Shown here in pieces: positions 1-64,000 of a stretch of DNA of 64,000 nt. The DNA is from an uncultured virus (IMG/VR IMGVR_UViG_3300030376_005322). Taxonomy: Duplodnaviria; Heunggongvirae; Uroviricota; Caudoviricetes. The translations under genes and the position numbers were made by a program. A model generated the notes under the pieces. It was not told the origin of the DNA. It did no database searches and saw nothing but the letters and a program-made list of their open reading frames with translations. How positions within the stretch are numbered: the first letter of the stretch is position 1; each line of letters opens with the position of its first letter. The stretch lies in the IMG/VR virus record IMGVR_UViG_3300030376_005322; one strand, 5' to 3'.

Positions 1-626
1 TTAATCGCATCAAACCCTTTAGGGAAATTTGTTACGTCTTGTACAGGAACCTTTGCTGGGTCCAATTCGGACCAATGGTTCGCTATAGCGATTGGGGTGA
101 CCGCGGCACCACTAAATTTGCGGCGGTACACTTGAACTCGCGTGTGAATCTCTTCTGCAGTCGCATTCGATTCTTTTAACAACTTCACAGCCTTGTTGTA
201 TCTGCCTCTTTCTTGGCTATTCAAAGATGAAGTGTTTACTCCGCAGGCTTCCATGATCGAGTCCCAAATTTCGTCTTGTCGTTTAGGCTTAACCTCGCTG
301 ACTACTGCAGGAAGTTTTTCTTTTTTATCTTCGGGCCATAACTCAACAATTTCTGCTACTTGTTCCTTCATCAAGACTGTGTAAGTGTTACTTCTGCGCC
401 CTCCACCGGGAGAGCAATGTAGTAGCCCTTTATCTATCAAACTTTTCAAAGCCCGATTAACAGTCGAACGTGAAAGTTCCGTGTATCTGGCTATTGTGTC
501 TACCGAAGGGAAAGCGTTGCCTCCATCTCGGCTCGCATGGTTAGCGATACCGAGAAGAACAAACTTCTCGTTGGTTGTCATTGTTCCTGTCTGGTCTAAA
601 ACCCAGACCATTGCTTCTATGCTCAC
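1..626 (-). CDS. HTH-domain replication initiator-like protein (3' end runs off window)
   Basis: Not in the ORF track. Read by hand from GTG at 626, which overlaps the TGA of the upstream gene: VSIEAMVWVLDQTGTMTTNEKFVLLGIANHASRDGGNAFPSVDTIARYTELSRSTVNRALKSLIDKGLL..., a typical phage HTH_36 'FPS..TIA....SRSTV.RAL..L...GL' N-terminus. Confidence 0.75.
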   Translation of the reverse strand, partial: MSIEAMVWVLDQTGTMTTNEKFVLLGIANHASRDGGNAFPSVDTIARYTELSRSTVNRALKSLIDKGLLHCSPGGGRRSNTYTVLMKEQVAEIVELWPEDKKEKLPAVVSEVKPKRQDEIWDSIMEACGVNTSSLNSQERGRYNKAVKLLKESNATAEEIHTRVQVYRRKFSGAAVTPIAIANHWSELDPAKVPVQDVTNFPKGFDAI

Positions 627-1195
627 TTACTTCTCCTAAGAACTGCTTTGATGCTTCGTTTTACATCACAGAAGTTATCAGGATTTAGACCGGGAATGTT
701 GTTCCTTAAAGCAGTGACTCTCCAGTCCCTAAAAGCGGCGCATTCGAGAAGGCGATCAACAACAGCGTCCATCCAAGGAGCAACAATTTCTCGCTCATGG
801 ATCGGTTCGCCAGTTTCTTGATCTACATATTCTCTTGGCTGTATTTCATCTAATGCTGAATTTATGACAGCGCGAACTAAAACATCGTTCTGCCAGTTCG
901 AGCGGTAGTTGGAAACTCTACGCTCAACAGAGATAGAAGAATATTCGAGATTGCGTTGCCCCATTTTGTCCATAACAGTGACTAGGGAAGGGTTTGCTTC
1001 GTTGTCTATATCTCGTACTTGTGACTTGATATCTCCGAGAACGTCAAGTAGCCAAACCATGCCTTCGGAGGAGCCTTCAAGGTTCCCACCTTCTGCATCT
1101 TGTTGTGCCTCTTGTAAGTAGTCGTTAAGCATTGACCGCAAACCATCTGCATAGTCTTGAATGTCAATAATTTTTTCGTTGTAATTAGTGCTCAT
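623..1195 (-). CDS. hypothetical protein
   Basis: 190-aa ORF with AGGAAC RBS, translationally coupled to the downstream gene. Confidence 0.7.
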   Translation of the reverse strand: MSTNYNEKIIDIQDYADGLRSMLNDYLQEAQQDAEGGNLEGSSEGMVWLLDVLGDIKSQVRDIDNEANPSLVTVMDKMGQRNLEYSSISVERRVSNYRSNWQNDVLVRAVINSALDEIQPREYVDQETGEPIHEREIVAPWMDAVVDRLLECAAFRDWRVTALRNNIPGLNPDNFCDVKRSIKAVLRRSK

Positions 1196-1205
1196 GTTTT
1201 GTTCC

Positions 1206-1574
1206 TTACTTGTTTCTTAATTTATTCTCTACCCAAGATTTTGGGTATATGAGTAGTCGTAAACCGGGTTGATCTACGTTCTCTGGTGAGACGATAACCC
1301 TGTCTACTGTTGCGAGCCAAGGTTCTCCACCATCTATATTAGGTGAGAGTTTCTCGGCAAGTCTTGCTGATAGATAACCAACATGTTGATCCCCCACTAC
1401 GACACGAATCGCATTTGGGTCTACAGGGTTATCTGGTTCACGCTCTAACAATGCGCGGATCGGCCTGTTAGTCAATGCGGAAGCACGACCGATGGCGAAA
1501 ATATTACTGGGGTAATGAGAACCCCTGAATGTGACACCAACGACTGCCGCCTCCATAGGAGAAGGCAAAGTCAT
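1206..1574 (-). CDS. HIRAN-domain protein
   Basis: VVGVTFRG...LEREPDNPVDPNAIRV...HVGYL is the HIRAN signature. Start placed at ATG 1574 (TAATG overlap with upstream stop). Confidence 0.85.
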   Translation of the reverse strand: MTLPSPMEAAVVGVTFRGSHYPSNIFAIGRASALTNRPIRALLEREPDNPVDPNAIRVVVGDQHVGYLSARLAEKLSPNIDGGEPWLATVDRVIVSPENVDQPGLRLLIYPKSWVENKLRNK

Positions 1575-2320
1575 TACGCCTCCAAGTCTTGCTTGGCGTA
1601 TTCTTCGGCTAAGGCTTGAACAGATTGTGCTACAGCGTTGAACTGGGCAACTGATTCCATTGGCCATTGACGATTGTTGATTTCGGTATGGGCGTCTCGG
1701 GCTTTTTGCCGTAAATCTTCTGGCAGGCTTTCAACAGTTTCTTTCAAAAGGTCGTGGGCTTCTTCCATTTCCCATTTATCCTTCCAGCCACCTACTTCTG
1801 CTAAAACTTCTGCTTCTTCTTCTGGAATTTCAACAATTTCAGGTTCGACTTCTTTTACCAATGGGGATTGCTTAACTTCAATCTGGGTATCGGTAACGAT
1901 GCCGGGAGTTTCAGTTTGTGGTGATGGAGTAGGTACGCCATCACGTATGGCTTCTTGTTCAGCCATGCGTTGCTTGTAAAGGATAAAGAGTTTTAAGTCT
2001 TCGGTTGTGTCTGGATAGCCAGCACGTTTGATTGCTCTACCTAATGCTTTAGTGCAAAGGATATTCCATTTATCTGAAATGTGGTCTCCGCGTATGCCTT
2101 TAGTATCAGCAACAGGTTTGTACCCGATAATGGGTGAGTCGTCACCGGGGTGACGTGAGATTGTGGCGAGACAATAATCTTCGTCTCCACCAAAATCTTT
2201 TGGTATGCCGAGTGTGGTGCCTTTAACTGAAGTGAATTCGACAGAGGCGTCTGGGTGGTCTTCTTTGAAAATTCCCCATCTTAAACTCGGGCTAACATAA
2301 TCTTCGGCGATATTTGCCAT
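1574..2320 (-). CDS. putative ssDNA-annealing/recombination protein
   Basis: N-terminal 'DYV...R...F.EDHPD' and 'T.ALGRAI..AG' resemble Rad52/Sak-like phage annealing proteins; replication-module context. Confidence 0.45.
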   Translation of the reverse strand: MANIAEDYVSPSLRWGIFKEDHPDASVEFTSVKGTTLGIPKDFGGDEDYCLATISRHPGDDSPIIGYKPVADTKGIRGDHISDKWNILCTKALGRAIKRAGYPDTTEDLKLFILYKQRMAEQEAIRDGVPTPSPQTETPGIVTDTQIEVKQSPLVKEVEPEIVEIPEEEAEVLAEVGGWKDKWEMEEAHDLLKETVESLPEDLRQKARDAHTEINNRQWPMESVAQFNAVAQSVQALAEEYAKQDLEA

Positions 2321-2370
2321 GTCTTTCTTCTCCTAAATGTAGGTGTTCTTATAGTTTGAGTATACAGAGT

Positions 2371-2622
2371 CTATTTTTGATTGACAACCTCGCCGCCGCA
2401 GGACGCAACAGCGTTAGAGAACAATTTATGGATCATCACGTATTCTGCGTTCCCTCCGTTGAGGTTAAACATAACTGAAATGTCCCACATCATGCTCTCT
2501 GTAGACTCTTTAATATGCACTAAAGCATCGGGGTCGAAAAGTCGAATCCCTTGGGCAAGAGAAGCAGCGAAATCATACGCTGGCACCTCTGCTGTTTCTT
2601 TGAATTGGAAACCTTTAGTCAT
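2371..2622 (-). CDS. hypothetical protein
   Basis: 83-aa ORF in gene-dense minus-strand run. Confidence 0.55.
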   Translation of the reverse strand: MTKGFQFKETAEVPAYDFAASLAQGIRLFDPDALVHIKESTESMMWDISVMFNLNGGNAEYVMIHKLFSNAVASCGGEVVNQK

Positions 2623-2661
2623 ACTCTATTCTGCCTTATCTGAGGCAGATATTCCACTAGC

Positions 2662-2844
2662 CTATTTTTTGGCTGGTGGTTCTTTAGGAGCAGGCATTTC
2701 CTGTGAAGCGTTATTTGCGAGCATCTCTTGAAGTTGAGAAATCATCGCCTCTTTAACTGCTAAATCTGTTGTCAGCGCTGCGATTTTATTCGCCATACTG
2801 TCGATAACTTTTTGAACGTCTAGTTGTGTCTCTTGATTTGTCAT
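2662..2844 (-). CDS. small coiled-coil protein downstream of tail genes
   Basis: 60-aa ORF; TATAGT -10 lies 7 nt before ATG (leaderless). Confidence 0.6.
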   Translation of the reverse strand: MTNQETQLDVQKVIDSMANKIAALTTDLAVKEAMISQLQEMLANNASQEMPAPKEPPAKK

Positions 2845-2866
2845 AACAGCAACTATACCACGTTTA

Positions 2867-5800
2867 TTATGATTCCAAAGCGGAAAGTCGTGTTTCCATT
2901 TCTTGGATGGCTTTAACTATTGGCGCAATCAACTCTGTGTATCTAATTCCCTGAGTGTTTCCTGCTTCAACAGTTACCTTAGATTTCCCATCAGGGTCTC
3001 CTGATTCTATATCTGCGTGTTTCCAATGTTCTTCTTTATCGTATGCCCCATCTATCCACAGTGCAGTAGAAGATGCATCATCACCAAGTAAAGTTTCTAC
3101 CTCTTGGGCTATAAAGCCATGATGCTTTCTCGCACCATCTCTTCCAGTAGCGCCTTCTTTCCAAGTGAAAGAGACAGGTCTTAACCCTTTTATGAAGTCT
3201 AAACCAAGAGAGGCATTTTGAATATCATCTTTCAAATTTACATCCGAAGTAGTTACTCCACTCTTAGCGTAAACATCGTCCCAATATTTACTTGTGGAAC
3301 CGAGGTCTGCCCCATGCCAATCTCCAGCACTAAAACTAGCAGTAGATGCAGGGACTATACTTCCTGTGCTTGTTATCCCGCCAAGGCAAGTAATGTCTGA
3401 TACAATATAAGCCCAACCATTAACATATGCCTTTATACCAAACCCACCGGGAGCAGCAGAATCGCTACCCACTACAAGGTTGTGCTTTATTCTGATGTCT
3501 CCCCACACATCAAGAATGTCGTTAAGAGAAGCGCCGCCACCCTCTAAATTGAAAAACATATTAGAAGTACTTTGCATTCTAACATGAGGTGAGTTCCCTG
3601 TATTTTGAAGAACAATATAATTATCTTTTGCATTGTTATACATGCCAAGCCCGCTATAAGAGAACCCACCAAAAGAACCTGAGCCGTAATTTATTGACCC
3701 GAAAGCATCATCGTCACTTGTGGTCCCAAATTTTATTGAAGAACTGACGGACGTACTTGTATTAAAAGTCACTCGTGCAGTTCCAGAACCCTTAAAGACA
3801 TAAGAACTGCCGGGGAATGTGCCGCTAGCGATATCAGCACCAGTAATTGTTAAAGCATTAACATCAATTCTTGCCGCATCGATTGTACCGGAAGTTATAT
3901 TGTCAGCATTCAGATTAGTGATCGTGACAGTGCTTGCATTAATAGTACCAGCCGTTATTTTGCTGGCATTCAAATTAGGAATCCTGTCAGCATTGAATGT
4001 GCCAATATGCGCTTTAGACGCATCTATAGTTCCACGGAAAGTACCGTTTTCAAACTCGACGCTTCCATCGGCTTTAATAACCCACCCTGCGCTACCGGGA
4101 TTGTAATTCGATGACGCTACATGGCCGCTAACAATAGTGACGTTAAAAGAACTCAAATTAAATTCAGACTCGGTGCTCCAAGCAGATTTTCGTTGGTCTC
4201 TGTTAACGCTTCTTACTTTTGCTTTATATTTACCGTCTGGTCGTCCTAACCCATTGACCATTACGCTAGTGCCCCCAGTTTTAATCCTTACCGGGTCATC
4301 GTTATAGGTCACATCAGACCCAGAAGTATCTTTACCTCTATAGTCAGTTGAACCATCTGCACGTTTCCCTGTTGGTGCTACTTCAACCTCAAAATGTTCA
4401 ATAAGGTTTTCTTGTTTAGCAGGTGTATTCCAACCAACAAGCACACCAGAGTTAAACGGTCCACCTTCTTTAGTGACCGAAGTAATCGAGTCTGGCGGGT
4501 CAGGTATCCTTCCTGCCTTAAAATCGACCAGATCAATCTGGTCAGAGTATTGGCCTGTGCCTTCTTTCTTTTGTATCCGTCGAAGCACCCCGTCGATTAC
4601 GTCACCGATGACTACTTCTGTCCGAACTTCGTCAGGAGTCAGCGCTAAACCTAAACCAACGATTTGCCGGTCTTGCGTTACCCCTGCTTCGTATTCGATC
4701 TTTACTGTGTCGCCGGGAACAAAATCAATCCATGCTCTAGTCGTATCTGTTTCTATATATTGGAAGGTGTATTCATCTAATGGGTCTTTGACTGAATCTA
4801 AAGCCTGTTTCGCTGCGTCAGCGTTAGATTGCCCATCAGCGTGCTGGTGTCCTATGAACCCTTCACGCCTACCAAAGGCGCTTACTTGCGAAGTATTTTT
4901 TTGGCTCTCTATGGTGAACCCATTTGAAGCGAACATAAACGTTCTTAAATCTGGGCGGCGTAACGACCTTGAAGAAGAAGTCGCATTAGGAATAGTCAAA
5001 AGAATTGTGGTCGATCTATCTGTACCTAATGTTTTAGAAATAAAGATAACACCAGAAGCGTTCACATACCATTGAGCGTTAGAAGTAACAGCACACAGTT
5101 GATTGAGAGCGTCAAGATAAGTTATGCCAGACGGGATTTCAAATAAATAATTAACTTCATCAGTAGGATACGTTGCAGTAGTTGTCCATGTTGTTCCGTT
5201 AGAGTCTTCATTTGTTAAAGGCGCTAACGCTTGGCTTCCGCTCCCTGACCAGCCAGTTAATAATTGTGCAGAAAGGCTTAGTGGCCAATCAACAGGATCG
5301 CCGTTTCTGTCCGCTGACCCATGTGCATAATTAGTCCAAGTTTGATTTACCCCATTGTCTGCTTCCTTAAATAAGAAAGTAAACGCAGCGCCACCATAGG
5401 CTTTGAATTTAGGGTTATCTATTGAATGAGCACCAGAGTCGAGTTCAGCAGTAGTTTCATGCGTTTTTCCGAACCCGCGTGAAACGTTAACAACGTTCGC
5501 ATCAGGATCGCTAGTGTTCCCTTCGTCCCAGTTTTCTGGGAGAACAACAGCCCATTCTAAACAAGCCGCCAACCCACGCCCTTGCATAACAACTAGGCGC
5601 TGATCCCCAGAATATTGAACATCTGAGTTCTCTATCAAAAACGTTGCTATAGCAGTTCCGTTTCTAACAACCTGAACAGCGAAATTTCCTTCCCACGGAT
5701 ATTTACTGCCGTTGTTTGTGTAAAAGTCTGCGAGCATAGGGTCGTCGAAATCCATTTCGAGAGACCCGCCACCAACATCATTTATCACATCAGTGACTTG

Positions 5801-5887
5801 TACGGCAATATAACTAGGGACGAACGCTACTGTCGCCAACGTTGTTGCGTTGACGATCTTTACATCCCATGCCGAATCTACGGCCAT
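2867..5887 (-). CDS. tail tip/hub (Tal-like) protein with FN3-like domain and C-terminal peptidase S74 chaperone
   Basis: Follows Dit. FN3-like segment (VGWNTP...YKAKVRSVN), I-x-A-x-x-I-T-x-G-T-I repeats, C-terminal 'SDVNLKDDI...LRPVSFTW...GFIAQEVE...YTELIAPIVKAIQE'. Confidence 0.85.
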   Translation of the reverse strand: MAVDSAWDVKIVNATTLATVAFVPSYIAVQVTDVINDVGGGSLEMDFDDPMLADFYTNNGSKYPWEGNFAVQVVRNGTAIATFLIENSDVQYSGDQRLVVMQGRGLAACLEWAVVLPENWDEGNTSDPDANVVNVSRGFGKTHETTAELDSGAHSIDNPKFKAYGGAAFTFLFKEADNGVNQTWTNYAHGSADRNGDPVDWPLSLSAQLLTGWSGSGSQALAPLTNEDSNGTTWTTTATYPTDEVNYLFEIPSGITYLDALNQLCAVTSNAQWYVNASGVIFISKTLGTDRSTTILLTIPNATSSSRSLRRPDLRTFMFASNGFTIESQKNTSQVSAFGRREGFIGHQHADGQSNADAAKQALDSVKDPLDEYTFQYIETDTTRAWIDFVPGDTVKIEYEAGVTQDRQIVGLGLALTPDEVRTEVVIGDVIDGVLRRIQKKEGTGQYSDQIDLVDFKAGRIPDPPDSITSVTKEGGPFNSGVLVGWNTPAKQENLIEHFEVEVAPTGKRADGSTDYRGKDTSGSDVTYNDDPVRIKTGGTSVMVNGLGRPDGKYKAKVRSVNRDQRKSAWSTESEFNLSSFNVTIVSGHVASSNYNPGSAGWVIKADGSVEFENGTFRGTIDASKAHIGTFNADRIPNLNASKITAGTINASTVTITNLNADNITSGTIDAARIDVNALTITGADIASGTFPGSSYVFKGSGTARVTFNTSTSVSSSIKFGTTSDDDAFGSINYGSGSFGGFSYSGLGMYNNAKDNYIVLQNTGNSPHVRMQSTSNMFFNLEGGGASLNDILDVWGDIRIKHNLVVGSDSAAPGGFGIKAYVNGWAYIVSDITCLGGITSTGSIVPASTASFSAGDWHGADLGSTSKYWDDVYAKSGVTTSDVNLKDDIQNASLGLDFIKGLRPVSFTWKEGATGRDGARKHHGFIAQEVETLLGDDASSTALWIDGAYDKEEHWKHADIESGDPDGKSKVTVEAGNTQGIRYTELIAPIVKAIQEMETRLSALES

Positions 5888-6816
5888 TAGATATATGCCT
5901 TCGAGTACGTTATTACAACGTTTGCATTGGTTTTCTTATCGATCTCATTTACGATACCGGGTCGTAACTCGAACCAGTCGAGAGTGGTAGAGCCAGTACG
6001 ATCAACGCTTCCTGTCGGATAAGTCGTAGCATTGCCATCTGAGACATCAACAAGAGTCGCCGTGTACGCTTCTGTGTCGAAAGTTATATGATCGCCGTCA
6101 TCAAGAGTTCCGTTCCAAGTTAATTTACTTCCAGTTGTTGCGTTCTGTACCCAAGGGTTAGCAACGCTTGCCCCAACAGCAGTTAATTTGATAGTCATTC
6201 GAGTCGTCACTGCTGTACCACCGGGGTCAGCATCCGCATCAGAACCACCACCACTCTGCATAGTCGAAGCAGTTTTAACGCCTGCCGAATTGCATTCATA
6301 CCAGCGAGGGTCAAGATAATCGACACTCGCTGTAAACCGAACATAATTAAAGTCAGATTCCGCAATCTTTATCGGACTCACAACCTCACCATAATTAACT
6401 CGATACGAGTCTGCTGGGCTAGCAGCATTTGATTGTAATTTTTTAACAACCATTAAAGGAGCGTCATAGCCAGAAGCCTTATGACTGGTGTAAAGCAATC
6501 CTTTTACTTCATCTAAATTAGCGTTCAACTGTGCGAGTTGTTGCTTCTGCCCAGTCGTAGTTGGTGTACCTGTTCCGCTCCAAGTAGGTGGGTAAACAGT
6601 CCCATCTGCTTTAGCGTCACAAACCCACATCATCCATTGTTCGTTGTTCTTACCTAACCTTTTCTGTCGCCAACTTCCACCATGTGCCATCGCTGGAACT
6701 AAATTGCTTCCACGCCACATAGGGGTGCCTGCCGTAACAGACTCTATATTGAAACGCGGGTCAGAGAGTTCTGTGCCGTTAACTGAAATTGATTCTACCC
6801 ATCCAAATGCTGTCAT
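5887..6816 (-). CDS. distal tail protein (Dit-like)
   Basis: Immediately after tape measure; 'DPRWY' and 'WFELRPG.NEI' motifs typical of siphovirus Dit. Confidence 0.75.
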   Translation of the reverse strand: MTAFGWVESISVNGTELSDPRFNIESVTAGTPMWRGSNLVPAMAHGGSWRQKRLGKNNEQWMMWVCDAKADGTVYPPTWSGTGTPTTTGQKQQLAQLNANLDEVKGLLYTSHKASGYDAPLMVVKKLQSNAASPADSYRVNYGEVVSPIKIAESDFNYVRFTASVDYLDPRWYECNSAGVKTASTMQSGGGSDADADPGGTAVTTRMTIKLTAVGASVANPWVQNATTGSKLTWNGTLDDGDHITFDTEAYTATLVDVSDGNATTYPTGSVDRTGSTTLDWFELRPGIVNEIDKKTNANVVITYSKAYI

Positions 6817-6819
6817 CTT

Positions 6820-9800
6820 CTATCCACCAGTCCTTCCGCTCTTTGGATGGCCTTTTCTGCCACCGCCACCGCTTCCATATCTTCCGCCACCACTAGGGTC
6901 GCCTTTATCTACATTGTTAGAGACTTCAGCCACAATCCTTGAAGCGGTTATATCGTTTGCTTCCATCGAGATGTTTAAGTCCCCTTTAACAGTAAACCCT
7001 ACATTTTCTAGTATTTCGTTTAATGCTGGAATATCTTCAACACTGAAAGGTATCGGAGCAAAATCTTGGGCCATGTGTTCTCGGAAGGTGTTGCCTCTAT
7101 GGAATGATTGGTAATCTATTTGGCTTTGCGCACCGCCTTGCCCAAACTGATTACTTGTCCACATGCCAACTTGATTGAAACCGGCGGAATCAAGATCATT
7201 TTCGGTCCATGGTGTGTCCTCGTCGTCGCCGCCGCCTGTTGCTGTGCTTATCCACCCTAAACCAGCAGCGACATCTTTAACGGCCTGAACAGTCTCTGGA
7301 GAGAACACCTCGCCCATCATCGCTTCATCTCCCGCGGAAAGCGAAATAAGGTTACTTACTTGATCTCCAGTTAAACCAACAGCCTCTGCTAATGCCTTAA
7401 ATGTTTCTATCGCTTCGTCGCCTTCCATTTTCATTTCCGCTGTTGCAGTAGCGACCTTCAACCCAGCCTCTGCTAATTCTAATTCAGCGTCAACTACTTC
7501 TCGGCCAACATCAGCCTTGGTGTCAAAATCTTCTAAAGCAAACTCTGCTTCCATTAAAGCAATTTCAAGGTCTTCTTGGTTACCTGCCCCAAGGAACAAA
7601 TTACGTTTCGCTTCTTCAACAGCACGCTCTAACTTTCTACGATTTAATTTTTCCCACTTGGTGTCTACACCCTTACCCCCAGCAGTGGTAGTTAACCTGT
7701 CTAATTTTCTTTGCGCTTCCCCTAAATCAAAAACGCTAGTTATAGCATTGCTTGCCGCTGAAAGAGCATCTTGTGCAGTTGACATAGCATCATCAACAAC
7801 TTCACGAATGACGTTTTTCATTCCCTTTTTGCCGTCGAGTATCCCCTTAGCGATACCTGCAGTTATTGGTTGCCCAACATCAACAGCGAAAACTTTTGAA
7901 GGAGATTTAATGCCAAGGATTTTCATAATCTCACTCTTGGTATAATCTATAACGCCTAGAAGTTCGTCACTTACCAGCCTGCCTCCCTCCCCTATGCCTA
8001 CTGCCATACCTGTAACAAACGAAGTCCCTAATTGCTCACCAGTAAGTTCTGCGTAACCTGTGCCTTCTGCTAACACTAAATCCATTCGTGCTTCAAACGC
8101 TTGAGTAACCTCAGTGTTCGCAGCGTCTGCTTCTGACATAGCAGAAATAGCAATAGTGTCAGGAGTTACCCCAATTTGGCTATACAAATTTTCGACTTCG
8201 CTAATCTCCAAGCCAGCCAATGCCGCCACTCTTTTAATCTCTTCAAAGCCTCTAACTAAAGTGCTATGCGCCTCTTCCCCCCTGCCAGCCTGATATAGAT
8301 TAGCGACAACATCTTGCAAACTTTCCACCGAATCGAAAATAGCCTCTTTGGAGGAATTGTTTAACACCCCTCCTGACTCGGCAATGGCATCACCCATGTC
8401 GTTTACGCTTTCAACCCAATCAATCCTTGCTTGCTCTAAATTCATTGGGCGGCCGATAAAGTTATCGAATGTGTTATTGAATCGTTTAGCAGCCTTATCT
8501 GCCGCAGCGAAAGCAGATTCCAAGTCAGTCAAAATGTCTTCGACTGTCGAAAATCCACTTTCCATATCTATAGCGTTCATTTCCGCAGAACGAGCCATTC
8601 TTTCTATCGCTAACTCGATAGCAAGCATATCTTTCGTTGCACCTTCTGCTAAGCGCTCGGTTACGGATTTGCCCCCTATCATCAACAGGTCTGCTTGGCC
8701 CCGAGCCAATACTGTATTAATATCAGTCATCGAATAAAGCGCTTGTTGAGCAAAAGACCCGTCCCGATCAAACTCTGTCCCCGTTAGGGTTTTACTTATT
8801 CCCTCAAATTTGTCATCGTCCCAGTCCATATTTGCTATTATTTCCAAGACTTCATAAAGACTCGACGCACCTGCAGTGAATTCTTCAAGTTGAGGAATTT
8901 GCTCCACAATTTTGTCCAAAACCCATTCGGACCCCTCCCCTTGCCCCATTGCATCCACTATTGCACTATTGAGTTCTGCCCAAGCAACTCCGAAATCTTC
9001 AAGCGACCCTTTTCTTAACATATTGTTTAAGTCGTCAATTAACTCTTCTTGAGAGTCAACGAACTCACGTCCTGCTTCTTGGACGTCTCCCATATCTAAA
9101 ATAGTCCAATCATCTTTCTCATACTGTTCGCGGAGTTCGTCAAGATGCTGTGATGATACATTGATTTGCGCTCTCGTTCTAGCCCCGATAGCAGCCGCAA
9201 TGTTTTCTTCTGACTGTTCAAGGTCTCCAATAACAGTTCCTGTAAGAAAATTACTCAAATCGGCTTCGGAGGTGAATAGACGATGCCACATGTTTTCATC
9301 GCCAAACTGTTGCCCATATCTAGAAACAATCTGTTGTATAGCAGCCCGAATCATCGGGCTGTCTCCAGCCCCGTGAAATGCTCTTACCATCGCAGTTTCA
9401 AACACGCCAGCAGCACTTTCTGGCATTGTGTCAAAAGCCTCTTGTATATCAGCATCGAAGGCTTCCTCAAAGAATCGCATTTCTTCTCTTACACCAGACA
9501 TGTTGGAAAGCCCTGTTATCTGGTTACCGATGCCACCGGCATCGCTCAAAACTCGATCTCCGAAGTTACGAACGTCTGAAATCGAAGCGACTAACTCATT
9601 GACTTCTTCGGCTGCAGTTTTGGATTTTTTACCAAACCCCATAAAGATAGCGCCAAGAGCAACAAGAACAATGCCTACGCCTGTTGAAATCAGCATGGCT
9701 TTTATTGCCATTCCGAGGGCACCGACACCAAGGGCTGCAAATTTGGCTTGGATACCTGCCCACATCATTGCTGCGGCTTGTCTAATAAGACCGCCTGTGT

Positions 9801-11151
9801 GAGCCGCCCCAGCAGCAGTAGCGGCCGCGGTGCTTCCAGTTAAAGCGGCTAAAGCCGCACTCTTAAGAGCAATACTTGTAGCGACATGACCAAAGCCAAC
9901 AGCCAAGAAAGCAAGCATTGACACCAGTAATCCTATTACCGTAATCGTACTTACGAAAGTCCCATGATTTGAAAGAAAGTTAATCAACCCTGCAAACCAT
10001 CCAATAACTTTTTGCAAGATACCGATTAGCGGAAGCATCGCTTCGCCTAGTTCCAAGAAATTAACTTTAAGTTCAGCCATCGCCACAGCCATCTTATGAG
10101 CCGCAGTTTTTGCGGTTATTTTAAGAGCCTTATCGGTATCACCGGCAGAGTTAGCCAACGCCTTAAAGATTTGTTCGTTCTCTTCAAGGTTGGCCCCCGT
10201 AATATCCAAAGCACCAGCCAAAGCACGAATGTTAGGGAACACGTCAGCGAAAGCATCGGCGTTCTCTTCAGATAAATCTCTCAACCGTTTCAAAACCGCC
10301 AACAAGCCTTGCGACTTAGCCATGTCTCGTAACTCGCCTTCAGCAATACCCATTTCTTTCATGGCTTTAGTCGCCTGACGAGAAGGGTCTAACAGAGACT
10401 GCATTATCTGACGTAACTGAATAGCCGAAGTTCTCGCATCAGTACCAGTACGGGTCATAGCAGCGATTGCTGCAGCGACCTCATGGAACTCGACTCCCAT
10501 AGCGGAAGCAACCGGAATTGCTTTACCAATAGCAGGAGCCAAACGATCTGCCTCGACTTTACCTTCCCTAACGGCGGCTGTAAGAACGTCTACAGCCAAA
10601 CCACCTGAAAGGTTTTCAGCGCCATAAGCGTTAACAGCAGACGTAGCGGCATCTGCAACAACTTTTGTTGAACCTAAACCAACCGCTGCGGCTTTAGCAG
10701 AAGCATTAAGAACATCTACAGCAGTACCAGCACGCAAACCAGCCGAGGTGATAAAGAACATAGCCTCTGCGAGTTCCTGTGGGGCTCGACCTGTGGCTTT
10801 TGAAATTCCTTTTACATCAGTTTTGAATCTTTCTACAGCACCGCCTGCTACACCCACCAACGCTTCAATCTTGGCAAACGAAGCCTCAAATGAAGAAAAA
10901 GATTTAAGCGAAATTGCTGCAAGCGCTCCCATTGGGAGCACAACGAATTTCATCAGTGTACGGCCGAATGTTTGAGCCCTAAAACCGAGAGTGTTAAGGC
11001 TTTGACCCATCTTCATGGTTGAGGCAGTTGCAGCATTCGTTGCAGCCTGCACTGGCTTCATGCCCTTAGTTATTGCTGTAGCGCCTTTTTTAACGCCAAC
11101 AGGATTCAGAACAATGTTCTGGACAAGGGTAGGTAATTGGACTGCAGCCAT
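6820..11151 (-). CDS. tape measure protein
   Basis: 1443 aa, Ala-rich helical; TP901-type TMP core (ELAEAMFFITSAG...), hydrophobic central segment, 'LGIKSPSKVF' motif. Confidence 0.95.
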   Translation of the reverse strand: MAAVQLPTLVQNIVLNPVGVKKGATAITKGMKPVQAATNAATASTMKMGQSLNTLGFRAQTFGRTLMKFVVLPMGALAAISLKSFSSFEASFAKIEALVGVAGGAVERFKTDVKGISKATGRAPQELAEAMFFITSAGLRAGTAVDVLNASAKAAAVGLGSTKVVADAATSAVNAYGAENLSGGLAVDVLTAAVREGKVEADRLAPAIGKAIPVASAMGVEFHEVAAAIAAMTRTGTDARTSAIQLRQIMQSLLDPSRQATKAMKEMGIAEGELRDMAKSQGLLAVLKRLRDLSEENADAFADVFPNIRALAGALDITGANLEENEQIFKALANSAGDTDKALKITAKTAAHKMAVAMAELKVNFLELGEAMLPLIGILQKVIGWFAGLINFLSNHGTFVSTITVIGLLVSMLAFLAVGFGHVATSIALKSAALAALTGSTAAATAAGAAHTGGLIRQAAAMMWAGIQAKFAALGVGALGMAIKAMLISTGVGIVLVALGAIFMGFGKKSKTAAEEVNELVASISDVRNFGDRVLSDAGGIGNQITGLSNMSGVREEMRFFEEAFDADIQEAFDTMPESAAGVFETAMVRAFHGAGDSPMIRAAIQQIVSRYGQQFGDENMWHRLFTSEADLSNFLTGTVIGDLEQSEENIAAAIGARTRAQINVSSQHLDELREQYEKDDWTILDMGDVQEAGREFVDSQEELIDDLNNMLRKGSLEDFGVAWAELNSAIVDAMGQGEGSEWVLDKIVEQIPQLEEFTAGASSLYEVLEIIANMDWDDDKFEGISKTLTGTEFDRDGSFAQQALYSMTDINTVLARGQADLLMIGGKSVTERLAEGATKDMLAIELAIERMARSAEMNAIDMESGFSTVEDILTDLESAFAAADKAAKRFNNTFDNFIGRPMNLEQARIDWVESVNDMGDAIAESGGVLNNSSKEAIFDSVESLQDVVANLYQAGRGEEAHSTLVRGFEEIKRVAALAGLEISEVENLYSQIGVTPDTIAISAMSEADAANTEVTQAFEARMDLVLAEGTGYAELTGEQLGTSFVTGMAVGIGEGGRLVSDELLGVIDYTKSEIMKILGIKSPSKVFAVDVGQPITAGIAKGILDGKKGMKNVIREVVDDAMSTAQDALSAASNAITSVFDLGEAQRKLDRLTTTAGGKGVDTKWEKLNRRKLERAVEEAKRNLFLGAGNQEDLEIALMEAEFALEDFDTKADVGREVVDAELELAEAGLKVATATAEMKMEGDEAIETFKALAEAVGLTGDQVSNLISLSAGDEAMMGEVFSPETVQAVKDVAAGLGWISTATGGGDDEDTPWTENDLDSAGFNQVGMWTSNQFGQGGAQSQIDYQSFHRGNTFREHMAQDFAPIPFSVEDIPALNEILENVGFTVKGDLNISMEANDITASRIVAEVSNNVDKGDPSGGGRYGSGGGGRKGHPKSGRTGG

Positions 11152-11178
11152 AACCTATTCTCTCTCACTTAGGGTCTG

Positions 11179-11547
11179 TCATTCAACTTTTTCAGAGAAT
11201 TCTTTAATTATTTCTTCAGAGGGAGCAGTTTCTACAGACATTCCACCTAAAGCCGAAGCCCAGCCTAGTAACTCTGTTTGAGATTTAGGTTTCTTTTTGA
11301 CTTCAGGGCGACTACACGCAGCAATAAGTTGAGCGGGAGAAGCATCCCAAAAAGAAGAAAGAGGTTGGTGGACTTGACACCAAGCATAAATTGCTTGGTC
11401 CCACGGGTAGTTCCCTAATCCGTCTTCTCTTCCGCTTCCATCTCGTCTAGGCTCTTTACCAATTCGTCGTTCAGCACTGTCATCTGCGAGTCCGCCGCCG
11501 CTTCCGCTTGTTTTAGTAGGCGACTCGCTGTTGTGGGGTCCACGCCG
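11179..11547 (-). CDS. tail assembly chaperone, frameshift extension (gpT-like)
   Basis: -1 frame relative to 11415..11915 is open from 11547 to TGA 11179 and encodes ...YPWDQAIYAWCQVHQPLSSFWDASPAQLIAA...; no plausible own start; classical position before TMP. Confidence 0.7.
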   Translation of the reverse strand, partial: RRGPHNSESPTKTSGSGGGLADDSAERRIGKEPRRDGSGREDGLGNYPWDQAIYAWCQVHQPLSSFWDASPAQLIAACSRPEVKKKPKSQTELLGWASALGGMSVETAPSEEIIKEFSEKVE

Positions 11548-11915
11548 TTAGCGATAGCCCATGCGACGCCAACCGCACCACTGTAATCTGTGAGTCTCCC
11601 TTCCAACATGCGTAAACCAACTTTCTCAGTACTCTCTGAAAGAAGTAATGAGAAAGTTCGGCGCATTGAAGAAACAGGCTTTTCTTCCATCTGTTCCTGC
11701 CAATTTGGTAAACCATCCCACAATTCTTCGATATCAGCAATCGAATTATGGGTAAAGCGAACATAAAACTCTTCGGTTTCCTGTTTGCCTTCGGCATCAT
11801 ATATGGGCACCCATTTGCCGTCTTCTTCTCGAAGAGTCGCAATCTGCACAGGCACGCCTTTGTTTTTAAGTACTAACGGTGAATAATCCATACCTGTAGT
11901 GTACAACGCATTCAT
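11415..11915 (-). CDS. tail assembly chaperone (gpG-like)
   Basis: Between major tail protein and TMP; overlapping -1 ORF downstream. Confidence 0.8.
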   Translation of the reverse strand: MNALYTTGMDYSPLVLKNKGVPVQIATLREEDGKWVPIYDAEGKQETEEFYVRFTHNSIADIEELWDGLPNWQEQMEEKPVSSMRRTFSLLLSESTEKVGLRMLEGRLTDYSGAVGVAWAIANGVDPTTASRLLKQAEAAADSQMTVLNDELVKSLDEMEAEEKTD

Positions 11916-11925
11916 AGACGCGGCA

Positions 11926-11952
11926 AGGACAGAGGCGGTATACCTCTGTCCT
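11926..11952 (-). terminator. hairpin after major tail gene
   Basis: Perfect 10-bp inverted repeat AGGACAGAGG/CCTCTGTCCT; weak U-tract. Confidence 0.5.
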
Positions 11953-11981
11953 CGAACGTACTAACTACTGTTGCTTAAAAA

Positions 11982-12551
11982 TTAAGCAGTTGTTTCAGCA
12001 GTTTCTGAGAATACGATACTTCCGAATCCCTTGTTTGTATCAAGCGGAAGGATTGCTTCTGCTGTGAATGAAGGGGTAGAGAAATCATCGGTGGACCCAG
12101 AAATAAGAGTTCCGCCCGTAATTTGGCACTTGTGAAGAAGCATACTTACAGAACCAACAGCATCACCAGCACCGCCAGTTTGCACGTCAGTAAGTAAGAA
12201 TTTAACACCGAAGTATGGGAGTGACCCACCAGCAATGCTCAATTCGCTTGTCTCTGCGTCACTTGAGCCTCCTGCAGCGACAGTGCCGCCGAGGATTTTT
12301 GAAAGAACATCTAAAGATAATTCAGAGTAGGTGGCTGAAAAGTTAAGACGATCAATCTTTCCTTTTTTCGCTACTACTTTTGCGTCACCTTTAAGTTCTG
12401 CAGTTATTAAGTTTGGTTCTACGCTTACTTCTTGAATGCCGGGAACATCGATAGGGCTCGATGAGGCCCAAGTACCGCCAACTGTGTCAGCGATCGTATA
12501 GACCTTACAGTCCTGAACATCAAAAGTAATCGCACTATTTGCAACAGCCAT
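11982..12551 (-). CDS. major tail protein
   Basis: ~190 aa, 'IDVPGIQEVSVEP....ELKGD' tail-tube pattern; upstream of chaperone and TMP; start at ATG 12551 after GAGGT. Confidence 0.85.
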   Translation of the reverse strand: MAVANSAITFDVQDCKVYTIADTVGGTWASSSPIDVPGIQEVSVEPNLITAELKGDAKVVAKKGKIDRLNFSATYSELSLDVLSKILGGTVAAGGSSDAETSELSIAGGSLPYFGVKFLLTDVQTGGAGDAVGSVSMLLHKCQITGGTLISGSTDDFSTPSFTAEAILPLDTNKGFGSIVFSETAETTA

Positions 12552-12652
12552 TGTATACCTCATCTCCTAAATGATTGGGGGCCGTGATTTACTAAATCTA
12601 TTCTGGCACGCTATTTTGTAAGGGAGAGAGAGGGTATAGGAAGACTAGGCGT

Positions 12653-15600
12653 TTATTCCTGTACGTCTATTATGAGTTTGTACCAGCCTGTTGTCCCTGC
12701 ACTATAAACCTTTGGTTTGACTGTATAAGTACCAGCGGTCAACTCTCTTGTTATTAAAGAGTCCCAGCAGTTCCCGTCACTAGGGCAGTTGTTCCCACAT
12801 GAGCAGCCGTCATCATCGTCTTTTTCTATCAAGTTCCCGTTGCTGTCATAAAGATAAATGTATGGGTCTCCATATTCATCTTCCTCATTATTAGCGTCAC
12901 CGGGCCAGCCATCACAAGTCAATTCTGTTTCAGCCCGTATTACAACAGTTGTTGTTTCCGTGAGTGTGAATGTGACTGAATCTTCGTCGTTGGTAAAGTT
13001 CTCAATGTCTGCGATACAGAAGTCTCCAAACCCTGTCCATACAGTATTGTTGCCTCCTGTTAAAGCGCAGTCGTTAGACCATGAAGATGTTGAAGTCGAA
13101 ACATCAGTTACGTTATATGCGTCAGAATATGTTGTTTCAACAAAACCATCACTCCATATAACTTCAGTGATGTCTGTGTATGTAGTTACAGTTGTTTCAG
13201 TGGTGGTTATGTAATCATGCCAATAACCATCAGTGGCTTCACTCGTAACTGTCTCCGTACTCGTAGTCATATTCTGAGCATCCTGCCTCTGGGTAACAGA
13301 AGCAGTACCCGGAGTTGCACACCCACTCGGTTTGTCCGCTGTCATATTCATCATATTCATAGGACTCATCATCATCATATTCATAGGACTCATCATCAGA
13401 CTCGTAGACATCATCCCCCCAGTCCCACTCCTCCTCGGATTCCTCACCATAATCCCCTGATTCGTCTGACCCGTATAATCCTCCCTCCAGATGCACTCCC
13501 GATCCGTCGCTATCAGTTCCGTTACTTCCTCCATATCCGTCCCAGTCGTAATAACTGTCGTCACTTCCGTCACTGAATCCCCCCAAATAGTCTCCGTCGT
13601 GATCTCCCCCCCCGTATTCCAAGTCTGGATTATCCCAGTCGAATTCTCCGTCTCCATAAAAGTCATGTAAGTCGTCAGAGTCGTGAAAACTGTCGTCCTC
13701 CAAATCTCCGTCATCGTCCCGCCCTCGTCCATAAAAGTCTGGGTGTTGGTTGTAAAGGTACTGGTCGTATTCGGAGTAACTGTAGTCCAAGTCCGAATCG
13801 GTAAACTCCTCTGAATCGTCTCCGTACTCACCAGAATAGGGGTCGTAATAACCCCACTCGCTAAAGGGTCGTCATCACCCCAATCATCCCATTCTTCTTC
13901 TTCTCGAAACCATTCCTCGTCATAGTTCACCTCTTCCCAATATTCATCTTCCCAATATTCATCATCTATATCTAAAAGAACATCTGTTAAAGATTCTTCA
14001 GTCTCCCAATATTCTTCTTCCTCATATTCTTCAACCCAAGATTCGCCTAAGACTTCTTCTAATCTCCCCTCGCTGACAGCGATAAAATACTCAGCATCTG
14101 TAGCGACCCAAGATTCGATCTCGTCTTCCTCTTGAATAATTTCCCCAGATTCTTCGTCGTAGTCGATCTCTACAACAAGAGGAGGGGGCTCTATCTCACC
14201 TTCATCGTCTCCTTCTTCAAGGATGTATAAAGAAAGATCGATTTCTATTTCTGCGAGAGACTCCCCATCTTCGCTCCTAACCCCAATGTCCATTGTTTCT
14301 GGTTCGTCTTCTAAAGTTTCAGCATCATCTGAAGAGAACTGAACTTCAATTTCTTGTCCTTCGTCTAACTGGATTTCTGCTTCGAGAGCATCGATGGCAA
14401 TAGAGACTGTTGCTTCAGAAGCGTCACCGATCTCTAACGAATCTTCAGAGAAGTTAACTAGCGATTCTTCTTCTTCTCCTTCTACCAACTCTTCTTCTTC
14501 AGGTTCTTCCTCTAAGACTGCTTCAACCTGTAGTGATCTTTCTTCATCGAGAATTAGTAACGAGAACCGTTCTTGTGTGTCGTTACTTGCTGGAGTTCCT
14601 GTAGAAGTTCCTGAATCTAAAACCTTTACGTCGGCAGAGAAAGTTTCTACCGTCGCTGGTAAAGAAACAAGAACAGGGTCTGCTGTAGAAGGACCTGATA
14701 TTAAATACCTGAAAGTAGCACCCGGAATCTCGTTAATGAACTGCCCGTCGTAATACCCGATTCTTTGACCGTCGCTAGTTTCAACTTGGAGGCTTGCTTG
14801 CTTCTGCCCTGAAGAAGCAACCGTAAGAAGTGTCCCTGATTTTGCGTCTCCCTCTGTTGGGCAGAACGGGCAACTAAAAGGTGGCTTTCTGGAAGTCATA
14901 GGTGTGAGTTCCATAGTCCCAGCGCCACCCGACCAAGCAGAAGCCTCTTCTGAAGGGTTCACAGCGGCAAGAGCATATATCCAGCCGTCTTCGTTTACGT
15001 CTATCCATCGTTCTTGGTTGGGCCAGTTCGAGTCGTAAATAAAGATTCTATATCCTTCAGAGTTTTGCTCAACCCTGTATGGCGTGACAGCATGTCCTCC
15101 TTCATCGGAGTAAATGCCTACGGTGAAACCATTTGCTTGCCCGCCGGATTCAGATTCTTGAAAGTCTTCCATCAAGATGCGAGCCAAATCTAATGGTTCC
15201 ATTTGTCTGTAAACTGAAGCCCTTTCTTGAACTTCAGGTGCGAATTGTGAAACGTACCAGAACGCTAATTCGCTTAACAGAGCAGGGTCGTCTTTGACTA
15301 ACTCTGCGACTGTTTGTACCTGTTGAAAATTCTGGATAGTTGAAACATCACCAGATAATCTCAAACTCAATACTGCTAACCCCTCACACAAACCGCCTTT
15401 CATGGATCGGTTTGCCTGAGCGATCAACTGTAAAATCACAGGGAACGGGGTGCATTGGTTATCGACTACTGACTGGCAGGCTTGCTCATCGCCATACATT
15501 CTGCGAGCCATGTTTACTGTCAGGTCTGCTGGAGGTTCTCCTCCTCCGAAGTTCTCAAAAGAAAAAGCATCGTTACCGGGAGTGAAAGGTATCTCCCACT

Positions 15601-15733
15601 GTTCAGTAGGTAACCCTAAATCTAAAGTTGTTGCTTGGACAGGTTGAGTTACCTGTGGTTCTTCAATTTTCGCCTTCCCTGAGCAGGCAACCCCTAATAA
15701 TGAGAGGATGAGGATTCCCGCCAAGGCCCTCAT
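12653..15733 (-). CDS. large acidic putative lipoprotein with Thr-rich repeats and C-terminal PPC-like domain
   Basis: Lipobox LGVAC after a hydrophobic signal. Possible papain-like Cys/His/Asp motifs (GLCEG, GGHAV, IYDSN). C-terminal 'DPYIYLYDSNGNLIEKDDD...LTAGTYTV' resembles a bacterial pre-peptidase C-terminal domain. Confidence 0.7.
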   Translation of the reverse strand: MRALAGILILSLLGVACSGKAKIEEPQVTQPVQATTLDLGLPTEQWEIPFTPGNDAFSFENFGGGEPPADLTVNMARRMYGDEQACQSVVDNQCTPFPVILQLIAQANRSMKGGLCEGLAVLSLRLSGDVSTIQNFQQVQTVAELVKDDPALLSELAFWYVSQFAPEVQERASVYRQMEPLDLARILMEDFQESESGGQANGFTVGIYSDEGGHAVTPYRVEQNSEGYRIFIYDSNWPNQERWIDVNEDGWIYALAAVNPSEEASAWSGGAGTMELTPMTSRKPPFSCPFCPTEGDAKSGTLLTVASSGQKQASLQVETSDGQRIGYYDGQFINEIPGATFRYLISGPSTADPVLVSLPATVETFSADVKVLDSGTSTGTPASNDTQERFSLLILDEERSLQVEAVLEEEPEEEELVEGEEEESLVNFSEDSLEIGDASEATVSIAIDALEAEIQLDEGQEIEVQFSSDDAETLEDEPETMDIGVRSEDGESLAEIEIDLSLYILEEGDDEGEIEPPPLVVEIDYDEESGEIIQEEDEIESWVATDAEYFIAVSEGRLEEVLGESWVEEYEEEEYWETEESLTDVLLDIDDEYWEDEYWEEVNYDEEWFREEEEWDDWGDDDPLASGVITTPILVSTETIQRSLPIRTWTTVTPNTTSTFTTNTQTFMDEGGTMTEIWRTTVFTTLTTYMTFMETENSTGIIQTWNTGGEITTETIWGDSVTEVTTVITTGTDMEEVTELIATDRECIWREDYTGQTNQGIMVRNPRRSGTGGMMSTSLMMSPMNMMMMSPMNMMNMTADKPSGCATPGTASVTQRQDAQNMTTSTETVTSEATDGYWHDYITTTETTVTTYTDITEVIWSDGFVETTYSDAYNVTDVSTSTSSWSNDCALTGGNNTVWTGFGDFCIADIENFTNDEDSVTFTLTETTTVVIRAETELTCDGWPGDANNEEDEYGDPYIYLYDSNGNLIEKDDDDGCSCGNNCPSDGNCWDSLITRELTAGTYTVKPKVYSAGTTGWYKLIIDVQE

Positions 15734-15735
15734 GG

Positions 15736-16155
15736 TTAACGTCTTCGGCGTTTTTGATAAATATAAAGAAGGGCGATAAATAACATGACGCCACCAGCAA
15801 TAAGTATCAGAGTTATCGAACCTGAAGTTGTCGATGGGTCGAGACTAAAGTTTTTAGTCCCCCCTCCTAATAGGTCATTCCCGACTTGTAGTTCTGCTAC
15901 TGCTTCTTCTAGTTGTGCTACTTGATCCTGTAAGGCTGCTTCTTCTGCGCTTGATTCCCATAAGAAACCGAATGCTCCAGTTATCGCTGCCGGTAACCCC
16001 AGTATGTAAGCGATGTTGTCTTTGATTTTGTCAACGATCCCTACAGCGGAGTCTGTTTTTTCTTTTATACTTTTTGAAGGCGTGTCGCCTCCTGTTGTCA
16101 GCATTGCTTCTTGTAGATGATGTAATGCTTTACCTAAATGTTCTGATTCGCTCAT
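15736..16155 (-). CDS. membrane protein
   Basis: Two hydrophobic segments and basic C-terminal tail KRRRR. Confidence 0.65.
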   Translation of the reverse strand: MSESEHLGKALHHLQEAMLTTGGDTPSKSIKEKTDSAVGIVDKIKDNIAYILGLPAAITGAFGFLWESSAEEAALQDQVAQLEEAVAELQVGNDLLGGGTKNFSLDPSTTSGSITLILIAGGVMLFIALLYIYQKRRRR

Positions 16156-17960
16156 GATCCCTCCAGCGCCGCAACTCTTGTTGTTAATTCTTGTACCGCT
16201 TTCAAAAGCATTGGTATAAGAACAGATGTTTTAACTGTTTTAACTCCAGTGTGTTCCACCACCATTGAAGGAAATACTTGTTCAACTTCCTGAGCGACTA
16301 AACCAAGCATCTTCTCAGATGGTTCGTCAAGAGGCTCGTAAGTTATAGTTCCTTCATCGAAAACCATTTGATTACCTAATTGGTAAGTGACGACACGCAA
16401 ACGGTTTAAGTCGGTTAAGTAACTTCTAGCGTCAGCAACGTTTATTTTTAACCGTTCGTCTGAAATACCTCCCCATGAATCTGTCTTGTTGTATGCGTTG
16501 CCTGAATTGTCAATATAAAACATCATGTGTGCAGTTGCACTAGACGCTGCGGCTGTACTTAACGTACTACCAGTAGCCCGACTAACAGCAAATACGTCAT
16601 CGTTGCCGTAAGGCATACCTGAATACCAAGTCCGATCAGAATAAGCGTTAAAATAATAAGTCCCAGCCCCACGTTGTTGGTCGTATGCAGTAATCATCAC
16701 AGACCCTTGCGTATAACCCACATCGTAACCACCTAAAATCTGAAGATCGGTAGAACCAGAAGAATCAACCTGAATTTTCTGCGACCAACCACCATCACCA
16801 GAAGTGTAAGAATCTTGAAACCATAACCTGAATTGACTTGAACCAGCGTTTTGCCACAGCCAAGCATCATCACCATGATGCGCCATGATTTCTGACCATA
16901 CGTCTAGTTCACGCATTGGTGTTGTAGTACCAATACCAACATTGCCAGAAAGATCAATAGTCATTGCAGTATTTGTAATCCCTGATGCATAACTATTAGA
17001 AGTTCCAAAATGCATAGAAGAACCGCTACCAGTTATTTTTGTAGCGATACGACCTAAAGCATAGTTATTCCCTGAATACCCAAAATCAAGTGCCGTAAAA
17101 TCACCAGAATCATATTGGTTGTTTACCAACTTCATTACACCCAAACCAGTGCCAGTGAAAGAAGTCAAATCATCGTCAGAATGAATCTCTAAAGTATGCA
17201 AAGGAGAAGTATCTCCGATACCAACCTTGCCAGCAGGGGTCATAATCATGTGAGTAGTAGGGTTAGTCGTGTGATTATTTTCATAATCCTCATCAGCGTT
17301 AAATAAAATACCAGTATGCCCAAGGTCTATACCTACTGCTTGAGGATAACTATTAATATCTAAATGATGGAAATTGCTGTCAGTCCCACGCTCATAATTC
17401 CATGCCAGTGAAGTTCTGTAAGAACCCTGAGTACCTACAGACCCGTAATTACCTAATGCAATAGTTGAATTATTCCAAGGTTCCTGAGTATACGACGTTT
17501 GGCCTGTCTGCATTTTTGCAGCAGCAAAAACAGGACCATTAACAATAAGAGAGTCAGCACTTTCATCCCACAACATGTACTTACCAGAAGTAGCACCAAA
17601 GAACTTGACATCATGCCCAGTGTCATCTACTCCGACAGTAACTGTGTTATCTATTTGGACAGCGCCATCAATGTCTACAGCATCAAGATTCGTGGTTCCG
17701 TCAATATCGGCATTTCCTGATATGTCTAAAGTTGCTGCGTCAAGTTCGCCAGCCACAGTTAAATTAGTTCCATCAAAAGTAAGGTTTGCTGAACCCGCTA
17801 AGGAACCAGAACTGTTATATTGCACCTGCGTGTTAGAACCAGCGACAGCAGTAGCACTAGCAACAGTTAAATTCCAAGTAGTGCCATCCCAAGTCCAAGT
17901 ATGATCGCCTTGCGTAACCGTGTCGTTTACAGAAGGGCTGTCAGTAAAATTAATAGCCAT
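16152..17960 (-). CDS. tail fibre/spike with peptidase S74 chaperone domain
   Basis: GNVGIGTT repeats; C-terminal SDERLK...GLVAQEVE...LIPMLLKAVQEL. Confidence 0.85.
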   Translation of the reverse strand: MAINFTDSPSVNDTVTQGDHTWTWDGTTWNLTVASATAVAGSNTQVQYNSSGSLAGSANLTFDGTNLTVAGELDAATLDISGNADIDGTTNLDAVDIDGAVQIDNTVTVGVDDTGHDVKFFGATSGKYMLWDESADSLIVNGPVFAAAKMQTGQTSYTQEPWNNSTIALGNYGSVGTQGSYRTSLAWNYERGTDSNFHHLDINSYPQAVGIDLGHTGILFNADEDYENNHTTNPTTHMIMTPAGKVGIGDTSPLHTLEIHSDDDLTSFTGTGLGVMKLVNNQYDSGDFTALDFGYSGNNYALGRIATKITGSGSSMHFGTSNSYASGITNTAMTIDLSGNVGIGTTTPMRELDVWSEIMAHHGDDAWLWQNAGSSQFRLWFQDSYTSGDGGWSQKIQVDSSGSTDLQILGGYDVGYTQGSVMITAYDQQRGAGTYYFNAYSDRTWYSGMPYGNDDVFAVSRATGSTLSTAAASSATAHMMFYIDNSGNAYNKTDSWGGISDERLKINVADARSYLTDLNRLRVVTYQLGNQMVFDEGTITYEPLDEPSEKMLGLVAQEVEQVFPSMVVEHTGVKTVKTSVLIPMLLKAVQELTTRVAALEGS

Positions 17961-20014
17961 TACGCACCTTCCAGCGCTTCTACTTTATCTGCCAATTTTT
18001 GACACATTTGAAGCAACATAGGTATGAGCACTGTTGTTCTTATGCCTTTATACCCGTGCTCATTTGTAGTCACTAATCCAGATATATGTTTTTCAACTTC
18101 TTGTGCTACAAGCCCCAGCATTTTTTTACTTGGAGTTTCTAAATCTTCTAATGTTACTGTTCCATCTCCATTATCTTTAATATCTTTTGTTACCTGATAA
18201 TTGATGACTTCTAATTTGCGTAAATCTTCATAATAGTCACGACAAGGTTCGGTTGTTTTCAATCTACTATCTGAAGGAAACGCCCCATAAGAGTCTGTTT
18301 TGCTGAAAACATCTCCGTCTGCTTCAACATAGAAGATAACAGCACCTGTGCTGCCCACATTGCTTTTAAGAACAAATACATCGTGAGTGGTTGTTGAACT
18401 GTTTCGGTATCCACCTAATGCTATTGATGTGCTTTGACCCGCAAGCGCAGGATCAGTCCCGGGATAAGAAGCGCCTTCTAAACCAGCAATTACATTTCCG
18501 CCAGAAGTAATACGCATACGTTCAGTTTCATTTGTAGCAAACATAAGTGTTCGTGAACCAGAATTATGACCAACCCACATACCTGTATCATCTAAAGCGA
18601 TACCGCCTGAATACGATGGGCCATCAATCGTAAAATGCCCGTCCCAACCAGCACCGGGAGTAATCGCTGCCGAATTGTTTATATAAAACTTACCGGAAGA
18701 ACCTAAATGAAGATAGTCAGAACCGTTCGCTCTGATTTTCAAACTGTTATCGTTGTGGTCGTAATTAAAACCTCCAGATGATGAAGAGCCACTATCGCCA
18801 AACCGTATATAACCGTTTTTAGTTGTTCCCGAAGCGATAAGTAAGCCCATGTCGTCATCGGATTCAATAACAACATGGTGAGAAGCGCTAGGGGTTACAC
18901 CGCTATCTCCTTCTGTGACTTGAAGTAGGCGAGCAGGAGCGATGTTGTTGATACCAACTTTGCCGTCTGACAAAATCGCCATTCGGCTGTTGGAGCCATT
19001 TGTTTGAAACACAATATCTGAGGCGTTTGGATTGCGAAGCACCACATCGTCGGCAGTGGCGTAAGTAGTGCTAGAAGCAGTTTCTTTGAACAGAACGTCG
19101 CTGGCAGTCCCACTACGATTAAATTTTAATCCTTGACCAACAGGTAACTCCATATCGCCACCTGCGATGATAAGAGAGTCAGCACTTTCATCCCAAGTAA
19201 AGTTCGCTGACGAAGCGAACGCACCCGAAGAAGCATACTGAATCTGACCAGTAGCCCCAGCCGCCGCAGCAGAAGAAGCCCCAACCTCAACCCACTGGTT
19301 ACTAGAACCATCACCATAATAAATAAAAGTTTTACCAGTATCGGACTCAAACCAAAGGTTACCAGCCGAAGGGCTACCCGGAGCACTGTCAGCAATCGTG
19401 ACACTAGCGCCACCACCAGCAGAATCTTCCCACGCTACTCCGCTTCCTGTTGAAGTTAAAACCTGTCCATCAGAACCTTGAGCACCATTAACTTTGAAAT
19501 TAACTGCATCGAGTATGCCGGTAAGTGTGCCGTTTCTAAAACCAGTAATGTCTTTATTGCTGTCAACGATGACCGCTTTAGAAGCAGATATTGTTCCCGC
19601 TGTTATCCCATCGACAAGATTTAACTCAGCCGCAGTTGCAGTAACTGCTGTGCTGCCAAGTGTCAATAAGCCATCAGCGATTTCTAAACCGGTTCCGTTA
19701 ATTAACTTAAGAGCGTCTGAAGTCCACCTTGCAGAAATATTATTTGAGCCAGCCTTTACGTGTGTTACCTCAATAATGCCGTCTTCAGTGGTGTCTGTAG
19801 CGTCACCAATTTTTGCTGTTATTTTTGCGTAGACAACTTTCTGATCGTTGTCGTTCTCGCCCTGAAATTTAAGTTGGCCGATGTAATCTGAATCGGCGGG
19901 GCTAGAACTATTTCTATATAACTCGATTATTGGGGCTGCTGAAGAACCGGCATCTGTGTCTGTTACCGTGACAGTGCCCTGAAAGTTAACGTCTGATAAA
20001 AAGTCTTTAGCCAT
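17960..20014 (-). CDS. tail fibre/spike with peptidase S74 chaperone domain
   Basis: GKVGIN and ERMRITSGG repeats; C-terminal SDSRLK...GLVAQEVE...LIPMLLQ. Confidence 0.85.
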   Translation of the reverse strand: MAKDFLSDVNFQGTVTVTDTDAGSSAAPIIELYRNSSSPADSDYIGQLKFQGENDNDQKVVYAKITAKIGDATDTTEDGIIEVTHVKAGSNNISARWTSDALKLINGTGLEIADGLLTLGSTAVTATAAELNLVDGITAGTISASKAVIVDSNKDITGFRNGTLTGILDAVNFKVNGAQGSDGQVLTSTGSGVAWEDSAGGGASVTIADSAPGSPSAGNLWFESDTGKTFIYYGDGSSNQWVEVGASSAAAAGATGQIQYASSGAFASSANFTWDESADSLIIAGGDMELPVGQGLKFNRSGTASDVLFKETASSTTYATADDVVLRNPNASDIVFQTNGSNSRMAILSDGKVGINNIAPARLLQVTEGDSGVTPSASHHVVIESDDDMGLLIASGTTKNGYIRFGDSGSSSSGGFNYDHNDNSLKIRANGSDYLHLGSSGKFYINNSAAITPGAGWDGHFTIDGPSYSGGIALDDTGMWVGHNSGSRTLMFATNETERMRITSGGNVIAGLEGASYPGTDPALAGQSTSIALGGYRNSSTTTHDVFVLKSNVGSTGAVIFYVEADGDVFSKTDSYGAFPSDSRLKTTEPCRDYYEDLRKLEVINYQVTKDIKDNGDGTVTLEDLETPSKKMLGLVAQEVEKHISGLVTTNEHGYKGIRTTVLIPMLLQMCQKLADKVEALEGA

Positions 20015-20046
20015 TGCGTCGCCTTCCTATAATCGGCCTCCTATTA

Positions 20047-21780
20047 CTAACCGATTACTACAACTTTATACGCATTAGAGGAAGGAGCGGAAGCAAATGT
20101 AATAGTTACTTCATTTGTGCTTGTTCTATCGACATCGCAAACTACTGTTTCTTTGCTTGAAGCGTCATAAACCTCAACCACTACGTCATCAGTTCCAAGG
20201 CTGTGTGTAACCGCTATAGAAGTAGCGGACCCATCTCCGATAGTTCCAGTGACTTTTGTAGTAGCAGAAAGAGCAGTTCTTGCTGCAGCCGCAGTCGAAG
20301 CACCAGTACCACCATTTGCTATCGCCAACTGTCCAGTGACAGCATCTGATTGAGCGAGTGCTAATGCACCGAACTCAGGTGTTCCACCAGAACCGGCTTG
20401 AAGAACTTCGTACTGACTTCCAGCCGCAGTTACTTGAACAGCGCTAGCGCCGTTACCGTAAAGAATACCTTTAGAAGTAAATGTTGATACGCCAGTACCA
20501 CCGTAAGCAACTCCAATGTCGGTTGCTTCCCAAGTACCAGTAGCGATCGTTCCTAAAGTAGTGATCGAAGATTGGCCAGTGTAAGAAGCGCTTATTTGAA
20601 CATCGTTAGCGTTTACTGTTATGCCAGTGCCAGCGCCAACAGCGAAAGTAGTTCCAGTCTTTGTAAGACCTGAACCAGCAGTCATTTCACCAGCCTCAGA
20701 GAACTGAGTCCAAGTGATCGCTGTTGTTCCTATTGTTGCAGTTCCGTTGGTTGTTATTACAAAGCCTCTGTCTGCGCCAGCAGTACCTTGTTCAACGAAT
20801 ACGAACGATCCGCCAGATAGGACACCGTTTGCTGAACCATTTGCGTCAGTAGTACGGGTAAGAACCCAGTTAGTTGAACCGTTACCAACAGTTGTTACTG
20901 TATAAATACCGTTGTGAGCGCCACTAGATTGGTCTTTGATAAGAACACGATCGTCTGCTGAAACCGAAACACCGTCAAGAGTAAGTGCTGCTTGAGAGCC
21001 GCTGTTTGTAAGAGTCGCCCCTACGCCAGATGACCCATTGCTATATGAAGCAGAAAGGTTCGCTGTCGAAGCCACCACTACAGAAGCCTTTACGTCGAGA
21101 CCTGAACGAGCAGCATCAACATAGCGTTTGTTCGCTGCGTCAGTGTCTGCTGTTGGGTCTGCGAGGCTTGTTATCTTTTGACTGTTAGCACTTACAGAAC
21201 CAGTTGGGGCTGCCATCTGGTCGAGTCTGCTTGTGCGTACTTCAGTATCGAAATCAGAAATAGTTGAAGCGGCCTGTGAGCCAGTGTGATTTGCACGGGC
21301 TAAGTAGTAGTCGCCTTCTTCGTAGGTTCCTGAACCATCTGATGTTTCTAAATGACCTGCATTAGTTGCGGACGAAGCATTACCAGTCAGGGCCGCTGTT
21401 ATTGTCCCAGCGGTAAAGTTGCCTGACCCATCTCGTTTAACAATCGTTGACGCTGTATTAGCGTTAGTTGCAGCATTTACAAGAGTGTAATGAGCCGAAG
21501 ACATCGACCCTGCTGCTGATCCGCTAGAAGCACTAATTGAAATTGCTGGAGTTGCACCACCTGAAGAAACTATAGGAGAGGTTCCTGTTACAGAAGTAAC
21601 AGTTCCTGCAGCAGTTAAATCAACCCAAGCGCTACCAGCACGAACATACAAGTTATTGTCTGTCGTGTTGAAATAGATTTGCCCTTCAACAGGGGAACCC
21701 GGAGCAGAGGATAAATTCTCCACTCTCGCTTTGACAAGTTGGTTCTGGTTTAAGTCTACGTTTACTAAATACTTAGGCAC
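20047..21780 (-). CDS. tail fibre/virion structural protein
   Basis: Gly/Ser/Thr-rich; 'DAANKRYVD', 'DRVLIKDQ....NGIY', 'NGGTGASTAAAARTAL' fibre motifs. GTG start after GGAG. Confidence 0.8.
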   Translation of the reverse strand: MPKYLVNVDLNQNQLVKARVENLSSAPGSPVEGQIYFNTTDNNLYVRAGSAWVDLTAAGTVTSVTGTSPIVSSGGATPAISISASSGSAAGSMSSAHYTLVNAATNANTASTIVKRDGSGNFTAGTITAALTGNASSATNAGHLETSDGSGTYEEGDYYLARANHTGSQAASTISDFDTEVRTSRLDQMAAPTGSVSANSQKITSLADPTADTDAANKRYVDAARSGLDVKASVVVASTANLSASYSNGSSGVGATLTNSGSQAALTLDGVSVSADDRVLIKDQSSGAHNGIYTVTTVGNGSTNWVLTRTTDANGSANGVLSGGSFVFVEQGTAGADRGFVITTNGTATIGTTAITWTQFSEAGEMTAGSGLTKTGTTFAVGAGTGITVNANDVQISASYTGQSSITTLGTIATGTWEATDIGVAYGGTGVSTFTSKGILYGNGASAVQVTAAGSQYEVLQAGSGGTPEFGALALAQSDAVTGQLAIANGGTGASTAAAARTALSATTKVTGTIGDGSATSIAVTHSLGTDDVVVEVYDASSKETVVCDVDRTSTNEVTITFASAPSSNAYKVVVIG

Positions 21781-21810
21781 TGGTTTCTCCAATAAAAAAT
21801 AAAAGTCCTA

Positions 21811-22494
21811 CTATGAAAGATACGCCTTTCCACCGAAGGATTGTAAGAAGGTCACCGTAAGAGCGTTATCACTGGTGTATGTAACATCACCAAGGCATTG
21901 GTTCTCACTGGTATCAACAACACTTACATTCGGGCGGAAACCTAAATTATGCGTAATCGACCATGTAGTCGCTGGGGATTGTTGTGAAAAGGTGTATTTT
22001 GAATTAGCCCGCACCTCTTCAATCGCGGCCTGAACATTTGTTGAAGAAATTTCATCAGTAGCAGAAAAAGGCACTGTTGAGGCAGTAGCGCCAATTTTTG
22101 AATCAACATACGAAGTAGTTGCGTAAGCGTAAGAAGCCACAGGTGTGTGCACCGGGGTGACATCAGCAAGATTTAATGTTGGTGTACCCCCAACGGAAGG
22201 TGAATTTTTTGGGACAGCAATGTTGTATTTATTCTCTGCTGCGTCAGTTATCCGTTCCGTTACCTCGTAAGTAACTCCGCTAGGGGTAGTAGTTGTATCG
22301 TCAGTAGCAGTAAGAGTGACACTAAAAACCCCTGAACTGTTCAAAGTCCCTGTAACGCGAGTAGGGGCAACGACCTGATTGTTAGTCGAATCAGTCATCG
22401 CATGGGAAGCGACAAAAGATACTGTCCCTGCTGCCGCAGTAGTACCATCGCTTCTTTTATATGTACCTGTCACTGTCACTGAAGTAAAAGCCAT
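21811..22494 (-). CDS. minor tail/virion protein
   Basis: Thr-rich; C-terminal 'W.ITHNLG..P.V.V.D' beta domain; start ATG 22494 coupled to upstream stop. Confidence 0.7.
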   Translation of the reverse strand: MAFTSVTVTGTYKRSDGTTAAAGTVSFVASHAMTDSTNNQVVAPTRVTGTLNSSGVFSVTLTATDDTTTTPSGVTYEVTERITDAAENKYNIAVPKNSPSVGGTPTLNLADVTPVHTPVASYAYATTSYVDSKIGATASTVPFSATDEISSTNVQAAIEEVRANSKYTFSQQSPATTWSITHNLGFRPNVSVVDTSENQCLGDVTYTSDNALTVTFLQSFGGKAYLS

Positions 22495-22883
22495 TACGCC
22501 GCCTGTGTTATTCTTACCGTCACTGCGTGATGGCATAAGTTTTGATCTATGGTTGCAAACCTTACAACCCCGTCTACCCTGCAGCCGACAATATTTTTAT
22601 CAGCGCCAGTTAAATCCGCTGAATCAAGCGCAGCGAAAAGACTGTCTATAAGAGTTACGTCTTCGGCATCAAGTTTTTGAAACAAGTTGACTTGTACAAG
22701 TCTTGTGCTCATCGAAATTTTTGAGTCGCCTAAAAAAGCGCCCACCCTCGATATATCATCATCGAAAGTGATAAACGGCATCGCTGTAGAATCTGGAGCG
22801 AAGTCACGGAAAACCTTGGTTGTCACATTAGACAAGTCGGCGGCAACTATTTTTGTTCGTAATGCAGATGCAACGGTAGCCAT
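22494..22883 (-). CDS. tail terminator-like protein
   Basis: 'AP.....PFITF' motif; position after HK97 gp10-like gene. Confidence 0.7.
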   Translation of the reverse strand: MATVASALRTKIVAADLSNVTTKVFRDFAPDSTAMPFITFDDDISRVGAFLGDSKISMSTRLVQVNLFQKLDAEDVTLIDSLFAALDSADLTGADKNIVGCRVDGVVRFATIDQNLCHHAVTVRITQAA

Positions 22884-23479
22884 TAGAGTCCCATCGTTGA
22901 GCCGAGAGCCGCTGCTCTGCGGTTCAAAGTATTGACTTCTATAGTTGGAGCCATCATAGCGATTGCTCTATTTCTATGAAGAGTAAAATACCTTCTAGTT
23001 ACGACTGTGACCCTTTGATTTCGCGCCATCTCTACTGCAACTGGACGCCAATTCGGTCGTATTGGAGTCTCATCTGAACCGAATTCATGGGCGGCGGCAT
23101 ATTCAGAATCAGCCCAAATGCTTATATTAACTGCGCCAGATTTTTGAAACTTCCCGCCTGCGCCTCTGCTTGGGACTTTACTAACTCTAAAATCAACACT
23201 GTCTCGGAGCATCCCAGTCTGCAAGGCAGGAGGCGTACCCCTAGCAGAAGACATAACTTTCTGTTTAGTCACAGGGTGCGTGTACATTCTACCGCCACCG
23301 CCGGATCGCGAATATCCTGCTTGAATCTGTTCTTTCCATTCTATGCCTATCACCCCACCGGCTTGCTTTAATCCTCGGACACCGGCTTTGAAGCCGCGAA
23401 GAGCATTAAGCGTTACCGCTTGCGCTAATGCCGCATGCTGCATCTGTTTGTATGCTTTAGTTGCTCCAGCGATATTCAT
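22883..23479 (-). CDS. HK97 gp10-like tail completion protein
   Basis: 'PPALQTGMLRDS' and 'YAAAHEFG....PIRP.WRP' motifs. Confidence 0.75.
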   Translation of the reverse strand: MNIAGATKAYKQMQHAALAQAVTLNALRGFKAGVRGLKQAGGVIGIEWKEQIQAGYSRSGGGGRMYTHPVTKQKVMSSARGTPPALQTGMLRDSVDFRVSKVPSRGAGGKFQKSGAVNISIWADSEYAAAHEFGSDETPIRPNWRPVAVEMARNQRVTVVTRRYFTLHRNRAIAMMAPTIEVNTLNRRAAALGSTMGL

Positions 23480-23802
23480 TCCGCCACCCCTCTTAAAGCG
23501 AGTCTTAAATGAATGCGCGTGTACTGAATGCTGTCAATGTCATACGTCCCATTTATAGTGCTATCAATACCTGCAACAACTATTTGATCGTTGTCAGTAA
23601 TTGTTGTACCTAAAGGAACAAGAGCGACACAAGTTTCTCGCTGAGCGAACTGCCCACGATCATCTGGGGTCAATGTGTCCACAGCCCTCATGGTGACAGA
23701 ACCTTTAACAGTCGAATCACTATTGGAGTAAGAAACTCGTCCTTCAGTGTCAGTAGTAGCACTTCTCTGCCGGACAGTTAGGGAATGCCGCGCCCCCCGC
23801 AT
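23476..23802 (-). CDS. head-closure/head-tail adaptor
   Basis: 108 aa, beta-rich, syntenic position. Confidence 0.65.
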   Translation of the reverse strand: MRGARHSLTVRQRSATTDTEGRVSYSNSDSTVKGSVTMRAVDTLTPDDRGQFAQRETCVALVPLGTTITDNDQIVVAGIDSTINGTYDIDSIQYTRIHLRLALRGVAE

Positions 23803-24362
23803 TAGAAAATTCCTCTACGGAAAGTACGCCTTACATGCTTCAAATCGTCGTCAGTAAAACCACCCTGCCCGTTATTGGCCAGTGTGTAACTTGTTCCTTC
23901 AACCGAAAGGCTTCTCAACCCTTGAGCGTCAGCAAGAACAGCCGACATTTCCCTAACAGAAGCACGAAGCATCACTGCCTCAAGTTTCTGAGTATCAGAA
24001 GCAGACATACCTGCCGTGTAAGTAATAAGAGCACTAAGCCCCTGTGAAACTACACGCAAGTTATCTATGCCCCACGGGTAAATATCGTAATTGCTTACCG
24101 TTTCAGTGGTTTCGGAACCTAACTCCCCGATCTTTATTGCCGAGACAGCAGTAACAGGATATTCCTTTAAGAAAATTTGCGATTGCCCGATTTGAAGCAA
24201 GTGTGCTTCTTCGGTAACGGTTACTCCTGACAACGAACGATTAAGGATCAAAGAAAGTTCACGCTCTAAAGCGCCAATAATTGAAGACGCTGCCGTCTGT
24301 TCACCAGAGTCAAACGTCTTATTCATGTATTCTTGTAAATCGAGATAAGTTATGACAGCCAT
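23802..24362 (-). CDS. head-tail connector (gp6/gp15-like)
   Basis: 'L.EYPVTAV.AI' and 'ITYTAG' motifs; syntenic position. Confidence 0.75.
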   Translation of the reverse strand: MAVITYLDLQEYMNKTFDSGEQTAASSIIGALERELSLILNRSLSGVTVTEEAHLLQIGQSQIFLKEYPVTAVSAIKIGELGSETTETVSNYDIYPWGIDNLRVVSQGLSALITYTAGMSASDTQKLEAVMLRASVREMSAVLADAQGLRSLSVEGTSYTLANNGQGGFTDDDLKHVRRTFRRGIF

Positions 24363-24397
24363 ATCACTAGCCTACGCTTAAAGATGCCCGTAATCGG

Positions 24398-24679
24398 TTA
24401 GGCTTCGCCCTCCTCTAACATACGTTTGGCCCTCATAATCAGAAGGCGTTCTCGGGTGCTCTTCCCACCCCAAATTCCATAACGTTCTTTATTGTTGAAC
24501 GCATACTCTAAGCATTGAAGCACAACTGGGCACTGAGTGCAAATTTCTTTGGCCGCTCTTAAAGATTGAGTGTCACCGGGCGAAGGAAAAAATATTGACG
24601 GGTCTTCAACCCCGGCGCAAGCCCCTTTTTTCTGCCACTCTGGCCTCTCTACCCAAAAGGGTGCTCCGTTTTCCTGCAT
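24398..24679 (-). CDS. whiB: WhiB-family transcription factor
   Basis: W...AC...FFP...AK.IC..CPV..QCLEYA.....GIWGG....ER: four Cys plus GIWGG turn. Confidence 0.95.
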   Translation of the reverse strand: MQENGAPFWVERPEWQKKGACAGVEDPSIFFPSPGDTQSLRAAKEICTQCPVVLQCLEYAFNNKERYGIWGGKSTRERLLIMRAKRMLEEGEA

Positions 24680-24723
24680 TTATATAGTTTCCCACATAAA
24701 TACGGAGGCAGTGGACTTATAGG

Positions 24724-24861
24724 TTATTCAGGGCCTATATTTCTCCACTTGTTGCACTTCTTGCAAGTTTCCCATTTCCATTTTTTATCTTGAGGCCATG
24801 TCTCTCGATACTCAACATGGTGAGATTTCCAAGAGTGGTCACATTGTTGCTTGTTCGCCAT
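24724..24861 (-). CDS. small Cys/His protein (45 aa)
   Basis: Read by hand: MANKQQCDHSW...CKKCNKW...; TAATG coupling to upstream gene. Confidence 0.5.
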   Translation of the reverse strand: MANKQQCDHSWKSHHVEYRETWPQDKKWKWETCKKCNKWRNIGPE

Positions 24862-25400
24862 TATTCTCCCCAACAATATTCGGAAGGATACCAGTGAGAA
24901 GTCCCTTGACTCGTTTCATATAAAAGCCAACTAGCGATATAAACATTATTTTCTGGGTCCATAATGTCGCCGCCGGGAATTCCCGCTTTCGTGCTTCGTT
25001 CTTCCCAAAACTTTGGAAGATGCTGGAACCAGCCTGCTGCCCCACTTGATCTATTGACAGCATCAGAAGTTATGTCTTCTGGGAACCCAGTAGATTCACA
25101 AAACGCTACACGCAAAGCCCATTGCCTATCTTCTGGTTCAAAATACTTATCAACTAAATCCTGAAGAGTTAATGGAGGTTCAGGTAATTCAACTTTTGAT
25201 ATTTCGTTTTCAACCCAATTCATATCTAATTGAGATTCAGGGAAACTAATAGTTGTAGTACTTGTTTGCACCGGGACTGCGACTGGCTCGTCACGAACCA
25301 CCCGAGTGTAACCAGCCCGTTTAGATTCAGTCGGTGCTGTCTGACTCTGAGTCAGAGGAAACAGTGCCGTCAAGATTGCTAATATTGCTAGTGTCTTCAT
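24861..25400 (-). CDS. secreted lytic transglycosylase/SLT-like protein
   Basis: Signal peptide; 'VAFCES...AVN.SSGAAGWFQ....W...DPENN' lysozyme-like motifs. Confidence 0.8.
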   Translation of the reverse strand: MKTLAILAILTALFPLTQSQTAPTESKRAGYTRVVRDEPVAVPVQTSTTTISFPESQLDMNWVENEISKVELPEPPLTLQDLVDKYFEPEDRQWALRVAFCESTGFPEDITSDAVNRSSGAAGWFQHLPKFWEERSTKAGIPGGDIMDPENNVYIASWLLYETSQGTSHWYPSEYCWGE

Positions 25401-25740
25401 CGTTTGGTCCTAACCTATCTGACAGCCCTAGTTCAAGGGCTTCAGCAGGATTGTCATGTTTCCAAGTGTGGTGCGCTCTGCATAGGACTTGGCAATTATC
25501 GGGGTCTAACCAATCTCCGCCTCGTCCTCTTCCGATGATCTCATCAACATCTAGAGGACCCCAGCATTGGATATGTCCGAGTATTTCTTTAGCAGTACAA
25601 GTATACCTGTCCCGCTTTAGAACTTCCTCCCTCACACGTGTACGTTTGTTCAAATCTTTCCGCCGCTTATCGCTCATTGGCTTAAGCGGAGTCTTTCGAC
25701 GCAGGGGAGTATTCCGTCGTAACGGTCCTGATCGTTTCAA
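25327..25740 (-). CDS. HNH-like endonuclease
   Basis: 'VL.RD.YTC...C.G.LDVDE....RGG.....NCQVLCRAHH...H'; MKR.PLRR..PL N-terminus. Confidence 0.75.
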   Translation of the reverse strand: MKRSGPLRRNTPLRRKTPLKPMSDKRRKDLNKRTRVREEVLKRDRYTCTAKEILGHIQCWGPLDVDEIIGRGRGGDWLDPDNCQVLCRAHHTWKHDNPAEALELGLSDRLGPNDEDTSNISNLDGTVSSDSESDSTD

Positions 25741-25750
25741 AAGAGGAAAC

Positions 25751-25972
25751 CTAGAATAGGCGTTTGTTTAAGGTAGGGACCTGATCTTGACGATCAGTAG
25801 GTCCGCTAACTTTAGATTCCATTGGAGGAACCTGTGCTGATTCAACGCCATGTTTTTTGGCGAAATCTGGAGAAACTCTTTCACCTTTACGGCCTACAAG
25901 TTTCTTCGCTCCGTCCTTTTCTTCATAAATGTCAGAAGTAAGGATAATCGTTTTCATAAGGTCAACTGTCAT
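25751..25972 (-). CDS. hypothetical protein
   Basis: 73 aa, leaderless TAGACT-6nt-ATG. Confidence 0.6.
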   Translation of the reverse strand: MTVDLMKTIILTSDIYEEKDGAKKLVGRKGERVSPDFAKKHGVESAQVPPMESKVSGPTDRQDQVPTLNKRLF

Positions 25973-26015
25973 ACAGGCAGTCTACACATCTAAAAAGAAA
26001 AGTGCGAGAGTGAAA

Positions 26016-26054
26016 ACTAAAAAATCGGGCCACCGAAGTGACCCGATTTTTAGT
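26016..26054 (-). terminator. intrinsic terminator after major capsid gene (bidirectional)
   Basis: AAAAAATCGGG..CCCGATTTTT stem flanked by A and T runs. Confidence 0.75.
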
Positions 26055-26084
26055 CGCCCTCCTAAAAGGTGGACGCTAAGTCGA

Positions 26085-27353
26085 TTACAGACCGGTTACG
26101 GTTGCGAAAGACTCTGGGCGCTTCACAGCGAGAGCAATTCTTTGCTCTGCGAGAATTGCCACTGCATTACGTACGAAGTAATCGCTATGGTTCTCGCTAA
26201 CGCGTACAGAACCTTCCATGCGATCGTACAGAGTTGCACCTATGCCGAAAGCACCAAGCAAGGCTGTGTTTTCCGTAATTGCTGAAGTTTCAACAACTGG
26301 AAGACGCCAGATTCTTGCTTCACTACCCATAGCAATGGAAGCAGCCATCATGTGACGGTTGTCTCCATCTTTTTCCAACTCTAAACCTTCAAGGTCATTA
26401 GGGTGGATAATGATGCCGGTTGGCTCATAGTAGGCAAGAGCGACTTTGGTGATACCTTTACGTATCGCGTCGATGCCTGTGAGTGAACCTTTGGCTTGGG
26501 TGCTGATACCACTTGTTTGAGTAATACCAGTTAGGTTAGTGCCTGAACCGTTTCCGTTAAGGATTTGATCATCCTCAACCAAACGAAGGCCATAAAGCAA
26601 CTCGTTGTCGATAATTCCACGAAGTGCGGCTTCATCGTCAAGAGTGTTGCGGTGTGCAACTTCATAGTGACCAATAGTGCGTACTGGTGCTTGCGTACCA
26701 GCGATGGTCAAAGTTGATGCTGCCATTGAAGTGAAGGTTTCAGGAGAACCTGAACGTTCGCTTACAGTTGCTGCGTTGTTGGTAAATCCGGTTACACGGA
26801 AGTACTCAACTAGGTTTGTATTGGTTTGTTGAACATTGAACAAGTCACGAATACGCATTGCACGATGTGCACGTTCTACAATCGCATCACGTTGCGGAGT
26901 TCCAAATTGACTTGGAGTACCGGAAGGAAGCGTTGTATAAACGTCTTTACGCTGCCACATTCCACCAAGGTCTCCCTTGAAGTTATATGGTGCGTTCATG
27001 GTGTAACCATTACGGCCACCATCTAATGCTTTGTATTCGTCACTATCTACAAATGCTTGACCAATGGACGAAGGTACGCTTTTGGCTTCAAATGCTGGAG
27101 CGGCTTCTGGAGCAGGAGTTTCCTCTGCCCAATCTGCCATTTCCTTTTGACCTTCTAAAGCCTCAATTTGTTCACGTAGTGAACGAGCCTTTCCAAGGTT
27201 TTCGCGGAATGAAGTCAGGTGCTTGGCCTCGACCTGAATATCTGGTCCACCTTCTTCACGATTTGCTTCTGCGTGAGCAACGATTGTGTCGTTGTCTGCA
27301 AGAACATCGCGAAGGGTAGACTTTAGTCCCTTAAGGTGGGAATCTACTGCCAT
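26085..27353 (-). CDS. major capsid protein, HK97 fold
   Basis: 'EDDQILNGNGSGTNLTGI', 'IWRLPVVET', 'F.RN.VAILAEQR..LAVKRPESF'; start ATG 27353 after GAGGT. Confidence 0.95.
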   Translation of the reverse strand: MAVDSHLKGLKSTLRDVLADNDTIVAHAEANREEGGPDIQVEAKHLTSFRENLGKARSLREQIEALEGQKEMADWAEETPAPEAAPAFEAKSVPSSIGQAFVDSDEYKALDGGRNGYTMNAPYNFKGDLGGMWQRKDVYTTLPSGTPSQFGTPQRDAIVERAHRAMRIRDLFNVQQTNTNLVEYFRVTGFTNNAATVSERSGSPETFTSMAASTLTIAGTQAPVRTIGHYEVAHRNTLDDEAALRGIIDNELLYGLRLVEDDQILNGNGSGTNLTGITQTSGISTQAKGSLTGIDAIRKGITKVALAYYEPTGIIIHPNDLEGLELEKDGDNRHMMAASIAMGSEARIWRLPVVETSAITENTALLGAFGIGATLYDRMEGSVRVSENHSDYFVRNAVAILAEQRIALAVKRPESFATVTGL

Positions 27354-27489
27354 TGTTTTACCTCTTTGGTAATAGTGGGTGTACAAGTTTACACAAGGTA
27401 AGCACCTCGCTGAATAGTATTCTTACACACTTATGGTGTAAGCCTATGTGAGGGGTGTGACATTTGCCACATACATTAAGTTGACCGGT

Positions 27490-27882
27490 TCATTCGTTCA
27501 GGTCAAGATCGCCTTCGTCATCAAAGTCATCAAAGCCTTCATCTTCTTTATCTTCCCAAGTTTCAAAACGGCTGGCGTGCTTCATAGGATCGAAAACAAC
27601 TGTTCCGCCATAAGTGACTCTGCTTGGCCAGTGAAGACAACTCAACTCTTTCGATATGCGGGCAAGCGCTGCCGCCGCAACCATAGGAGGAACCGAACCA
27701 AGATCAACATGATTAGGTTCAGAAGGATCGTCAAAAGAAAGGACGATAGTTATTACCGGGAATTCAGAAGCCTGCGGAATCTCAGAATCGAACCCCTCAT
27801 ATTCTTCAGGCTTTGTAGTACTCGCCTCTGAAGATGGCCTCGCCTCTGGAGATTGGAACGAGTTCGACATCAAAATTACCAT
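27490..27882 (-). CDS. hypothetical acidic protein
   Basis: 130-aa ORF overlapping end of phosphoesterase gene. Confidence 0.55.
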   Translation of the reverse strand: MVILMSNSFQSPEARPSSEASTTKPEEYEGFDSEIPQASEFPVITIVLSFDDPSEPNHVDLGSVPPMVAAAALARISKELSCLHWPSRVTYGGTVVFDPMKHASRFETWEDKEDEGFDDFDDEGDLDLNE

Positions 27883-28981
27883 TACCTTCTTCGTAAGTTA
27901 CTATTGCAAAACCTTGTTGCCAGTTTTCCACTGCATTGACTGGTCTTCCGTGAGGGTCCGTAGAGCCCTTCACGCCGGGCACAGAACCGTCGATCCTACA
28001 AAGGCAACCGGGAGAAGCCGCAAGACTTCTTTTCGCTCCCTCGAAAGTTCTACGTGTTTTATGCTGTAACTCTATTCTGTGGATATGCCCATGAATGATG
28101 CTGGTCCGTTCATCATCTACAACCGCTTTAGCAGTCGAACCATTACTCCGCGTTATGTGACCGTGTATACATGCAAGGTTTTGGTTAATCCAATAAATCC
28201 CAGCAGGGTAACCGCCAACATATTCAACTTTTAGATGATCTTCGTCGAGTCTCAAAAGGAAAGGAACAGACAAAGCAGGCCAATCTTCTGGAACATCTGC
28301 ACGCTTCAAGTGAAGAGCGGCAGCCGTATTGTTAGTTACTGCCTTTTGTAACCTTCGATCATGGTTTCCTTCTACAAGGACTATGTGAGCATCAGGAGCG
28401 TTTGCTCTTTGCTCACATAAGAACCTATAACCTCTGTCGATAGAAGCCTGCGAAGTTTTAGCAAAAGCAGGTTCTTGTTCATACTTCCCAAATTCTGCGA
28501 AGTCGAGAAAGTCGCCCAAGTTTACTATCAGGTCAGGATCAAGTTCTCTGGTGATCTGCATAGCAACAGACATTGACTCTTCATGGTGGAAAGGGTCCAT
28601 TGTCCCATCTTCATACATGCGGAACCCGATCTGAGGATCAGGGAGAATGACTGCAGTCTTATATTTGCTCTTGGCTTTCTTTTGCTTTGGAGCAGGTTTA
28701 ATCGTTATAGGCGCTGCTTGTTGGATCGTTGGCCATTCAGGTCCTTCAGACCAAGCAGGACTAATAACAACAGAGACGCCACCAAGATCATGGATTTCGG
28801 CTTCGCCTTCTTCGTTCTTAGTTATCCCTTGCCATTCAGAGATGCGAACCTTTTCAATAGTTCCTATCTCTTCTGCCTCTATGCCTGATCTTTCTAGGAG
28901 ATCGGCTATTTTGCCTAATCTAGACTTTGCTAGGTCTTGCTTGAAATCCCCAGCGAGATCGGTTTTCTTTTTAGCGCTCAT
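27806..28981 (-). CDS. calcineurin-like metallophosphoesterase
   Basis: Motifs D-P-Q, GDFLD, GNHD, IHG, GHIHR. Confidence 0.85.
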   Translation of the reverse strand: MSAKKKTDLAGDFKQDLAKSRLGKIADLLERSGIEAEEIGTIEKVRISEWQGITKNEEGEAEIHDLGGVSVVISPAWSEGPEWPTIQQAAPITIKPAPKQKKAKSKYKTAVILPDPQIGFRMYEDGTMDPFHHEESMSVAMQITRELDPDLIVNLGDFLDFAEFGKYEQEPAFAKTSQASIDRGYRFLCEQRANAPDAHIVLVEGNHDRRLQKAVTNNTAAALHLKRADVPEDWPALSVPFLLRLDEDHLKVEYVGGYPAGIYWINQNLACIHGHITRSNGSTAKAVVDDERTSIIHGHIHRIELQHKTRRTFEGAKRSLAASPGCLCRIDGSVPGVKGSTDPHGRPVNAVENWQQGFAIVTYEEGNGNFDVELVPISRGEAIFRGEYYKA

Positions 28982-29205
28982 TTAGCGACATTCCTCATGC
29001 GCCAATTCTTAACGGCGTGCCAAGAAATCGGCCAACCCCGTTCAGACAAAACTTGAGATATTCTCTGGTTTTGTACACCTCTGTCGTTAAGTGCGGCTAA
29101 CAAAGATTGCTTGTCGTCGTCTTCCATAGAATCCATAATTTCATCTATGCGTAAACGCGGCGTTCTATTTGTTTGTCGCGACATTTCTGAATACAGGTCA
29201 CTCAT
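28978..29205 (-). CDS. small HTH-like protein
   Basis: 'ISQVL.ERGWPIS..AV.NWR'; coupled to phosphoesterase gene. Confidence 0.55.
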   Translation of the reverse strand: MSDLYSEMSRQTNRTPRLRIDEIMDSMEDDDKQSLLAALNDRGVQNQRISQVLSERGWPISWHAVKNWRMRNVAK

Positions 29206-29281
29206 GTGAACAGCCTTTCTAGTTGTCCACATCATTTTAACACACAACGCGTCCTACGTTGTGCGACCTATGGTTGTTCGG

Positions 29282-30883
29282 TTATTCTCCGAGGTCAGAA
29301 AAGGAAAGAAGGCTTTGGAATTCTGATAGTTCTTTGAAAGAAAGAGTATCTTCTACTTCTTCTTCAACTTCTTCTGCTTTAGCCTCTTCGACTTCAGCAT
29401 CGACAACTTCAGTTTCAACTACTTCTGCTTTTTCGGATTCTTCTGATTCTTCAGCCTCAGCCTTTTTAGGGGCTTTCTTTGGCTTTTTAGCATCAGCGTT
29501 TCCAGCAGGAGTTCCTTCTACTTCCATTTCTTCAGGAGTGGAAGTACCACCATGAGAAAGGTTAGCAACAACGTCAGGTGCGGCTTCGCCAGCGCCTTCG
29601 CCTCGTTCATCTGAATCTGCATCAGTATTTGAGAAACCAGCGGTATCGCCAGCCTTCTCTTCTAAGTCTTCTAAGCGTTCAGAAAGAGTGTTAAGTGCTC
29701 TTACTGCATCGCCTAGTACCGTTTGAAGATCACTACCGGCTGGTGCGACCTCTTCCTCGGTGGTCTCATTGATTTCGGCATCATTAGCCATAATAGTGTC
29801 CTCCAGTAGGGACTTGATTTCGGTTATTTCTTTACCTTCCTCTATTAAAACATCCAATTCTTCTTGGATGCCTTCGGGAAGATTTTCTTTAAGTTCCATA
29901 ACGGCATCTATATACCCATCGGACTTTAGTTCTGGTGGCGTGCGGCCATCATCTCTATAGTGCCGTGCTATATGATTATAGACACCCTTACGGTCTGAGC
30001 CTCTCAACTTAGTGCCTTTACGAGCACCGTTAAGAAGTCCGAATGTGTTTTGTAGGGCTGAAAGGGCTGCTGGCCCGGGACGCCCATCTGAACCAACAAA
30101 ATGATGCACAAATGTGTAGTTTGTTTTCATTGCTGGGTCTTCGCCGGGAATATGGTAGGCAAAGATTTTTGAGAAATAAGCCTTATCTGCTGGTGACCGC
30201 ATATTCCTATACGCAGTCTTGTCATACCAGCCTTCATCACGCACGCCGGTTTTATGGCTGCGGGTAGGGCCTTTAAGTTCCATCTCTTCTAAATCAAATT
30301 CTTTAGGCTCAACGGGTGTTTCTTTAACACTTACAGTCGAGGTTCCGGGAGCAGCACCAAAAAGAACTGGGCTGTATTCGTACCATTCAAGAGACTTGAT
30401 AAAGCGGGTTTGAGATTCACCCTTCATTTCGGATTCGCCTTCTGGAACTGAATAGCCGATTGACCATTCTTGTTCTCCGCCAAAGAACTTAATGTCTTCG
30501 TAAGCCTCACGTCCACGTGTTGTGTTTAGGTTGAATTGCATTTTCACTAACACCCCTCCAGCATCTACTGCTTTGAGGTGTTCTGGAAGCCTGTTATCGC
30601 CGGGCATTAATTCTTCTGCAGATAAAGTTCTAGCCACTGGGATAGTTGTATCGTGTGACCAGACGCCTTTAGGCATTCTTTTCGTAAGAGTCTTTGTGTA
30701 AGCACCGGGTTCAATGACATCATTCACATTGTCAACAATGTTCGTGACAGAGACAACGGCTTGAACCGTTCCTTCGATATCATTTATCGCTTTTGCTTCT
30801 ACTCGCGCATTCTTGTGGGAAAGTTCCACTTCTCTGGCCTCCTGTGACCGTGTTTCTTTTAAGACTACGGGAACTTCTTGCAA
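29282..30883 (-). CDS. HK97-type prohead protease with C-terminal extension
   Basis: 'D.VNDVIEPGAY', 'WSHD', 'EWSIGY', 'EYSPVLFGA'; acidic scaffold-like tail. Confidence 0.9.
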   Translation of the reverse strand: MQEVPVVLKETRSQEAREVELSHKNARVEAKAINDIEGTVQAVVSVTNIVDNVNDVIEPGAYTKTLTKRMPKGVWSHDTTIPVARTLSAEELMPGDNRLPEHLKAVDAGGVLVKMQFNLNTTRGREAYEDIKFFGGEQEWSIGYSVPEGESEMKGESQTRFIKSLEWYEYSPVLFGAAPGTSTVSVKETPVEPKEFDLEEMELKGPTRSHKTGVRDEGWYDKTAYRNMRSPADKAYFSKIFAYHIPGEDPAMKTNYTFVHHFVGSDGRPGPAALSALQNTFGLLNGARKGTKLRGSDRKGVYNHIARHYRDDGRTPPELKSDGYIDAVMELKENLPEGIQEELDVLIEEGKEITEIKSLLEDTIMANDAEINETTEEEVAPAGSDLQTVLGDAVRALNTLSERLEDLEEKAGDTAGFSNTDADSDERGEGAGEAAPDVVANLSHGGTSTPEEMEVEGTPAGNADAKKPKKAPKKAEAEESEESEKAEVVETEVVDAEVEEAKAEEVEEEVEDTLSFKELSEFQSLLSFSDLGE

Positions 30884-30906
30884 AATAGTGGGAGCATATA
30901 GCCTAA

Positions 30907-33297
30907 CTATTCAGATGTTAATTCTCTACCTGTTCTAGCCACTGCAGTAGCAGCCAAACCGCCTGCGACAATGCTACCTATACGGGAGCCGCTACGGGCG
31001 GAATCTATGCCTGCCGAGTCAACTCCGAACTCAAGAAGTCCCCCTGTTGCAGGAACATTTGTGAATAACATTGTGCATCGGCAATTTATTACCTGATCTG
31101 GAGGAGCAGTAGGATCGCCGGGATTCATCATTGCATTACCGCCAACACTGAACCTGTCTGTGAGTAGTCTCGCTTGCCCATCTGCATCTGTATGAGTGTG
31201 TCTAACTTTTGCATCTTGCATCGAAAGCCAGACCTTGTATCTCAACCCAGCCTGTGTAGCAGCAATCATTTGGCCTTCATTGACAGCGAAAGACGCTTCA
31301 GTGGTGCCAATCATTCTTGCTCTCGTCTTTGTTGCTGATGCAAAAACTTCTTCAATACCTTCAGCAATAACATCGACAGATTTACCGCCCGTTAGTCCCT
31401 TCGAGATAACTTTTTCTAATTGCCGTCTTGTCGTTCTGTTGATTTCTTTCATGCGTTCAAGCCCAGCAATGATCGCTGCAGCAACTAAAGCATCTTCAGT
31501 ATCGAAGGCTTTCTCTCCAATAATCATCGCTACATCATTACCGCCATCAACTATTGCTGCTGAAAGGAACGACGTTGCATCGTCTTGTAATTGCTTATCC
31601 CATTTCGGACTATCGAACACTTCACCAACGGTGACAGAAACACCCTTGTTTACTTTTTCGCGTACTTTGCGTGACTTCCATTTCTCTAAAACAACTCTGC
31701 GTTGCCTCTGGAAAAGTGAAGTTACTTGAATAGCAATCGAATCTTCTATTCTTGCCAACTGCTGATCTCTTCTCATCCGAGTGAGGTCAGCCTCTTTTTT
31801 GTCAATCCAAAGATTCCCGTAATGGAATCCCCACTTCGTTTCGTCTAAAGGGACCGCATCATCGGCTTTAGCCTCGACCCCTTCCTCAGATTTCATAGGA
31901 GTGATAGCCCCCATCGGGGTATCTACAGAAGGAACAGTACTAGCAGGCGCTTCAGGTTCCACTGGGGGAGCAGTCGGAGCAGGTTGAGGCGGGGTCGCTA
32001 TTCCTTGAGGAACAATTTGTATTAAAGATGGCCCACTTGGTGAACCTTCTTCAGATACCTGACCCACAGCCATAAGGTTGCTGTTAATAAACAAGTGGTC
32101 AGCGCCAACTGGGTCTCTGCCAGTTAATTGCCTGTACTCGTCGATTGTTATTGCCCCATTCTTCAATTCATCTAAATGGAATGTGGCTCTTTCTCTTTCA
32201 TCACGGGAAAGGATCGCTACGTCAGAAAGATCAAATTTCACAGTTAGTTCTTCAGAACCGTCAATACGGTCGAACGCACGTTCGATAAGCATTAAGTGTG
32301 GGAGCATCGTTTCTCTCCAGAACACTTCAAGTTCCGTATCCGCATTAGCGAAAGTCGAGTTCTTAGCATTACCTACAACTGATTCAGGAACGCCGAAGGC
32401 CATGAGAATTTCTTCTTTAGCCAACTGTTTCGACTCAGCGTATTGAGAATCACGGTTCGTTATAGAAGTATCGAAATATGCTGCGTGCTCTGCTTCCATA
32501 ACTGTTAAACGCCCAGCCCCGCCTAAAGCAGAACCAGTGTTACCCAAGAAGCGGCGACGTAACTCGTCTGCGCTATCGTCGTCCATCTCACCTTTGACCA
32601 TCAAAATTCCGCCGGGTCGCCCATCGTTAATCATAAAGTTCCGATTGAACACCCTTGCAAAATAATCAATCTCAGTAGCAAGTCCACAAGACTCTAAAGG
32701 AGACTGACCTCTGTAAGGATCAATAGGGTGAGGTATCCGAAGCCAAACAACATTCTCAGGTGGAATGATCCTGTCCTGATGAGGGTGAGGCATTTCGACT
32801 TTGAAACCAGAAATGAATTTATTCGCATCTGGAATTGGGAAAGTTTTTTCTGGCGGTAATAAAGAGAGGCTCGTTATTTCATCAAGACGATTACGTGTCA
32901 CCTCAATAAATGCTCCTCGTTTAGAGAGAAGGATTTGAGAAGAAAGTTGAAAGCGGAAATTGTAAGCGTCATGGTAAGGGTTAGCCATACGGTTAAGTAT
33001 TGGCAATAAGAAATGATCGCCCTTTTCGTTGCCATCAGAATCATTTATGAACGCCCGGAGCCTCGCAGCGTTAGAAGCAATAGCGTAAACGCTCTTATAG
33101 ACCCAAGTAACTCTGTCGTTACCATGCGTCACAGCACGCTCTACGTCCCAGTCATCTTTGTAAGGAGTGTTTTTACCGCCCCCTACTCCGTATTGGTTCA
33201 TGCTTGCACCGGAAAAAACATTTGCTTTCCCGCTGCTTAAGCCTTCCCAACCATCACGGTTGTGACCTCTGAATCTAAACCCATCTAAGAAACCCAT
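30907..33297 (-). CDS. portal protein fused to MuF/head-morphogenesis domain
   Basis: HK97 portal motifs (GQSPLE, I..AFGVP, IT.DE.R); C-terminal 'KVWLS..D.KVRHTH...DGQ...PGDP.....INCRC'. Confidence 0.9.
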   Translation of the reverse strand: MGFLDGFRFRGHNRDGWEGLSSGKANVFSGASMNQYGVGGGKNTPYKDDWDVERAVTHGNDRVTWVYKSVYAIASNAARLRAFINDSDGNEKGDHFLLPILNRMANPYHDAYNFRFQLSSQILLSKRGAFIEVTRNRLDEITSLSLLPPEKTFPIPDANKFISGFKVEMPHPHQDRIIPPENVVWLRIPHPIDPYRGQSPLESCGLATEIDYFARVFNRNFMINDGRPGGILMVKGEMDDDSADELRRRFLGNTGSALGGAGRLTVMEAEHAAYFDTSITNRDSQYAESKQLAKEEILMAFGVPESVVGNAKNSTFANADTELEVFWRETMLPHLMLIERAFDRIDGSEELTVKFDLSDVAILSRDERERATFHLDELKNGAITIDEYRQLTGRDPVGADHLFINSNLMAVGQVSEEGSPSGPSLIQIVPQGIATPPQPAPTAPPVEPEAPASTVPSVDTPMGAITPMKSEEGVEAKADDAVPLDETKWGFHYGNLWIDKKEADLTRMRRDQQLARIEDSIAIQVTSLFQRQRRVVLEKWKSRKVREKVNKGVSVTVGEVFDSPKWDKQLQDDATSFLSAAIVDGGNDVAMIIGEKAFDTEDALVAAAIIAGLERMKEINRTTRRQLEKVISKGLTGGKSVDVIAEGIEEVFASATKTRARMIGTTEASFAVNEGQMIAATQAGLRYKVWLSMQDAKVRHTHTDADGQARLLTDRFSVGGNAMMNPGDPTAPPDQVINCRCTMLFTNVPATGGLLEFGVDSAGIDSARSGSRIGSIVAGGLAATAVARTGRELTSE

Positions 33298-33298
33298 A

Positions 33299-33532
33299 TC
33301 AGCCCTCGTAGCCTAATAACCAAGCGACCATAAATAACATTCCAGCAGAAACAAACAAACCAGTCGCAGTGTTAACCGTGAATCCACCAGATGCTCCAGC
33401 CGCCACTGACGAACAAAGTGCAGTGATTGTAACTTTTTCTCGTATACCTGTCCGCGCAATAAGTGACAAAATCATAGCAACGAGAGTTACAGAACCCCAA
33501 ATAATGAGTGCAGTTGAGCCAAGCATAACCAC
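33299..33532 (-). CDS. small membrane protein
   Basis: Hydrophobic segments; typical gene just upstream of portal. Confidence 0.6.
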   Translation of the reverse strand: MVMLGSTALIIWGSVTLVAMILSLIARTGIREKVTITALCSSVAAGASGGFTVNTATGLFVSAGMLFMVAWLLGYEG

Positions 33533-33786
33533 TAGCCTACGTCTCCTGAACGACTATTCGTGGTAGGCGCAGCAAGAGAGTTTGTCGATTCATATTTTCT
33601 GTCTGGATCATACACATATACAGATAAGCCCGGTCCCTTCCTGTAATAAGGTGCTCTACCCATATCAAGCATAATACGTTCAGCGAGAGGAACAGCAACT
33701 CTTAATTCTTGTTCATCGCAAGGTCCACCTTCAAAAGTTACAACCCGCGCAGTTTCCTTTTTGTTGTTTAGTTTTTTCCTGCCCAT
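33532..33786 (-). CDS. hypothetical protein
   Basis: 'F.GGP.D' motif; leaderless TAGGAT-7nt-ATG. Confidence 0.6.
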   Translation of the reverse strand: MGRKKLNNKKETARVVTFEGGPCDEQELRVAVPLAERIMLDMGRAPYYRKGPGLSVYVYDPDRKYESTNSLAAPTTNSRSGDVG

Positions 33787-33980
33787 TACTTACATCCTAG
33801 CGCGCCAGAAACCCCCAAGAGGGGTCCCGGCTAACACACCTCCAGTCATAGACGAGTATTACCTCTGCCAGACTTACACATAAAATTGGTTAGTCAGGGT
33901 TAACGCGACAGCCCCACCCTGCCGGGGATACAGGGTGGGGCCGGAACCCCACCGGGGAAAGGAGGGAAAACCCGGAGGGG

Positions 33981-34226
33981 CTAATTCCCTGTACTATAAA
34001 CTGTTCCATCGTCTAGACGAAAGAGGATAGGCTCTCCCTGATCGTTGTAGATCACTTCAACTTCTTCTCTAGAGTCGTCATGCTCTTTTGCTAATTGGCC
34101 ACAAGTCACAACACCCCAGCCAAAAACTACAAAGAAAAGAATGAAAAAAAGAACTGTCAAAATTCTTTCCGCTACTGCTGTATCTTTAATCATGGTTGAA
34201 TCAAGGCGGGGTAACGAGGACGACAT
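33981..34226 (-). CDS. small membrane protein
   Basis: One strong TM segment; true start may be ATG near 34193. Confidence 0.5.
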   Translation of the reverse strand: MSSSLPRLDSTMIKDTAVAERILTVLFFILFFVVFGWGVVTCGQLAKEHDDSREEVEVIYNDQGEPILFRLDDGTVYSTGN

Positions 34227-34299
34227 GACAGCATCCCCGCTACACCCACCTTTCTATTAAGTAACAGCAGGCAGTGTCCGAGGGGATTGGGTGTCACTG

Positions 34300-34554
34300 T
34301 CAGTCTCCCGCTGCTCTTAACAATAAAACTTTTTGCCGGTCTCCATTTAAGGATGAACAACAGCCAGCCCCAAATGCAGGAGAAACCCAACTTGATGGGT
34401 TTTCCATAATCTCATCATACTTCTCGCAGAAATGCCCGCCGGGGATATCTCCACCTAAGAACGAACACTGATTTTTCTCAACGTTCCATTTCCCAAAAGG
34501 ACAAGGCCCTTGTTTACAGCACCAGCCTGAACGCACACAAGGGGAAGAACTCAT
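34300..34554 (-). CDS. Cys-rich protein
   Basis: C..SG.CC...PC...C...C...GCC pattern; ATGA overlap with upstream gene. Confidence 0.6.
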   Translation of the reverse strand: MSSSPCVRSGWCCKQGPCPFGKWNVEKNQCSFLGGDIPGGHFCEKYDEIMENPSSWVSPAFGAGCCSSLNGDRQKVLLLRAAGD

Positions 34555-34889
34555 TTTCTGTTATGAAGGATTAATGGAGTGTGCTCACCTAAGTAAGAAC
34601 CAAAAGTGTTGAAAGAAAGAAACTCATCTGCCTCTGAGTAACTCATGTCCATAGTGAACATCAATTTTTCGAGCATTTTTTCTGCATCGTAAACGAGTAC
34701 ATCAGGCATATTTATTCTTCTTGCCGCACCAATGATGCAAGAGTCGAATAGGTCAACTGGTCCGGGACCATCAAAAACTACTGCCTCTGGATTGTATTCA
34801 GCAAGTTCCTGCCAGAACTCTCCGGCTCTAATAACTAATTCTTCATCTGGGTATTCGTATGTCTCATTCATAACTGTTCTGGTATCCAA
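34551..34889 (-). CDS. conserved phage hypothetical protein
   Basis: 'D..IIG.....VLVYD..KM...M...EA.EF.SFN..G.Y.GE.TP' is a recurrent phage family pattern. Confidence 0.65.
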   Translation of the reverse strand: MDTRTVMNETYEYPDEELVIRAGEFWQELAEYNPEAVVFDGPGPVDLFDSCIIGAARRINMPDVLVYDAEKMLEKLMFTMDMSYSEADEFLSFNTFGSYLGEHTPLILHNRK

Positions 34890-35380
34890 CCAGTATTTAT
34901 TTTGTTCACGAATTTAGGGCGTGAAAGTTTGTTGTATTTTTCCTGCAACTGTTGATGCTCTTCCCATAACTCGTCGTATTTCTTTTTCCAAGAGATGCGT
35001 CGAGGGTTAGGCTCTAAAGTGTCAGCGTCAGGGTTGGCTAAATACTTTACGTTTTCAGCCGTGACATAAGCGTGCTGATTTTTGCGAACCTGAACTGTCT
35101 TAACTAAGCGTCCAGCAAGTTCCAAGTTTCTAATACTTGAAGAAACCGACTGGTGTTTTTTATTAGTAAGCGTTTCTGCTTCTTCGCTTGTCAGCCCTAA
35201 CTTGCCATTCGCATGACATAAATTAATAATCGTTTGCTGCAATGTTGCCGCTTGTTGAATTTCGTACTGTTCATGCATCTCTGAAGTTTTAGAACCAGCA
35301 ACACTCCCAGTCCCATTGTTGTATTCAAAAGATGGTTCAAAATGTTTCATAACTTCCCTTGTGTAGTCGAACCGTTCCAT
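34868..35380 (-). CDS. winged-HTH DNA-binding protein
   Basis: 'GLT.EE.E......HQSVSS.I..L...G.L'. Confidence 0.6.
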   Translation of the reverse strand: MERFDYTREVMKHFEPSFEYNNGTGSVAGSKTSEMHEQYEIQQAATLQQTIINLCHANGKLGLTSEEAETLTNKKHQSVSSSIRNLELAGRLVKTVQVRKNQHAYVTAENVKYLANPDADTLEPNPRRISWKKKYDELWEEHQQLQEKYNKLSRPKFVNKINTGWIPEQL

Positions 35381-35644
35381 CTAAGCCACTTCCTTTCTAC
35401 GTTTAGCCATATCCTTGTCTTTAATTTCTCTAAACCAGCAACCGTTGCATAAAGTAGCATTAGCGTTGACTGGGATTCTCTGAGAACACTCACCCATTAT
35501 TGGGTACCCCAAGCAACCCCGAGAGAGACCTGTGTATTGACGATGTTCTTCCCAAGTGTCTCTCCTGTTCGTCTTCTCACACACTTTCCCGGAACCAGTC
35601 CAGTGTGTAATCATCTTTACTCTTGTGTTTTTGAGTTGCCCCAT
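35381..35644 (-). CDS. hypothetical Cys-containing protein
   Basis: GGAAGG RBS; 87 aa. Confidence 0.55.
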   Translation of the reverse strand: MGQLKNTRVKMITHWTGSGKVCEKTNRRDTWEEHRQYTGLSRGCLGYPIMGECSQRIPVNANATLCNGCWFREIKDKDMAKRRKEVA

Positions 35645-35656
35645 ATTTTTCCTTCC

Positions 35657-36910
35657 TTACGCCGCATCTGTTACTGCGTAAACAACTTTGTCGAACTCTT
35701 TGAACGGAGCATCTTCTGGACCCTTAATGTGAGAAGGGATCAAAATTGCTCTATGCGATTTAGGATTTTTTATAGTTTTTTCTTCATCTAAATATGCAGG
35801 CCCCAGTGTTGGATAATGTTGCTGGCGAATATGTTGCTCCACAACAAACTGGCATGTCAGCCTTCTACCTGATTCATTATTTTCAGAAGGTCTATAAGGC
35901 TTCCGAGGTAAGTCAATAATTTTTACAGTCTCTTTCAAGGAGCCTGAATTGAAACCAGATTTATCTGCTTTGCGTTTAATCTTTTTAGCCGTTGATTTAG
36001 AAATTACTGATTCGCTTAAATCGTTCATGCCTTTTCTATTTATGTAATCCAAGAAAGCACGAAGGCCGCAAAGCACTCTTGCATTTTCTGGATACTTACA
36101 CCATGTAGGCAGATAATATTTTCCGCTTTCTAATTTGCTGTTTTTTTGCAAATCAATAACTTCGTCTTTTTCTATGACATGGAAGTCTTGGTTGAAATCC
36201 CATCCCCACATATCAGTTGGTTCATCTTGACCAAAGAAGTTCAAATCTAAAAGACCAGTGCCGATCATGGTGTCCCATAGGTCAATAGTGTCACCTATCA
36301 CATCAGCCAGAGAAGTGTCTTCTGGTATGCCATATAGATGTTTCCCTTCTTCTAAAGACAACCTCGTTTTTTTATGAGACCCTCTTGTAAGCCACCGGCA
36401 ATTCATCACTCCAGAATCATCATCTATTCTGAAGTAGTCACCGGATTCTTTGTCGAACCTTGCCTCGCTAGAGATAGAGCAAATAAACATGTTGGTATCG
36501 AATAGGACAAATTCTTCAGGAGAAAGAACTGGCCATTGGTCTGTTTTCATTCCGTGCTGGTAAAGAGACGCCGCTCCCCTGTCTATGATCTCCGCCATCA
36601 TTGGCTCGATCCAAAAAATTTGTGCGTTCATAAGTTGTTGCCCGACATGCTTATACGCTTCGTTTGGATTTATGTCACCGAACAGCGACCAGTCGAAAGA
36701 GAACGCAACAGCCCTTTCGCTGATTCGTTTTTCATCACGGACTTCTCTCAGCCACCGTTCATACTCTCCATTGAGACTTTTCCTCCCGGTGGTGTTTCTT
36801 AAGAAATAATCCACCACTCTCGAATGAGCAAACTGGGCAAGGCTAGCCCCTTGTTCTTTTGAAACGATAGGCAAGCCAGATTCATCTAAACCTAAATCTA
36901 ATAATTTCAT
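35657..36910 (-). CDS. hypothetical protein with conserved actinophage-type C-terminal motif
   Basis: C-terminus 'VVEQHIRQQHYP...HR.ILIP.HIKGPEDAP'; start moved to ATG 36910 (ATGA overlap). Confidence 0.65.
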   Translation of the reverse strand: MKLLDLGLDESGLPIVSKEQGASLAQFAHSRVVDYFLRNTTGRKSLNGEYERWLREVRDEKRISERAVAFSFDWSLFGDINPNEAYKHVGQQLMNAQIFWIEPMMAEIIDRGAASLYQHGMKTDQWPVLSPEEFVLFDTNMFICSISSEARFDKESGDYFRIDDDSGVMNCRWLTRGSHKKTRLSLEEGKHLYGIPEDTSLADVIGDTIDLWDTMIGTGLLDLNFFGQDEPTDMWGWDFNQDFHVIEKDEVIDLQKNSKLESGKYYLPTWCKYPENARVLCGLRAFLDYINRKGMNDLSESVISKSTAKKIKRKADKSGFNSGSLKETVKIIDLPRKPYRPSENNESGRRLTCQFVVEQHIRQQHYPTLGPAYLDEEKTIKNPKSHRAILIPSHIKGPEDAPFKEFDKVVYAVTDAA

Positions 36911-37170
36911 AGAGCGCCTTCTAACCAGACGTTCAAAAACTCTTCCATCGAGTAATAAGCGGAGCCTTCCATATCTTTGACCCAAGCAACCCATTCGTCG
37001 TCTTGCCGAACAATTATTGCCGCCCATTCCCCATAACTATCGTTGGCGTATAAGTACCAACCAGTTTGAAGACCTTCATCAGGATGAGGGGTGACAGTAT
37101 AAAGATCAGGATGTGCTTCAGCGTGCTGTAAAACCTTCACGACAGGAATTGGTGTTATCAACATGACCAA
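36907..37170 (-). CDS. hypothetical protein
   Basis: 87-aa ORF overlapping neighbours. Confidence 0.55.
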   Translation of the reverse strand: MVMLITPIPVVKVLQHAEAHPDLYTVTPHPDEGLQTGWYLYANDSYGEWAAIIVRQDDEWVAWVKDMEGSAYYSMEEFLNVWLEGAL

Positions 37171-37568
37171 GTACCTGACCTTCCAGTCACATACTCATTT
37201 GCTGGAACTCTTTTTTGGAAATCAGAAAACTCAACAAGGACAGTGTTGTCTTCAAAGCATTCAACAACAAAGCCGGGAGATTTTTTAGTTCCCTTTGCTT
37301 GCTTTAGTTGAACCCAAACGTTAGTGCCCGGTTTAAGTATTCTTTGACCTTCTCTACGTATCTCACCAGAGAAGACTTCTCTTTCCGGTGTTTCGATAAT
37401 TGTAGTTTGGCTACTCATAGGAAACTCTTTAATAAAGAAGGGGAACTTGAGTCGCTCCAGTTCTTTTTTATCGAACATCTGTTGCCATTGTCGAACACCT
37501 ACTCCCGAGTTAATCTCGGTCCAGTGCTTCTTGTTCTTTAAGTCGTATTCTTCTGTGAAGTCTTTCAC
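37158..37568 (-). CDS. hypothetical protein
   Basis: 136-aa ORF, divergent from the DUF1599-like gene. Confidence 0.55.
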   Translation of the reverse strand: MKDFTEEYDLKNKKHWTEINSGVGVRQWQQMFDKKELERLKFPFFIKEFPMSSQTTIIETPEREVFSGEIRREGQRILKPGTNVWVQLKQAKGTKKSPGFVVECFEDNTVLVEFSDFQKRVPANEYVTGRSGTWSC

Positions 37569-37658
37569 GTGTCATGTCTTTCATCTAGTCAACTATCTAT
37601 TGTATCTTCTTTTAAGAGGGTTCACAACCTCCACCTTGAAAGCCCCTATGCTTCAAGT

Positions 37659-38189
37659 ATGGCTAAACCACAAGTTTGGGAAGACGGAGCAACAATCGTC
37701 GGCATGTCATACTTCGACCTGTGGAACGACGAAGACGCCCTCAACTTTCCTGATGAGCACGCCGCTCTAGATTTCATAGAGCAACAAATCTACGAACTAA
37801 GAGAATTGTATTTCACCGCTGGACAACCCCAGCCTGACCATGCAGACGAGACTGCTGTGAGCCACTTGTTCGCAAATATTGGAGCAGCGGCTTTTGATGC
37901 TTACGTCATAGCCGGGAAAATACTTCCATCAGAAGCGATGAAACATATTCTCCTAACCATCACCAGCAAGCAGTCAATGTATGGACACAACAATATTGCA
38001 GGCTTTGGTATACCCGGAATTATTATTCGTTGCTGGGATAAAGTTCAGCGACTACACAACCTTGAGAACCATAACGGCCCAGTTTTATTTGAACCAGAAT
38101 TAGATTCTTGGCTAGATATAACCGGCTACGCAATCATCGCAATGATGTGGATTAACGATTGGTTTATGTTGGACTTGTCTAAGAACTAG
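37659..38189 (+). CDS. DUF1599/nucleotide-modification-associated domain protein
   Basis: 'KQ..YG..NI..FG..G..IR..DK..RL.NL...DS.LDI.GYAII'; leaderless TATGCT-6nt-ATG at 37659. Confidence 0.7.
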   Translation: MAKPQVWEDGATIVGMSYFDLWNDEDALNFPDEHAALDFIEQQIYELRELYFTAGQPQPDHADETAVSHLFANIGAAAFDAYVIAGKILPSEAMKHILLTITSKQSMYGHNNIAGFGIPGIIIRCWDKVQRLHNLENHNGPVLFEPELDSWLDITGYAIIAMMWINDWFMLDLSKN

Positions 38190-38602
38190 AAAGGTTCTGC
38201 AGGTGCTGAACCAGCGCCACCTTTAGAAGCGCCAGAGCCGCCCTTAGCAACCTTTGTTACTTCAACAGTTGCCCATCGGCAAGAAGCCCCAATGTCGTCA
38301 GCAACGATTACGACTTTACGGCGAGGTTCGCCTGAGTCTTTATCTTCCCAACGTTGTTCTTCTAAACGTCCAGTGACCATTATTCTTTGTCCTGATGAAA
38401 GCGAATCGGCAACATTTTCTGCCATAGCCGCCCATGAGGTTACATCAAAGAATGATGTTTCTTCTACCCATTCTCCGTCTTTCTGCCAACGGCGATTTAC
38501 TGCCATTCTTAGATCGGCAACAGCCGCACCATTCTTGGTGAAGCGGATTTCAGGGTCAGCGGTGAGATTACCCACCACCATAATGTTGTTATCAACAGCC
38601 AT
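38186..38602 (-). CDS. ssb: single-stranded DNA-binding protein
   Basis: GNLTADPEIRFT..G.AVA...AVNRR; acidic-PF C-terminus. Confidence 0.95.
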   Translation of the reverse strand: MAVDNNIMVVGNLTADPEIRFTKNGAAVADLRMAVNRRWQKDGEWVEETSFFDVTSWAAMAENVADSLSSGQRIMVTGRLEEQRWEDKDSGEPRRKVVIVADDIGASCRWATVEVTKVAKGGSGASKGGAGSAPAEPF

Positions 38603-38728
38603 GTCTTTACTCCTATCTGGCGTGTCTTACTTTTAAGGGGACGATATAAACCCCAGCCCGTGCATGTAATAATCCGGCGGCAACTGGAGCATGTATGGGC
38701 AGGGGCAAATATCGCCTATTTCAGCGGT

Positions 38729-39028
38729 TTATACCCGCCCTAGTAGTCTATCAGTTGGCACAAGCGTTCGCGCTTGTTTAGGCAAATATGTGACAAGCCC
38801 TGCTTCGACAAGGCGTTCTATGTCAGCCCGGACTGTCCCGAGAGAAGAAACGCAAGTCTCTGATTGAATCTCTCTCAACGTAGGGCCGAACTTATTTGCT
38901 TCCCAGTAGTCGGCTATAAAGGTTGCGACTCTGGAAAGACGCTCCCCTGTTATTACCGCACGCTGAGTTTTAGGTTCTGCTTGTGGAGGTTCCTGAACTG
39001 AACCAAAGGTGTAACTAAATGTAGACAT
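38729..39028 (-). CDS. LexA-like DNA-binding domain protein (no peptidase domain)
   Basis: 'FI.DY....FGPTLREI......S.GTV...I.RL...G.V.....ARTL' matches the LexA N-terminal winged HTH pattern. Confidence 0.75.
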   Translation of the reverse strand: MSTFSYTFGSVQEPPQAEPKTQRAVITGERLSRVATFIADYWEANKFGPTLREIQSETCVSSLGTVRADIERLVEAGLVTYLPKQARTLVPTDRLLGRV

Positions 39029-39035
39029 AACTCTC

Positions 39036-39830
39036 CTAAAAAGGCCGTGGCGTAGATTTACCTGACGACTGCGGCACTCCTATTGCTTTCTTACTACGTC
39101 CATTAACCCAATGCCAAACTTCAAGCAAAGAACAGAAAGTTCTCCACATTTCGCAGTCTTGGCTTTGCGACGCGTTTAGTTCAACAAACGACCATTCATC
39201 TGGTCGAAGCCAAAGAACACCAAACCGGTCGATACGAGGTATCTCCGATGTGGAGCCATCTGGATGTATTAAAGATTTACCGTTGGCGTAAGCCGCTAAT
39301 TGAAGCGCCACTTCTGGGTGGACCCCAGAGCGTGTGGTCTTAAAATCAATTAACCAATTTTCTCCAGAAATCTCTGTAATCGCATCGAATGATCCTGCGT
39401 ATCCAAGACCCATTGGCGATTCGCCATAAACGGTTTGTTCTAGTTCTAGCCATGTTGGTGAAAACCTCTCACAAAATTGATCGTAACCTGAAATAAATCC
39501 CTGTTGTTCCGTGGGGACATCAACTGTCTCACCCAAAGCCAACCTTTCAAGGGTGTCGTGAACATTTGAGCCCATATCGGCGGCATTGTCCCGATCCCTG
39601 TTGGGTGCTGCTTTTAAGAATTGTACTGCACCTTTTTCGCCTCGCTTATTAACTAAGGCAGGGATATCGGTAGACACTGCTTCTTCTGCAACAACCTTAG
39701 CGGCCCAGTATTGAAGAAAAGGTTTGGGTAATGTGCCAATGACACTTGTTACACCCGGAACCTCTTTTTTATCCCATACATAAAGGCGTGAATCGTCTTT
39801 ATGAATTGTTTTAATTTTTGGGGTAGTCAT
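39036..39830 (-). CDS. PD-(D/E)XK (RecB/Cas4-like) exonuclease
   Basis: 'PGVTSVI', 'G..VH', 'YAGSFD.....LIDFKT', 'LQLAAY'. Confidence 0.85.
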   Translation of the reverse strand: MTTPKIKTIHKDDSRLYVWDKKEVPGVTSVIGTLPKPFLQYWAAKVVAEEAVSTDIPALVNKRGEKGAVQFLKAAPNRDRDNAADMGSNVHDTLERLALGETVDVPTEQQGFISGYDQFCERFSPTWLELEQTVYGESPMGLGYAGSFDAITEISGENWLIDFKTTRSGVHPEVALQLAAYANGKSLIHPDGSTSEIPRIDRFGVLWLRPDEWSFVELNASQSQDCEMWRTFCSLLEVWHWVNGRSKKAIGVPQSSGKSTPRPF

Positions 39831-40402
39831 TATTTATCCTTCTTAAAAAAGAAACGTTTCTTTTTGCTGTCTTCGCTAGAGTCTTCAATCTCTGTGGAAA
39901 ATATTTCTTCCAAAATTGATACATCTTCGGAAATAAGATTCTTCGGGGTAGGGCCATCATGATCTCCCATACGGACAACTTTAACTTCTCCTGCAGAAAG
40001 AGATTCAAAAAAGGACTGCATGTCTCTCTGACTAAAAGTTACAGTTTCCATAATTTCAGTAATGTCTTCTTCTGTAATCATTTGCCGAAGAACAGAAATT
40101 ATTTCCTCCACAGGAACGCCGTTCTGTGCTGGTTCTGGCATGTCAATAGCAAGAAGATTATCTTCGTCGTCAATAAACGCCCAGATGCTAGAACCTTCTT
40201 CACCAAGTTCTACTGGTCTAGTGCAAAAAGCACCGATAGCCATGTGGGGATTCCATAGCGGAGAGGAGGTGACTGGCTTACCAGTGTCTTGATCTTTCAT
40301 CAAAACGTGTGTTACTTGATAAGTCATAAAAAGAACCCTGCCTGCGTCACAAAAGATATTTACAGGTTCAGATTCTGGAATAGGTATGTTGTTTTCTGTC
40401 AT
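39830..40402 (-). CDS. hypothetical protein
   Basis: 190-aa acidic ORF coupled to exonuclease. Confidence 0.6.
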   Translation of the reverse strand: MTENNIPIPESEPVNIFCDAGRVLFMTYQVTHVLMKDQDTGKPVTSSPLWNPHMAIGAFCTRPVELGEEGSSIWAFIDDEDNLLAIDMPEPAQNGVPVEEIISVLRQMITEEDITEIMETVTFSQRDMQSFFESLSAGEVKVVRMGDHDGPTPKNLISEDVSILEEIFSTEIEDSSEDSKKKRFFFKKDK

Positions 40403-40500
40403 AGGTATTACTTTCTCTTAGATATAAGTGTTAGTGGTTCCAGAGGGATTCGATAACCGTCATCCCCCTGAAACCGTTAGAGATGATAGCCGATTATTTG

Positions 40501-40869
40501 TTACTTGTTTTTAAGTTTTTCTCTGCGTGCCTTATCGTAATGATAACGACACTTGAAGTGTGCTGTTGCTGATTTGCCGCAAGGCTCACCATCTACAAGA
40601 ACTGTGCAACGCTCTCTTTGTTTACGTTCATGGTGGGGGTCGCCATGAATATACATCCGTGCATAATGCTTCATGCATACATTCCTAGACGAAGCAGGTC
40701 GCTCACAGTAGAGACAAGTTCCTTGGGAGCCACCTTTCAGATAAGGGCGTACATCTTTTTCAGCATTAACTGAACCTGTAAGACGACGCCTTTGGTAATG
40801 AGCGTGACACAACTCGGCGTAAGCCGCATGGTTGTCACAATTATCTACTGTGCAAAATTCGTTTTTCAA
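40501..40869 (-). CDS. zinc-finger repeat protein (3x C-x4-C...C-x-x-HY)
   Basis: Three repeats like those N-terminal to actinophage HNH nucleases; no HNH domain here. Confidence 0.6.
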   Translation of the reverse strand: MKNEFCTVDNCDNHAAYAELCHAHYQRRRLTGSVNAEKDVRPYLKGGSQGTCLYCERPASSRNVCMKHYARMYIHGDPHHERKQRERCTVLVDGEPCGKSATAHFKCRYHYDKARREKLKNK

Positions 40870-41129
40870 TTTATTTCCTTATCATCAATTTCGTCGAGAC
40901 TGATGTGTGTCTCGATACATGCAGCCGCGAATTTGTCATGTCCTAATAGTTCATAAAGAGCAGCGTCAAGTTCCTGTAAAAGTTTTCCTGCTGTATCAGA
41001 ATCACAAGGAACCATAAAACCAAGTTGAATCCATTCAGCATTTTCAACCGCATAAGGATGTCGTGTTTTAACTTGCTTTATTAAGAATTTTCTTAAGGAG
41101 TCTTCGCCGGGTTTTTCTGGGTTTGCCAT
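40866..41129 (-). CDS. hypothetical protein
   Basis: 87-aa ORF with GAAAG RBS. Confidence 0.55.
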   Translation of the reverse strand: MANPEKPGEDSLRKFLIKQVKTRHPYAVENAEWIQLGFMVPCDSDTAGKLLQELDAALYELLGHDKFAAACIETHISLDEIDDKEIN

Positions 41130-41609
41130 TATGTCTTTGCTTTCTGTGTTAAGTGTTTTATAGAAGAACGGTGGAGGTATTTGTAAGCAAACAAACTAAG
41201 GAGGATGTAATGAACACACCCCCACCGTCCCTCTTATGCCGCAGAGAAAGGAAAGAATGACCGTGAAGTGATTCCTTCGTCTCGCTCATTTAATAATAGG
41301 GACACAAAACCTAAACCGCAACCTGTACATAGGTTTTTTTAGTTATTGTTCCATTCTTCATTACATAAGAAGTTGTAAATGATGTGGGTGGTGACAAAAA
41401 GGAACCTTTGGAATTCTGCTTCGTCGTCGGGGTTAGCGGTTCTTCTTTGCCATTCTTCCCGGAGGGTAACGAAGAAGTTGTCCCAGTCGTCTTCTTCTGT
41501 TCTATCCATTATTTGTTTTTAATTAGACCTGTTTGTTTAAGCATTGTTTCCACTATAAGAGCACCTACTCCGAAAAGTGTTCCAACCCAAATTACAGACA
41601 CAAGCCCTA

Positions 41610-41822
41610 TTACTGGCAACTTTCGCATTCTTCTGGGTTCTCCAAATCACATTCCGCTATTATTTCCTCATCGTTTTCAAAAGGGTTTAACGGCGGGTGT
41701 TCCCCCATACTCGTTTCCTTCATCTCCAACCAGACATCTAAGTAGTTGTTGAGCATTTTGTTTTCCATAGTGTCCTCACAGGTGTATTTTTGTTCACCTT
41801 CTATTGAACCACATGCTGTCAA
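41610..41822 (-). CDS. hypothetical protein
   Basis: C-terminal 'ECDLENPEECESCQ' motif. Confidence 0.5.
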   Translation of the reverse strand: MTACGSIEGEQKYTCEDTMENKMLNNYLDVWLEMKETSMGEHPPLNPFENDEEIIAECDLENPEECESCQ

Positions 41823-41823
41823 A

Positions 41824-42021
41824 TTAGGATGGTTTGTATTTTTTCTTCACATCCATGAGGCGTGGTCGAGGGTCTGTGTATTCCATGACGCTGGTGAATG
41901 CTTTACCTTTTAGGTCACCTTTGGTTACGTCTCGTTTGAACACGGTTAGTTTCCCGTGGGGTGTTTGGTAGATGTCCCAGTCTTCTGTGCTTTCGATTAA
42001 ATTACTCATTTTGCTCTTCAC
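41824..42021 (-). CDS. hypothetical protein
   Basis: 65-aa ORF. Confidence 0.5.
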   Translation of the reverse strand: MKSKMSNLIESTEDWDIYQTPHGKLTVFKRDVTKGDLKGKAFTSVMEYTDPRPRLMDVKKKYKPS

Positions 42022-42042
42022 CCGTTTTCTCGAAAAAATTTT

Positions 42043-42231
42043 TTATTTTGGGTCTTCGTACACTGCTTGTGTGAATCCTTCGCCTTTGTAGTGGGCGTTT
42101 ACTGGTTTGTATAGTCTTTGAGTTTTTTTGTGGCCTTTTGGGCAGGGGGTTTGGTTTTCTGGTTGGTGTATTGATCTTACGACTGTGAACGTTTTTTCAC
42201 AGGTTTTGCAGGTGTAGTCGTATTGGGGCAT
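42043..42231 (-). CDS. FmdB-family zinc-ribbon protein
   Basis: MPQYDYTCKTC...CP......R.Y......YKGEGF. Confidence 0.8.
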   Translation of the reverse strand: MPQYDYTCKTCEKTFTVVRSIHQPENQTPCPKGHKKTQRLYKPVNAHYKGEGFTQAVYEDPK

Positions 42232-42234
42232 GGG

Positions 42235-42957
42235 TTAAGCCCATTGTGGGTTTATGAGTCTGTCCCATGTTTGTTTGCCGACTACTCCGTCTTGGGTGAG
42301 CATTTCTACTCTTTGGAAGTTTTTGACTTGTTTGCGGGTTTTTTTGCCGAAGATTCCGTCTGCTGTGCCTACGTCGTATCCGTGGGTGTTTAAGCGTTGT
42401 TGAACTATTTTTACGGCTTGTCCTCTGGAGCGGTAGCGGACTGGGGTTTTGGCTACTTGTTTTCCGAGGGCTTCTATGTATTCGGCTATGGCTTTTAAGT
42501 CTGGTTTGGTTTCTTTTTTGATTTCGGCGGTTTCTTTTACTTCTGTTGTGTCGAACCAGCCTTGACTGTTTCTTGGTTGGTGATGCCACCATTCAGAAGC
42601 GACTGTGGGGTGCATTCCGTATTCTTTAGCGATGTTGTTTACTTCCCATGTGGTGATTCTTCCGGCGATTATGCGGAAATCTACGGCGTAGCAGTGTCCG
42701 TCGTCTTGTTCCATGTGCCATGATCCTCTCCAGAAGCCGTTAGGTCCGAAGCGTCGGTCTGGGTTGGCGGCGAGGTTCCCTCGGCCACTCTTATAAAGTT
42801 TATAAAAGTACTGTTGTTTGGCGTATGATCTGCACCCGGAAACTACTTGTACTTTCCCTTCGATGCGTGGATCGGCGAAAAATGCTTCGAGGCGTGCCAC
42901 GAACCTTGGGTGGAGGAGAGATAAATCAACTGAGGAAGATGTTACTGGAATGTTCAT
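42235..42957 (-). CDS. endolysin: peptidase M15 (VanY-like) plus peptidoglycan-binding domain
   Basis: SG.RS..KQ, SWH, AVD, EWWH catalytic motifs; C-terminal 'V..VQ..L...GY....ADGIFG..T...V..FQ....L..DGVVG..TW'. Confidence 0.9.
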   Translation of the reverse strand: MNIPVTSSSVDLSLLHPRFVARLEAFFADPRIEGKVQVVSGCRSYAKQQYFYKLYKSGRGNLAANPDRRFGPNGFWRGSWHMEQDDGHCYAVDFRIIAGRITTWEVNNIAKEYGMHPTVASEWWHHQPRNSQGWFDTTEVKETAEIKKETKPDLKAIAEYIEALGKQVAKTPVRYRSRGQAVKIVQQRLNTHGYDVGTADGIFGKKTRKQVKNFQRVEMLTQDGVVGKQTWDRLINPQWA

Positions 42958-42977
42958 AACTGGTATACTAGCACATC

Positions 42978-43382
42978 ATGTCAGATACTGGTGATTCTAA
43001 AAGAGTTGAAGTTTACAGGAACCTTAACTTCGGGTGTTTTAGTGTGCGTGCCCTAGGAGGGAAACACAAAGGACTCGTTATCGACCATGTAATTCAAATC
43101 ACGCTAGAAAACGCGTCGTTTGTTGTTCAGCCTGCAGGGAACCGTCGAGTCAAAGCCGAGAAAAGAAAAAACGTTCACGCTTTCGTCCGGGGTGAGAAAA
43201 GTGGAGGAGGGCAAATAACCAACCCTCTAACCATCGCCTACGACCCATACCAAAACGATTCGTTTGTAATTACAGGACCCGAAGGACACCCACGTGTAGG
43301 GGAACAAATAAAAGAAGCCCCCTACGTAAGAATGGTGTTCACCCTAGAAGGAAATTCCCTTATCCAAATACAAGACCTATAA
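42978..43382 (+). CDS. conserved phage hypothetical protein
   Basis: 'VYRNL....FSV....G.VI.H.......F.V..AG..RV..EKRKNVHAFVRG...YDPY'. Confidence 0.7.
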   Translation: MSDTGDSKRVEVYRNLNFGCFSVRALGGKHKGLVIDHVIQITLENASFVVQPAGNRRVKAEKRKNVHAFVRGEKSGGGQITNPLTIAYDPYQNDSFVITGPEGHPRVGEQIKEAPYVRMVFTLEGNSLIQIQDL

Positions 43383-43461
43383 AGTCAACTACAATACTAT
43401 GTCACTGTGAACCTACAACAAACAACACCGTCAACCACCTTATTACGTCACTGTGACACCC

Positions 43462-43530
43462 CAGCAGGTTCACAGCCTGAACCACCAGCAGGTTCAAGCC
43501 CTGACATGGCAGCAGGTTCAAGCCTTGAAC
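43462..43530 (+). repeat. three direct repeats CAGCAGGTTCA(A/C)...
   Basis: CAGCAGGTTCACAGCCTGAAC / CAGCAGGTTCAAGCCCTGAC / CAGCAGGTTCAAGCCTTGAAC. Confidence 0.75.
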
Positions 43531-43979
43531 TAGGAACCGTAATATAACCGTACTACAACCCAAATATAACCAAGCAAAAAATGAAACACCTAATCAAAAT
43601 CCTATTCACAGCAGTATTCGTGATATCCACCACACACGCAATCATGTACAAACAATGGTGGGCCTTCGGAATACTCGCACCAATAGCAGTAACCGTAGAA
43701 TGGAACAAAAGACTAAATAGGTAAACAAACAGTTGACCTATAAAAAGTATTACAAAAATGCCGGGACCGCTCAAAAGGGGGGGAGAGGGGGGGCCTCTCC
43801 GTTTCGTTCTCTCTTTTGTGCCCGATCTTATTAGAGCCATTTGCAGCCCTTCTAAGACGTCCCCGCGTGAATAAGGTACTTATACCCTACGACGCTAGCG
43901 CGGCACGCCTTAGGCGGCTTATATGAGTGCCCTAACGCGGAACGATCCCCGCCATAAGCGGGGACCGTTTGCGATCCGA

Positions 43980-44273
43980 TCAGATCAGATTAGGCAACCA
44001 TTCCCAAAATATCTCGCCACCTTGAGTTCTAAAGTACTGTTCAGAACCGACCAGAGCGTTAACGTGATGTGATGCATAATTGAATTGAATTGCGACCGTT
44101 AACTCGGTGCCGTCTTTATCTTCTAGCGTGATTGAGACGTAGTTACCTTTAGCCATAGTTACGTAACCGATTAGGTCGTACTGTCCGTACTCCCCGCCAC
44201 GTAGCCAGCCGATGCCCTGATCGCTTAAAGATTGGAGTTGGTTCCAATCTTCTATGAGAATTAAGTGTGACAT
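43980..44273 (-). CDS. hypothetical protein (cassette array)
   Basis: AGGAAG RBS, downstream hairpin at ~43943-43970. Confidence 0.65.
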   Translation of the reverse strand: MSHLILIEDWNQLQSLSDQGIGWLRGGEYGQYDLIGYVTMAKGNYVSITLEDKDGTELTVAIQFNYASHHVNALVGSEQYFRTQGGEIFWEWLPNLI

Positions 44274-44354
44274 TTGTTTCTTCTTCCTATTTGATTAAGT
44301 GTTTAATCTAAACACTGTCAAGAGTGGCGACGTTGCCGCCACTCAAGACGCTAC

Positions 44355-44618
44355 TTAGATTATTCCCACTATGAGCAACTCATGAGCGGCAGTAGCGTTG
44401 TCTGCGATCATAGTTGCACGGTTGGCCTTCATAGTGTTCTTGTGAGTCACTCCACATATTTGGTCGTTGCCATATTGGTTTACGATTGTGGTGTTCAAAA
44501 CTAATTTGCTGATACTGGTTACCGGTACACCGTTGTAGATATTTGTGACCTTCACGGTTTTGCGGATATCAGCCAAAACCTTTTTATCGGTGTTTGGTTG
44601 GTTGACTAGTTTGCTCAT
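44355..44618 (-). CDS. hypothetical protein (cassette array)
   Basis: Same AGGAAGAAGAAACAAATG leader as the neighbour; hairpin at 44321-44344. Confidence 0.65.
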   Translation of the reverse strand: MSKLVNQPNTDKKVLADIRKTVKVTNIYNGVPVTSISKLVLNTTIVNQYGNDQICGVTHKNTMKANRATMIADNATAAHELLIVGII

Positions 44619-44861
44619 TTGTTTCTTCTTCCTGTTGCTAAGAGTTTCTCAGCGACAAGGTATTCCTACCAGCATTAGCAACGACCATCAACTCGGGATT
44701 GACCTAACGACCTAAAAAACCCGACTTTGGCCCCTGTTTATATAGAAAAAAAATTTCTGGATTTCTTCTTTTTTAGCCTCTAAAAACACCTAAAAACTAT
44801 TTCTAAAGTCGCCGCGTGCAGCAAATGAGCGCGAGAGAAACCGCGCTATTTCTCAAGATCA

Positions 44862-44923
44862 GAGACCGAGACCGAGACCAACCGAGACCGAGACCGAGAC
44901 CGAGCGCGAGCGCGTGAGCGCGC
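44862..44923 (+). repeat. tandem GAGACC hexamers followed by GAGCGC repeats
   Basis: GAGACC x3, short interruption, GAGACC x3, then GAGCGCGAGCGCGTGAGCGCGC. Confidence 0.85.
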
Positions 44924-44926
44924 TAA

Positions 44927-45009
44927 GTTACCGAGCAGTAACAAATTGAGGGAGTTAGTGAAACAATTCACAATGTTAAGCGTGCCTAACATAGTGAAAC
45001 GTTTCACAA
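44927..45009. promoter_or_regulatory. cluster of palindromic operators (GTTAC-N6-GTAAC, two Rex-like, one IdeR-like)
   Basis: GTTACCGAGCAGTAAC; AGTGAAACAATTCACAA; TGTTAAGCGTGCCTAACA; AGTGAAACGTTTCACAA. Confidence 0.6.
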
Positions 45010-45357
45010 TGTATTTTGAGCGTCGAGACGCCTCCCGGGATGCAGCGTTTCAGATGCAGCGGCGCGTGAATTTTCAAGTGTCAATCTGGGATGCAGCCCT
45101 CGATTAAAATTCAAGTGTGAATGTGGCCCGGCAGGGCCCGGTGCATACACGCAGGTGTGAATCTCAGGCGTGAATCTTGGGAGGTCGAAGTCTAATGAAT
45201 GTTGAATGTCGATGCGGGGCCCGGTGTTCCGGCCTCCGGTCAGCCTTCTCCTATCCGTATATATATACTATACCAGACCTGAGAAAAAAAAGCAACCCCT
45301 AAATAAAAAAAAATAAAAAAAAATCGGGCCACCGTAGCGACCCGATTTTTTAATTCC

Positions 45358-45609
45358 TCAGACGAGGGCGATCCACCGGTGATACCAGCGGTTCGTATCC
45401 CAGCGGATACTTCCCACCTCGATCATCAGCACGAGGGCCTCACGGAAGTCCTTCTCGCTGAAGTGACGGAGAGGGTGAGATTCGATCTCATACTCCACTT
45501 CTGCTCTCAGGTCCTCCGTTGGGAGATCGAAGTCGTCGCCTTGTTCGATCTGCCTCGCACGACAGGTGTTGAGTATATGGAACTCATAATTCTTATGAGT
45601 GGTTCTCAT
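45358..45609 (-). CDS. hypothetical protein (cassette array)
   Basis: AAGGAGGT RBS, own promoter (GAGGTTG...TATTAT), terminator 45320-45351. Confidence 0.7.
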   Translation of the reverse strand: MRTTHKNYEFHILNTCRARQIEQGDDFDLPTEDLRAEVEYEIESHPLRHFSEKDFREALVLMIEVGSIRWDTNRWYHRWIALV

Positions 45610-45778
45610 GTTCTACCTCCTTAGTAGCACCCTTTAATAATACCTTGACATGAAAGAAACAACAACCTCGAAAGCAATATTTCTTAAATAAATATTTCTG
45701 AAATAATTTAGTTTTGAGGTTGGTGTTGGCGTGTGCACAAAGTACAATAGATAAGGTAAACAACTACGAAAGGAAACC

Positions 45779-45943
45779 ATGCCAGACTTCAACCACACCG
45801 AGGAAGAACTTCAACTCTTCACTCATGAGGAACTTGTTGAGATAATTCTCTTCAACCAAATGATTCGACTTAGGAGAAGAAGGAATGAGGAAGACCTTCA
45901 CACTCGGATCAGAGACCTAACCAATCTGCTACTCGCAGACTGA
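45779..45943 (+). CDS. 54-aa protein (not in ORF track)
   Basis: MPDFNHTEEELQLFTHEELVEII...; GAAAGG RBS, GAGGTTG-20nt-TACAAT promoter, hairpin at 45950-45980. Confidence 0.7.
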   Translation: MPDFNHTEEELQLFTHEELVEIILFNQMIRLRRRRNEEDLHTRIRDLTNLLLAD

Positions 45944-46049
45944 TCAAACCGGGAAGGGGGGCGAAAGTCCCCCAACCCGATGATGCGGGGCCTCCGGTCC
46001 TCCGGGCCAGTACGCGCAAATGTGGGGGCTCTCACCCCCACGCTCAACT

Positions 46050-46193
46050 TTAGAAAGTTCCGTTCACCATGTCTTCGATGTTCTTGGCAACCTTACTTTT
46101 GTTACGGCGTCGGTCTGCCTTGTTGTTTACTTTGCGCTCTGCTTTGGTAATCCAGTAGTTCGCTCGGTTGGTGTTGTTTGTTCCTGCTTGCAT
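46050..46193 (-). CDS. 47-aa basic protein (not in ORF track)
   Basis: MQAGTNNTNRANYWITKAERK...; AAAGGAAG RBS, own promoter and hairpin. Confidence 0.65.
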   Translation of the reverse strand: MQAGTNNTNRANYWITKAERKVNNKADRRRNKSKVAKNIEDMVNGTF

Positions 46194-46365
46194 TGTTTCT
46201 TCCTTTGCTATTTGGTTATATATTAACTATACACTCTTAATTGACTAATACCAACCTCTAAATAAATAAATATTAAATAAATAATTAGTAAGAAATCTTT
46301 GTTTTGAGGTTGCGGTTAGTGTGGGTATAGAGTATAATGGTTATATACCAATAAGGAGGTGAGCA

Positions 46366-46653
46366 ATGAAACAGCAAGACTTAAGCGATCACGGTTTAGT
46401 TGAGACAGTCACAATGTCTGGAGACCTTAAACAGAATCCAGCGGCGACAGTCCACAGGATCGTAACCGCTTGGCAAGCCAGCGAGCGAGTAATGTTTGAA
46501 GAGAAATTCTATTATGTGTTCTCTTACAACCGTTACGACACCGATGGCGAGACCTTCACCAGAAGGCAAAAATTGTCAAGACGGTTTACATCCTTAGGCG
46601 AGTGTAAAGAATCCCTCAGTGAAGAGTTCGAGGAATTCAAGCCACTATTCTAA
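46366..46653 (+). CDS. hypothetical protein (cassette array)
   Basis: TAAGGAGGTG RBS, GAGGTTG-20nt-TATAAT promoter, hairpin 46661-46688. Confidence 0.75.
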   Translation: MKQQDLSDHGLVETVTMSGDLKQNPAATVHRIVTAWQASERVMFEEKFYYVFSYNRYDTDGETFTRRQKLSRRFTSLGECKESLSEEFEEFKPLF

Positions 46654-46796
46654 ACGGTGAAGGTTGGGAGGTGAAAGCCTTCCAACCTGAATCCGTGCGG
46701 GGCCTCCGGTCCTCCGGCCGGGTACGCGCAAATATGGGGGGCCTTAACGCTTCACCCTCCCCCCCAAGCGGTTGGGGGGAAGGTGTTGCTATCGCG

Positions 46797-47060
46797 TTAT
46801 ACTATGTCGGTTTTTTTCCAACCGGTAGGGACTGATGATATTTTGAAATATCCTGTCGCCTTGTTTGTGATTGGGTTAAAAGCAAAACCCATTCCGCTCG
46901 AAATGACTGCGATCATATCGCCACCGTTATAAGTGAAGATGTCAGCCTTTCCTTCATTTTTCAAGAAGGCGATTCGCCATTTCCAGTTTTCCGCTTTCAT
47001 GTTGCAAGGGTTGTAGAGTCTTTCGACTGCTTCTTCCCCTGTTAGTGTTTCGTAGAGCAT
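46797..47060 (-). CDS. hypothetical protein (cassette array)
   Basis: AAAGGAGG RBS, promoter and hairpin. Confidence 0.7.
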   Translation of the reverse strand: MLYETLTGEEAVERLYNPCNMKAENWKWRIAFLKNEGKADIFTYNGGDMIAVISSGMGFAFNPITNKATGYFKISSVPTGWKKTDIV

Positions 47061-47180
47061 GTGCTCCTCCTTTGTTGTATATATTAACTATACACTAATA
47101 CCCAACATTTAGCAACCCCAAACTAAAATTATTTCAGAAATCTTTTAATCCAGATGCGGGGCGAGAAGGCGCGAGGACAC

Positions 47181-47194
47181 CGAACGTATGTTCG
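47181..47194. promoter_or_regulatory. SOS (LexA) box, Gram-positive type
   Basis: CGAACGTATGTTCG is an exact CGAAC-N4-GTTCG. Confidence 0.7.
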
Positions 47195-47267
47195 ATGCGG
47201 GGCCTCCGGTCCTCCGGCCGGGGGGCGCGAGAATTGGAGGGCTCTCGCCCTCCGCATCTCGTAAGCG

Positions 47268-47519
47268 CTATTTCTTCACTCTCGCTTGACCAGCGAACCG
47301 AGAGAGAACCTCTGCCTTCTTCGCTATCTCTCGGTCTTTGCGTATCGCTATGGCGTGAAGAGTTTTAATGTCTCGTTCTGCCTTTGCGAGGTCTAACCCT
47401 GATTGGATTAGTTCTTCCTTGAGAGAGTCGATCTCTTTGTAGAGGTCACCTCTTTCTTGAAGTGCTAAAAACGTTATGAGAACAAATCCCACTAACGCTA
47501 CTATTGTTAATGCTAACAT
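47268..47519 (-). CDS. membrane-anchored coiled-coil protein
   Basis: N-terminal TM followed by heptad pattern; GAAAGG RBS. Confidence 0.7.
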   Translation of the reverse strand: MLALTIVALVGFVLITFLALQERGDLYKEIDSLKEELIQSGLDLAKAERDIKTLHAIAIRKDREIAKKAEVLSRFAGQARVKK

Positions 47520-47653
47520 TTGATTTCCTTTCGTAGTTGCTTACCCTTTAATAATACCTTCATTTCAACTAGATACCAACCTCAAAACAAAGAAATCTTA
47601 GAAATATTTTAAGCCGGATGCGGGGGCTACCGAAGTGCGGGGGGCGTTGAGGT

Positions 47654-47687
47654 TTGTGAAAACTTTCACTAATCGAACAGACGTTCG
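47654..47687. promoter_or_regulatory. adjacent Rex-like and LexA boxes
   Basis: TTGTGAAAACTTTCACT then CGAACAGACGTTCG. Confidence 0.65.
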
Positions 47688-47814
47688 GTGCGGGGCTCCC
47701 GGTCCTCCGGCCGGGTTCGCGGGAATTTGGGGGGGATATCTTCCCCCCCTTTCATTTATTCCCTTCTCTGGTTTGGGGGATTCTGTTGCCACGCTCCCCC
47801 GAGCGCCGAGTCCA

Positions 47815-48228
47815 TCAGTCTTCTAAGACACCTAGTTCAAGCCCTGAACCGTCGCTATCTCCGATATTCTGAAGATAGTCAAGCGGATCAGTCGCACACC
47901 AGACCGTTGCCGCTCGTGGTACGTCTTTTGTACCGGTAGCGATACCGTCTCTATCAGCCTTGCGTATCCAAGAGATAATGTAAGTATCTGGTTTGGATAG
48001 TTTCGCAACATTGATAGCGATGTGGTTTGCAGGGTTCTTAGGGTTACCAGTGATAGCAACTACAGTCCTTTTATGTTGGACTGCTCGAAGTTTCGCAACT
48101 TCGGCGCGTTGTGTACCTTTGACGGCATCGCCTAAGAACTTCAACCAACTACTTCGCCGACCTGTCGGCCCCATAGGGCGACCTGTCTTTTTGTTGTTGG
48201 TGTTGTGTCCCACGCTAACAAGTTTCAA
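47815..48228 (-). CDS. hypothetical basic protein (cassette array)
   Basis: AAAGGAGGTG RBS before TTG start; own promoter. Confidence 0.7.
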   Translation of the reverse strand: MKLVSVGHNTNNKKTGRPMGPTGRRSSWLKFLGDAVKGTQRAEVAKLRAVQHKRTVVAITGNPKNPANHIAINVAKLSKPDTYIISWIRKADRDGIATGTKDVPRAATVWCATDPLDYLQNIGDSDGSGLELGVLED

Positions 48229-48343
48229 TTTTTCACCTCCTTTATTTGCTTACCCTATTTATTCTAGGCCGCTCACAGCCAATACCAACCTCAAAACTAA
48301 TAAATCTTAGAAATATCTAAGAAATATTTATGCCCTAAATAGG

Positions 48344-48412
48344 GGTACAGGTGTTCGATTAGTGAGCACTTAGTGAAACAATTCACAAACTACTTAGTGA
48401 AACATTTCACAA
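48344..48412. promoter_or_regulatory. degenerate LexA box plus two Rex-like boxes
   Basis: GGTACAGGTGTTCG; AGTGAAACAATTCACAA; AGTGAAACATTTCACAA. Confidence 0.6.
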
Positions 48413-48703
48413 AGTCAGATTTTGCGGGGGCGGGGGACCTCCGGTCTCCCGGGCTACATCGCGTGTGTGAATTTCGTGTGTGAATTTGGCTTCCGGTGCC
48501 TATACGCAGGTGTGAATTTGGGCTCCCGGCTTTCATCGATCCACTTCATAGGTGTGAATCTTGGCCCGGAGGGCCCCGGTGCCTATACGCAGGTGTGAAT
48601 TTTGACCTCGAACTTCTCCCCCCAACCACCTCTCTGGTTGGGGGAGTTTCTGTTGCCACGCTTTGCTATTAGTGCGCCGAGTCTGAGTCAGTAGTCCAAC
48701 GAA

Positions 48704-48928
48704 TTAAATTACGTTTGCATGAGGTCGGGGATCACTAATGATGATCGGTTTTACCGTTCCTCGTTCGTAATCTTCCAACGCCTCCGTCATTCCGCAATCG
48801 CTGCAAATCCAGATTCGTTGCTCGGTGTTCCGAGTCAAACGACTTAAGGCATTTGTTTCGATCGGGGAACGTAATTCGGTTACGTCACATTTAGGACAAA
48901 TTGCTGTTTCCACTTTCACCTCCTCCAT
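48704..48928 (-). CDS. small zinc-ribbon protein
   Basis: CPKC...ALSR......ICSDCG..EA; true start possibly GTG after GGAGG. Confidence 0.65.
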   Translation of the reverse strand: MEEVKVETAICPKCDVTELRSPIETNALSRLTRNTEQRIWICSDCGMTEALEDYERGTVKPIIISDPRPHANVI

Positions 48929-49267
48929 TTGCTTACCCTTTAAGCGTACACTGTTGATTGACTAATCACAAGTGACATGTGTCACACCAAGTCCTCCGGT
49001 TGAGAGTAATAAGAATGTTGGCGGCCGGGTCTCCCGGTCCTTCCGGGGCAAGACGCACTTTTCCCTATGTATATATAATAGCAAATTTTCAACCAAATAG
49101 CAACCCCAAATTAAAATTATTTCAGAAATATTTTATTTTAAGATTTCTAAGATTTCTTTATTTTGAGGTTGGTATATATGCCAAAAAAAGATACTATTAA
49201 AGGAGTGGAGGTGCTGAATAAAAACCACCATGTTAAGCAACCCTAACAAACTTAAAAGGAGTTTGAT

Positions 49268-49705
49268 ATGAAAGTAATAACGATAGAACATAGAAAGATT
49301 AAAGACGGAGTGCCCTACACACTCCTACAACAACAACTAAGTTGGTTCCGTTCACTCGGTAACTACGCCAAAGGTTGTGGTTGGAAAGTTGAACAACCAG
49401 CCTCTGTTGATCGTGCCGCTACTAATTGGATCGCAAATGGAACTTACGCCATAGCGAACTTTACAGTAACGCCACCAGTCAAAGGTTGGTTCCGTTTGAA
49501 TTGGGTACGCCCAAAGACACGGAAGAACAACTACTCCGACACTCAAGCGAAGCAAGAAATTGTTCGCACTGTAAAACTCAAAGTTTTACAAATTGACGGA
49601 GTAGACGCCACCGGAGTATCGGCACAAGACGTGACCGACTACCTCCGAGGCTTGACCACTCACAATTCCATCACCATAGGAATTGACGAACAAAAAAATT
49701 GGTAG
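49268..49705 (+). CDS. hypothetical protein (cassette array)
   Basis: AAAGGAG RBS, GAGGTTG-20nt-TACTAT promoter, GAAA-loop hairpin 49728-49747. Confidence 0.75.
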   Translation: MKVITIEHRKIKDGVPYTLLQQQLSWFRSLGNYAKGCGWKVEQPASVDRAATNWIANGTYAIANFTVTPPVKGWFRLNWVRPKTRKNNYSDTQAKQEIVRTVKLKVLQIDGVDATGVSAQDVTDYLRGLTTHNSITIGIDEQKNW

Positions 49706-49855
49706 GAGTTCAGCACCTCCAGCCCGACGCCTCCCGAAAGGGAGGCGAAAGGCCTCCGGTCTTCCGGGCTGCAGCGCGTGTGTGAATCTTGCGTGTGAAT
49801 TCCTCCGGTGTTCCACGATCCACTTGATAGGTGTGAATTTTGGCTTCCGGCTTGG

Positions 49856-49930
49856 TGGTGACCCTAGAGAGAATTGAACTCTCGTTTCCAACTTGAAAGG
49901 CTAGCGTATTATCCACTATACGATAGGGCC
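49856..49930 (-). tRNA. tRNA-Glu (TTC), CCA encoded
   Basis: GGCCCTA acceptor stem, D arm, anticodon loop CT-TTC-AA, T arm GAGAG-TTCAATT-CTCTC, 3' ACCA. Confidence 0.9.
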
Positions 49931-49988
49931 GTGTATGTGTTCCGGGTAGGGCGAAACTATCGGGGAGGGCCGAAACCCTCCCCAAATG

Positions 49989-50246
49989 TTAAACTGCTTC
50001 GGGCAGGTAGTCCGACCCGATAGCCGCGATCCGAGTGTCAGCAAAACGTTTCGCGTTGTGCTCGGCTGGGTGAGTTTCACCTTCTTCAAGGATAGGGAAC
50101 TCGTACCCGCGTGGGTCTAAACCGGTAACAGTTGTATAAATCCTGTTTCCGTTCTCATCAAGGAATGAGTAGGCGCAGGTGGTACGGTTTCTGCGATGTC
50201 TCGCTGATTCCGCCTCCGTTCTGCGTGGTGTGTTTAATCTGGTCAT
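49989..50246 (-). CDS. hypothetical protein (cassette array)
   Basis: Own promoter; hairpin GGGAGGGCCGAAACCCTCCC downstream. Confidence 0.65.
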   Translation of the reverse strand: MTRLNTPRRTEAESARHRRNRTTCAYSFLDENGNRIYTTVTGLDPRGYEFPILEEGETHPAEHNAKRFADTRIAAIGSDYLPEAV

Positions 50247-50531
50247 TTTGGCTCTTTCTGGTTAGTGGTGAAGCCGATTGCCTCACCCTTTCAATATAAC
50301 TCCATATTGAACAAATACCAACCTCTAAATAAATAAATCTTAGAAATCTTTTTGCCTAAAAATCTGCGCCTCCCGGTCATACCCATAATAGATAGCACCA
50401 GCAGCGCCCGGTCCTTCCGGGCAGAGAAATATGTCATCGGAGGAGGGTAACCACTCCCCCCTCCGGTGACATCGGGTTGACTGGATCGGAGGGAAAAGGA
50501 GTAAACCTCCGGCCCGAGTCTTTATATCTTT

Positions 50532-50753
50532 TTAGAGATCAACTTTTGGTTTCCCTCCATAGCCTCCGGCGGCGAGCATGAACTTTGCATAGTCAAATCG
50601 TGGATTATCTGCCGCGAAATGATCTGCCCATTGCTCACAGGTTTCCCGGTGCGCCTTTTTGTCGGTTACGGTCTTAGTGCTTCTGCTGAGCACTCCGGCC
50701 ATGTCCCTATAGTGTTTTCTTGTGTATAGCATTTTTGCCTCTTTCTTTGTCAT
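50532..50753 (-). CDS. conserved small phage protein
   Basis: 'TRKHY...A......FAADNPRFD..KF..A' pattern; leaderless start. Confidence 0.7.
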   Translation of the reverse strand: MTKKEAKMLYTRKHYRDMAGVLSRSTKTVTDKKAHRETCEQWADHFAADNPRFDYAKFMLAAGGYGGKPKVDL

Positions 50754-50970
50754 ATTTTAAGTATACCTTGAATTGACCTAGTTCCACTGTGACATCTGTC
50801 ACACCGCCCCCGGTCTGCTCTATATGTAAATGTGGAAAATCCCCCGGTACTCCCGGTTGCAAGTTCATGTGTGAATCTGCGTGTGAATATGGGTGTGTAG
50901 GTGTGAATGCCGCTCCCGGTCTTCCGGGCTGGCAAGCGTGAATTGGGGAGGGCCGAAACCCTCCCCGACT

Positions 50971-51270
50971 CTACGATTGTTTACCGTCAGTACTCTCGCG
51001 GGTCCACGGTTGGCTACTTAGGAGTGCTCTCCACTCCACGAAGAGTAATCCGAAGCCTTGAATTTTGCATTCAAGAGCGACAAGCCAGAGACGATCGAAG
51101 TATTTACTAACCGACCATTTAGGTGGATGTAAAACTACCGTGTCGTCATGTCCACTGAAAATAATATGGATGATTTGCTCTTTTTTGGTTTGTGGGAGGT
51201 AGTCGGCCGAGTGGACCCAGCAACGACGTAATCCGTTATTTTTGATTAGGTATTTCTTGGTTTCTTTCAT
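50971..51270 (-). CDS. hypothetical protein (cassette array)
   Basis: Leaderless TACCAT-6nt-ATG; same terminator hairpin as at 49962. Confidence 0.65.
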   Translation of the reverse strand: MKETKKYLIKNNGLRRCWVHSADYLPQTKKEQIIHIIFSGHDDTVVLHPPKWSVSKYFDRLWLVALECKIQGFGLLFVEWRALLSSQPWTRESTDGKQS

Positions 51271-51559
51271 ACTTTAATGGTACACCGTAAATTGACCTTT
51301 CCACTGTGACATCCGTCACATCGCCACAGCCTGCGCCAGCCTGCGCCAGCCTGCGCCTCCCGGGCATATATGCGCCTCCCGGGCATACGGTAGACAGCGC
51401 CCGGTCCCCCGGGTGCAGCCGTGTGAATTTGCGACCGTGTGAATTTGCAGTCGTGTGAATTTAACCACGTGTAAATTTAATACGATTTCTTTGTTTTGAG
51501 GTTGGTATTCACTGTGCAAGGCTTATAATGGATAAGAGAAACAACTACAGGAGAAACAA

Positions 51560-51841
51560 ATGAAATTTGATCCAACAGCAAAAATAGTAAAGAAAGCCAA
51601 AAGAGGCAAAGACAAGTTCACTCTTACCGAGTGCAAAGGTTACAATCTTTTTAACCTCTGGCTAATGGTTCCAGCCCCAAGCGCGGCAGAGCGTCAAGCA
51701 TGGGAAGATCAAGGCATCGCTGACATCATGGAAGATTGCTCAGGCCCTCAATTCTGCGGTCACGTTAACGATCCAGACAATATTGAGATGGCGATAGACG
51801 CCCACCTTGAGGAAATGCATTTTCTCATGCAAGGCATCTAA
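51560..51841 (+). CDS. hypothetical protein (cassette array)
   Basis: AGGAG RBS; GAGGTTG-20nt-TATAAT promoter. Confidence 0.7.
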   Translation: MKFDPTAKIVKKAKRGKDKFTLTECKGYNLFNLWLMVPAPSAAERQAWEDQGIADIMEDCSGPQFCGHVNDPDNIEMAIDAHLEEMHFLMQGI

Positions 51842-51989
51842 GGGCGGAGGGGTCATTTGACCCCAAACCCCCCCCGGTACTCCCGGTCACCCGGGCAGAG
51901 AAATGCCCCCCGAACGTGGAAACTTCGTCCGGGGGGCTGGGGTTAGCAGAGACAAGGAGAAAATGAAAGAAAACTCCTTGCCCCGGCTT

Positions 51990-52430
51990 CTATGATCCGT
52001 ACAGAACGTAACTTTTATCTAATGCTACCGGACTGTAACGTGCGTCTACTTGCGCTTGCTGATCTAACCATTCCACGCAAGACCAATACCATTGTTCTGC
52101 CGTCATGCTTTCGCTATGAGTGACACAATCAAAGTTCACCATCTCACGACTCATGCCCTCCGGGTTCATGGTTGATGCCATGCGCCAGATGTTCGTAATG
52201 TGGTAATCGGTTTCTATGTTGTCCGCTGCCGTGAATATAAAAATTACGTCACCGCGTAAAATAACGGAGTTGTAGGTATCTGCGTGGACCTTCCCGGGTT
52301 CATCTGTGTGGGTTGTCCATTCGTCTACGATTGTTTGCATGTTTGCTTTTGCTTCTGCCTCTTGGCGTTGCAGTTCGTCAAACTCTCGCTGTTCGTCTGT
52401 TGGGTCTACTTCTGACCATTCGTCATTCAT
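51990..52430 (-). CDS. hypothetical acidic protein
   Basis: AAGGAG RBS, own promoter. Confidence 0.7.
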   Translation of the reverse strand: MNDEWSEVDPTDEQREFDELQRQEAEAKANMQTIVDEWTTHTDEPGKVHADTYNSVILRGDVIFIFTAADNIETDYHITNIWRMASTMNPEGMSREMVNFDCVTHSESMTAEQWYWSCVEWLDQQAQVDARYSPVALDKSYVLYGS

Positions 52431-52755
52431 TTTTGGCTCCTTGCCGTTTTGTTTACCTTATCTATTGTAAAGGTTTAATTGACTAATACCAACCTCTCCA
52501 GTTAATTATTTTTTCCAGTTTCTTTCTTTAGTTGGTTTACAGATTTTTTGACAGATGCAAAAAAACTCGTTCCGGTTGCAGTTGCATTTACTTTTATATT
52601 GCCTACATGGGCATAGTGTCGTGTCGTTCATTTGTCCTCCGGGGCTTCATACATCTCTGGAGGGATAATTTGCTTTATCTCGTCCTCCGGGAGACCGTTC
52701 GCTCTTAGGTATGTCATTAAATCCGAGAAGGTGCTCCCGGGCTGTACTTTTCCAG

Positions 52756-52971
52756 TCATCGCAATATCCTTTGTGCTTGTGCGTATTCTCGGTCTCGTCT
52801 TGCTATCTGCGTGATTTCTTCTCTCGCTTCTTTAAGAGAACCCACCATAAAGTGCCCGATGGTGTCGGTGCCGTCCGGGGTTAGTTCCCATACGGTGATA
52901 TCGCCATCTTCTTCTACTTGTATTTGGTGACCTTTATAGTCAATGATCCGGGCTGTTAATTTTCCGCTCAT
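52756..52971 (-). CDS. hypothetical protein
   Basis: ATGA-coupled small gene. Confidence 0.6.
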   Translation of the reverse strand: MSGKLTARIIDYKGHQIQVEEDGDITVWELTPDGTDTIGHFMVGSLKEAREEITQIARRDREYAQAQRILR

Positions 52972-53111
52972 TTGTTTCCTCTCACATGTACGACGCTAAT
53001 TCCCATGCTTCCCATGATTCGGTCGAACTCTTGCATTGGCGAGTCGCAGTATTTCCCTTCGTTTCCTCCGGGGTGCTTCTCTTTACATTTCTTGCAATAG
53101 GTATCGCTCAT
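52968..53111 (-). CDS. small Cys protein
   Basis: Start moved to ATG 53111 after AGGAAG. Confidence 0.55.
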   Translation of the reverse strand: MSDTYCKKCKEKHPGGNEGKYCDSPMQEFDRIMGSMGISVVHVRGNK

Positions 53112-53348
53112 TTTTTCTTCTTCCTGTTTGCTTCCTGTATCCATTGTACAACTTTTAATTGACTTTCCACTGTGACATGTGTCACATCGCTTCCGGGCGG
53201 GGTTACCAGTTCCCTTTCCGACAAGCCTTCCGGTTGCCGTCTTTCTTACGGTCGGCAAAATACACCGATCTGGTCTTCCGGCCGTCACGTAGGGCGGAGA
53301 GGTGCTCCTCCCTATGTAGCCTGCGAATGTTTTTACTGTCCTCCGGGT

Positions 53349-53630
53349 TCATGATGCTTCCCAGTTGGTTGATAATTGGTTGTGCAAGAATTGGGCCTGC
53401 AAGTCCGCCTCTAGTTTCTTCCGGGCGATTGTTGCCGCACGTTTTTTATTGGCGTTTAATTTTTTGTAGTAAGGAGTTACGTCGTCAATAACTCGCTCAC
53501 CGTAAAAGATTTCCCGGGCGACTGGCATATCTCCGCAGTCCCTGATTTCTTGGGCTTTTTCTTCTAGTTCGTATTCGTCTACGATTTCAGAAGTGCCCTC
53601 ATTATAAGCAACTAATAAAAATTCTCTCAT
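53349..53630 (-). CDS. hypothetical protein
   Basis: GGAGG RBS, own promoter. Confidence 0.65.
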   Translation of the reverse strand: MREFLLVAYNEGTSEIVDEYELEEKAQEIRDCGDMPVAREIFYGERVIDDVTPYYKKLNANKKRAATIARKKLEADLQAQFLHNQLSTNWEAS

Positions 53631-53876
53631 TTTGTTTCTCCTCCGGGGGGTTTCCCCCTGTTGTTATTTCCTTGTTAATTTAAGTATACCAGAAATTGAC
53701 CTAATTGCAATGTGACATTTGTCACCCTTCCTGTTCCTTTAATGTCCAGCCACAATCCGGGCAAACATCATCTTCTATGACCTGCTCACCACAAGCGTCA
53801 CAGTTCCAAACCAACCCGGGCCCATGATTGCTCACGTCGTATTCGGGTGCTCCGGTCCAAGGGTTATGCCACATGC

Positions 53877-54164
53877 TCATTTTTTTCTCCTATGTAAATT
53901 GTTTGTAACGCAGTCCGGGTCTTGGCACTTTGGCAGGGGACCGTAAGGGTGGTTGTCTGGGCAGGCAGCGCAAACGTAGGTAGTGATAAGGAAGCCGAGT
54001 TCCGGGTCTGCTATTGATTCCCTTTCGTAGGCGTTTAAGTTCCTAACGATTTCTTCGGCTTCTTCCTTGCTCCGGGCTTCAACTTCTATGTCGCCATAGT
54101 TCAGGGCGTAAACGCCTACTGTGAAGGTCCGGGTTATTCCTGTGGTTTCGTTGTTTTCTTTCAT
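53877..54164 (-). CDS. DpnD/PcfM-like small protein
   Basis: 'IEVEARSKEEAEEIV' motif; leaderless start. Confidence 0.6.
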   Translation of the reverse strand: MKENNETTGITRTFTVGVYALNYGDIEVEARSKEEAEEIVRNLNAYERESIADPELGFLITTYVCAACPDNHPYGPLPKCQDPDCVTNNLHRRKK

Positions 54165-54308
54165 ACTTTAAGGGTACACGCTTAATTGACGTTTCCACCG
54201 TGACATGTGTCACACGGCCTCCGGGCCACCCGGGTTCGAGAAAGCCACCATGCCTCCCGGGTTACCCATATAACCCGAAAAGCACGTGTGAATTTTCACG
54301 TGTGAATC

Positions 54309-55220
54309 TTACGTGTGAATCTCGGACAGTTCCGGCGACGGTATTTCGTCTGCCGCTTCGGTAATGAACTTGAGCGCCTTACTCGCTTTACTAGCCGCGT
54401 CCCAAACAAACTTATGATCTCCGTTTAAGGCTTTAAGCCAACTAGCGATGTAAGAACCATGATCCTTCCGGGGACTGGTTGCTACTCCGTGATGATTGGA
54501 TAAGAATACGGCACCTAATTCAGCGACTAATTCTTCAAAAGCATATCCGGTACGCTCTCCGTTATTTTCTGCTTTACGATTAAGTCGTGAAGATGCTCCG
54601 GTCCAATGTGTGAACTCATGGGCAACCACTCCGAACCATTCAGCAGTACCTTCAAACTGTACGTCCTCCGGCGTGTTGATGTAGTCACCTGATGGACTGT
54701 AAAACGCTCTATCGCTAGGAGTTTCACGCCAGTCAGCACCGATTGACTTAAACCACTTCCGGTAGACCTCTACGTCTATGTCTGGTGATGGTTCTGGTTG
54801 TTCCCACTTTGGAGCGTTCTCTACTTGTGATGCATGAAAGACACTATAAGAGCGTGCCATCATACGAGATTGAGATGCTCCCGGGTGAGCCTTACATTCG
54901 TTCTTGGACCATTTTCCGCATGTCTCACATACGAAACTTCTGCCCCAATAAATGATTGGTGTTCCGGTTTCGCCCTTCTTGACATTGCCGCCTAATTTCG
55001 CCCAGCCTTTATAGGTGGACCAACGCGGATCAGCAGGATCAGGAGATAGGAACATGAGAACCATGTAATTGCCTCCGGTGTAGATAGTTCCCGATTGTGG
55101 ATTATGTGGCATACGCCCAGCACCTTGCCAAGGCTTAGTCCAATCCTCCGGGTTGTTCTCTAATTGGCGGATAATTGCTTCTGTTAATTGTTTTTGGATT
55201 ACTTCAGTTTTTTCACTCAT
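54309..55220 (-). CDS. ardC: ArdC-like antirestriction ssDNA-binding protein with zincin domain
   Basis: W.KPW, P.N..SG..Y.G.N, W.TY..W..LG..VKKGE.G, VF..SQV, AFYSP..DYI..P, HEFTHWTG...RL.R, YAFEELVAELGA, YIASWL. Confidence 0.9.
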   Translation of the reverse strand: MSEKTEVIQKQLTEAIIRQLENNPEDWTKPWQGAGRMPHNPQSGTIYTGGNYMVLMFLSPDPADPRWSTYKGWAKLGGNVKKGETGTPIIYWGRSFVCETCGKWSKNECKAHPGASQSRMMARSYSVFHASQVENAPKWEQPEPSPDIDVEVYRKWFKSIGADWRETPSDRAFYSPSGDYINTPEDVQFEGTAEWFGVVAHEFTHWTGASSRLNRKAENNGERTGYAFEELVAELGAVFLSNHHGVATSPRKDHGSYIASWLKALNGDHKFVWDAASKASKALKFITEAADEIPSPELSEIHT

Positions 55221-55394
55221 GTATATAAGGATAAAGGGTAAATCTGGGAATTACTCCACAATGTGACAGAAGTCACAAAATTAAAAAAGTAGCGGCATCC
55301 GGTACACCCGGCACCCGGGCGCACTGCAAGGAAGAAGCAGCGCCCGGGTTGCATGGGGTGGATAAATCTTGCGTGTGAATCTCATGTGTGAATT

Positions 55395-55742
55395 TCATGC
55401 GTTTAACCAGACTGTCGGAGGAGCAGTATCTTCCCACATATCGTCATACCTGCACCAATAACAGACGCCATCTTGCGTGAACATCGTTATCCCATAATGG
55501 GTATCGCAGTTATAGCAAGCGTCGTAATCTTTATCACCTGCCGCCGCTTTCTCTTTAGCAATATCGCTGTCACGGTGTTCCGGTAACACGAAAGGGACAA
55601 TCACTACCTTCAAAGGAGTGCCGTTCATGTCGCGAGGGATATCTTTATCTGTTACACAGTTTGGGCAAACAAAGTAGTCGTGGGCGACATAAGTCTCCAT
55701 GTCCATGTCTATAAGAACATCACATCTTGAGCATTCGCTCAT
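55395..55742 (-). CDS. Cys-rich protein
   Basis: Four CxxC pairs; start ATG 55742. Confidence 0.6.
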   Translation of the reverse strand: MSECSRCDVLIDMDMETYVAHDYFVCPNCVTDKDIPRDMNGTPLKVVIVPFVLPEHRDSDIAKEKAAAGDKDYDACYNCDTHYGITMFTQDGVCYWCRYDDMWEDTAPPTVWLNA

Positions 55743-56197
55743 ATTATCTCTACTTCTTTTACACCGTATTGGCTTAGAGTGCCTACCCTTGAACGTCCGG
55801 CGTACTCGCATTTAGCAGAGGAGTCGTGCTCCCAGAACATGCCATTGTCGTCGCCTTTTTCGTGCGCCCAACCCCGAGAAACAAAATCTCGTGCTATCTC
55901 TAAAACCTTCCGTTCAATGTAAGCCTCATCAACATGACGTGCAGACAAATCCCGGTCTGGGTCTACCCACTGGTCATAGGCGAGCCAGCCGTGATCTAGG
56001 GTGACCTCTTTCTCTACGAGAACCCTGACCTTTATGGACTTATCCCGAGCAACAAAATCTTCAACGAATTCGTTGAACAGTTTCTGTTTGTAGCATTCAT
56101 CGTGATAGACCGTTGAGTATTCTGCGTGAACTCCGCCAGAAGTTATCTCTGGGTCATCGGTAAAGTCTGAACAATTTTCGTAATCGCAAACCAACAT
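55739..56197 (-). CDS. hypothetical protein
   Basis: 152 aa, operon member. Confidence 0.6.
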   Translation of the reverse strand: MLVCDYENCSDFTDDPEITSGGVHAEYSTVYHDECYKQKLFNEFVEDFVARDKSIKVRVLVEKEVTLDHGWLAYDQWVDPDRDLSARHVDEAYIERKVLEIARDFVSRGWAHEKGDDNGMFWEHDSSAKCEYAGRSRVGTLSQYGVKEVEII

Positions 56198-56199
56198 GA

Positions 56200-56355
56200 C
56201 TATCCTTCCTCTACGCTAACAAGTTCGCCTAGTTCCATTTCTTGTGCTATATCCCAAGCACTGTCCGGTGTCTCCGCCTCAATACAAACTGATTGAGTGC
56301 CCCATTGCCAGACATTAAAAAACTCAACTTTATATTTATTCAGTGTGTCCGGCAT
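56200..56355 (-). CDS. DpnD/PcfM-like small protein (not in ORF track)
   Basis: MPDTLNKYKVEFF...VCIEAETPDSAWDIA... Confidence 0.55.
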   Translation of the reverse strand: MPDTLNKYKVEFFNVWQWGTQSVCIEAETPDSAWDIAQEMELGELVSVEEG

Positions 56356-56357
56356 GA

Positions 56358-56615
56358 TTATTCCTCATCATCTTCGTCGTCGTCATCTGAATAACCGTCG
56401 CCATCATATTCCCAACCTGTATACATGTCGGTAACCATGCTTGGTTCTGGGAAGCCGTGTTCAACTGCTTCCGTAATTTCAAATGAGTTCCATTCCGCAT
56501 CAGTCAGAGCCCTAGCCTCTGAAACTTTCTGCGATGCTTCCTCTGGGCTGTCTGCGTCTATTTCAAATATGCCGCTGACGGTCCATTCTGTAACTTCTAC
56601 TCTGTAACTTCCCAC
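56358..56615 (-). CDS. DpnD/PcfM-like acidic protein
   Basis: 'YRVEV....FEIDADSPEEA.QKV'. Confidence 0.65.
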   Translation of the reverse strand: MGSYRVEVTEWTVSGIFEIDADSPEEASQKVSEARALTDAEWNSFEITEAVEHGFPEPSMVTDMYTGWEYDGDGYSDDDDEDDEE

Positions 56616-56672
56616 TGTATTCTTCTTCCTGTATTGTTTGTTATATCTAATTGTAAAGGTTTAATTGACTAA

Positions 56673-57155
56673 TCACAACGTGTCATCGGTCACATCGCCT
56701 CCGGCAACGCTTTCTTCTAAGTTGCGTAAATAAGTTCTGATCTTGTATATGTCGTGGCGATGCCATGCCGCCGAAACATGTATTTGTTGTTGGTTCCCCA
56801 ATTTTTCCATTTCGTCATACGGCAATTCTGCCAACCAATCCAAGAACTCTATGGTCCGGGTGAGGTCATTATCTTTGCGGTCTACTTTTTCCTCGCGGAC
56901 TTCCGGCATAGGTTTTAGAGAGAAGAGTATTTCATCGTCGCCGTCTTTTTCCCAATCACCGTTTTCGCTAACGATCATGTAAACATCAACATGTTTATTC
57001 TCGCTCCGGGCCTTATAGACTTTGTAGGCCTCACGGATTGCAGTATCCGAGAAAGCATAAGAGCGTTGAAACTCGCCATCTACCCACATTGTGTACCTAT
57101 GATCTCCGGTCGAATGAGGTGGCTTATGTTCTCTGTAGTCTTTCCAACTAGTCAT
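56673..57155 (-). CDS. hypothetical protein
   Basis: AAGGAAG RBS. Confidence 0.65.
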   Translation of the reverse strand: MTSWKDYREHKPPHSTGDHRYTMWVDGEFQRSYAFSDTAIREAYKVYKARSENKHVDVYMIVSENGDWEKDGDDEILFSLKPMPEVREEKVDRKDNDLTRTIEFLDWLAELPYDEMEKLGNQQQIHVSAAWHRHDIYKIRTYLRNLEESVAGGDVTDDTL

Positions 57156-57757
57156 TGCTTTCTTCTTCCTTAATAGAGAAATGGCTCATGATATTGTCAA
57201 ATGCTTCGAGCAAGTTTTTAGCGTGGGCCATCTCTGGGTTTTCGGTATTTTCTGTTTCTTTATCCATACCTTTCAGGATAAGGGGTAAATCTGGGAATTA
57301 CTCATTATTCCTTGAATTGTTTTGTGACCCATGTCACACGCCCTCCGGTCAATAGAATGACAGCGGGCTCCCGGTTACCCGGGCTTGCAGTAACTTAATG
57401 CAGCAAGCGTGTGAATCTTGCGTGTGAATCATTGTAAAGATTTCAACACGTTAATTTCAGACTGCCAATCATCTCCGTACTGCTCATTCTCTTCTAAGAA
57501 GTTTATGATCGTAGCCAGCACCCGGCTGTTGTATTGTTTATCTGTTTCTTGATAAGTCATGGCTTCCTTATATCTTCTCTAGGATCGCGGCGACCTTTTT
57601 TAAGGTCTCTAAATCCATATTGTTAATAGCATCTTCGTTGATGAGTTTTGGGCTCCTCCACATGTCTGCTAATTCTTCTGATGGGTCTTTCTCTGTGTTT
57701 GTCATATATTTAATGATAGAGGGTAAATCTGGGAATTACTCTATAATGTGACAGGAG

Positions 57758-58075
57758 TCACACATTTATTACCCTTAAGTGCATTCTCCCATCGTTAGTG
57801 ATCTGCCCGGTAGGCAAAGCCTCTACCCGAACAACTTCCGCTCTAGGGAAATATTTATCCCGATAAGTCTCAGCCGCCTTCCGGTAACGCCAGACCGAAG
57901 CCGTAGCCATATCCGGGCTGGCATAGAACCGTTCGTGGACGCTGTAATATCTTCCGGTATGTAGTGGTAGGTCCGAGTCGCGTAACGCATACATTGAGTG
58001 GACAGACTTCTTGTTCCACCCGTGAATCATCTCTATAGGGCCGCGCAGAACATACCCGGTTGGGTGCTTGCTCAT
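57758..58075 (-). CDS. hypothetical protein
   Basis: GGAGG RBS. Confidence 0.6.
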   Translation of the reverse strand: MSKHPTGYVLRGPIEMIHGWNKKSVHSMYALRDSDLPLHTGRYYSVHERFYASPDMATASVWRYRKAAETYRDKYFPRAEVVRVEALPTGQITNDGRMHLRVINV

Positions 58076-58077
58076 AT

Positions 58078-58221
58078 TTAAGCCTCCTCAACATATACTT
58101 CTTGAAGTTTCCCCATCGGGACTATTTCAGCATCGTTATATGCTTGCTCAGGGTCTCCGGCTTCGATGGTGTATACCATTTGTCCGTATTCGTGTACAAA
58201 TGAAACGTTGTATAAGGTCAT
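58078..58221 (-). CDS. DpnD/PcfM-like small protein
   Basis: 'YNVSF......YTIEAGDPEQAY'; start ATG 58221. Confidence 0.55.
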   Translation of the reverse strand: MTLYNVSFVHEYGQMVYTIEAGDPEQAYNDAEIVPMGKLQEVYVEEA

Positions 58222-58961
58222 GCGTGCACCCCATTCTGTATGTCGTGAATAGTTACTTTCTTCAAACTTTCTAAAGAAATCTCCCATTCAGGAACAAGAC
58301 GTTTGGTGTCTCCGCACATCGCTTCAACAACACTTTCACAATTCTCGTAGAACACTCCCCACGCTATTTCTCGTTGATTATCAGTGAGTGTGTCGCCACG
58401 TTCCGGCATCTGGTCAATAAGGTTTTCAGTCTCATCAACTATCTGAACACCGTTATCCCATACGCCGTGATAGCGCCATTCAGGTGCTTCCATAATTGAC
58501 AGCACAGTTATGCGGCAACGATATCGTCTAGAAATAGTTTCTAGAGCCTTCTCCGGTGGGCACCACGCACTTGTAAAAGCGTAAGCGTGAACGAATAGTT
58601 CATCAGCGACAGAGCGAACTTTATTTATATCCAATTCGCCATAGTCGGTACTGAACCCTGCGGTACTGTCAATTTTGCGGAAATCGTAGTCTCCCCACTT
58701 GGAACCCCAATTCAGATCAGCCCATAGGCGACCGTCAATAGTCCCGGCTTCATCATCTTGGTCAGTGAACGCACTGCCGATAACTTCCCCATCTATAACG
58801 ATGTCTTTACGACCATTTTCAGGGAAGGGAATCAAATGACTAATAAAAGAGTCAATTTCTCCGGCGGCGGTATCTTCCAACACAAGATTTAGAATCTTCC
58901 GTTGGGCAGGTGGTGTGTCTGTGAAATCCACAAACATTTTGTTAAATACGTGATTAGGCAT
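58218..58961 (-). CDS. Api92/YubB-like ferredoxin-fold (DUF1281-type) protein
   Basis: MPNH..N, W...NWGSKW, F.SAW.PP motifs. Confidence 0.75.
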   Translation of the reverse strand: MPNHVFNKMFVDFTDTPPAQRKILNLVLEDTAAGEIDSFISHLIPFPENGRKDIVIDGEVIGSAFTDQDDEAGTIDGRLWADLNWGSKWGDYDFRKIDSTAGFSTDYGELDINKVRSVADELFVHAYAFTSAWCPPEKALETISRRYRCRITVLSIMEAPEWRYHGVWDNGVQIVDETENLIDQMPERGDTLTDNQREIAWGVFYENCESVVEAMCGDTKRLVPEWEISLESLKKVTIHDIQNGVHA

Positions 58962-59033
58962 TTTTTAATCTTTCTTGTAAGGGTAACCCTTAACCGAGTC
59001 CCCGAAGGGACCCGGTTGGGTGGGTTTACCGAA

Positions 59034-59294
59034 TTAGTAAACTGATATTGTGGTTTCTGCTTCTAAAGTGATAGTTCCACTAGCGAGAGATTCTTTAATT
59101 TGATCTGTAATCAAATCAGAGAAATCGAACTCGTCTATTTCAGCGCTGACGTAATCAGAGAAATCTACATCTCCAATAGCGTTTTCAACAGCAGTTTCAA
59201 TAGTTCCCTGCATATCTTCGTCTACTTCAGTAGAGGGCAGATAAGGAACTAATGCTTCTGCTAATGCTTTAAGCAATTTTTCTATTGTGTCCAT
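59034..59294 (-). CDS. acidic hypothetical protein
   Basis: AGGAAG RBS; own promoter; hairpin downstream. Confidence 0.65.
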   Translation of the reverse strand: MDTIEKLLKALAEALVPYLPSTEVDEDMQGTIETAVENAIGDVDFSDYVSAEIDEFDFSDLITDQIKESLASGTITLEAETTISVY

Positions 59295-59538
59295 TATTTC
59301 TTCCTAACTATATTTCGGTGGTATATCCACATATATTACGATAGGGGGTAAATCTGGGAATTACTCAAAAAAGACGTGTTTGTTTTGTGACGTGTGTCAC
59401 ATGCTAAAACAGCGCCTCCTCCGGTCTTCCCGGGCTACTGAAAAAAGAAAATACCGCCCGGGGAGCGAAAGAAGTAACAACCCGGGCGGTATAGGAAATC
59501 TGGGAATGCAAATCTGGGATTGCAGCCACGTGTGAATT

Positions 59539-59733
59539 TTAGCGTGTGAATTCCTCCGGATAGTGTATTTTAGTGATCCGGTTACATTCTTCTGCCCAGA
59601 ACTTTGCTTTTTTTATGTCCTCTAATGTGATGTCATCTTCGTCATTCACATAGTTTTCCATATTGTGAGCCTGTGTTTCGTAGAGTAAATCCAACGCTTC
59701 GATTACGATGTCTTTAGGGGTGAAGTCGCTCAT
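59539..59733 (-). CDS. hypothetical protein
   Basis: Last gene of coupled operon. Confidence 0.6.
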   Translation of the reverse strand: MSDFTPKDIVIEALDLLYETQAHNMENYVNDEDDITLEDIKKAKFWAEECNRITKIHYPEEFTR

Positions 59734-60194
59734 TTCTCCCCCAGTCCTTCGGGAAAGTTTTTCTCTAGGTATGTCCGAAAGAATCTTAAGTCTCGTAAAA
59801 TGGAATGAAGTCCTTCGTCGTACTGCTCGTGTTCTTCATTAGACATCTCTAATAGGTTCTTTGAATAAGGCTTTAAGCATTCCAAGAACCTTATGGCTTT
59901 ACCGACACTTTCTGACCAGCAGCCTCTGTCCGGTGACGGTGTATCCCAGTCAATGTCGAACTTGTCGATATTTCCTAAGTGGACATAGATGTCTGCTGGT
60001 ACTCCGGCACCTACATGGTCGCCTTCTTCTACCACGGTAATCAAAAGCCCATGATCGTCATGCCCTTCCTTGACCCCAATTACTTTTGCGCGAAGCCAAG
60101 GCATGGCTACCGTGTCTCCGAATGTTCGGGCTCCTCCCCAGTAATTGAATTCAGTTCCGACAGTTGTTAATTTGTCTAATTCTGATTGGCTCAT
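59730..60194 (-). CDS. hypothetical protein
   Basis: ATGA-coupled. Confidence 0.6.
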   Translation of the reverse strand: MSQSELDKLTTVGTEFNYWGGARTFGDTVAMPWLRAKVIGVKEGHDDHGLLITVVEEGDHVGAGVPADIYVHLGNIDKFDIDWDTPSPDRGCWSESVGKAIRFLECLKPYSKNLLEMSNEEHEQYDEGLHSILRDLRFFRTYLEKNFPEGLGEK

Positions 60195-60388
60195 TGTTCC
60201 TCAACTCCTACTATTGTGCCGTCCGCCGCTGGGTCCTCAACGTATGCTGGTTCCCAGTTCCCGGTGTTCCGTAATGTGTTCCAGTTCGCTTCGTCATCAA
60301 CGAACTTTTGCATTGCTTCCTGTTCACTGTCGGCATCAACCATGACAGCGAACTCTGCTTCTGCAGTGAATGTAACTTGGTATTCCAT
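60191..60388 (-). CDS. DpnD/PcfM-like small protein
   Basis: 'YQVTF......VMVDADSEQEA.QKF'. Confidence 0.65.
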   Translation of the reverse strand: MEYQVTFTAEAEFAVMVDADSEQEAMQKFVDDEANWNTLRNTGNWEPAYVEDPAADGTIVGVEEQ

Positions 60389-60624
60389 TATTGCCCTTTC
60401 TTAACGTTGAACCGTGCGAGAGTTTCCTCATCAAGGTGTGGTGCGATTACGTCCATGAACCATAGGTAACGGTCAATATCTTTGATGCCAGTCAAAAATT
60501 CTGTGACTGCTTCCTTGCGGTCTTTACGAGCCGCTTCGATTACTTGTTGTTCAAACATTGCTAAAATGTTTTTATAACCCTCATCACTTGGGGTCATATC
60601 TACTGTCATTACTTCTTCGCTCAT
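60388..60624 (-). CDS. hypothetical protein
   Basis: First gene of operon behind CRP-like site. Confidence 0.6.
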   Translation of the reverse strand: MSEEVMTVDMTPSDEGYKNILAMFEQQVIEAARKDRKEAVTEFLTGIKDIDRYLWFMDVIAPHLDEETLARFNVKKGQ

Positions 60625-60853
60625 TGTTTTCTTTCTGTCAATAAATGTTGTGGAACTTCCACATATCTAATGGTACACCTTTGGTTGACTTTTACCTCAT
60701 TATTTAAGGGTTAATTTTGTGACGCATGTCACATGCCCGTCCGGTCCCTTCCGGGCTAACCAATCCACACCGCCCGGTCCCTCCCGAATCTGGGAATGCA
60801 AATCTGGGAGTACACCGGCGTGTGAATCTGGGCGTGTGAATTTCACGTGTGAA

Positions 60854-61024
60854 TTACCAGTCTCTAACCTCGTCTGTAGTGATTTCCACCAAAGGTCCAG
60901 CCTCTGCTAAAAGATCAGGGATATGAACAGTTTCGGCATAATGCTCTGCCTCGTCTCTGTCCATTTCAACAGTTGTGATTAGTATGACATTTTCGTAAAC
61001 AAACGAAATATTATATTTTCCCAT
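60854..61024 (-). CDS. 56-aa protein (not in ORF track)
   Basis: MGKYNISFVYENVILITTVEMDRDEAEHYA...; stop overlaps GTGTGAAT motif. Confidence 0.5.
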   Translation of the reverse strand: MGKYNISFVYENVILITTVEMDRDEAEHYAETVHIPDLLAEAGPLVEITTDEVRDW

Positions 61025-61166
61025 TAGATTATCTCATGCCTTCCGTTCTCGTTCTTCTCGGTGAACTTATCTGCACAACAAACATCTCCACCTGTGCTAT
61101 CAAAGAACATGCCTTCATGTTCGTAAATCCGATCCCCACACCAGTCGCATTCTCCGCCTGAATCGC

Positions 61167-61595
61167 TCATTGGTTTATGTACCATTCATCTACGAAGTGC
61201 TCCGCTATTTCACGCCATTGAACTCGCCAGAAGGAACCGATGTCGTCACGAACGTCTGAAAAACCGTAGCCCTTACCTTGGACGATTTCCGACAGTTGGC
61301 AATAATCACCAACAAAGAATTCTTCTAACGCACCAGCAACGTCGTTATGTAAAATATTCCAGCCTGCATTAGTTATCGCAGTAGAGCCAAATGCTTCGCC
61401 TTCGTCAGGGTCCTCGCTATTCCAATGACCAGCCATTTCAAAAACATGGTCAAATATGCCCAGTTCTTTAACCTGTAATTCGCCAGCCCAAAGGTTTACT
61501 GCCCATGTCTCGCGATTAGTCCAGCCGTTGTAATCTTCAAAACCCTCGTGACTTCTCCAATCTATGCGCCGCATTACTTCCTGCTTTTCTTTCAT
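61167..61595 (-). CDS. conserved phage protein with YNGWTN.ETW..NLW motif
   Basis: YNGWTNRETWAVNLW and V.W.EIAEH motifs; start ATG 61595 after GGAGGTG. Confidence 0.7.
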   Translation of the reverse strand: MKEKQEVMRRIDWRSHEGFEDYNGWTNRETWAVNLWAGELQVKELGIFDHVFEMAGHWNSEDPDEGEAFGSTAITNAGWNILHNDVAGALEEFFVGDYCQLSEIVQGKGYGFSDVRDDIGSFWRVQWREIAEHFVDEWYINQ

Positions 61596-61846
61596 TGCGT
61601 CACCTCCACGCCAATAATACGCATGCTGTGTATCTCCATATTGAAACGAGTGAGAGAGTCCCAGCATTCATTGGGCATCGCATACGATCCTTCGGATAGT
61701 TGTGACCATGCCACCGCTCGGGCTTGTAACTCGTTTTGAATTTCGTGACTGAAAGAATCTAATTCGACTTCCACAGTTAGCGCTTCGTTTAGTAATATTT
61801 TGACAAAATAGTTTGTCACTGTTTTCTGTTTTACTACCATTACCAT
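61592..61846 (-). CDS. hypothetical protein
   Basis: First gene behind CRP-like site. Confidence 0.55.
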   Translation of the reverse strand: MVMVVKQKTVTNYFVKILLNEALTVEVELDSFSHEIQNELQARAVAWSQLSEGSYAMPNECWDSLTRFNMEIHSMRIIGVEVTQ

Positions 61847-62197
61847 TCCTTAATGTTGTAAATATGTACACCATCTATGGTAGGGGGTAAATCTGTAATT
61901 GACAAGTGACATGTGTCACACCCAAACAAGCGCCCTCCCGGGTCACCTCCCGGCCTTACCCGGTCTCGAAATCTGGGGATACAGCGCCCGGTGTCAATCT
62001 ACGTGTGAATCTTGCCCGGTGCGGTTACGCAAGTGTGAATTTTGCCCGGTGTGAATCTGGGAATACAGAATCGGGGATACTTTCATGTGTGAATTTTCAT
62101 GTGTGAATCTGGGCACACAAACCCACGTGTGAATCCATGTGTGAATCCCCACCCGCATCAGGGAGATGCAGGCAGGAACCCAACCACATGTGTGAAT

Positions 62198-62407
62198 TTA
62201 ATCGACGAGAGAAGCGGAACCTCTAGTTCCAGCCAAACGAGAAGCCGCAGCACCCTTCACTACAGAAAGGGCAGCAGACACGCCAGCCATAACAATCATC
62301 TTCCACTGATCAACACCAAGGTCCATGACACTATTAGTTGACATAGCGCCAATAGCCGCTTGGCAAAAAGTCGCCAACGTCCTCTCAGCGAGGTCTTTAT
62401 AATTCAT
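62198..62407 (-). CDS. holin, r1t-like
   Basis: 'KDLAER.LATF.QA...W......AALSV.K......G...SASL'. Confidence 0.85.
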   Translation of the reverse strand: MNYKDLAERTLATFCQAAIGAMSTNSVMDLGVDQWKMIVMAGVSAALSVVKGAAASRLAGTRGSASLVD

Positions 62408-62571
62408 TACTACTCCTAACTAAAAAAAAACAATCCACGCCAGCAGGGGCGCATTTCGCCTTTTTTGTTGTTTTTGGTTTGTTGTTTGTTTGTTTCTGGG
62501 GGTTTGGGGGTTTGTGGTTAGTTTTTCTATACTATTGGTCGTGTGTTGGTTTACTTGTTGGGGTGTGTGTT

Positions 62572-62793
62572 TTACAGGCTTTCTGCCAAAGTTATCGCTG
62601 CAGCAATGATGGCTGTCAGCAACGACGCTGGTACTGCGTAAATCCATTTCTCTACAGTACGTACCCTTTGTTCAAGGTCTGTTATTTGACGATGCTGATT
62701 TAACGTTAGATCATCTATTTTCTGTTCAATAGATTCAAGTCTTTCCGCTAACACCGCCAACGCAACATCGACGCTTTGCTGACTATTAGCCAT
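62572..62793 (-). CDS. coiled-coil membrane protein (lysis-module type)
   Basis: Coiled coil ending 'EQRVR.VEKW' followed by C-terminal TM. Confidence 0.65.
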   Translation of the reverse strand: MANSQQSVDVALAVLAERLESIEQKIDDLTLNQHRQITDLEQRVRTVEKWIYAVPASLLTAIIAAAITLAESL

Positions 62794-63340
62794 CTTCAGG
62801 TTCACAGTCACAAGCATCTACAGGGCATACACACCCAATGTGACATTGACACAACTCTACTTCTTCGGATACTTCGACATCTTCAGCATCTACTACTTCC
62901 TCTACTATTGGTGTTACTTCCTCTATAGGGATTTCAGAAGGTTGCTCTTGAGGAGACGCCTGCGGCGGGCTTACGCTTGGCCACTTAGCGCCTGAAGATA
63001 ACCCCATACTTGCCTCAAATTTTGCTTTCGAGTCATCAGCCCAGCAGCGTAAATAAAACATGTAAGGAGCGAACTCCTCAGAAGCGTGGGCTGTCGGATA
63101 CTGAATGCCTTGACCGCATCTAGCGGCTAAGCAGCCATCTTCGACGAGGCTTGCTATTAGTTCACGGATAGCGTCTGCTTGTTTCCGTGACATCACACCT
63201 TTAGGTGTTTCGACTTGAACATTCAAAACGTTCCCTACCGGGTTCACTTTTGGTTCGTTTACTTTTCCACTGGCCTTAACTACCCAAGCATTTTTAGCGG
63301 GGGAGACAGGACCAATCCATATTTCGTTTGGTGTAGTCAT
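62786..63340 (-). CDS. hypothetical protein
   Basis: Leaderless TAAACT-6nt-ATG; Cys-rich C-terminus. Confidence 0.6.
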   Translation of the reverse strand: MTTPNEIWIGPVSPAKNAWVVKASGKVNEPKVNPVGNVLNVQVETPKGVMSRKQADAIRELIASLVEDGCLAARCGQGIQYPTAHASEEFAPYMFYLRCWADDSKAKFEASMGLSSGAKWPSVSPPQASPQEQPSEIPIEEVTPIVEEVVDAEDVEVSEEVELCQCHIGCVCPVDACDCEPEDG

Positions 63341-63381
63341 ATCTAGAGTTTAGGGCACCACACTTACGAGGCGTTGCAGGG

Positions 63382-63624
63382 TCAGGCCACTCGGCTCTTA
63401 AAAACTGGGGTTTTCTTTAATAACTGGGTGGAAGGAGTAAGCACTGGTTTCACCGATGTTTCCCGTGTTTTTTCAAGATTTCTTATTTTTTTTTCGGCTT
63501 CTTGTATTAGGTCTGCGAATGCTTTGAATGCTGCTTCTGCAGAGGCCGAAAATTGTGTGTTTTCAGGGGTTTTTTCTCTTTTTTCCATCTCTGTTCCTTC
63601 CGTGGGTCTACCATCTTTACACAT
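63382..63624 (-). CDS. hypothetical protein
   Basis: 80-aa ORF; start uncertain. Confidence 0.45.
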   Translation of the reverse strand: MCKDGRPTEGTEMEKREKTPENTQFSASAEAAFKAFADLIQEAEKKIRNLEKTRETSVKPVLTPSTQLLKKTPVFKSRVA

Positions 63625-63714
63625 AAAATCGGATAGGGAGACCTACCCTGCACCTTTTTTCTAAGAAATTCTATTAAAGTCGTGTACAGGACATCTATAT
63701 GTTCGGAGGTCACT

Positions 63715-64000
63715 ATGCGGTATACATTGGACAGACCAGAGAATTCTATAACAGCCTTTGGTTTACAGGACAGGCTTAAAGGGCCTGCCGTTGTTGGGGT
63801 TCTTATTCCCCTCCCCGAGTCATCGAAATCAACTGCTTCTAAGTTCGGCAGGTACACGTTAGGTAATTGGGAAACTCCCCCACCTTATGCTTGCTTTAGC
63901 ACTAAAGAAGGTTCTATGGTTATCCGTTGGAACCCTAACGCTTATTCCATTGACATTGTTGAAGATTCTTTAGACCGGATTTTGCAAGGTTACCTATCTG
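63715..64000 (+). CDS. hypothetical protein (runs off window)
   Basis: GGAGGT RBS then MRYTLDRPENS..., open to the window end. Confidence 0.55.
   Translation, partial: MRYTLDRPENSITAFGLQDRLKGPAVVGVLIPLPESSKSTASKFGRYTLGNWETPPPYACFSTKEGSMVIRWNPNAYSIDIVEDSLDRILQGYLS

Follow-up and report, generated by a model that had tools for sequence, protein, structure and literature searches.

Can a single gene of a phage specify two proteins that share an N-terminus and part at one slippery heptamer? The gene examined here lies on the minus strand of a 64,000 nt DNA of an uncultured marine phage (IMG/VR record IMGVR_UViG_3300030376_005322; this whole stretch is called the window below). An earlier note, made from the letters alone, had proposed that programmed −1 frameshifting in a giant lipoprotein gene yields an acidic isoform of about 831 aa beside the 1026-aa form. 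Our analysis supports that proposal: the heptamer is conserved, both frames are open in relatives, and indels are absent at the site. From these sequence comparisons we consider it likely that ribosomes undergo a programmed −1 shift at the heptamer, giving an 831-aa isoform together with the 1026-aa protein.

The gene and the shift site

The features of the locus are collected in Table 1. The zero-frame product would begin with a signal peptide and lipobox, followed by a papain-like and then an Ig-like domain; behind an acidic region would come a long beta-sheet rich in Thr, next a disordered linker and finally a PPC-like domain. The 1026-aa reading frame of the earlier note stands, and its lipoprotein label is best kept as putative, resting on the invariant cysteine behind a hydrophobic stretch; L12 is nearly invariant in the same alignment. 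The lipobox position is G-V-A-C in the window, and the canonical L-S-G-C or L-T-G-C in relatives.

Table 1. Features of the lipoprotein-like gene and its overlapping frame, in window coordinates
Feature	Position	Strand	Basis
Frame-0 gene, 1026-aa lipoprotein-like protein	12653..15733	(-)	ORF list; 38 near-full-coverage homologues; Cys17 invariant in 30 sequences
Signal-peptide-like N-terminus up to conserved Cys17, lipobox-like ...GVAC	15683..15733	(-)	Sequence and conservation
Putative papain-like cysteine-peptidase domain, residues about 105-287	14873..15421	(-)	Cys116 and His214 invariant; model
Acidic Glu/Asp/Trp/Tyr-rich region before the shift site, frame 0	13869..14521	(-)	94 of 224 residues (401-624) are D or E
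TGATGA, two −1-frame stops directly 5′ of the heptamer	13872..13877	(-)	Sequence
−1-frame ORF, 210 codons plus stop	13239..13871	(-)	ORF list, shuffles; 207 codons past the shift
Slippery heptamer C_CCT_TTA in X_XXY_YYZ phase	13862..13868	(-)	Sequence; GAC CCT TTA at 13870-13862
Small GC hairpin (6 bp, 5-nt loop) 6 nt 3′ of the heptamer; candidate weak stimulator	13839..13855	(-)	MFE fold
Overlap region A, frame 0: three beta-strands of about 35 residues, residues 633-743	13505..13837	(-)	pLDDT 81-91; invariant residues
Overlap region B, frame 0: residues 745-804, disordered linker of variable length, rich in Met	13322..13501	(-)	pLDDT 26-35
C-terminal PPC / collagen-binding-domain-like beta-sandwich	12701..13000	(-)	NCBIfam profile and Foldseek

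The N-terminal domain is a putative papain-like (clan CA) cysteine peptidase. In the predicted model, which is of low to moderate confidence in this region, Cys116 is placed at the start of a helix (115-126) and His214 on a strand (212-224). For the N-terminal model VIA-align ranks staphopain C first (Z = 6.2), then streptopain (5.4), IdeS (5.3) and interpain (5.2), all of which fall under the trust level of Z = 8, and Foldseek finds no match to this model at E ≤ 0.001. The C-terminal module belongs, by profile score and predicted fold, to the PPC / DVUA0089 family. It scores 54.9 bits with NF038127 of NCBIfam (curated cut-off = 29), and Foldseek pairs it with the collagen-binding domain of ColH (3jqw_C, probability = 1.00, TMt = 0.64) and also with subtilase C-domains. 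This bears out the PPC-like domain that had been read in frame 0, and the domain is accessible through that frame alone. Neither Pfam nor PHROGs provides a match for the 1026-aa protein or the −1 peptide. Similarities of the frame-0 beta-sheet model to botulinum HA70/HA3, C. perfringens enterotoxin and perforin/MAC proteins were discarded; the TM values are just 0.09-0.24, the matches show no more than shared long beta-hairpins, and no functional claim is drawn from them.

The shift site reads on the minus strand just as the earlier note described it, with an in-phase CCCTTTA, and the single TGA noted upstream is part of a TGATGA in the −1 frame, 3 nt from the heptamer. This is the sole in-phase XXXYYYZ of the gene. 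The heptamer itself is at chance frequency in the window, where 10 copies are observed and 9.25 expected.

The open −1 frame and its composition

The −1 frame was reported to be open for 210 codons with an acidic text, and we recover the same extent and text, closing at the TGA at 13241-13239. The text is low-complexity acidic in region A and consists of DEY-rich repeats in region B. The 207-aa tail that the shift would add is rich in Asp, Gly, Tyr, Glu and Ser, with 72 D+E, two R and neither K nor M. Elsewhere in the gene the 816 codons of this −1 frame include 69 stops; the +1 frame is interrupted by 83, its longest open run being 64. The −1 frame was open in none of 20,000 shuffles of synonymous codons inside the segment (mean = 10.4 stops) and in none of 20,000 draws from the codon usage of the rest of the gene (mean = 8.5 stops); under both schemes the fewest stops in any shuffle was one.

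Codon choice in the segment is skewed such that −1 stops are avoided. There are 51 frame-0 codons starting with AA, AG or GA, and not one is preceded by a codon ending in T, despite T being present at 69 of the 210 third positions. G occupies 107/210 third positions compared with 134/816 elsewhere in the gene, and ACG is used for 25 of 52 threonines against 4 of 65 elsewhere. The converse calculation is weaker: given the acidic −1 protein, an open frame 0 is only mildly unlikely (P = 0.03-0.11), which counts against the programmed shift.

Could the −1 frame be untranslated, and open as a by-product of frame-0 composition or of a constraint on the nucleotides? From the genetic code, threonine ACN is read as NAC (Asp, Tyr, Asn or His), and a frame 0 rich in Thr and Met automatically becomes a −1 text rich in Asp and Tyr. 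Moreover, the −1 frames of four GC-rich relatives lacking the heptamer (L035, L096, L095 and L113) are open no more than chance would give (P = 0.1-0.5). Yet the shuffles, none of which was open, kept the frame-0 protein and its codon usage, and the codon skew exactly avoids the −1 stops. ORFs antisense to the segment were set aside as a passive result of scarce Leu and Ser codons; their extent is not conserved (119 aa in the window compared with 213 aa in relative L004), a further point against a by-product. Taken with the selection on both frames described below, this leaves an untranslated −1 frame very improbable.

The earlier note had itself allowed for compensating indels, whereby the true protein would pass from frame 0 to −1 and return to frame 0, or for an error of assembly. 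The −1 text does resemble the frame-0 region upstream in its acidic style. We reject the explanation because the segment's frame 0 is conserved across the family and is confidently predicted to fold. In addition the −1 frame ends at a stop, with no slippery signal back to frame 0, and the same frame structure is found in independent contigs, with IMG/VR and metagenome loci in agreement. These contigs are from three further runs of other studies (X2, X3 and X4), and none has an indel at the site. Record 4 of X2 has 0 differences over 13100-13981, and the X3 and X4 records covering the site have substitutions and no gaps. From an RNA-labelled run (X18) there are contigs over only parts of the stretch, and these bear on neither transcription nor shifting. 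Indels are thus an extremely improbable source of the open frame.

Conservation and selection in relatives

How general is this arrangement? We collected 38 homologues covering at least 84% of residues 560-1026. All full-length homologues conserve frame 0 within the segment, and many of its residues are invariant. The earlier note had looked to homologues for a conserved heptamer and for freedom from stops in both frames, and both are observed. Of 26 distinct homologous segments, 19 have CCCTTT(A/T) in phase, at synonymous sites; the TTA within it accounts for 3-7% of Leu codons in GC-rich lineages, so that its use runs contrary to codon bias, and the per-lineage chance of the heptamer, given the codons that the lineage uses, is 0.004-0.13. 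Starting from the heptamer, 17 of these 19 segments have a −1 frame open for 145 codons or more, and for 16 of the 19 the openness has P(≤ observed) < 0.01 in at least one shuffle scheme. Both frames are open in the window's own clade and in several lineages having 41-55% identity to the window in the C-terminal part.

The association of heptamer and open frame is not perfect. L013 and L093 keep the heptamer, and their −1 frame closes after 72 codons, while in L034 the heptamer is present and the openness is not significant (P = 0.07-0.18). L109 reads CCGTTA in place of the heptamer and still has a significantly open −1 frame (P = 0.002), and in L032 the frame is open without a heptamer. On the tree the heptamer switches state only twice (it has been lost about twice), and therefore the coupling of heptamer and ORF yields just one or two independent pairs. 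The heptamer-less relatives contain no other in-phase heptamer, and tblastn against GenBank phages gave no match. Paralogues of a long type (1200-1578 aa) were considered as a second case and rejected, their +1 ORFs being K/R/G-rich by-products of E/D/W repeats.

The pattern of substitution shows that the overlap is divided. In region A it is frame-0 third positions that are held back. Comparing the window with L004, 43 of 128 have changed (0.34) against 223 of 403 in the flanks (0.53-0.58; Fisher p = 1.9e-5), and for L031 with L037 the figures are 41/127 and 229/394 (p = 4.5e-7). Two control pairs, in which the −1 frame is closed or open at chance level, exhibit no suppression (p = 0.36 and 0.54). 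In region B most change falls at frame-0 position 2, which is position 3 of the −1 frame (0.46 against 0.10-0.12 in the flanks, p = 8.5e-9). Between L034 and L038 region B has changed at 30 of 210 nucleotides compared with 430 of 1164 in the flanks (p = 1.4e-11), and differs less in its −1 amino acids (0.17) than in those of frame 0 (0.26). Thus both frames are under selection, and the −1 ORF has the conserved heptamer at its 5′ edge; frame 0 dominates region A while the −1 frame dominates region B.

In some lineages the −1 frame of the linker encodes a conserved unit. A conserved mini-domain is seen in the −1 frame only, in L034, L038, L092 and L105; between L038 and L105 the −1 alignment has 30 of 66 residues identical (53.9 bits), whereas frame 0 aligns over just 49 residues (30.8 bits). 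L013 and L093 are without the mini-domain insert, and there the −1 frame has decayed. The suppressed third-position change and the excess at position 2, the restriction of the mini-domain to one frame and this decay all argue against an untranslated by-product. A full HMMER search found no free-standing relatives of the mini-domain (only P0057, which is the same ORF called as a gene, and P0058, an unrelated repeat protein), and Pfam has no match for the −1 peptides of six relatives. Region B also has in-frame length variants among related sequences. These observations suggest, though tentatively and at slightly less than even weight, a partitioned dual-coding cassette. The beta-sheet part would be open acidic filler in the −1 frame, the linker part would carry the real −1 payload, and that payload would be specific to the lineage (a DEY-rich acidic tail here, a Cys-containing mini-domain elsewhere). 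The linker would then be a cradle for frameshift-dependent C-terminal modules, which would arise by overprinting and be exchanged through in-frame indels.

Entry into the −1 frame and known systems

By what route would ribosomes reach the −1 frame? It might be a separate embedded gene with its own start, in the manner of Rz1 within Rz; an example would be the 183-aa ORF from the TTG at 13790, which is present in the window's ORF list. There is an ATG at the same position in the L004 clade, and one gene caller predicts an internal ORF of 134 aa in a relative (P0057). Against this, the −1 ORF of the window contains no ATG, the TTG and ATG positions coincide with conserved frame-0 Trp codons, and an SD-like motif precedes the first ATG, GTG or TTG in none of 11 lineages. 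Furthermore the stretch from the heptamer to the first start (23-59 codons) is open in all lineages, for which the joint chance is 2.3e-5 if six lineages are assumed independent, and an internal start leaves the synonymous conservation of the heptamer unexplained. We consider it unlikely.

Another form of recoding, by slippage during transcription or by a shift at some other site close by, is quite improbable. It would account for L109 and L032, and it draws on the lack of a stimulatory structure at the heptamer. The structure sought after the heptamer was not borne out beyond the small hairpin of Table 1. This hairpin is predicted in the MFE fold, at a z of −1.2 to −1.8 that does not reach significance; it is kept in L004, where a U.G pair becomes C-G, and not in distant lineages. 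Single-sequence folds gave no significant downstream structure (z = −1.8 to +1.3), RNAalifold with 13 sequences gave 0 consensus pairs, and visual inspection found no conserved upstream SD at the shift site. The lambda G/GT shift is not known to need a strong stimulator. As for slippage, homopolymer runs near the site do not exceed 3-4 nt, and a second in-phase heptamer is found neither in the gene nor in its heptamer-less relatives. Finally, 17 of the 19 segments with the heptamer have a −1 stop 3-9 nt 5′ of the proline codon, leaving almost no alternative entry point.

For the programmed shift at the heptamer, the events can be set out as follows. Most ribosomes would keep frame 0 and make the 1026-aa protein. 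A fraction would slip back by one base on C_CCU_UUA, tRNA-Pro in the P site moving from CCU to CCC and tRNA-Leu in the A site from UUA to UUU, and then read 207 more codons. The resulting isoform would have the N-terminal 624 residues in common, with an Asp/Glu/Tyr/Gly acidic tail replacing the beta-sheet and the PPC module. We infer the shift, its efficiency and the role of the acidic isoform; plausibly this is a minor form without the C-terminal binding module, made in fixed ratio to the long one.

If this is correct, a conserved −1 frameshift occurs in large phage proteins, secreted or lipid-anchored, of a family unrelated to chaperones, over an unusually long region (about 630 nt) selected in two frames. 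Gene callers annotate only the 1026-aa form, and so the second product is absent from the databases; a literature search found no description of the protein family or of the shift site. The locus would be a natural system in which frames share sequence space (Thr/ACN against Asp-Tyr/NAC), suited also to the study of new C-terminal modules made by overprinting and of isoform ratios in phages. Were the partitioned cassette also true, the phage could display two alternative ends of one lipoprotein, in a ratio set by frameshift efficiency.

Long dual-coded overlaps are known in the transframe proteins of RNA viruses, alphavirus TF and influenza PA-X, where both frames are selected and the diagnostic is suppression of change at zero-frame synonymous sites. 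The phage gene is like these in its long two-frame overlap and in the selection on both frames, and unlike them in belonging to a dsDNA phage read by bacterial ribosomes, in gene class, and in the partition of its overlap. The identical heptamer, CCCUUUA, has been proposed for the CP/RdRp −1 frameshift of Giardiavirus in an account that also questions the mechanism (PMC8230311). Giardiavirus is a dsRNA virus of eukaryotes, a pseudoknot has been proposed downstream of its site, and the proteins are unrelated. With the embedded lysis genes Rz/Rz1, as described in PMC6139136, the locus shares an out-of-frame ORF within a phage gene and the involvement of a lipoprotein. However, Rz1 has its own start and lipoprotein signal, and the −1 frame here has neither and depends on the frame upstream.

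The closest parallel is the lambda-type G/GT shift of dsDNA phages, reviewed in PMC5009743. There too a late gene of a tailed phage has an X_XXY_YYZ heptamer on which the shift is by −1, with two products of common N-terminus and different C-terminus, probably in a fixed low ratio. In the SEA-PHAGES genomes covered by PMC10885494, 2397 of 2476 joined genes with programmed frameshifts are tail assembly chaperones. The lipoprotein-like gene is not one of these, having no match in PHROGs or Pfam. The window has a separate G/GT-like pair at 11179..11915, and this pair and the major tail gene lie between the lipoprotein-like gene and the tape measure gene. The view of the earlier note that this is not one of the usual capsid or tail genes is upheld as far as the tail assembly chaperones go, as the gene has no chaperone homology and is not directly upstream of the tape measure gene. 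In the G/GT systems the zero frame stops soon past the site. Here it runs on for about 400 codons; the dual-coded stretch is in consequence about 630 nt long, and shifting gives the shorter of the two products.

The probably dual-coded segment of the lipoprotein-like gene

The gene for the 1026-aa lipoprotein-like protein contains CCCTTTA as its only in-phase XXXYYYZ heptamer; frame 0 places it in X_XXY_YYZ phase, as the earlier note had read it. In the −1 frame TGATGA lies just upstream, followed by 210 codons without a stop, the length first described. The rest of the gene has 69 stops in 816 −1-frame codons, and its +1 frame has 83 stops and a longest run of 64. By itself the heptamer is not rare in the window (10 copies, 9.25 expected). 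A tandem slip there is computed to give 624 + 207 = 831 aa, the size originally estimated, with a new tail of 72 Asp+Glu, 30 Tyr, 31 Gly, 2 Arg and no Lys or Met.

With the frame-0 protein kept, the −1 frame was open in 0 of 20,000 permutations of synonymous codons within the segment (mean 10.4 stops) and in 0 of 20,000 draws from the codon usage of the rest of the gene (mean 8.5, minimum 1). Third-position G occurs in 107 of 210 codons of the segment against 134 of 816 elsewhere in the gene, ACG provides 25 of 52 Thr codons against 4 of 65, and codons starting AA, AG or GA follow a T-ending codon in 0/51 cases, with T at 69/210 third positions. In the reverse shuffle, holding the acidic −1 protein fixed, frame 0 was open in 3–11% of cases; on this evidence alone an open frame 0 is just mildly surprising. 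The shuffles in both directions and the codon skew therefore point to the −1 frame as the main influence on segment composition.

Frame 0 through the segment is genuine all the same. Scoring 8000 candidates yielded 55 homologous proteins, of which 38 span 84% or more of residues 560-1026 (37–97% identity). In a 28-sequence alignment the many invariant residues of the segment include D621, P623, P632, D669, G672, T673, T675, E676, W678 and K801-P808. Residues 601-1026, modelled with AlphaFold from a 23-sequence alignment (mean pLDDT 67), have region A as three strands of ~35 residues (block pLDDT 81–91), the region B linker disordered (pLDDT 26–35), and two further long strands and a beta-sandwich. 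The last matches the collagen-binding domain of ColH (prob 1.00, TMt 0.64), subtilase C-domains and NCBIfam NF038127 (54.9 bits, cut-off 29), bearing out the proposed PPC-like domain. For the Thr-rich region A the model (m01f58f0a39f9) predicts antiparallel strands that are very long; Foldseek pairs it at low TM with HA70/HA3, C. perfringens enterotoxin and pore forms of perforin/MAC, all aerolysin-like or long-hairpin proteins, and these matches are too weak for naming a fold.

Compensating indels, the alternative first set beside frameshifting, are ruled out: frame 0 is conserved, folded in the model and retains its PPC-like domain. At least half of the sampled words of the window stretch occur in 17 runs, and 20 rows from 18 studies contain some part of it; the contigs of three additional DNA runs, made in other studies, differ by substitutions and have no indels. 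In-frame changes of length cluster in the frame-0 linker. In one variant contig (independent run X4) 142 nt of it become 208 nt, a gain of 66 nt or 22 codons. The homologous locus L001 has lost 8 codons in-frame within the same linker.

Conservation and selection in homologous loci

How general is the open −1 frame? Scanning viral sequences twice and metagenomes once turned up 116 homologous loci (L numbers), including 26 distinct segments with both anchors, the shift-site position and a KPSGCATP motif. CCCTTTA or CCCTTTT is in phase in 19 of these, confirming the expected conservation. Calculated per lineage from the codon usage of the gene concerned, with the protein fixed, the chance of finding the heptamer is 0.004–0.13; TTA makes up just 3–7% of Leu codons in GC-rich lineages retaining it. 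From the heptamer the −1 frame is open for 145–230 codons in 17 of the 19, where the +1 frame has 7–32 stops. The exceptions are L013 and L093, whose −1 frame shuts after 72 codons. Shuffled locus by locus, 16 of the 19 gave P(≤obs) under 0.01 by one or both schemes; L034 was not significant (P 0.07–0.18).

Among the seven segments without the heptamer, the −1 frame is closed in L011, closes after 84 codons in L113, is open at chance level in L035, L096 and L095 (65–67% GC; P 0.1–0.5) and is marginal in L032 (0.05–0.14). L109 is the exception, with CCGTTA in place of the heptamer yet a −1 frame significantly open for 201 codons (P 0.002); its −1 text is Arg/Gly-rich. Heptamer state changes only twice on the downstream-domain tree, which leaves just 1–2 independent pairs for co-variation of heptamer and ORF.

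Long-type homologues (L014-L030, L039-L084; 1200–1578 aa) are paralogues sharing the N-terminal 600 residues and C-terminal domain of the window protein. They lack the KPSGCATP anchor. Their Glu/Asp/Trp repeats have expanded greatly and are joined by Pro/Thr linkers, all of it in frame 0. Their long +1 ORFs resemble compositional by-products, and L023 has a real frame break.

Selection was measured as the fraction of aligned codons differing at a given frame-0 codon position, segment against flanks (table, with Fisher p); position 2 is position 3 of the −1 frame. For the window and L004, positions 1 and 2 of region A are unchanged. The controls were a pair with a closed −1 frame (L011, L013) and a pair open at chance level only (L035, L096).

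In four relatives an insert in the frame-0 linker reads in the −1 frame as a Cys-containing mini-domain of ~60 aa, with no Pfam match and no free-standing relative found. Between L034 and L038 no other DNA of the gene is as well conserved (30/210 nucleotides changed versus 430/1164 in the flanks, p 1.4e-11), with amino acid differences of 0.17 in the −1 frame and 0.26 in frame 0. L038 and the distant L105 align over 66 residues in the −1 frame (45% identity, 53.9 bits); in frame 0 they align over 49 (30.8 bits), covering only region A's conserved end and the beginning of the linker. L013 and L093 are closely related to L038 and have kept the heptamer but not the insert, and their short −1 frame looks like decay following loss of the −1 module. 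The −1 frame is very probably translated.

Coordinates of features, and codon-position differences between aligned pairs
Sequence	Feature	Coordinates	Segment	Flanks	p
Window	Lipoprotein gene	12653..15733(-)
Window	GAC CCT TTA, frame 0	13870-13862(-)
Window	CCCTTTA	13868-13862(-)
Window	TGATGA, −1 frame	13877-13872(-)
Window	TGA closing −1 frame	13241-13239(-)
Window	GC hairpin	13855-13839
Window	Region A, residues 633-743	13505..13837(-)
Window	Region B, residues 745-804	13322..13501
Window	Linker lengthened in X4	13338..13481
Window	Chaperone-like pair	11179..11915(-)
Window	166-aa ORF of pair	11415..11915
Window	−1-frame ORF of pair	11179..11547
Window	139-aa protein	15736..16155(-)
Window	tRNA-Glu	49856..49930(-)
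L004	236-aa ORF	5433..6143
L034	−1 frame ending in mini-domain	1885..2553
L038	−1 frame ending in mini-domain	1534..2109
L092	−1 frame ending in mini-domain	561..1136
L105	−1 frame ending in mini-domain	1326..1937
L013	Short −1 frame	3348..3566
L093	Short −1 frame	832..1053
L109	Open −1 frame	1359..1964
L023	Frame break	about 3321-3490
Window, L004	Region A, position 3		0.34	0.58/0.53	1.9e-5
Window, L004	Region B, position 2		0.46	0.10-0.12	8.5e-9
L031, L037	Region A, position 3		0.32	0.62/0.53	4.5e-7
L031, L037	Region A, position 2		0.28	0.15	0.002
L011, L013 (control)	Region A, position 3		0.40	0.35/0.56	0.36
L035, L096 (control)	Region A, position 3		0.14	0.15/0.08	0.54

Proposed entry into the −1 frame

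No ATG occurs in the −1 ORF of the window, the TTG codons there coincide with frame-0 Trp codons, and an SD-like motif 5′ of the first ATG, GTG or TTG is found in 0/11 lineages. The 23–59 start-less codons past the heptamer are open in all lineages, with a joint chance of 2.3e-5 for six lineages taken as independent, a value weakened by shared ancestry. In 17 of the 19 heptamer-bearing segments −1-frame stops lie 3–9 nt 5′ of the proline codon, and near the site there is no homopolymer run able to support transcriptional slippage. These results make tandem slippage by −1 on C_CCU_UUA the simplest route: the ribosome would slip there and make the 831-aa product with its acidic −1 tail.

The stimulator is the weak point of this route. 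The fold check returned a 6-bp GC hairpin 6 nt past the heptamer in the window, kept in L004 with one U.G replaced by C-G; folding is not significant in the window clade (z −1.2 to −1.8), distant lineages give no signal past the site (z above 0), and no pair downstream is shared by consensus in RNAalifold. We consider it likely that the −1 frame is reached by programmed −1 ribosomal frameshifting at the heptamer. The shuffles, the heptamer's conservation and the dual-frame selection support the original reading of such a shift yielding an acidic isoform.

Gene identity, setting and known frameshift systems

The window, a late region of a tailed phage, encodes a portal, protease, major head, tail fibres, major tail and tape measure, and every ORF of at least 300 aa lies on one strand. 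In a tail-assembly-chaperone-like pair a 166-aa ORF overlaps a −1-frame ORF that stops just 5′ of the tape measure gene, the usual G/GT arrangement; no canonical in-phase heptamer was seen by eye in the 130-nt overlap. The window having its own pair, the site in the lipoprotein gene counts as a distinct candidate, the second for frameshifting.

The lipoprotein N-terminus is hydrophobic up to an invariant Cys17. Residues ~105-287, with invariant Cys116 and His214, resemble papain-like cysteine peptidases in structure to a middling degree, the top matches being staphopain C (Z 6.2), streptopain (5.4), IdeS (5.3) and interpain (5.2). Because the model is weak (mean pLDDT 57) and Foldseek found no match, the putative peptidase domain is just a lead. 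No relatives of the lipoprotein were found among GenBank phages.

The 139-aa protein encoded upstream has RRRR and a hydrophobic stretch at its C-terminus; its match to TIGR01167, the model for LPXTG anchors, is weak (E 0.0016, 19 bits, cut-off 15.9) and may hint at a Gram-positive (actinobacterial?) host. Gene order differs after the lipoprotein gene: the major tail gene follows in the window, and in L004 (76% identical) an adjoining 236-aa ORF that by eye reads like a peptidoglycan hydrolase or endolysin. The lipoprotein gene and −1 tail are Glu/Asp-rich, and the window's sole tRNA is tRNA-Glu (anticodon TTC).

Literature searches found no description of this lipoprotein family. The same heptamer, CCCUUUA, has been proposed for Giardiavirus (PMC8230311). 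The proposed lipoprotein site would share its mechanism with known −1 frameshift sites; among phages, lambda G/GT comes nearest. Unlike lambda G/GT, the lipoprotein site lies in a different gene class, its zero frame runs on for ~400 codons, the gene has ~630 nt of partitioned dual coding, and the shifted product is the shorter one.

Follow-up and report, generated by a model that had tools for sequence, protein, structure and literature searches.

A strand-polar CCGG word and exchangeable regulatory cassettes in the early gene block of an uncultured phage

The CCGG-n-CCGG motif that recurs between the small genes of this phage is only the visible part of a wider CCGG signal, which is concentrated in an 18.3-kb block of the window (the whole 64,000-nt stretch analyzed here), is strand-polar, and within genes is placed through synonymous codon choice. 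Most likely, the word serves to tag the early block in a manner that depends on orientation and is linked to transcription. At slightly less than even confidence, we favor a joint reading in which a recombining, hyperplastic early region carries a separate, strand-specific word linked to transcription.

The phage is uncultured and marine, and its early genes are kept in a block of about 18 kb. The block, its principal genes and the recombination-type genes in its neighborhood were placed as follows.

43900..62200, minus strand: hyperplastic early or host-takeover block, the island of the polar CCGG word
54309..55220, minus strand: ArdC-like anti-restriction gene, from Pfam and PHROG matches
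49856..49930, minus strand: tRNA-Glu (UUC)
55395..55742, minus strand: an example of a variable cassette, from comparison of relatives and run contigs
38186..40402, minus strand: recombination-type genes outside the block, in its neighborhood, from family searches
38186..38602, minus strand: SSB (1.3e-29)
38729..39028, minus strand: small LexA-type winged-helix protein (LexA_DNA_bind, 2e-5)
39036..39830, minus strand: PD-(D/E)XK exonuclease (phrog_298 exonuclease, 7.6e-42)
39830..40402, minus strand: 190-aa protein with no family match

The block holds about 45 small genes, mostly leftward, with four rightward genes and one tRNA, and is flanked by an endolysin gene (42235-42957) and a holin gene (62198-62407), as it is in the relative G2. 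The majority of island proteins had no Pfam or PHROG family match at the thresholds used. Of the cargo named in the original prediction, ArdC was confirmed (ArdcN, 2.8e-25; MPTase-PolyVal, 1e-36), as was the tRNA, called by both ARAGORN and Rfam, while the Api92-like gene retained only a weak match below the Pfam cut-off (E 5.6e-4). The ArdC-like gene is an anchor common to the relatives.

The description of the block as self-contained units, each with promoter and terminator, agreed with the repeat families and site counts. We identified 28 families of dispersed direct repeats, including a seven-copy early-promoter cassette of 71 nt, together with 35 promoter-like sites (25.8 ± 6.0 in shuffles) and 36 terminator-like sites (17.9 ± 5.0 in shuffles); the island hairpins are of the poly-G/poly-C type.

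47540..47610, minus strand: early-promoter cassette, reference copy of family D1
54284..54320, minus strand: example of a ATTCACAC array, directly 3' of the ArdC stop codon
48972..61919, unstranded: span of 12 exact GTGAC-N4-GTCAC palindromes, upstream of leftward promoters

The early-promoter cassette consists of an AT-rich upstream part, TTTTGAGGTTGG and a -10 element, with sigma-70-like hexamers seen in several copies; the other six start at 45626, 46215, 47076, 48249, 49064, and 50282. The ATTCACAC arrays, which comprise families D2, D3, D4, and D7, come immediately after the stop codon that ends an operon's last gene, with further arrays at 45139, 48449, 49764, 55344-55393, 57380-57429, 60818-60854, and 61965-62197, and GTGTGAA was found 40 times on the plus strand of the window and once on the minus strand. 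The exact palindromes start at 48972, 50789, 51306, 53172, 53712, 54200, 55263, 57324, 57748, 59387, 60719, and 61906, and 10 of the 12 can also be read as TGTGA-N6-TCACA. Allowing up to one mismatch gave 16 matches compared to 1.5 expected, with all 12 exact copies inside the span above. As read by eye, in 7 of 11 promoter spacers a copy of CCGGRGG precedes the palindrome by 5 to 10 nt.

The predicted junction core, in its exact form CCGGTCYYCCGG, occurred eight times, at 45994, 46706, 47206, 47699, 48441, 49756, 50916, and 51401, against 0.02 expected from 100 shuffles. The strand bias that had been anticipated was found on counting, all eight lying on the plus strand, and the core variants with N5 or N6 spacing are visible in the sequence. 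The orientation is constant, as had been claimed, whether the neighboring genes are convergent (45994, 46706), tandem (47206, 47699), or divergent (51401). A long form of the core is repeated as the five-copy, 50-nt family D6.

45980..46029, plus strand: D6 copy 1, with GCGGGGCC, a CCGG-N4-CCGG pair, a conserved linker and a terminator hairpin, between convergent genes
46692..46741, plus strand: D6 copy 2, the reference copy, between convergent genes
47192..47241, plus strand: D6 copy 3, between two leftward genes
47685..47734, plus strand: D6 copy 4, between two leftward genes
50902..50951, plus strand: D6 copy 5, 62% identical to the reference copy

Reading the spacer listing by eye, we found at least one CCGG pair, 3 to 8 nt apart, in 18 of 29 spacers longer than 50 bp, and a layout running from hairpin through a 14- to 17-nt linker to the CCGG pair.

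CCGG itself occurred 147 times in the 18.3-kb block, 92 times in the other 43.9 kb and twice in the last 1.8 kb, the density between 43.9 and 62.2 kb being about fourfold that of the remaining window. On the sense strand of the leftward genes the flanks within the block extend the word to CCGGRRG, and island CCGGA outnumbered TCCGG 79 to 5. Read on the plus strand, position -1 of the 147 sites was T in 79, C in 54, A in 9, and G in 5, and position +4 was T in 61, G in 54, C in 27, and A in 5. The top form, CCGGAGG, was found 32 times in the window compared to 4.6 ± 2.3 expected, 29 times on the minus strand and 3 times on the plus strand; a k-mer contrast placed 29 in the island, none in the rest on the same strand, and one as the reverse complement.

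45233..59559, minus strand: span holding all 29 minus-strand copies of CCGGAGG, from the window count

By compartment, 80 of the island sites are in spacers (14.0 per kb), 66 in leftward genes (5.8 per kb) and one in plus-strand genes or the tRNA (0.8 per kb; 1 site in 1.25 kb). The claim that the motif sits at junctions needs correction, as the word is not confined to them. Since a recombination site would be harmful within coding DNA, a word that fills such DNA counts against a junction-site role. Genes on the opposite strand are skipped by the word, and late genes have a deficit of it on the same strand, a purge that points to a regulatory tag instead of a junction site.

Within genes, CCGG was found in all three codon frames. 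Compared to synonymous-codon shuffles, CCGGR was enriched in 14 island genes (29 versus 11.9 ± 2.6) and depleted in 11 late genes (10 versus 19.2 ± 3.9), in which CCGGY numbered 35 versus 22.5 ± 4.3. The ArdC gene of the window carries 10 CCGG, all of them CCGGR, where 3.6 ± 1.4 were expected under synonymous shuffling, and the six ArdC genes comprising it and five orthologues have 10 to 19 CCGGR each against 3.3 to 10.3 expected, the word-bearing residue pairs common to the orthologues including P-E/D, T-G, and x-R. When 132 sites were compared with close relatives, CCGG proved to be kept in 121, compared to 104 expected from all 4-mers, a count in which overlapping relatives enter some window sites several times. 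In minority-strand genes outside the island, avoidance of CCGGR follows the absolute majority strand (4 versus 21) and not their own sense strand (14 versus 11). This fits a transcription-linked word only if majority-direction transcripts cross the minority-strand genes.

The polarity of the word relative to ArdC was the same in every listed locus having an ArdC at least 53% identical, from the strongest case (L100, 3 TCCGG versus 86 CCGGA) to the weakest (L091, 0 versus 3). The island of G2 shares only four genes with that of the window, and the flanks are syntenic; G2 has 68 CCGGA in its island and none in the 40 kb upstream, and its two homology-supported opposite-strand island genes contain no majority-strand CCGGR in 0.84 kb. 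The word itself differs by lineage, being RCCGGA in L092, L100, and L102 and GCCCT/AGGGC in G006-G008, and distant relatives without any CCGG have a polar GCCCT island in its place.

From this placement we infer a reader and an effect on transcription. CCGGRRG would tag leftward transcription units and their spacers and be excluded from that strand in late genes. It would be read as leftward transcription proceeds and, depending on its orientation, would serve to stop, pause or insulate, the candidate reader being a DNA-bound factor or a modified elongation complex. Pairs lying 14 to 17 nt behind weak-tailed terminator hairpins would seal units apart, and single copies 5 to 10 nt upstream of promoter palindromes would do likewise. 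We searched for the reader among the island proteins and a 184-aa protein conserved upstream, and no family or Atlas match was informative. Several points count against such a reading: specific DNA-binding sites would be expected to be longer than a 7-mer, copies behind terminators or between convergent genes may fall outside any transcript, and the coding-region load differs among lineages, ArdC having 2 to 4 CCGG in L087, L089, L093, and L104 versus 15 to 21 in others. The sequencing runs listed as containing the phage included no RNA run.

The best of the alternatives, although we consider it unlikely, is that CCGGRRG in early mRNAs is recognized by an RNA-binding protein or a sequence-specific endoribonuclease, encoded by either phage or host, much as T4 RegB cuts GGAG, such that early messages would be cleared or silenced at the late switch and late messages, lacking the word, would escape. 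Almost every leftward early gene carries the word on its sense strand, and the word is purged from the sense strand of late genes and absent from opposite-strand units; moreover, endoribonucleases typically have 5- to 7-nt specificity, and variation of the word among lineages is in keeping with this idea. However, the densest copies, behind terminator hairpins and between convergent genes, would enter RNA only via read-through, the avoidance in minority-strand genes tracks the absolute strand, and no RNase family was found among the ORFs searched. RegB targets are located at the Shine-Dalgarno sequence, whereas just 2 of 66 CCGGRRG copies lie 0 to 20 nt upstream of a start codon.

It is less probable still that the word is a Chi-like regulatory sequence of host RecBCD or AddAB, which in one orientation would stop the exonuclease entering from a genome or concatemer end, with the recombination hotspot as a side effect. 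A short, polar word that has a fairly high G content on one strand, is selected in every codon frame and differs among phage lineages as expected if their hosts differ would suit that role, as would the recombinational hyperactivity of the block and the start of contig G1 inside a gene about 550 bp upstream of the island. Chi logic gives no reason to expect the skipping of opposite-strand island genes, the purge from the same strand of the remaining genome, or the fixed position beside promoters and terminators. A scan of genome contigs gave only three, all from metagenome-assembled genomes.

We give little weight to the idea that the sites are decoy or engagement sites for a host defense nuclease or modification enzyme, concentrated in the first-expressed DNA beside anti-restriction genes. 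ArdC and other likely anti-defense genes are encoded in the block, and the word is asymmetric, as are Type III, Type ISP, and BREX sites. Distant relatives wholly avoid CCGG and GATC in 66 to 78 kb, which indicates restriction pressure on these words in the wider clade. Yet the opposite orientation occurs elsewhere in the genome, the 11 TCCGG in the first 40 kb of G2 meaning that head-to-head site pairs are not avoided, and the idea offers no mechanism for skipping opposite-strand genes or for placement next to promoters and terminators.

The predicted exchange of modules was upheld, as cassettes are deleted, replaced, moved, and inverted in relatives and metagenome contigs (L083, L084, L086, and Logan contigs of runs X3, X4, X5, and X9). 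The cassette at 55395..55742 is missing from L084, and L083 and run X9 have a truncated form; in L086 and run X5 its place is taken by a gene found at 60854-61024 in the window. The tRNA-Glu behaves as a movable cassette, being located at 51990 in runs X4 and X5 (joints 49936/51991 and 51989/49856), and in run X5 a 3.2-kb deletion joins two early promoters at 47100/50314. Cassette swaps break within ATTCACAC arrays. Joint statistics were obtained from the 38 endpoints of the 19 joints listed, among at least 36, with joints from metagenome contigs placed at 85% likeness or above. Of these endpoints, 19 lay within 15 bp of a gene boundary (5.0 at random), 17 near any CCGG (7.8), 8 near GTGTGAA (1.8), and 5 near a CCGG pair (1.4). 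Few breakpoints are on CCGG pairs; among the joints listed they fall chiefly on gene starts and stops, ATTCACAC arrays and early-promoter repeats.

These results make it very unlikely that, in the integron-like manner originally proposed, CCGG-N4-CCGG hairpins serve as strand-specific sites for a dedicated recombinase excising and inserting cassettes. The mini-hairpins are polar and stand at many cassette borders, in 3 of the 19 listed joints neither end is more than 13 bp from a CCGG pair (45122/48562, 48569/51414, and 50368/50413), and one 44-bp deletion runs exactly between two copies. Those three joints, however, lie within longer shared repeats, such as family D15 with 87% identity over 39 nt, which are enough for homologous recombination. 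As the prediction had noted for the window, the ORFs scanned there yielded no tyrosine or serine recombinase and no integrase or resolvase, nor did six-frame searches of five related records reveal a tyrosine or serine recombinase; these records included G001 and G002, which are permuted contigs of a single relative and come to about 86 kb when their shared and unique parts are added. The phage element lacks an attC-like architecture, and its units, which face in both directions, each have a promoter. Because the breakpoints are mostly at gene boundaries and repeats and no integrase or resolvase was found, the array resembles the PeSL-type hyperplastic regions of T4-like phages and not an integron.

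Equally improbable, and already disfavored by codon placement in ArdC and the synonymous-shuffle results, is that the word is a functionless by-product of CCGG-bearing repeats that spread and gave rise to new small genes: the word is densest in spacers, duplicated elements abound in the block and many island genes lack detectable relatives in the libraries searched, but conserved ArdC gains the word at orthologue-shared residue pairs, CCGG is retained above other 4-mers, late genes fall below synonymous expectation on the same strand, and another word occupies the equivalent island in distant relatives.

In the joint reading that we favor, the block would be built of regulatory cassettes, in each of which a G/C-rich stem-loop and an AT-rich upstream element accompany a sigma-70-type promoter and a ribosome-binding site. 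With these and other regulatory repeats of 25 to 70 nt scattered along the block, gene units would be deleted, swapped, moved, and inverted as the repeats recombine through ordinary long or short homology, possibly helped by the phage's own exonuclease and SSB genes and with no dedicated site-specific recombinase involved, by the same repeat-based exchange as in the PeSL cassettes of T4-type phages. In-gene copies of the separate word would permit shutdown of the entire early block, with the word-free late genes spared.

Examination of the window revealed the gene content of an uncultured tailed phage, with nearly all genes carried on the minus strand. The variable early block (43900..62200) is inserted between the holin and endolysin genes, and a probable replication module (3-2320) lies at the window end, beyond the tail genes.

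Genes that orient the window
3-626, winged-helix HTH_36/DnaD_N-like protein, running off the window end
1206-1667, HIRAN-domain protein
6820-11151, tape measure
26085-27386, major head protein
30907-33297, portal
42235-42957, endolysin
54309-55220, ArdC-like protein
62198-62407, holin

The portal shared no more than 38% identity with portals of actinophages, and a megablast search with an 18.3 kb query returned no isolate phage similar at the DNA level. The interval 52.2-62.2 kb was at least partly present in 20 sequencing runs among the matches listed, mostly marine or viral metagenomes; three of the runs listed held more than 0.9 of its sampled words, and none of those listed was an RNA run. 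The same sequence was recovered in independent contigs, at 98.95% over 7.6 kb (L081) and 99.8% over 3.7 kb (L120). A search of genome contigs for prophage relatives that might indicate the host returned only three contigs, all from metagenome-assembled genomes.

The block had been described in the original prediction as about 20 cassettes bounded by polar CCGG junctions. The core CCGGTCYYCCGG was matched eight times, in every case on the + strand, versus 0.02 matches expected, and its long form is a 50-nt direct-repeat family (D6) with five copies; the exact 21-nt core had 0 matches in IMG/VR. The orientation of the core was the same between convergent, tandem, and divergent genes, as had been claimed. 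Among the 29 spacers exceeding 50 bp, 18 were counted, by reading of the spacer listing, as having at least one CCGG pair (two copies 3-8 nt apart), and the block as a whole is a mosaic of 28 dispersed direct-repeat families. On the strength of the strand bias, the D6 family, the constant orientation, the mosaic, and the paired spacers, the description of a polar junction array was confirmed.

The polarity extends well beyond the junctions. CCGG occurs 92 times in 1-43.9 kb, 147 times in 43.9-62.2 kb, and twice in the last 1.8 kb, and within the block its flanks on the + strand are strongly asymmetric, with T or C at position -1 in 133 of the 147 sites and A at position +4 in only five. Read along the sense strand of leftward genes, the word is CCGGRRG. 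In an unbiased k-mer contrast, CCGGAGG ranked first, with 29 copies in the block, none on the same strand of the other 43.9 kb, and one as the reverse complement; ATTCACAC came next with 36, 3, and 0, respectively. By pattern search, all 29 minus-strand copies of CCGGAGG fall within 45,233-59,559. The block holds 66 copies of CCGGRRG, and 66 of its 147 CCGG sites lie inside genes. CCGG reaches 14.0 sites per kb in spacers, against 5.8/kb in leftward genes and 0.8/kb in the four rightward genes and the tRNA taken together.

Several simple explanations of the word were rejected. CCGG sites occupy all three codon frames, which rules out a codon-frame or amino-acid origin, and just 2 of the 66 CCGGRRG copies have a start codon 0-20 nt downstream, which rules out a Shine-Dalgarno function for CCGGAGG. 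Among Chi words, of the E. coli type and others, GCTGGTGG was present once on the + strand and four times on the - strand, unclustered. The spacers as CRISPR-repeat mimicry or as a known RNA family were likewise dismissed, as a search of Rfam (E up to 5) placed only the tRNA above its gathering score, the rest being weak, chance-level matches.

The word sits within an ordered arrangement of repeats. The repeat classes include a 71-nt early-promoter cassette (family D1, seven copies), GTGTGAAT arrays, a 21-nt GGGTAAATCTGGGAATTACTC element, and palindrome-bearing promoters. The early-promoter repeats D1, D11, and D14 are predicted to be sigma-70-like and are AT-rich upstream, with hexamer matches at several copies, and the units have their own promoter repeats from families D1, D5, D8, and D9. 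As read from the spacers, the order runs from the stop codon through a G/C hairpin with a weak T tail and a 14-17-nt linker to the CCGG pair, followed by ATTCACAC two to four times, CCCAGATT, CCGGRGG, a GTGAC-N4-GTCAC palindrome, and the promoter. CCGGRGG lies 5-10 nt upstream of the palindrome in 7 of 11 cases.

Stem-loops and copies of the 21-nt element in the block
47729-47749, poly-G/poly-C stem-loop, GGGGGGG..CCCCCCC
48619-48644, stem-loop, CCCCCAACC..GGTTGGGGG
about 49963-49984 and 50946-50967, stem-loop, GGGGAGGG..CCCTCCCC
55237-55256, 57284-57303, 57722-57741, and 59347-59366, GGGTAAATCTGGGAATTACTC (family D8), with a degenerate copy at 61883

The 12 exact GTGAC-N4-GTCAC palindromes all lie within 48.97-61.92 kb (48972-61919), upstream of leftward promoters with no clear -35 element, and 10 of the 12 read TGTGA-N6-TCACA, which we take to be the form of CRP-type sites. 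A TAnnnT -10 element follows 22 nt after the palindrome in the single promoter measured (the 51271 spacer), suggesting that these promoters may constitute an activator-dependent class distinct from the early sigma-70 cassettes. The GGGTAAATCTGGGAATTACTC element (+ strand) is conserved directly upstream of four to five leftward gene starts and may represent a third promoter or leader class.

Further repeats were observed in the block. The half-word AATCTGGGA recurs in tandem near ATTCACAC arrays, and at 51327-51357 a 10-bp tandem unit, CAGCCTGCGC (+ strand), is present in three copies, a number that differs in the 99%-identical contig L081. Within a 739-bp non-coding stretch (44619-45357), GAGACC is repeated in tandem at about 44860-44900, a long hairpin at 45318-45351 has an A/T tail, and GTGAAAC..TTCAC palindromes occur as pairs that recur at 48360-48410; this stretch could be an operator or origin-like locus. 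Contigs of relatives depart from the window at 44991 in sequencing runs X3 and X4. A weak alpha-proteobacterial tmRNA match on the minus strand (47772-47886; 25 bits versus a gathering score of 50, E 6e-4) overlies a repeated TTCTGTTGCCACGC...GCGCCGAGTC element that comes after two terminator hairpins and is seen also at 48640-48690. The element may be a tRNA-like fragment; ARAGORN called no tRNA or tmRNA there.

We then asked whether units are exchanged, using metagenome contigs of runs X3, X4, X5, and X9 aligned at 85% likeness or more, a threshold at which single joints may come from relatives. Joints, where a contig connects two positions not adjacent in the window, included deletions, replacements, a relocation, and opposite-strand connections.

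Joints between window positions
45122/48562, 3.4-kb deletion between two copies of repeat D15
47100/50314, 3.2-kb deletion between two early promoters
50368/50413, 44-bp deletion between two CCGG copies, also in L081
51989/49856, a joint that goes back, explained by relocation of the tRNA to 51990
45783/47516 and 46652/47519, opposite-strand joints
57260/57569 and 60843/61033, replacements

We read the two opposite-strand joints as a probable inversion of the gene at 47268-47519. Gene content also varied among the loci of related contigs. The gene at 55395-55742 is absent in L084, truncated in L083, and replaced in L086 by the gene found at window position 60854-61024, with the right junction of the replacement inside ATTCACAC arrays and the left at a GAGATAAT...ATG gene start; L084 has a different gene in place of 57429-57560.

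The joint statistics rest on 19 joints among those listed (15 + 4), and at least 17 further joints exist. For the listed joints, 19 of 38 endpoints fell within 15 bp of a gene boundary versus 5.0 for random positions, 17 were near any CCGG (7.8 random), 8 were near GTGTGAA (1.8 random), and 5 fell within 15 bp of a CCGG pair (1.4 random). Breakpoints of gain and loss lay mostly elsewhere than at the predicted junction. Module exchange through dispersed regulatory repeats is supported; the integron-like mechanism that had been proposed for it is not.

Integrons are arrays of small cassettes with strand-specific, hairpin-forming junctions (attC) acted on by IntI, and the block resembles them in its small-cassette arrays and in the strand-specific hairpin-forming sequences at its junctions. 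An attC site is an imperfect inverted repeat of 55-140 bp that carries paired core sites, whereas the junction here belongs to a 50-nt direct-repeat family whose CCGG-N4-CCGG mini-hairpin measures 4-5 bp and in which no paired core sites are visible. The units carry promoter repeats of their own and four genes point the other way, in contrast to promoterless cassettes that share one orientation and are read from a common promoter. No IntI, and no other integrase or resolvase (Phage_integrase, Resolvase), was found in the window ORFs that Pfam or PHROG scans covered, or in six-frame searches of five related records (0/5), for which the controls were positive in 14/14 and 12/14 genomes. On these features the array does not qualify as an integron, having no IntI among the ORFs scanned, no visible attC architecture, and self-sufficient cassettes in either orientation. 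Other products of the window are an SSB, an HNH protein, and a PD-(D/E)XK exonuclease encoded next to an unassigned 190-aa protein, and we infer that these may drive the exchanges.

A closer parallel is found in the promoter-early stem-loop (PeSL) cassettes described in passages of Arbiol et al. 2010 (PMC2839356) for the hyperplastic regions of T4-type phages. As in those passages, the block is dense in small genes without known function, repeats are scattered over the plastic region, and each cassette has a sigma-70-like early promoter (here predicted), an AT-rich upstream part, and a poly-G/poly-C stem-loop (PMC2839356). The passages also describe cassette-bounded insertions, deletions, and replacements between close relatives, of which the 3.2-kb deletion is an example here, and mini-circles arising from exchange between nearby cassettes (PMC2839356). 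By its promoter, stem-loop, and cassette-bounded indels, the array appears to match the defining features of the PeSL type. It differs in that its phage is marine and of siphovirus type, not a T4-type myovirus, in its inversions and mobile tRNA, and in its further repeat classes (ATTCACAC arrays, CCCAGATT, palindrome-dependent promoters, and the CCGG word). A word saturating coding DNA and purged from late genes is not mentioned in those passages of PMC2839356.

Selection on the word was assessed by shuffling synonymous codons within genes. In 14 island genes, sense CCGGR was present 29 times versus 11.9 +/- 2.6 expected, whereas in 11 late genes CCGGR fell to 10 versus 19.2 +/- 3.9 expected and CCGGY rose to 35 versus 22.5 +/- 4.3. 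The ArdC gene of the window has 10 CCGGR versus 3.6 expected, and its orthologues have 15-19 versus 3.3-10.3. The CCGG sites of ArdC fall at residue pairs common to the orthologues (P-E/D, T-G, x-R) and occupy 56 distinct positions, 24 of them used by a single sequence. When close relatives (78-98% identity) were aligned, 121 of 132 CCGG sites proved to be retained versus 104 expected from all 4-mers, placing CCGG 4th of 147 4-mers, with counts that are partly dependent because the relatives overlap.

The polarity itself is conserved more widely. All loci listed with an ArdC at least 53% identical share the polarity relative to ArdC, together with a one-sided TTCACAC; TCCGG and CCGGA, for example, number 3 versus 86 in L100, 8 versus 117 in L102, and 16 versus 142 in L095. 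The flanks vary by lineage, with RCCGGA in L092, L100, and L102 and mostly CCCGG[G/C] in L087, and the ArdC genes of L087, L089, L093, and L104 have only 2-4 CCGG each. In the relative G2, the 11-kb island contains 68 CCGGA versus 0 in the 40 kb upstream, where a pyrimidine follows 38 of 39 CCGG sites. The flanks of this island are those of the window block, with a holin gene upstream and an endolysin gene downstream, and just four island genes are in common; the G2 island is much shorter and largely different. The IMG/VR records G001 and G002 (loci L136-L143) represent the same relative as permuted contigs that agree at 99.99% in their overlap. Each lacks its own segment of about 22-25 kb, and the sum of shared and unique parts, about 86 kb, would imply a circular map that exceeds either contig in length.

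Three more distant records (G006-G008, loci L144-L155; head protein about 65% identical) contain neither CCGG nor GATC over 66-78 kb of sequence at 45-47% GC, and each has a 6-9-kb island of another polar word, GCCCT. GCCCTGG numbers 19-20 in G007 and G008 versus 0 in reverse, and the G006 island has the complementary word (CCAGGGC, 11 versus 0). The lack of CCGG and GATC amounts to complete avoidance of two 4-bp palindromes. A CGCG-rich block adjoins each of these islands, with a 6-8-fold excess of CGCG/GCGC.

The CCGG word is a genuine tag of the early block, strand-specific and under selection, with a putative factor as its reader. Evidence on whether a DNA strand or a transcript is tagged points in both directions. 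The rightward genes of the window have 0 polar copies in 1.17 kb, and two homology-supported opposite-strand genes of G2 have 0 in 0.84 kb; since the word skips opposite-strand island genes, it appears tied to leftward transcription units. Counting against such a tie, CCGGR avoidance in minority-strand genes outside the island tracks the majority DNA strand (4 vs 21) and not their own sense strand (14 vs 11). Also against it, the best copies are located behind terminator hairpins or in the spacers of convergent gene pairs. We read the word as a putative DNA-level or co-transcriptional, orientation-dependent control word resembling stoperators.

In passages of PMC9283540 on cluster A mycobacteriophages (L5 gp71, the TipsytheTRex repressor), stoperators are 13-mers, little over twenty per genome, in short intergenic spaces genome-wide, found in temperate phages with a known, phage-encoded monomeric repressor and proposed to halt transcription at the initiation and the elongation step alike, depending on their orientation. 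The likeness to those described there lies in many-copy asymmetric sites, at promoters and between genes, whose orientation correlates with the direction of transcription (PMC9283540). The present word differs in being a 7-mer or shorter with 66 (CCGGRRG) or 147 (CCGG) copies, in lying inside genes as well (66/147 CCGG), and in being confined to one block, and no repressor or integrase was found in the window. Small winged-helix proteins are encoded at 38729-39028 and 3-626, with no repressor candidate tied to the word.

The main rival is an RNA-level tag like that of the T4 endoribonuclease RegB, whose sites lie mainly in ribosome-binding sites. According to passages of PMC1702504, RegB targets GGAG in early mRNAs, so that a short word marks early messages for inactivation while sparing others, to which the early-block word offers a possible analogy. 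A RegB-type tag is opposed by the rarity of copies at the ribosome-binding-site position (the same 2 of 66), by the copies behind terminators, and by the lack of any RegB-like protein or RNase family match among the window ORFs. A Chi-like word is less likely. Chi sites (RecBCD/AddAB) are also short polar words over-represented through codon choice, with host-dependent sequence, and they are spread over whole genomes; to our knowledge, they are neither tied to the direction of single transcription units nor purged from phage late genes. Chi logic does not account for the way the present word skips opposite-strand units, or for its purge from late genes.

As to the reader of this control word, two candidate proteins (47815-48228 and 62786-63340) had no usable Atlas match. 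Among five related records, none had a C5 methyltransferase as a cause of the CCGG load or a phage sigma factor; the same 0/5 for phage RNA polymerase is uninformative because the RNA_pol control matched nowhere. A literature search for a described strand-biased early-region motif returned nothing relevant, a result that does not prove absence from print. We raise tentatively, as a possibility we would not yet favor, that the CCGGRRG island is one case of an undescribed, widespread labelling by virulent phages, in which one strand of the early/host-takeover block would carry a dense short word, written through genes by codon choice, purged from late genes, and replaced (here by GCCCT) where the first word is forbidden. 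One putative factor could then treat the block differently, for example by global early shut-off or protection.

The cassettes provide direct population-level evidence of a marine siphovirus-type phage reshuffling anti-defence/host-takeover genes via its own regulatory repeats, with a mobile tRNA and with units that have been moved, inverted, or replaced. The PeSL idea is thereby extended to phages other than the T4 type, and a rule emerges by which the swappable accessory genes of metagenomic phages can be delimited. Of greater interest is the polar word, whose cis signal is very strong: its top 7-mer occurs 29 times inside the block and nowhere else on the same strand. Together with selection at synonymous sites and a different word in relatives, it implies a putative reader able to tell early DNA or RNA from late. 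Identification of this reader would reveal a new mechanism of phage regulation or protection and would allow early regions of uncultured phages to be recognized from sequence only.

Follow-up and report, generated by a model that had tools for sequence, protein, structure and literature searches.

Operator-type sites in the phage DNA

The 64-kb window (the whole stretch of viral DNA that was analysed, 64,000 nucleotides) was found to carry palindromic sites which match operators of host regulons and the kinds of which are conserved across distant phages; judged from the sequence, the phage probably reads or soaks up the host's own regulators. The window represents a siphovirus-type phage, its host being an actinobacterium as had initially been implied, and encodes WhiB and an L5-gp82-like protein. 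The phage is described as large and marine. Its site-bearing region is a row of very small genes, mostly without a family assignment, in which every gene has a promoter and a terminator to itself, and other hairpins and repeats are abundant there. A P1-type promoter recurs in 13 copies between 45.2 and 52.5 kb (regex map). Only ten sites in the window are supported; these are listed below together with further features referred to in the text, the strand being named where one was assigned.

37555..37568: sixth GTGAA-N4-TTCAC copy, where the divergent ORFs 37158-37568 (minus) and 37569-38189 (plus) adjoin
44927..44942: operator type of a host fatty-acid-degradation regulon, GTTACCGAGCAGTAAC, one exact copy, context AAGTTACC-N4-AGTAACA
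44958..44971 (core): Rex-type box TAGTGAAACAATTCACAA, one mismatch to TTGTGAA-N4-TTCACAA
44974..44991: IdeR/DtxR single-dimer-type box TGTTAAGCGTGCCTAACA, exact match; the identical 18-mer occurs as reverse complement in the relative G001
44994..45007: Rex-type box TAGTGAAACGTTTCACAA, exact core match
45267..45299, minus strand: predicted P1-type promoter (GGGGTTGCTT-17-TATAGT), regex map
47181..47194: LexA-type box CGAACGTATGTTCG, centre about 72 nt upstream of the -35 of a minus-strand promoter at 47115
47656..47669: Rex-type box TTGTGAAAACTTTCACTA, followed after about 84 nt by the -35 at 47579
47674..47687: LexA-type box CGAACAGACGTTCG, separated by 4 bp from the Rex-type box 47656..47669
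48344..48357: claimed degenerate LexA-type copy GGTACAGGTGTTCG, two mismatches, unsupported on its own
48373..48386: Rex-type box TAGTGAAACAATTCACAA, followed after about 92 nt by the -35 at 48288
48397..48410: Rex-type box TAGTGAAACATTTCACAA, separated by 10 bp from the Rex-type box 48373..48386
49231..49248, plus strand: IdeR/DtxR-type box TGTTAAGCAACCCTAACA, between the -10 (end 49197) and the RBS/ATG (49268) of the 145-aa gene 49268-49705

Three of the four motif kinds are far above shuffled expectation. GTGAA-N4-TTCAC has six exact copies in the window (37555, 44958, 44994, 47656, 48373 and 48397; shuffle mean 0.06, with none of 100 shuffles reaching six), five of which had been annotated with starts off by one or two bases while the copy at 37555 had been overlooked, and an unbiased count over the whole window places it among the four most frequent 5+5 palindromes. 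CGAAC-N4-GTTCG was recovered at the two annotated positions, 47181 and 47674, and in a third exact copy at 32271, within the portal gene (shuffle mean 0.06, none of 100 reaching three), and TGTTAAG-N4-CCTAACA is present at 44974 and 49231 as claimed (shuffle mean 0.01). The shuffles bear out the exact Rex-, LexA- and IdeR-type sites but neither the single GTTAC-N6-GTAAC nor the degenerate LexA-type copy at 48344: the former is present at 44927, yet four of 100 shuffles hold one, so that it is not significant alone and is credible only because G001 carries six copies, and LexA-type matches with up to two mismatches number 24 against 23.9 expected, which is chance level. The unbiased count also brought up a further palindrome class, GTGAC-N4-GTCAC, which is missing from the initial annotation and occurs 12 times in the window, one copy being at 48972 within the annotated range.

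Regarding the identity of the motifs, all four cognate regulators are repressors which are released from DNA upon their signal, and the actinobacterial LexA box is of the TCGAAC...GTTCGA type, an extension which the LexA-type sites of the window match on one side only. The Rex- and LexA-type cores fit their consensus as had been proposed, for Rex TTGTGAAW4TTCACAA as given in PMC2883068. The GTGAA-N4-TTCAC core is also compatible with the CRP-family pattern GTGA-N6-TCAC. The assignment of TTAGG-N4-CCTAA as the core of IdeR/DtxR boxes likewise agrees with PMC8464063, according to which a single IdeR dimer touches repeats 1 and 3 of TTAGGTTAGSCTAACCTAA, single-dimer half sites bind IdeR and TTAGG-N4-SCTAA is taken by one dimer.

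Placement relative to promoters and genes

Most sites lie 3' of the terminator of one unit and precede the -35 of the following one by 70-115 nt, as exemplified by the hairpin 3' of gene 47268-47519, which is followed by the LexA-type box 47181..47194. Nine of the ten window sites are located away from core promoters, in line with the earlier statement that most do not overlap promoters, and the site at 49231, correctly placed between a -10 and an RBS, is the only one in a classical operator position. Four sites follow each other back-to-back at 44927-45009 with gaps of 2-15 bp, as had been noticed; this cluster lies about 250-330 nt downstream of the P1 promoter (45299-45267, minus) and upstream of gene 44618, and the predicted P1 transcript would run leftwards through it toward gene 44618-44355. 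The distance from the -35 elements, taken together with arrays of 4-6 sites in relatives, makes promoter occlusion unlikely.

Conservation in related phages

The conservation which the initial annotation had proposed to examine is borne out by two distant relatives, which as compared to the window carry more copies, in back-to-back arrays, in a comparable region. In G001, a contig of 128 kb with a capsid sharing 50% identity with that of the window, all four motif kinds rank with the most frequent 5+5 palindromes of the complete sequence, and with a single exception their copies lie within 39.8-54.6 kb: TGTTA-N8-TAACA is the top palindrome (23 copies), and GTGAA-N4-TTCAC, CGAAC-N4-GTTCG and GTTAC-N6-GTAAC occur six times each, the last invariably as AAGTTAC-N6-GTAACTT. 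One of its composite clusters combines a Rex-type, four LexA-type and two IdeR-type sites in 125 bp, and its tandem LexA-type boxes recur every 15-17 bp (16, 17 and 15 bp apart). G002, a 106-kb contig, holds three kinds and lacks the Rex-like box; there, six LexA-type sites and four TGTTA-N8-TAACA sites (three of IdeR form) were counted, and the single GTTAC-N6-GTAAC match overlaps one of the latter. Two further contigs, G007 and G008, have four tandem Rex-type boxes each, and the 86-kb Gordonia phage DalanDe, analysed as control, has none of five motifs.

Proper TGTTAGG-type arrays were found in eight further viral contigs, and tandem arrays with a 23-bp period were seen. In three smaller phages (L024, L030, L036) intergenic IdeR-type arrays adjoin a whiB gene, in L030 and L036 within a divergent region, i.e., a typical switch position. 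One half of the phage IdeR-type sites is always off-consensus (TGTTAAG or TGTTAGC), symmetric sites making up 0 of 23 in G001 and 0 of 2 in the window as compared to 15 of 20 in host genomes.

The motifs in host genomes

TGTTARS-N4-SYTAACA was found in 18 of 61 genomes of one actinobacterial family (control 1 of 61), where 10 of the 18 loci examined lie beside an FTR1 iron permease, SBP_bac_6-type or Peripla_BP_2 binding proteins or a DtxR-family gene and 7 of 18 have no iron-related Pfam neighbour; in a locus from another lineage (L121) the site is 23 bp upstream of a DtxR-family gene. Across a phylum sample the IdeR-type pattern is barely above control (12 versus 8 of 201 genomes). AGTTAC-N6-GTAACT occurs in 8 of 61 genomes of the same family (control 3 of 61) and in 17 of 201 of the phylum sample (control 7 of 201), and all eight family sites are located immediately 5' of 3-hydroxyacyl-CoA dehydrogenase, thiolase or acyl-CoA dehydrogenase genes, in agreement with its annotation as a host operator type. 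The Rex-type box TGTGAA-N4-TTCACA is present in 71 of 201 actinobacterial genomes (control 3 of 201; 64 of 194 without seven genomes flagged as unpublished) and is rare in the family carrying the iron and fatty-acid motifs (4 of 61). The only example pointing toward a host with all four regulons is genome G111, which has IdeR-, Rex- and fatty-acid-type matches, with neighbours examined at the IdeR-type match. Overall, the initial motif identification appears to have been largely right, the fourth motif now being tied to a regulon.

Possible functions of the sites

From these data we infer that host proteins bind the sites and that a sponge effect results. As a tentatively favoured reading, the sites may be genuine operators for four host repressors, kept in spacers and acting mainly by sequestration, with 49231 as a true operator. 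The binders would be LexA (SOS), Rex (NADH/NAD+), the repressor of the fatty-acid beta-oxidation regulon and, attached as a single dimer, an iron repressor of the IdeR/DtxR family, and a lineage of large actinobacterial phages would retain the sites, single or composite and back-to-back, in early-type small-gene spacers. Sequestration is the mechanism held most likely: incoming and replicating phage DNA would load host repressors, a load rising with phage copy number, so that SOS, respiratory, iron-uptake and beta-oxidation genes may become derepressed. As an exception, 49231 would render gene 49268-49705 iron-responsive. For sequestration speak an array size exceeding the need of one promoter, the position of nine in ten window sites off core promoters and the signal-dependent release of all four repressors from DNA; the off-consensus half of the phage IdeR-type sites, however, suggests a lower affinity, which counts against a sponge.

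Rather unlikely, the same host repressors may instead serve control of phage transcription, either as signal-released roadblocks or insulators between packed, often convergent units or by gating early genes, with DNA damage, a reduced NADH pool, low iron and fatty-acid supply as host-state inputs. This would suit the position of 49231 upstream of gene 49268, the cluster at 44927-45009, which could block elongation from P1, the location of all remaining sites between the hairpin of one unit and the next promoter, and the arrays beside whiB, and off-consensus half sites suit graded sensing. Precedents with single regulators are described for CtrA sites in phages (PMC9437464), LexA in GIL01 (PMC4551915) and the cyanophage phosphate-stress response (PMC10976474). 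Arrays of 4-6 sites distant from core promoters are, however, more than gating needs, and a roadblock of four repressors would open only under several simultaneous stresses.

It is improbable that the sites are bound by phage-encoded proteins, i.e., small ORFan products of the region or a LexA_DNA_bind-like protein, with host likeness as mimicry or coincidence and a role in the phage's own early shut-off or as organising sites, in the manner of iterons or of the stoperators known from cluster A mycobacteriophages. The 99-aa protein encoded at 38732-39028 matches LexA_DNA_bind marginally (24.7 bits, cut-off 23.7) and could bind the LexA-type boxes itself; 23-bp-period arrays resemble iterons or centromere-like sites, TGTTAGG-type arrays were met at none of 54 loci from a scan of 185,579 species genomes, most small genes of the region belong to no known family, and G001 encodes two ParB_N proteins, a 95-aa winged-helix protein and a NikA-like protein. 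Against this, four separate phage proteins would have to copy four host specificities, every one of the motifs has its own link to a host regulon, and neither G001 nor G002, with six LexA-type boxes each, encodes a counterpart of the LexA_DNA_bind-like protein. No LexA-, Rex- or DtxR-like protein was found in G001 or G002: PF01726 is absent from all five records searched, both contigs included, and the LexA, Rex and DtxR families were not found in G001 (Pfam scan, 142 of 193 ORFs). The arrays of L036 and L030 have neither an HTH nor a DtxR gene as neighbour, and no family except endolysin, WhiB and SSB is common to more than four array-bearing contigs. Very improbable is a role as nucleic-acid structures (RNA hairpins in a leader or at a 3' end) or as recombination break points for gene-cassette shuffling, for which the wealth of other hairpins and repeats and alternative joints in metagenome contigs (e.g., a form skipping 47598-49139) might be adduced, as stems have just 5 bp, the sequence is conserved beyond pairing among copies and phages with 50% identical capsids, joints and loose ends fall at promoter/UP repeats (47597/49140, 49129-49175) away from the palindromes, and no Rfam family covers these.

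Comparison with known systems

The literature searched yielded no phage-borne sponge that takes up several repressors, and the closest systems each share part of the arrangement. In the tox system of a temperate phage, a single promoter carries one 19-bp operator of two-dimer type. The corynephage tox promoter is under host DtxR (PMC13001254), hence a phage-borne gene with an operator for a host iron repressor of the same family, and 49231 would work alike. Here, in contrast, the 18-bp boxes are of single-dimer type, form arrays of up to 5-6, lie mostly off promoters and are mixed with other operators. In temperate phages such as GIL01 (with gp7), host LexA binds SOS boxes on phage DNA (PMC4551915), as it would here. 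The boxes of GIL01 coincide with the lysogenic promoter and govern induction, whereas the LexA-type boxes described here lie 70-100 nt upstream of the -35 and are tandem in G001, and neither an integrase nor a repressor was found among the ORFs scanned.

Phage phi29 carries Spo0A boxes. For phages of Alphaproteobacteria, CtrA-binding sites are described (PMC9437464). Like these virulent or pseudo-temperate phages, which keep sites of a host global regulator and so time development by host state, the phage lineage studied here would carry such sites; there, one regulator is addressed at promoters or origins, whereas here at least four are packed back-to-back. The stoperators of cluster A mycobacteriophages and the conserved inverted repeats of phiC31 constitute one motif family each and bind the phage's own repressor. 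They resemble the present sites in being many short copies in intergenic spacers of an actinophage, but here four families are each tied to a host regulon, a cognate phage repressor not being found among the ORFs scanned. Finally, datA is a chromosomal titration locus for DnaA, which shares with the present arrays clustered sites for soaking up a regulator, here as a proposed role, and differs in being a host locus for a single protein.

Palindromic sites in the small-gene region

The palindromes of the finding sit in spacers between the promoter/hairpin units of a region of very small genes, which follow each other in a row on both strands from about 44.7 to 52.5 kb. Each small gene has one copy of the conserved promoter P1, which reads (A/G)(A/G)GGTTGnnn, 16-18 nt, TAnnnT and is preceded by an A/T-rich stretch, whereby 13 copies were located between 45.2 and 52.5 kb; G+C-rich hairpins lie 3' of each small gene. 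When 22 ORFs between 43.5 and 54.2 kb were scanned with PHROGs, a single one received a family, of unknown function, Pfam returned only weak, sub-threshold zinc-ribbon and DpnD matches for 4 of 20 small genes, and Rfam over the window gave a tRNA, two sub-threshold matches and nothing else.

The window is part of a tailed-phage genome with a G+C content of about 45% throughout and has the following landmarks:

1-33 kb, minus strand: tape measure, tail proteins, major capsid protein, protease and portal
24401-24679, minus strand: WhiB-family gene, placed inside the structural module with head genes to one side and tail genes to the other
42978-43379: L5-gp82-like gene

The WhiB-family gene and the L5-gp82-like gene point to an actinobacterial host; whiB is located here among the structural and not the early genes. 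The best capsid match was found in the Gordonia phage DalanDe (49% identity), other Gordonia and Brevibacterium phages reaching 45-47%, and the portal agrees. Megablast of 44700-49300 against the phage database gave no match, a near relative thus being absent from that collection. Near-identical DNA is carried by marine metagenome contigs, the runs behind them belonging to several studies; among the sequencing runs searched, no RNA dataset contained this stretch.

Five copies of the Rex-type palindrome GTGAA-N4-TTCAC had been listed in the initial annotation, and all were recovered at 44958-48410, the whole window holding 6 against a shuffle mean of 0.06; in an unbiased count of all 5+5 palindromes in the window this word is one of the four most frequent. 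The two copies of the IdeR/DtxR-type palindrome TGTTAAG-N4-CCTAACA were likewise found again (shuffle mean 0.01). For the LexA-type palindrome CGAAC-N4-GTTCG the exact copies at 47181 and 47674 stood (3 in the window, shuffle mean 0.06), and the degenerate copy proposed at 48344 was given up, as it has 2 mismatches and such matches occur at chance level (24 observed, 23.9 expected). The single fatty-acid-type palindrome, GTTAC-N6-GTAAC, is present as described and taken alone is not significant, one copy having been seen in 4 of 100 shuffles.

Placed by inferred transcription starts, 9 of the 10 window sites stand apart from core promoters, in agreement with the earlier view that most do not overlap promoters. 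The LexA-type and Rex-type sites at 47181-48410 come after the hairpins of the preceding unit, and 72-116 nt separate their centres from the -35 of the P1 that follows on the minus strand, whereby the two LexA-type centres, about 72 and 101 nt upstream, are clear of any promoter overlap. A minus-strand P1 (45299-45267) precedes the cluster at 44927-45009 by about 250-330 nt, and gene 44618 follows this cluster at a distance of about 310 nt. Solely the site at 49231, already suspected of being a true operator, occupies an operator position, at about +27 to +44 of the P1 at 49165-49197, after its -10 and with the RBS of gene 49268-49705 coming immediately behind it. A sixth GTGAA-N4-TTCAC copy (37555-37568) lies exactly where the divergent ORFs 37158-37568 (minus strand) and 37569-38189 (plus strand) meet and may be a real operator.

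Between metagenome contigs and the window 22 differences were listed, none of which falls within a site; 16 of the 22 come from one contig and lie inside gene 46366-46653, so that this comparison carries no power. A (GAGACC)n microsatellite adjoins the window operator cluster (44863-44905), and at 44877 a 4-base length difference was seen in all four metagenome runs compared. Metagenome contigs break or diverge at promoter/UP repeats (45763, 47573-47597, 49129-49175), one form skipping 47598-49139, and small gene cassettes appear to be swapped through recombination between promoter repeats.

Further repeats and promoter-like elements

The palindrome count also revealed a class that the initial annotation lacks, with 12 copies from 48972 to 61906:

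48972, 50789, 51306, 53172, 53712, 54200, 55263, 57324, 57748, 59387, 60719 and 61906 (range 48972-61919): (T)GTGAC-N4-GTCAC(A)

No other palindrome is as frequent in the window, and TGTGA-N6-TCACA fits 8 of the 12 copies. At several copies the palindrome centre precedes an ATG by about 41-43 nt, and this ATG comes immediately after a TAnnnT -10; the arrangement resembles that of class II CRP/GlxR-type activator sites of leaderless promoters. None was found in G001, a 128-kb viral contig related to the window; the palindrome may be the word of a fifth host regulator. Four of these sites (55263, 57324, 57748, 59387) are followed by a second conserved promoter-like element, AGTAATTCCCAGATTTACCCnnTATC (55263-61960), and the site at 61906 is followed by a shorter form, CAGATTTACCC; AGTAATTCCCAGATTTACCCnnTATC may represent a class of promoters used by another sigma factor. 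In addition, GTGTGAAT occurs in 39 window copies (45115-62197), all on the plus strand, 36 of which lie in intergenic stretches at 45-62 kb, grouped into clusters of 2-8 regardless of the orientation of neighbouring genes. D2, a 50-nt G+C-rich repeat, starts at 45980, 46692, 47192, 47685 and 50902, always in plus orientation.

Counterparts of the motifs in host genomes

The actinobacterial LexA box has the extended flanks TCGAAC...GTTCGA. The two LexA-type window sites read cCGAAC..GTTCGAt and tCGAAC..GTTCGg, each fitting these flanks on one side only.

For Rex, the operator consensus TTGTGAA-N4-TTCACAA was taken from PMC2883068. All five window sites agree with it at 13 of 14 specified bases, and all five pair a TTGTGAA half with a TAGTGAA half. 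TGTGAA-N4-TTCACA was found in 71 of 201 actinobacterial genomes (64 of 194 without 7 genomes flagged as unpublished) and its reversed control in 3 of 201; the Rex-type motif thus qualifies as a probable regulatory word of this phylum. It is rare in the family of the actinobacterial genome G075 (4 of 61 genomes).

According to PMC8464063, the IdeR consensus is TTAGGTTAGSCTAACCTAA, one CCTAA repeat is contacted per subunit, repeats 1 and 3 are contacted per dimer, and single-dimer half sites are bound. These repeat contacts correspond to the TTAGG-N4-SCTAA arrangement, which the initial annotation had named as the IdeR/DtxR core. The window sites at 44976 and 49233 read TTAAG-N4-CCTAA, one pentamer being exact and one carrying a single change, at the spacing of a single dimer; with 2 of 4 pentamers present they do not constitute the classical 19-bp two-dimer box.

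Across the phylum sample the extended word TGTTARS-N4-SYTAACA was found in 12 of 201 genomes and its reversed control in 8 of 201, which is no overall excess. One of these sites precedes a DtxR/IdeR-family gene by 23 bp, and another genome has an iron-type solute-binding protein gene whose promoter is overlain by two tandem sites. In the family of this tandem-site genome, which is the family of G075, the word is present in 18 of 61 genomes (20 sites) against 1 of 61 for the control, whereby 10 of 18 loci adjoin an FTR1 iron permease, SBP_bac_6-type, Peripla_BP_2 or DtxR-family gene, one is located beside an ABC ATPase and 7 have no iron-related neighbour. The extended IdeR-type word marks iron regulons in host-type genomes. 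In the phage copies one half is always the consensus TGTTAGG and the other is altered to TGTTAAG or TGTTAGC; symmetric sites account for none of 23 in G001 and neither of 2 in the window, as compared with 15 of 20 in the host family. The asymmetric halves of both the IdeR-type and the Rex-type phage sites may reflect tuned affinity or the host's own preference.

A scan of species genomes for tandem TGTTA-N8-TAACA gave 54 loci, mostly unrelated repeats (e.g., in Scalindua MAGs), and none of the 54 has two proper TGTTAGG-type sites; two Actinocorallia matches were rejected as a different local operator pair. Identification of the TGTTAGG motif as parS, dif, CtsR box or DnaA box was likewise dismissed, since spacing or half sites do not fit, and a literature search for TGTTAGG in phages returned primer matches only.

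In the same host family AGTTAC-N6-GTAACT was identified in 8 of 61 genomes (control 3 of 61), and all 8 sites lie directly upstream of genes for 3-hydroxyacyl-CoA dehydrogenase (5), thiolase (1) or acyl-CoA dehydrogenase (2). The phylum sample gave 17 of 201 genomes (control 7 of 201), many sharing the ACC/ACT form of the phage. From the host pattern AGTTACC-N4-(G/A)GTAACT the window site AGTTACCGAGCAGTAACA deviates at the last base, and the six G001 sites fit it; the motif is a candidate operator of a beta-oxidation regulon. A single actinobacterial genome, G111, has IdeR-type, Rex-type and fatty-acid-type matches, the neighbours viewed being those of the IdeR-type match. For little-studied Actinobacteria, motifs are thus provided for two regulons, iron (a single-dimer IdeR-type box) and, as a candidate, beta-oxidation.

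The motif set in other phages

The check for conservation in related phages, which had been proposed earlier, revealed the same motif kinds in the distant relatives G001 and G002, the latter a contig of 106 kb. A scan of viral contigs with a Rex-like 18-mer yielded 11 loci, among them L007 in G001. The G001 capsid is 50% identical to that of the window, G001 has two WhiB genes, and the four motifs rank with the most frequent palindromes of its whole sequence, all copies lying within 39.8-54.6 kb with the exception of a TGAAA-N2-TTTCA match at 67389. TGTTA-N8-TAACA is its top palindrome (23 copies, often in arrays of 23-bp period), and GTGAA-N4-TTCAC, CGAAC-N4-GTTCG and AAGTTAC-N6-GTAACTT occur six times each, the LexA-type word being joined by three tandem copies with a GTTCC ending. 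Arrays in G001 hold 4-6 sites. Its sites form composite clusters like that of the window at 44927-45009: one packs a Rex-type, four LexA-type and two IdeR-type sites into 125 bp, and a second one consists of a fatty-acid-type site followed by five IdeR-type sites in 135 bp; moreover, the exact reverse complement of the window 44974 site is present in G001. The G001 clusters are flanked by (GATCCA)n and (CAGGTC)n (L007, about 4115-4210 and 2205-2225). Iron- and redox-linked proteins encoded by G001 (loci L015-L021) coexist with its 23 IdeR-type boxes: a ferredoxin, an Fe-S assembly protein, two PhyH, one 2OG-Fe(II) oxygenase, a thioredoxin, an AhpC/TSA and two WhiB.

G002 holds 6 LexA-type sites and 4 TGTTA-N8-TAACA, 3 of the 4 being of IdeR form, and its sole GTTAC-N6-GTAAC match overlaps one of the TGTTA-N8-TAACA sites. 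A word specific to G002, AGTGTGATACACT or its reverse complement, has 10 copies (1087 and 94429-106266) in the region of the LexA-type boxes and was not seen in the window. Four tandem Rex-type boxes occur in the viral contigs G007 and G008, the eight loci of the 18-mer scan other than L007, L003 and L006 have 1-3 copies of the core each, and the Rex-type box is found in none of G002-G006 and G009-G011. Tandem TGTTAGG/TGTTAAC-type boxes are present in eight further viral contigs, in three of which whiB adjoins them. The motif kinds are distributed independently among phage contigs.

DalanDe, despite its capsid match, was rejected as a relative, being a myovirus with none of the motifs, and was kept as a control only; the viral loci L003 and L006 were set aside, having only one ORF family in common with the window. 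Distant blastn of a G001 cluster against the phage database returned no match.

Binders and function of the sites

Adding up the two readings in which a host protein is the binder, the sites are probably operators of host repressors, and this is the best-supported part of the interpretation. The initial annotation had suggested that they may be decoys or a sensor panel. All four regulators are repressors released by a signal. This property, together with the arrays and the distance from promoters, favours sequestration, and the window sites as well as the G001 arrays are clustered, multiple and mostly off core promoters, as a sponge would be. The phage DNA is tentatively suggested to serve as a multi-repressor sponge for LexA, Rex, IdeR and the fatty-acid repressor, a proposal which we regard as possible rather than probable. 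Composite operator arrays would multiply with phage replication and would thereby strip the host of the four repressors simultaneously; DNA repair and recombination as well as respiration, iron uptake and beta-oxidation would then be switched on with neither a phage protein nor an auxiliary metabolic gene involved. Due to the off-consensus half sites this effect would depend on copy number, which would act as a built-in timer.

Some evidence favours the second reading, a regulatory or roadblock role of the host-repressor sites: the position of 49231, the placement of the 44927 cluster in a leader, the arrays that adjoin whiB in smaller phages as a switch might, and the weakening of half sites all point in this direction.

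Binding by phage-encoded proteins is possible, the window being partial and G001 and G002 being rated 87% and 79% complete, but would require four mimics. One putative binder was identified in the window:

38732-39028, minus strand: 99-aa LexA_DNA_bind-like protein P0001, a marginal match (24.7 bits, cut-off 23.7), between the SSB and exonuclease genes

P0001 matches PHROG 3502, of unknown function, and has no counterpart in G001 or G002, no similarity to the winged-helix protein of G001 and no solved relative. A search of five records for PF01726 was negative throughout, also for G001 and G002, each of which has six LexA-type boxes, and a Pfam scan of 142 of the 193 G001 ORFs gave no LexA, Rex or DtxR family; it did identify RecA, a sigma-70 factor, two WhiB, two ParB_N and a small winged-helix protein. 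Clustering the ORFs of ten sources left only endolysin, WhiB and SSB as common to seven, and the arrays of the viral loci L036 and L030 have no HTH or DtxR-like gene beside them. A cognate phage repressor, as known for stoperators and the phiC31 inverted repeats, was thus not recovered, the window having the one marginal LexA_DNA_bind match. Finally, a structural or recombinational role of the palindromes is unlikely, as alternative joints in the metagenome contigs lie at promoter repeats and not at palindromes.

The putative host-repressor operators are placed back-to-back and are often arrayed, and their kinds have been kept despite capsid divergence to 50% identity. If the sensor reading holds true, the phage reads four host physiological signals at once; if titration does, host metabolism is reprogrammed by DNA alone, a route of takeover that is invisible to gene-centred annotation. 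A literature search returned no report of composite multi-regulator operator clusters, panels, decoys or repressor sponges on phage DNA. Precedents for single regulators reportedly comprise DtxR at tox, LexA in GIL01, CtrA sites in phages and the cyanophage phosphate-stress response, and Spo0A sites in phi29 are a further one. Sites for single host regulators are known from phages; probable operators for at least four unrelated host repressors are combined here, in a large actinobacterial phage lineage.
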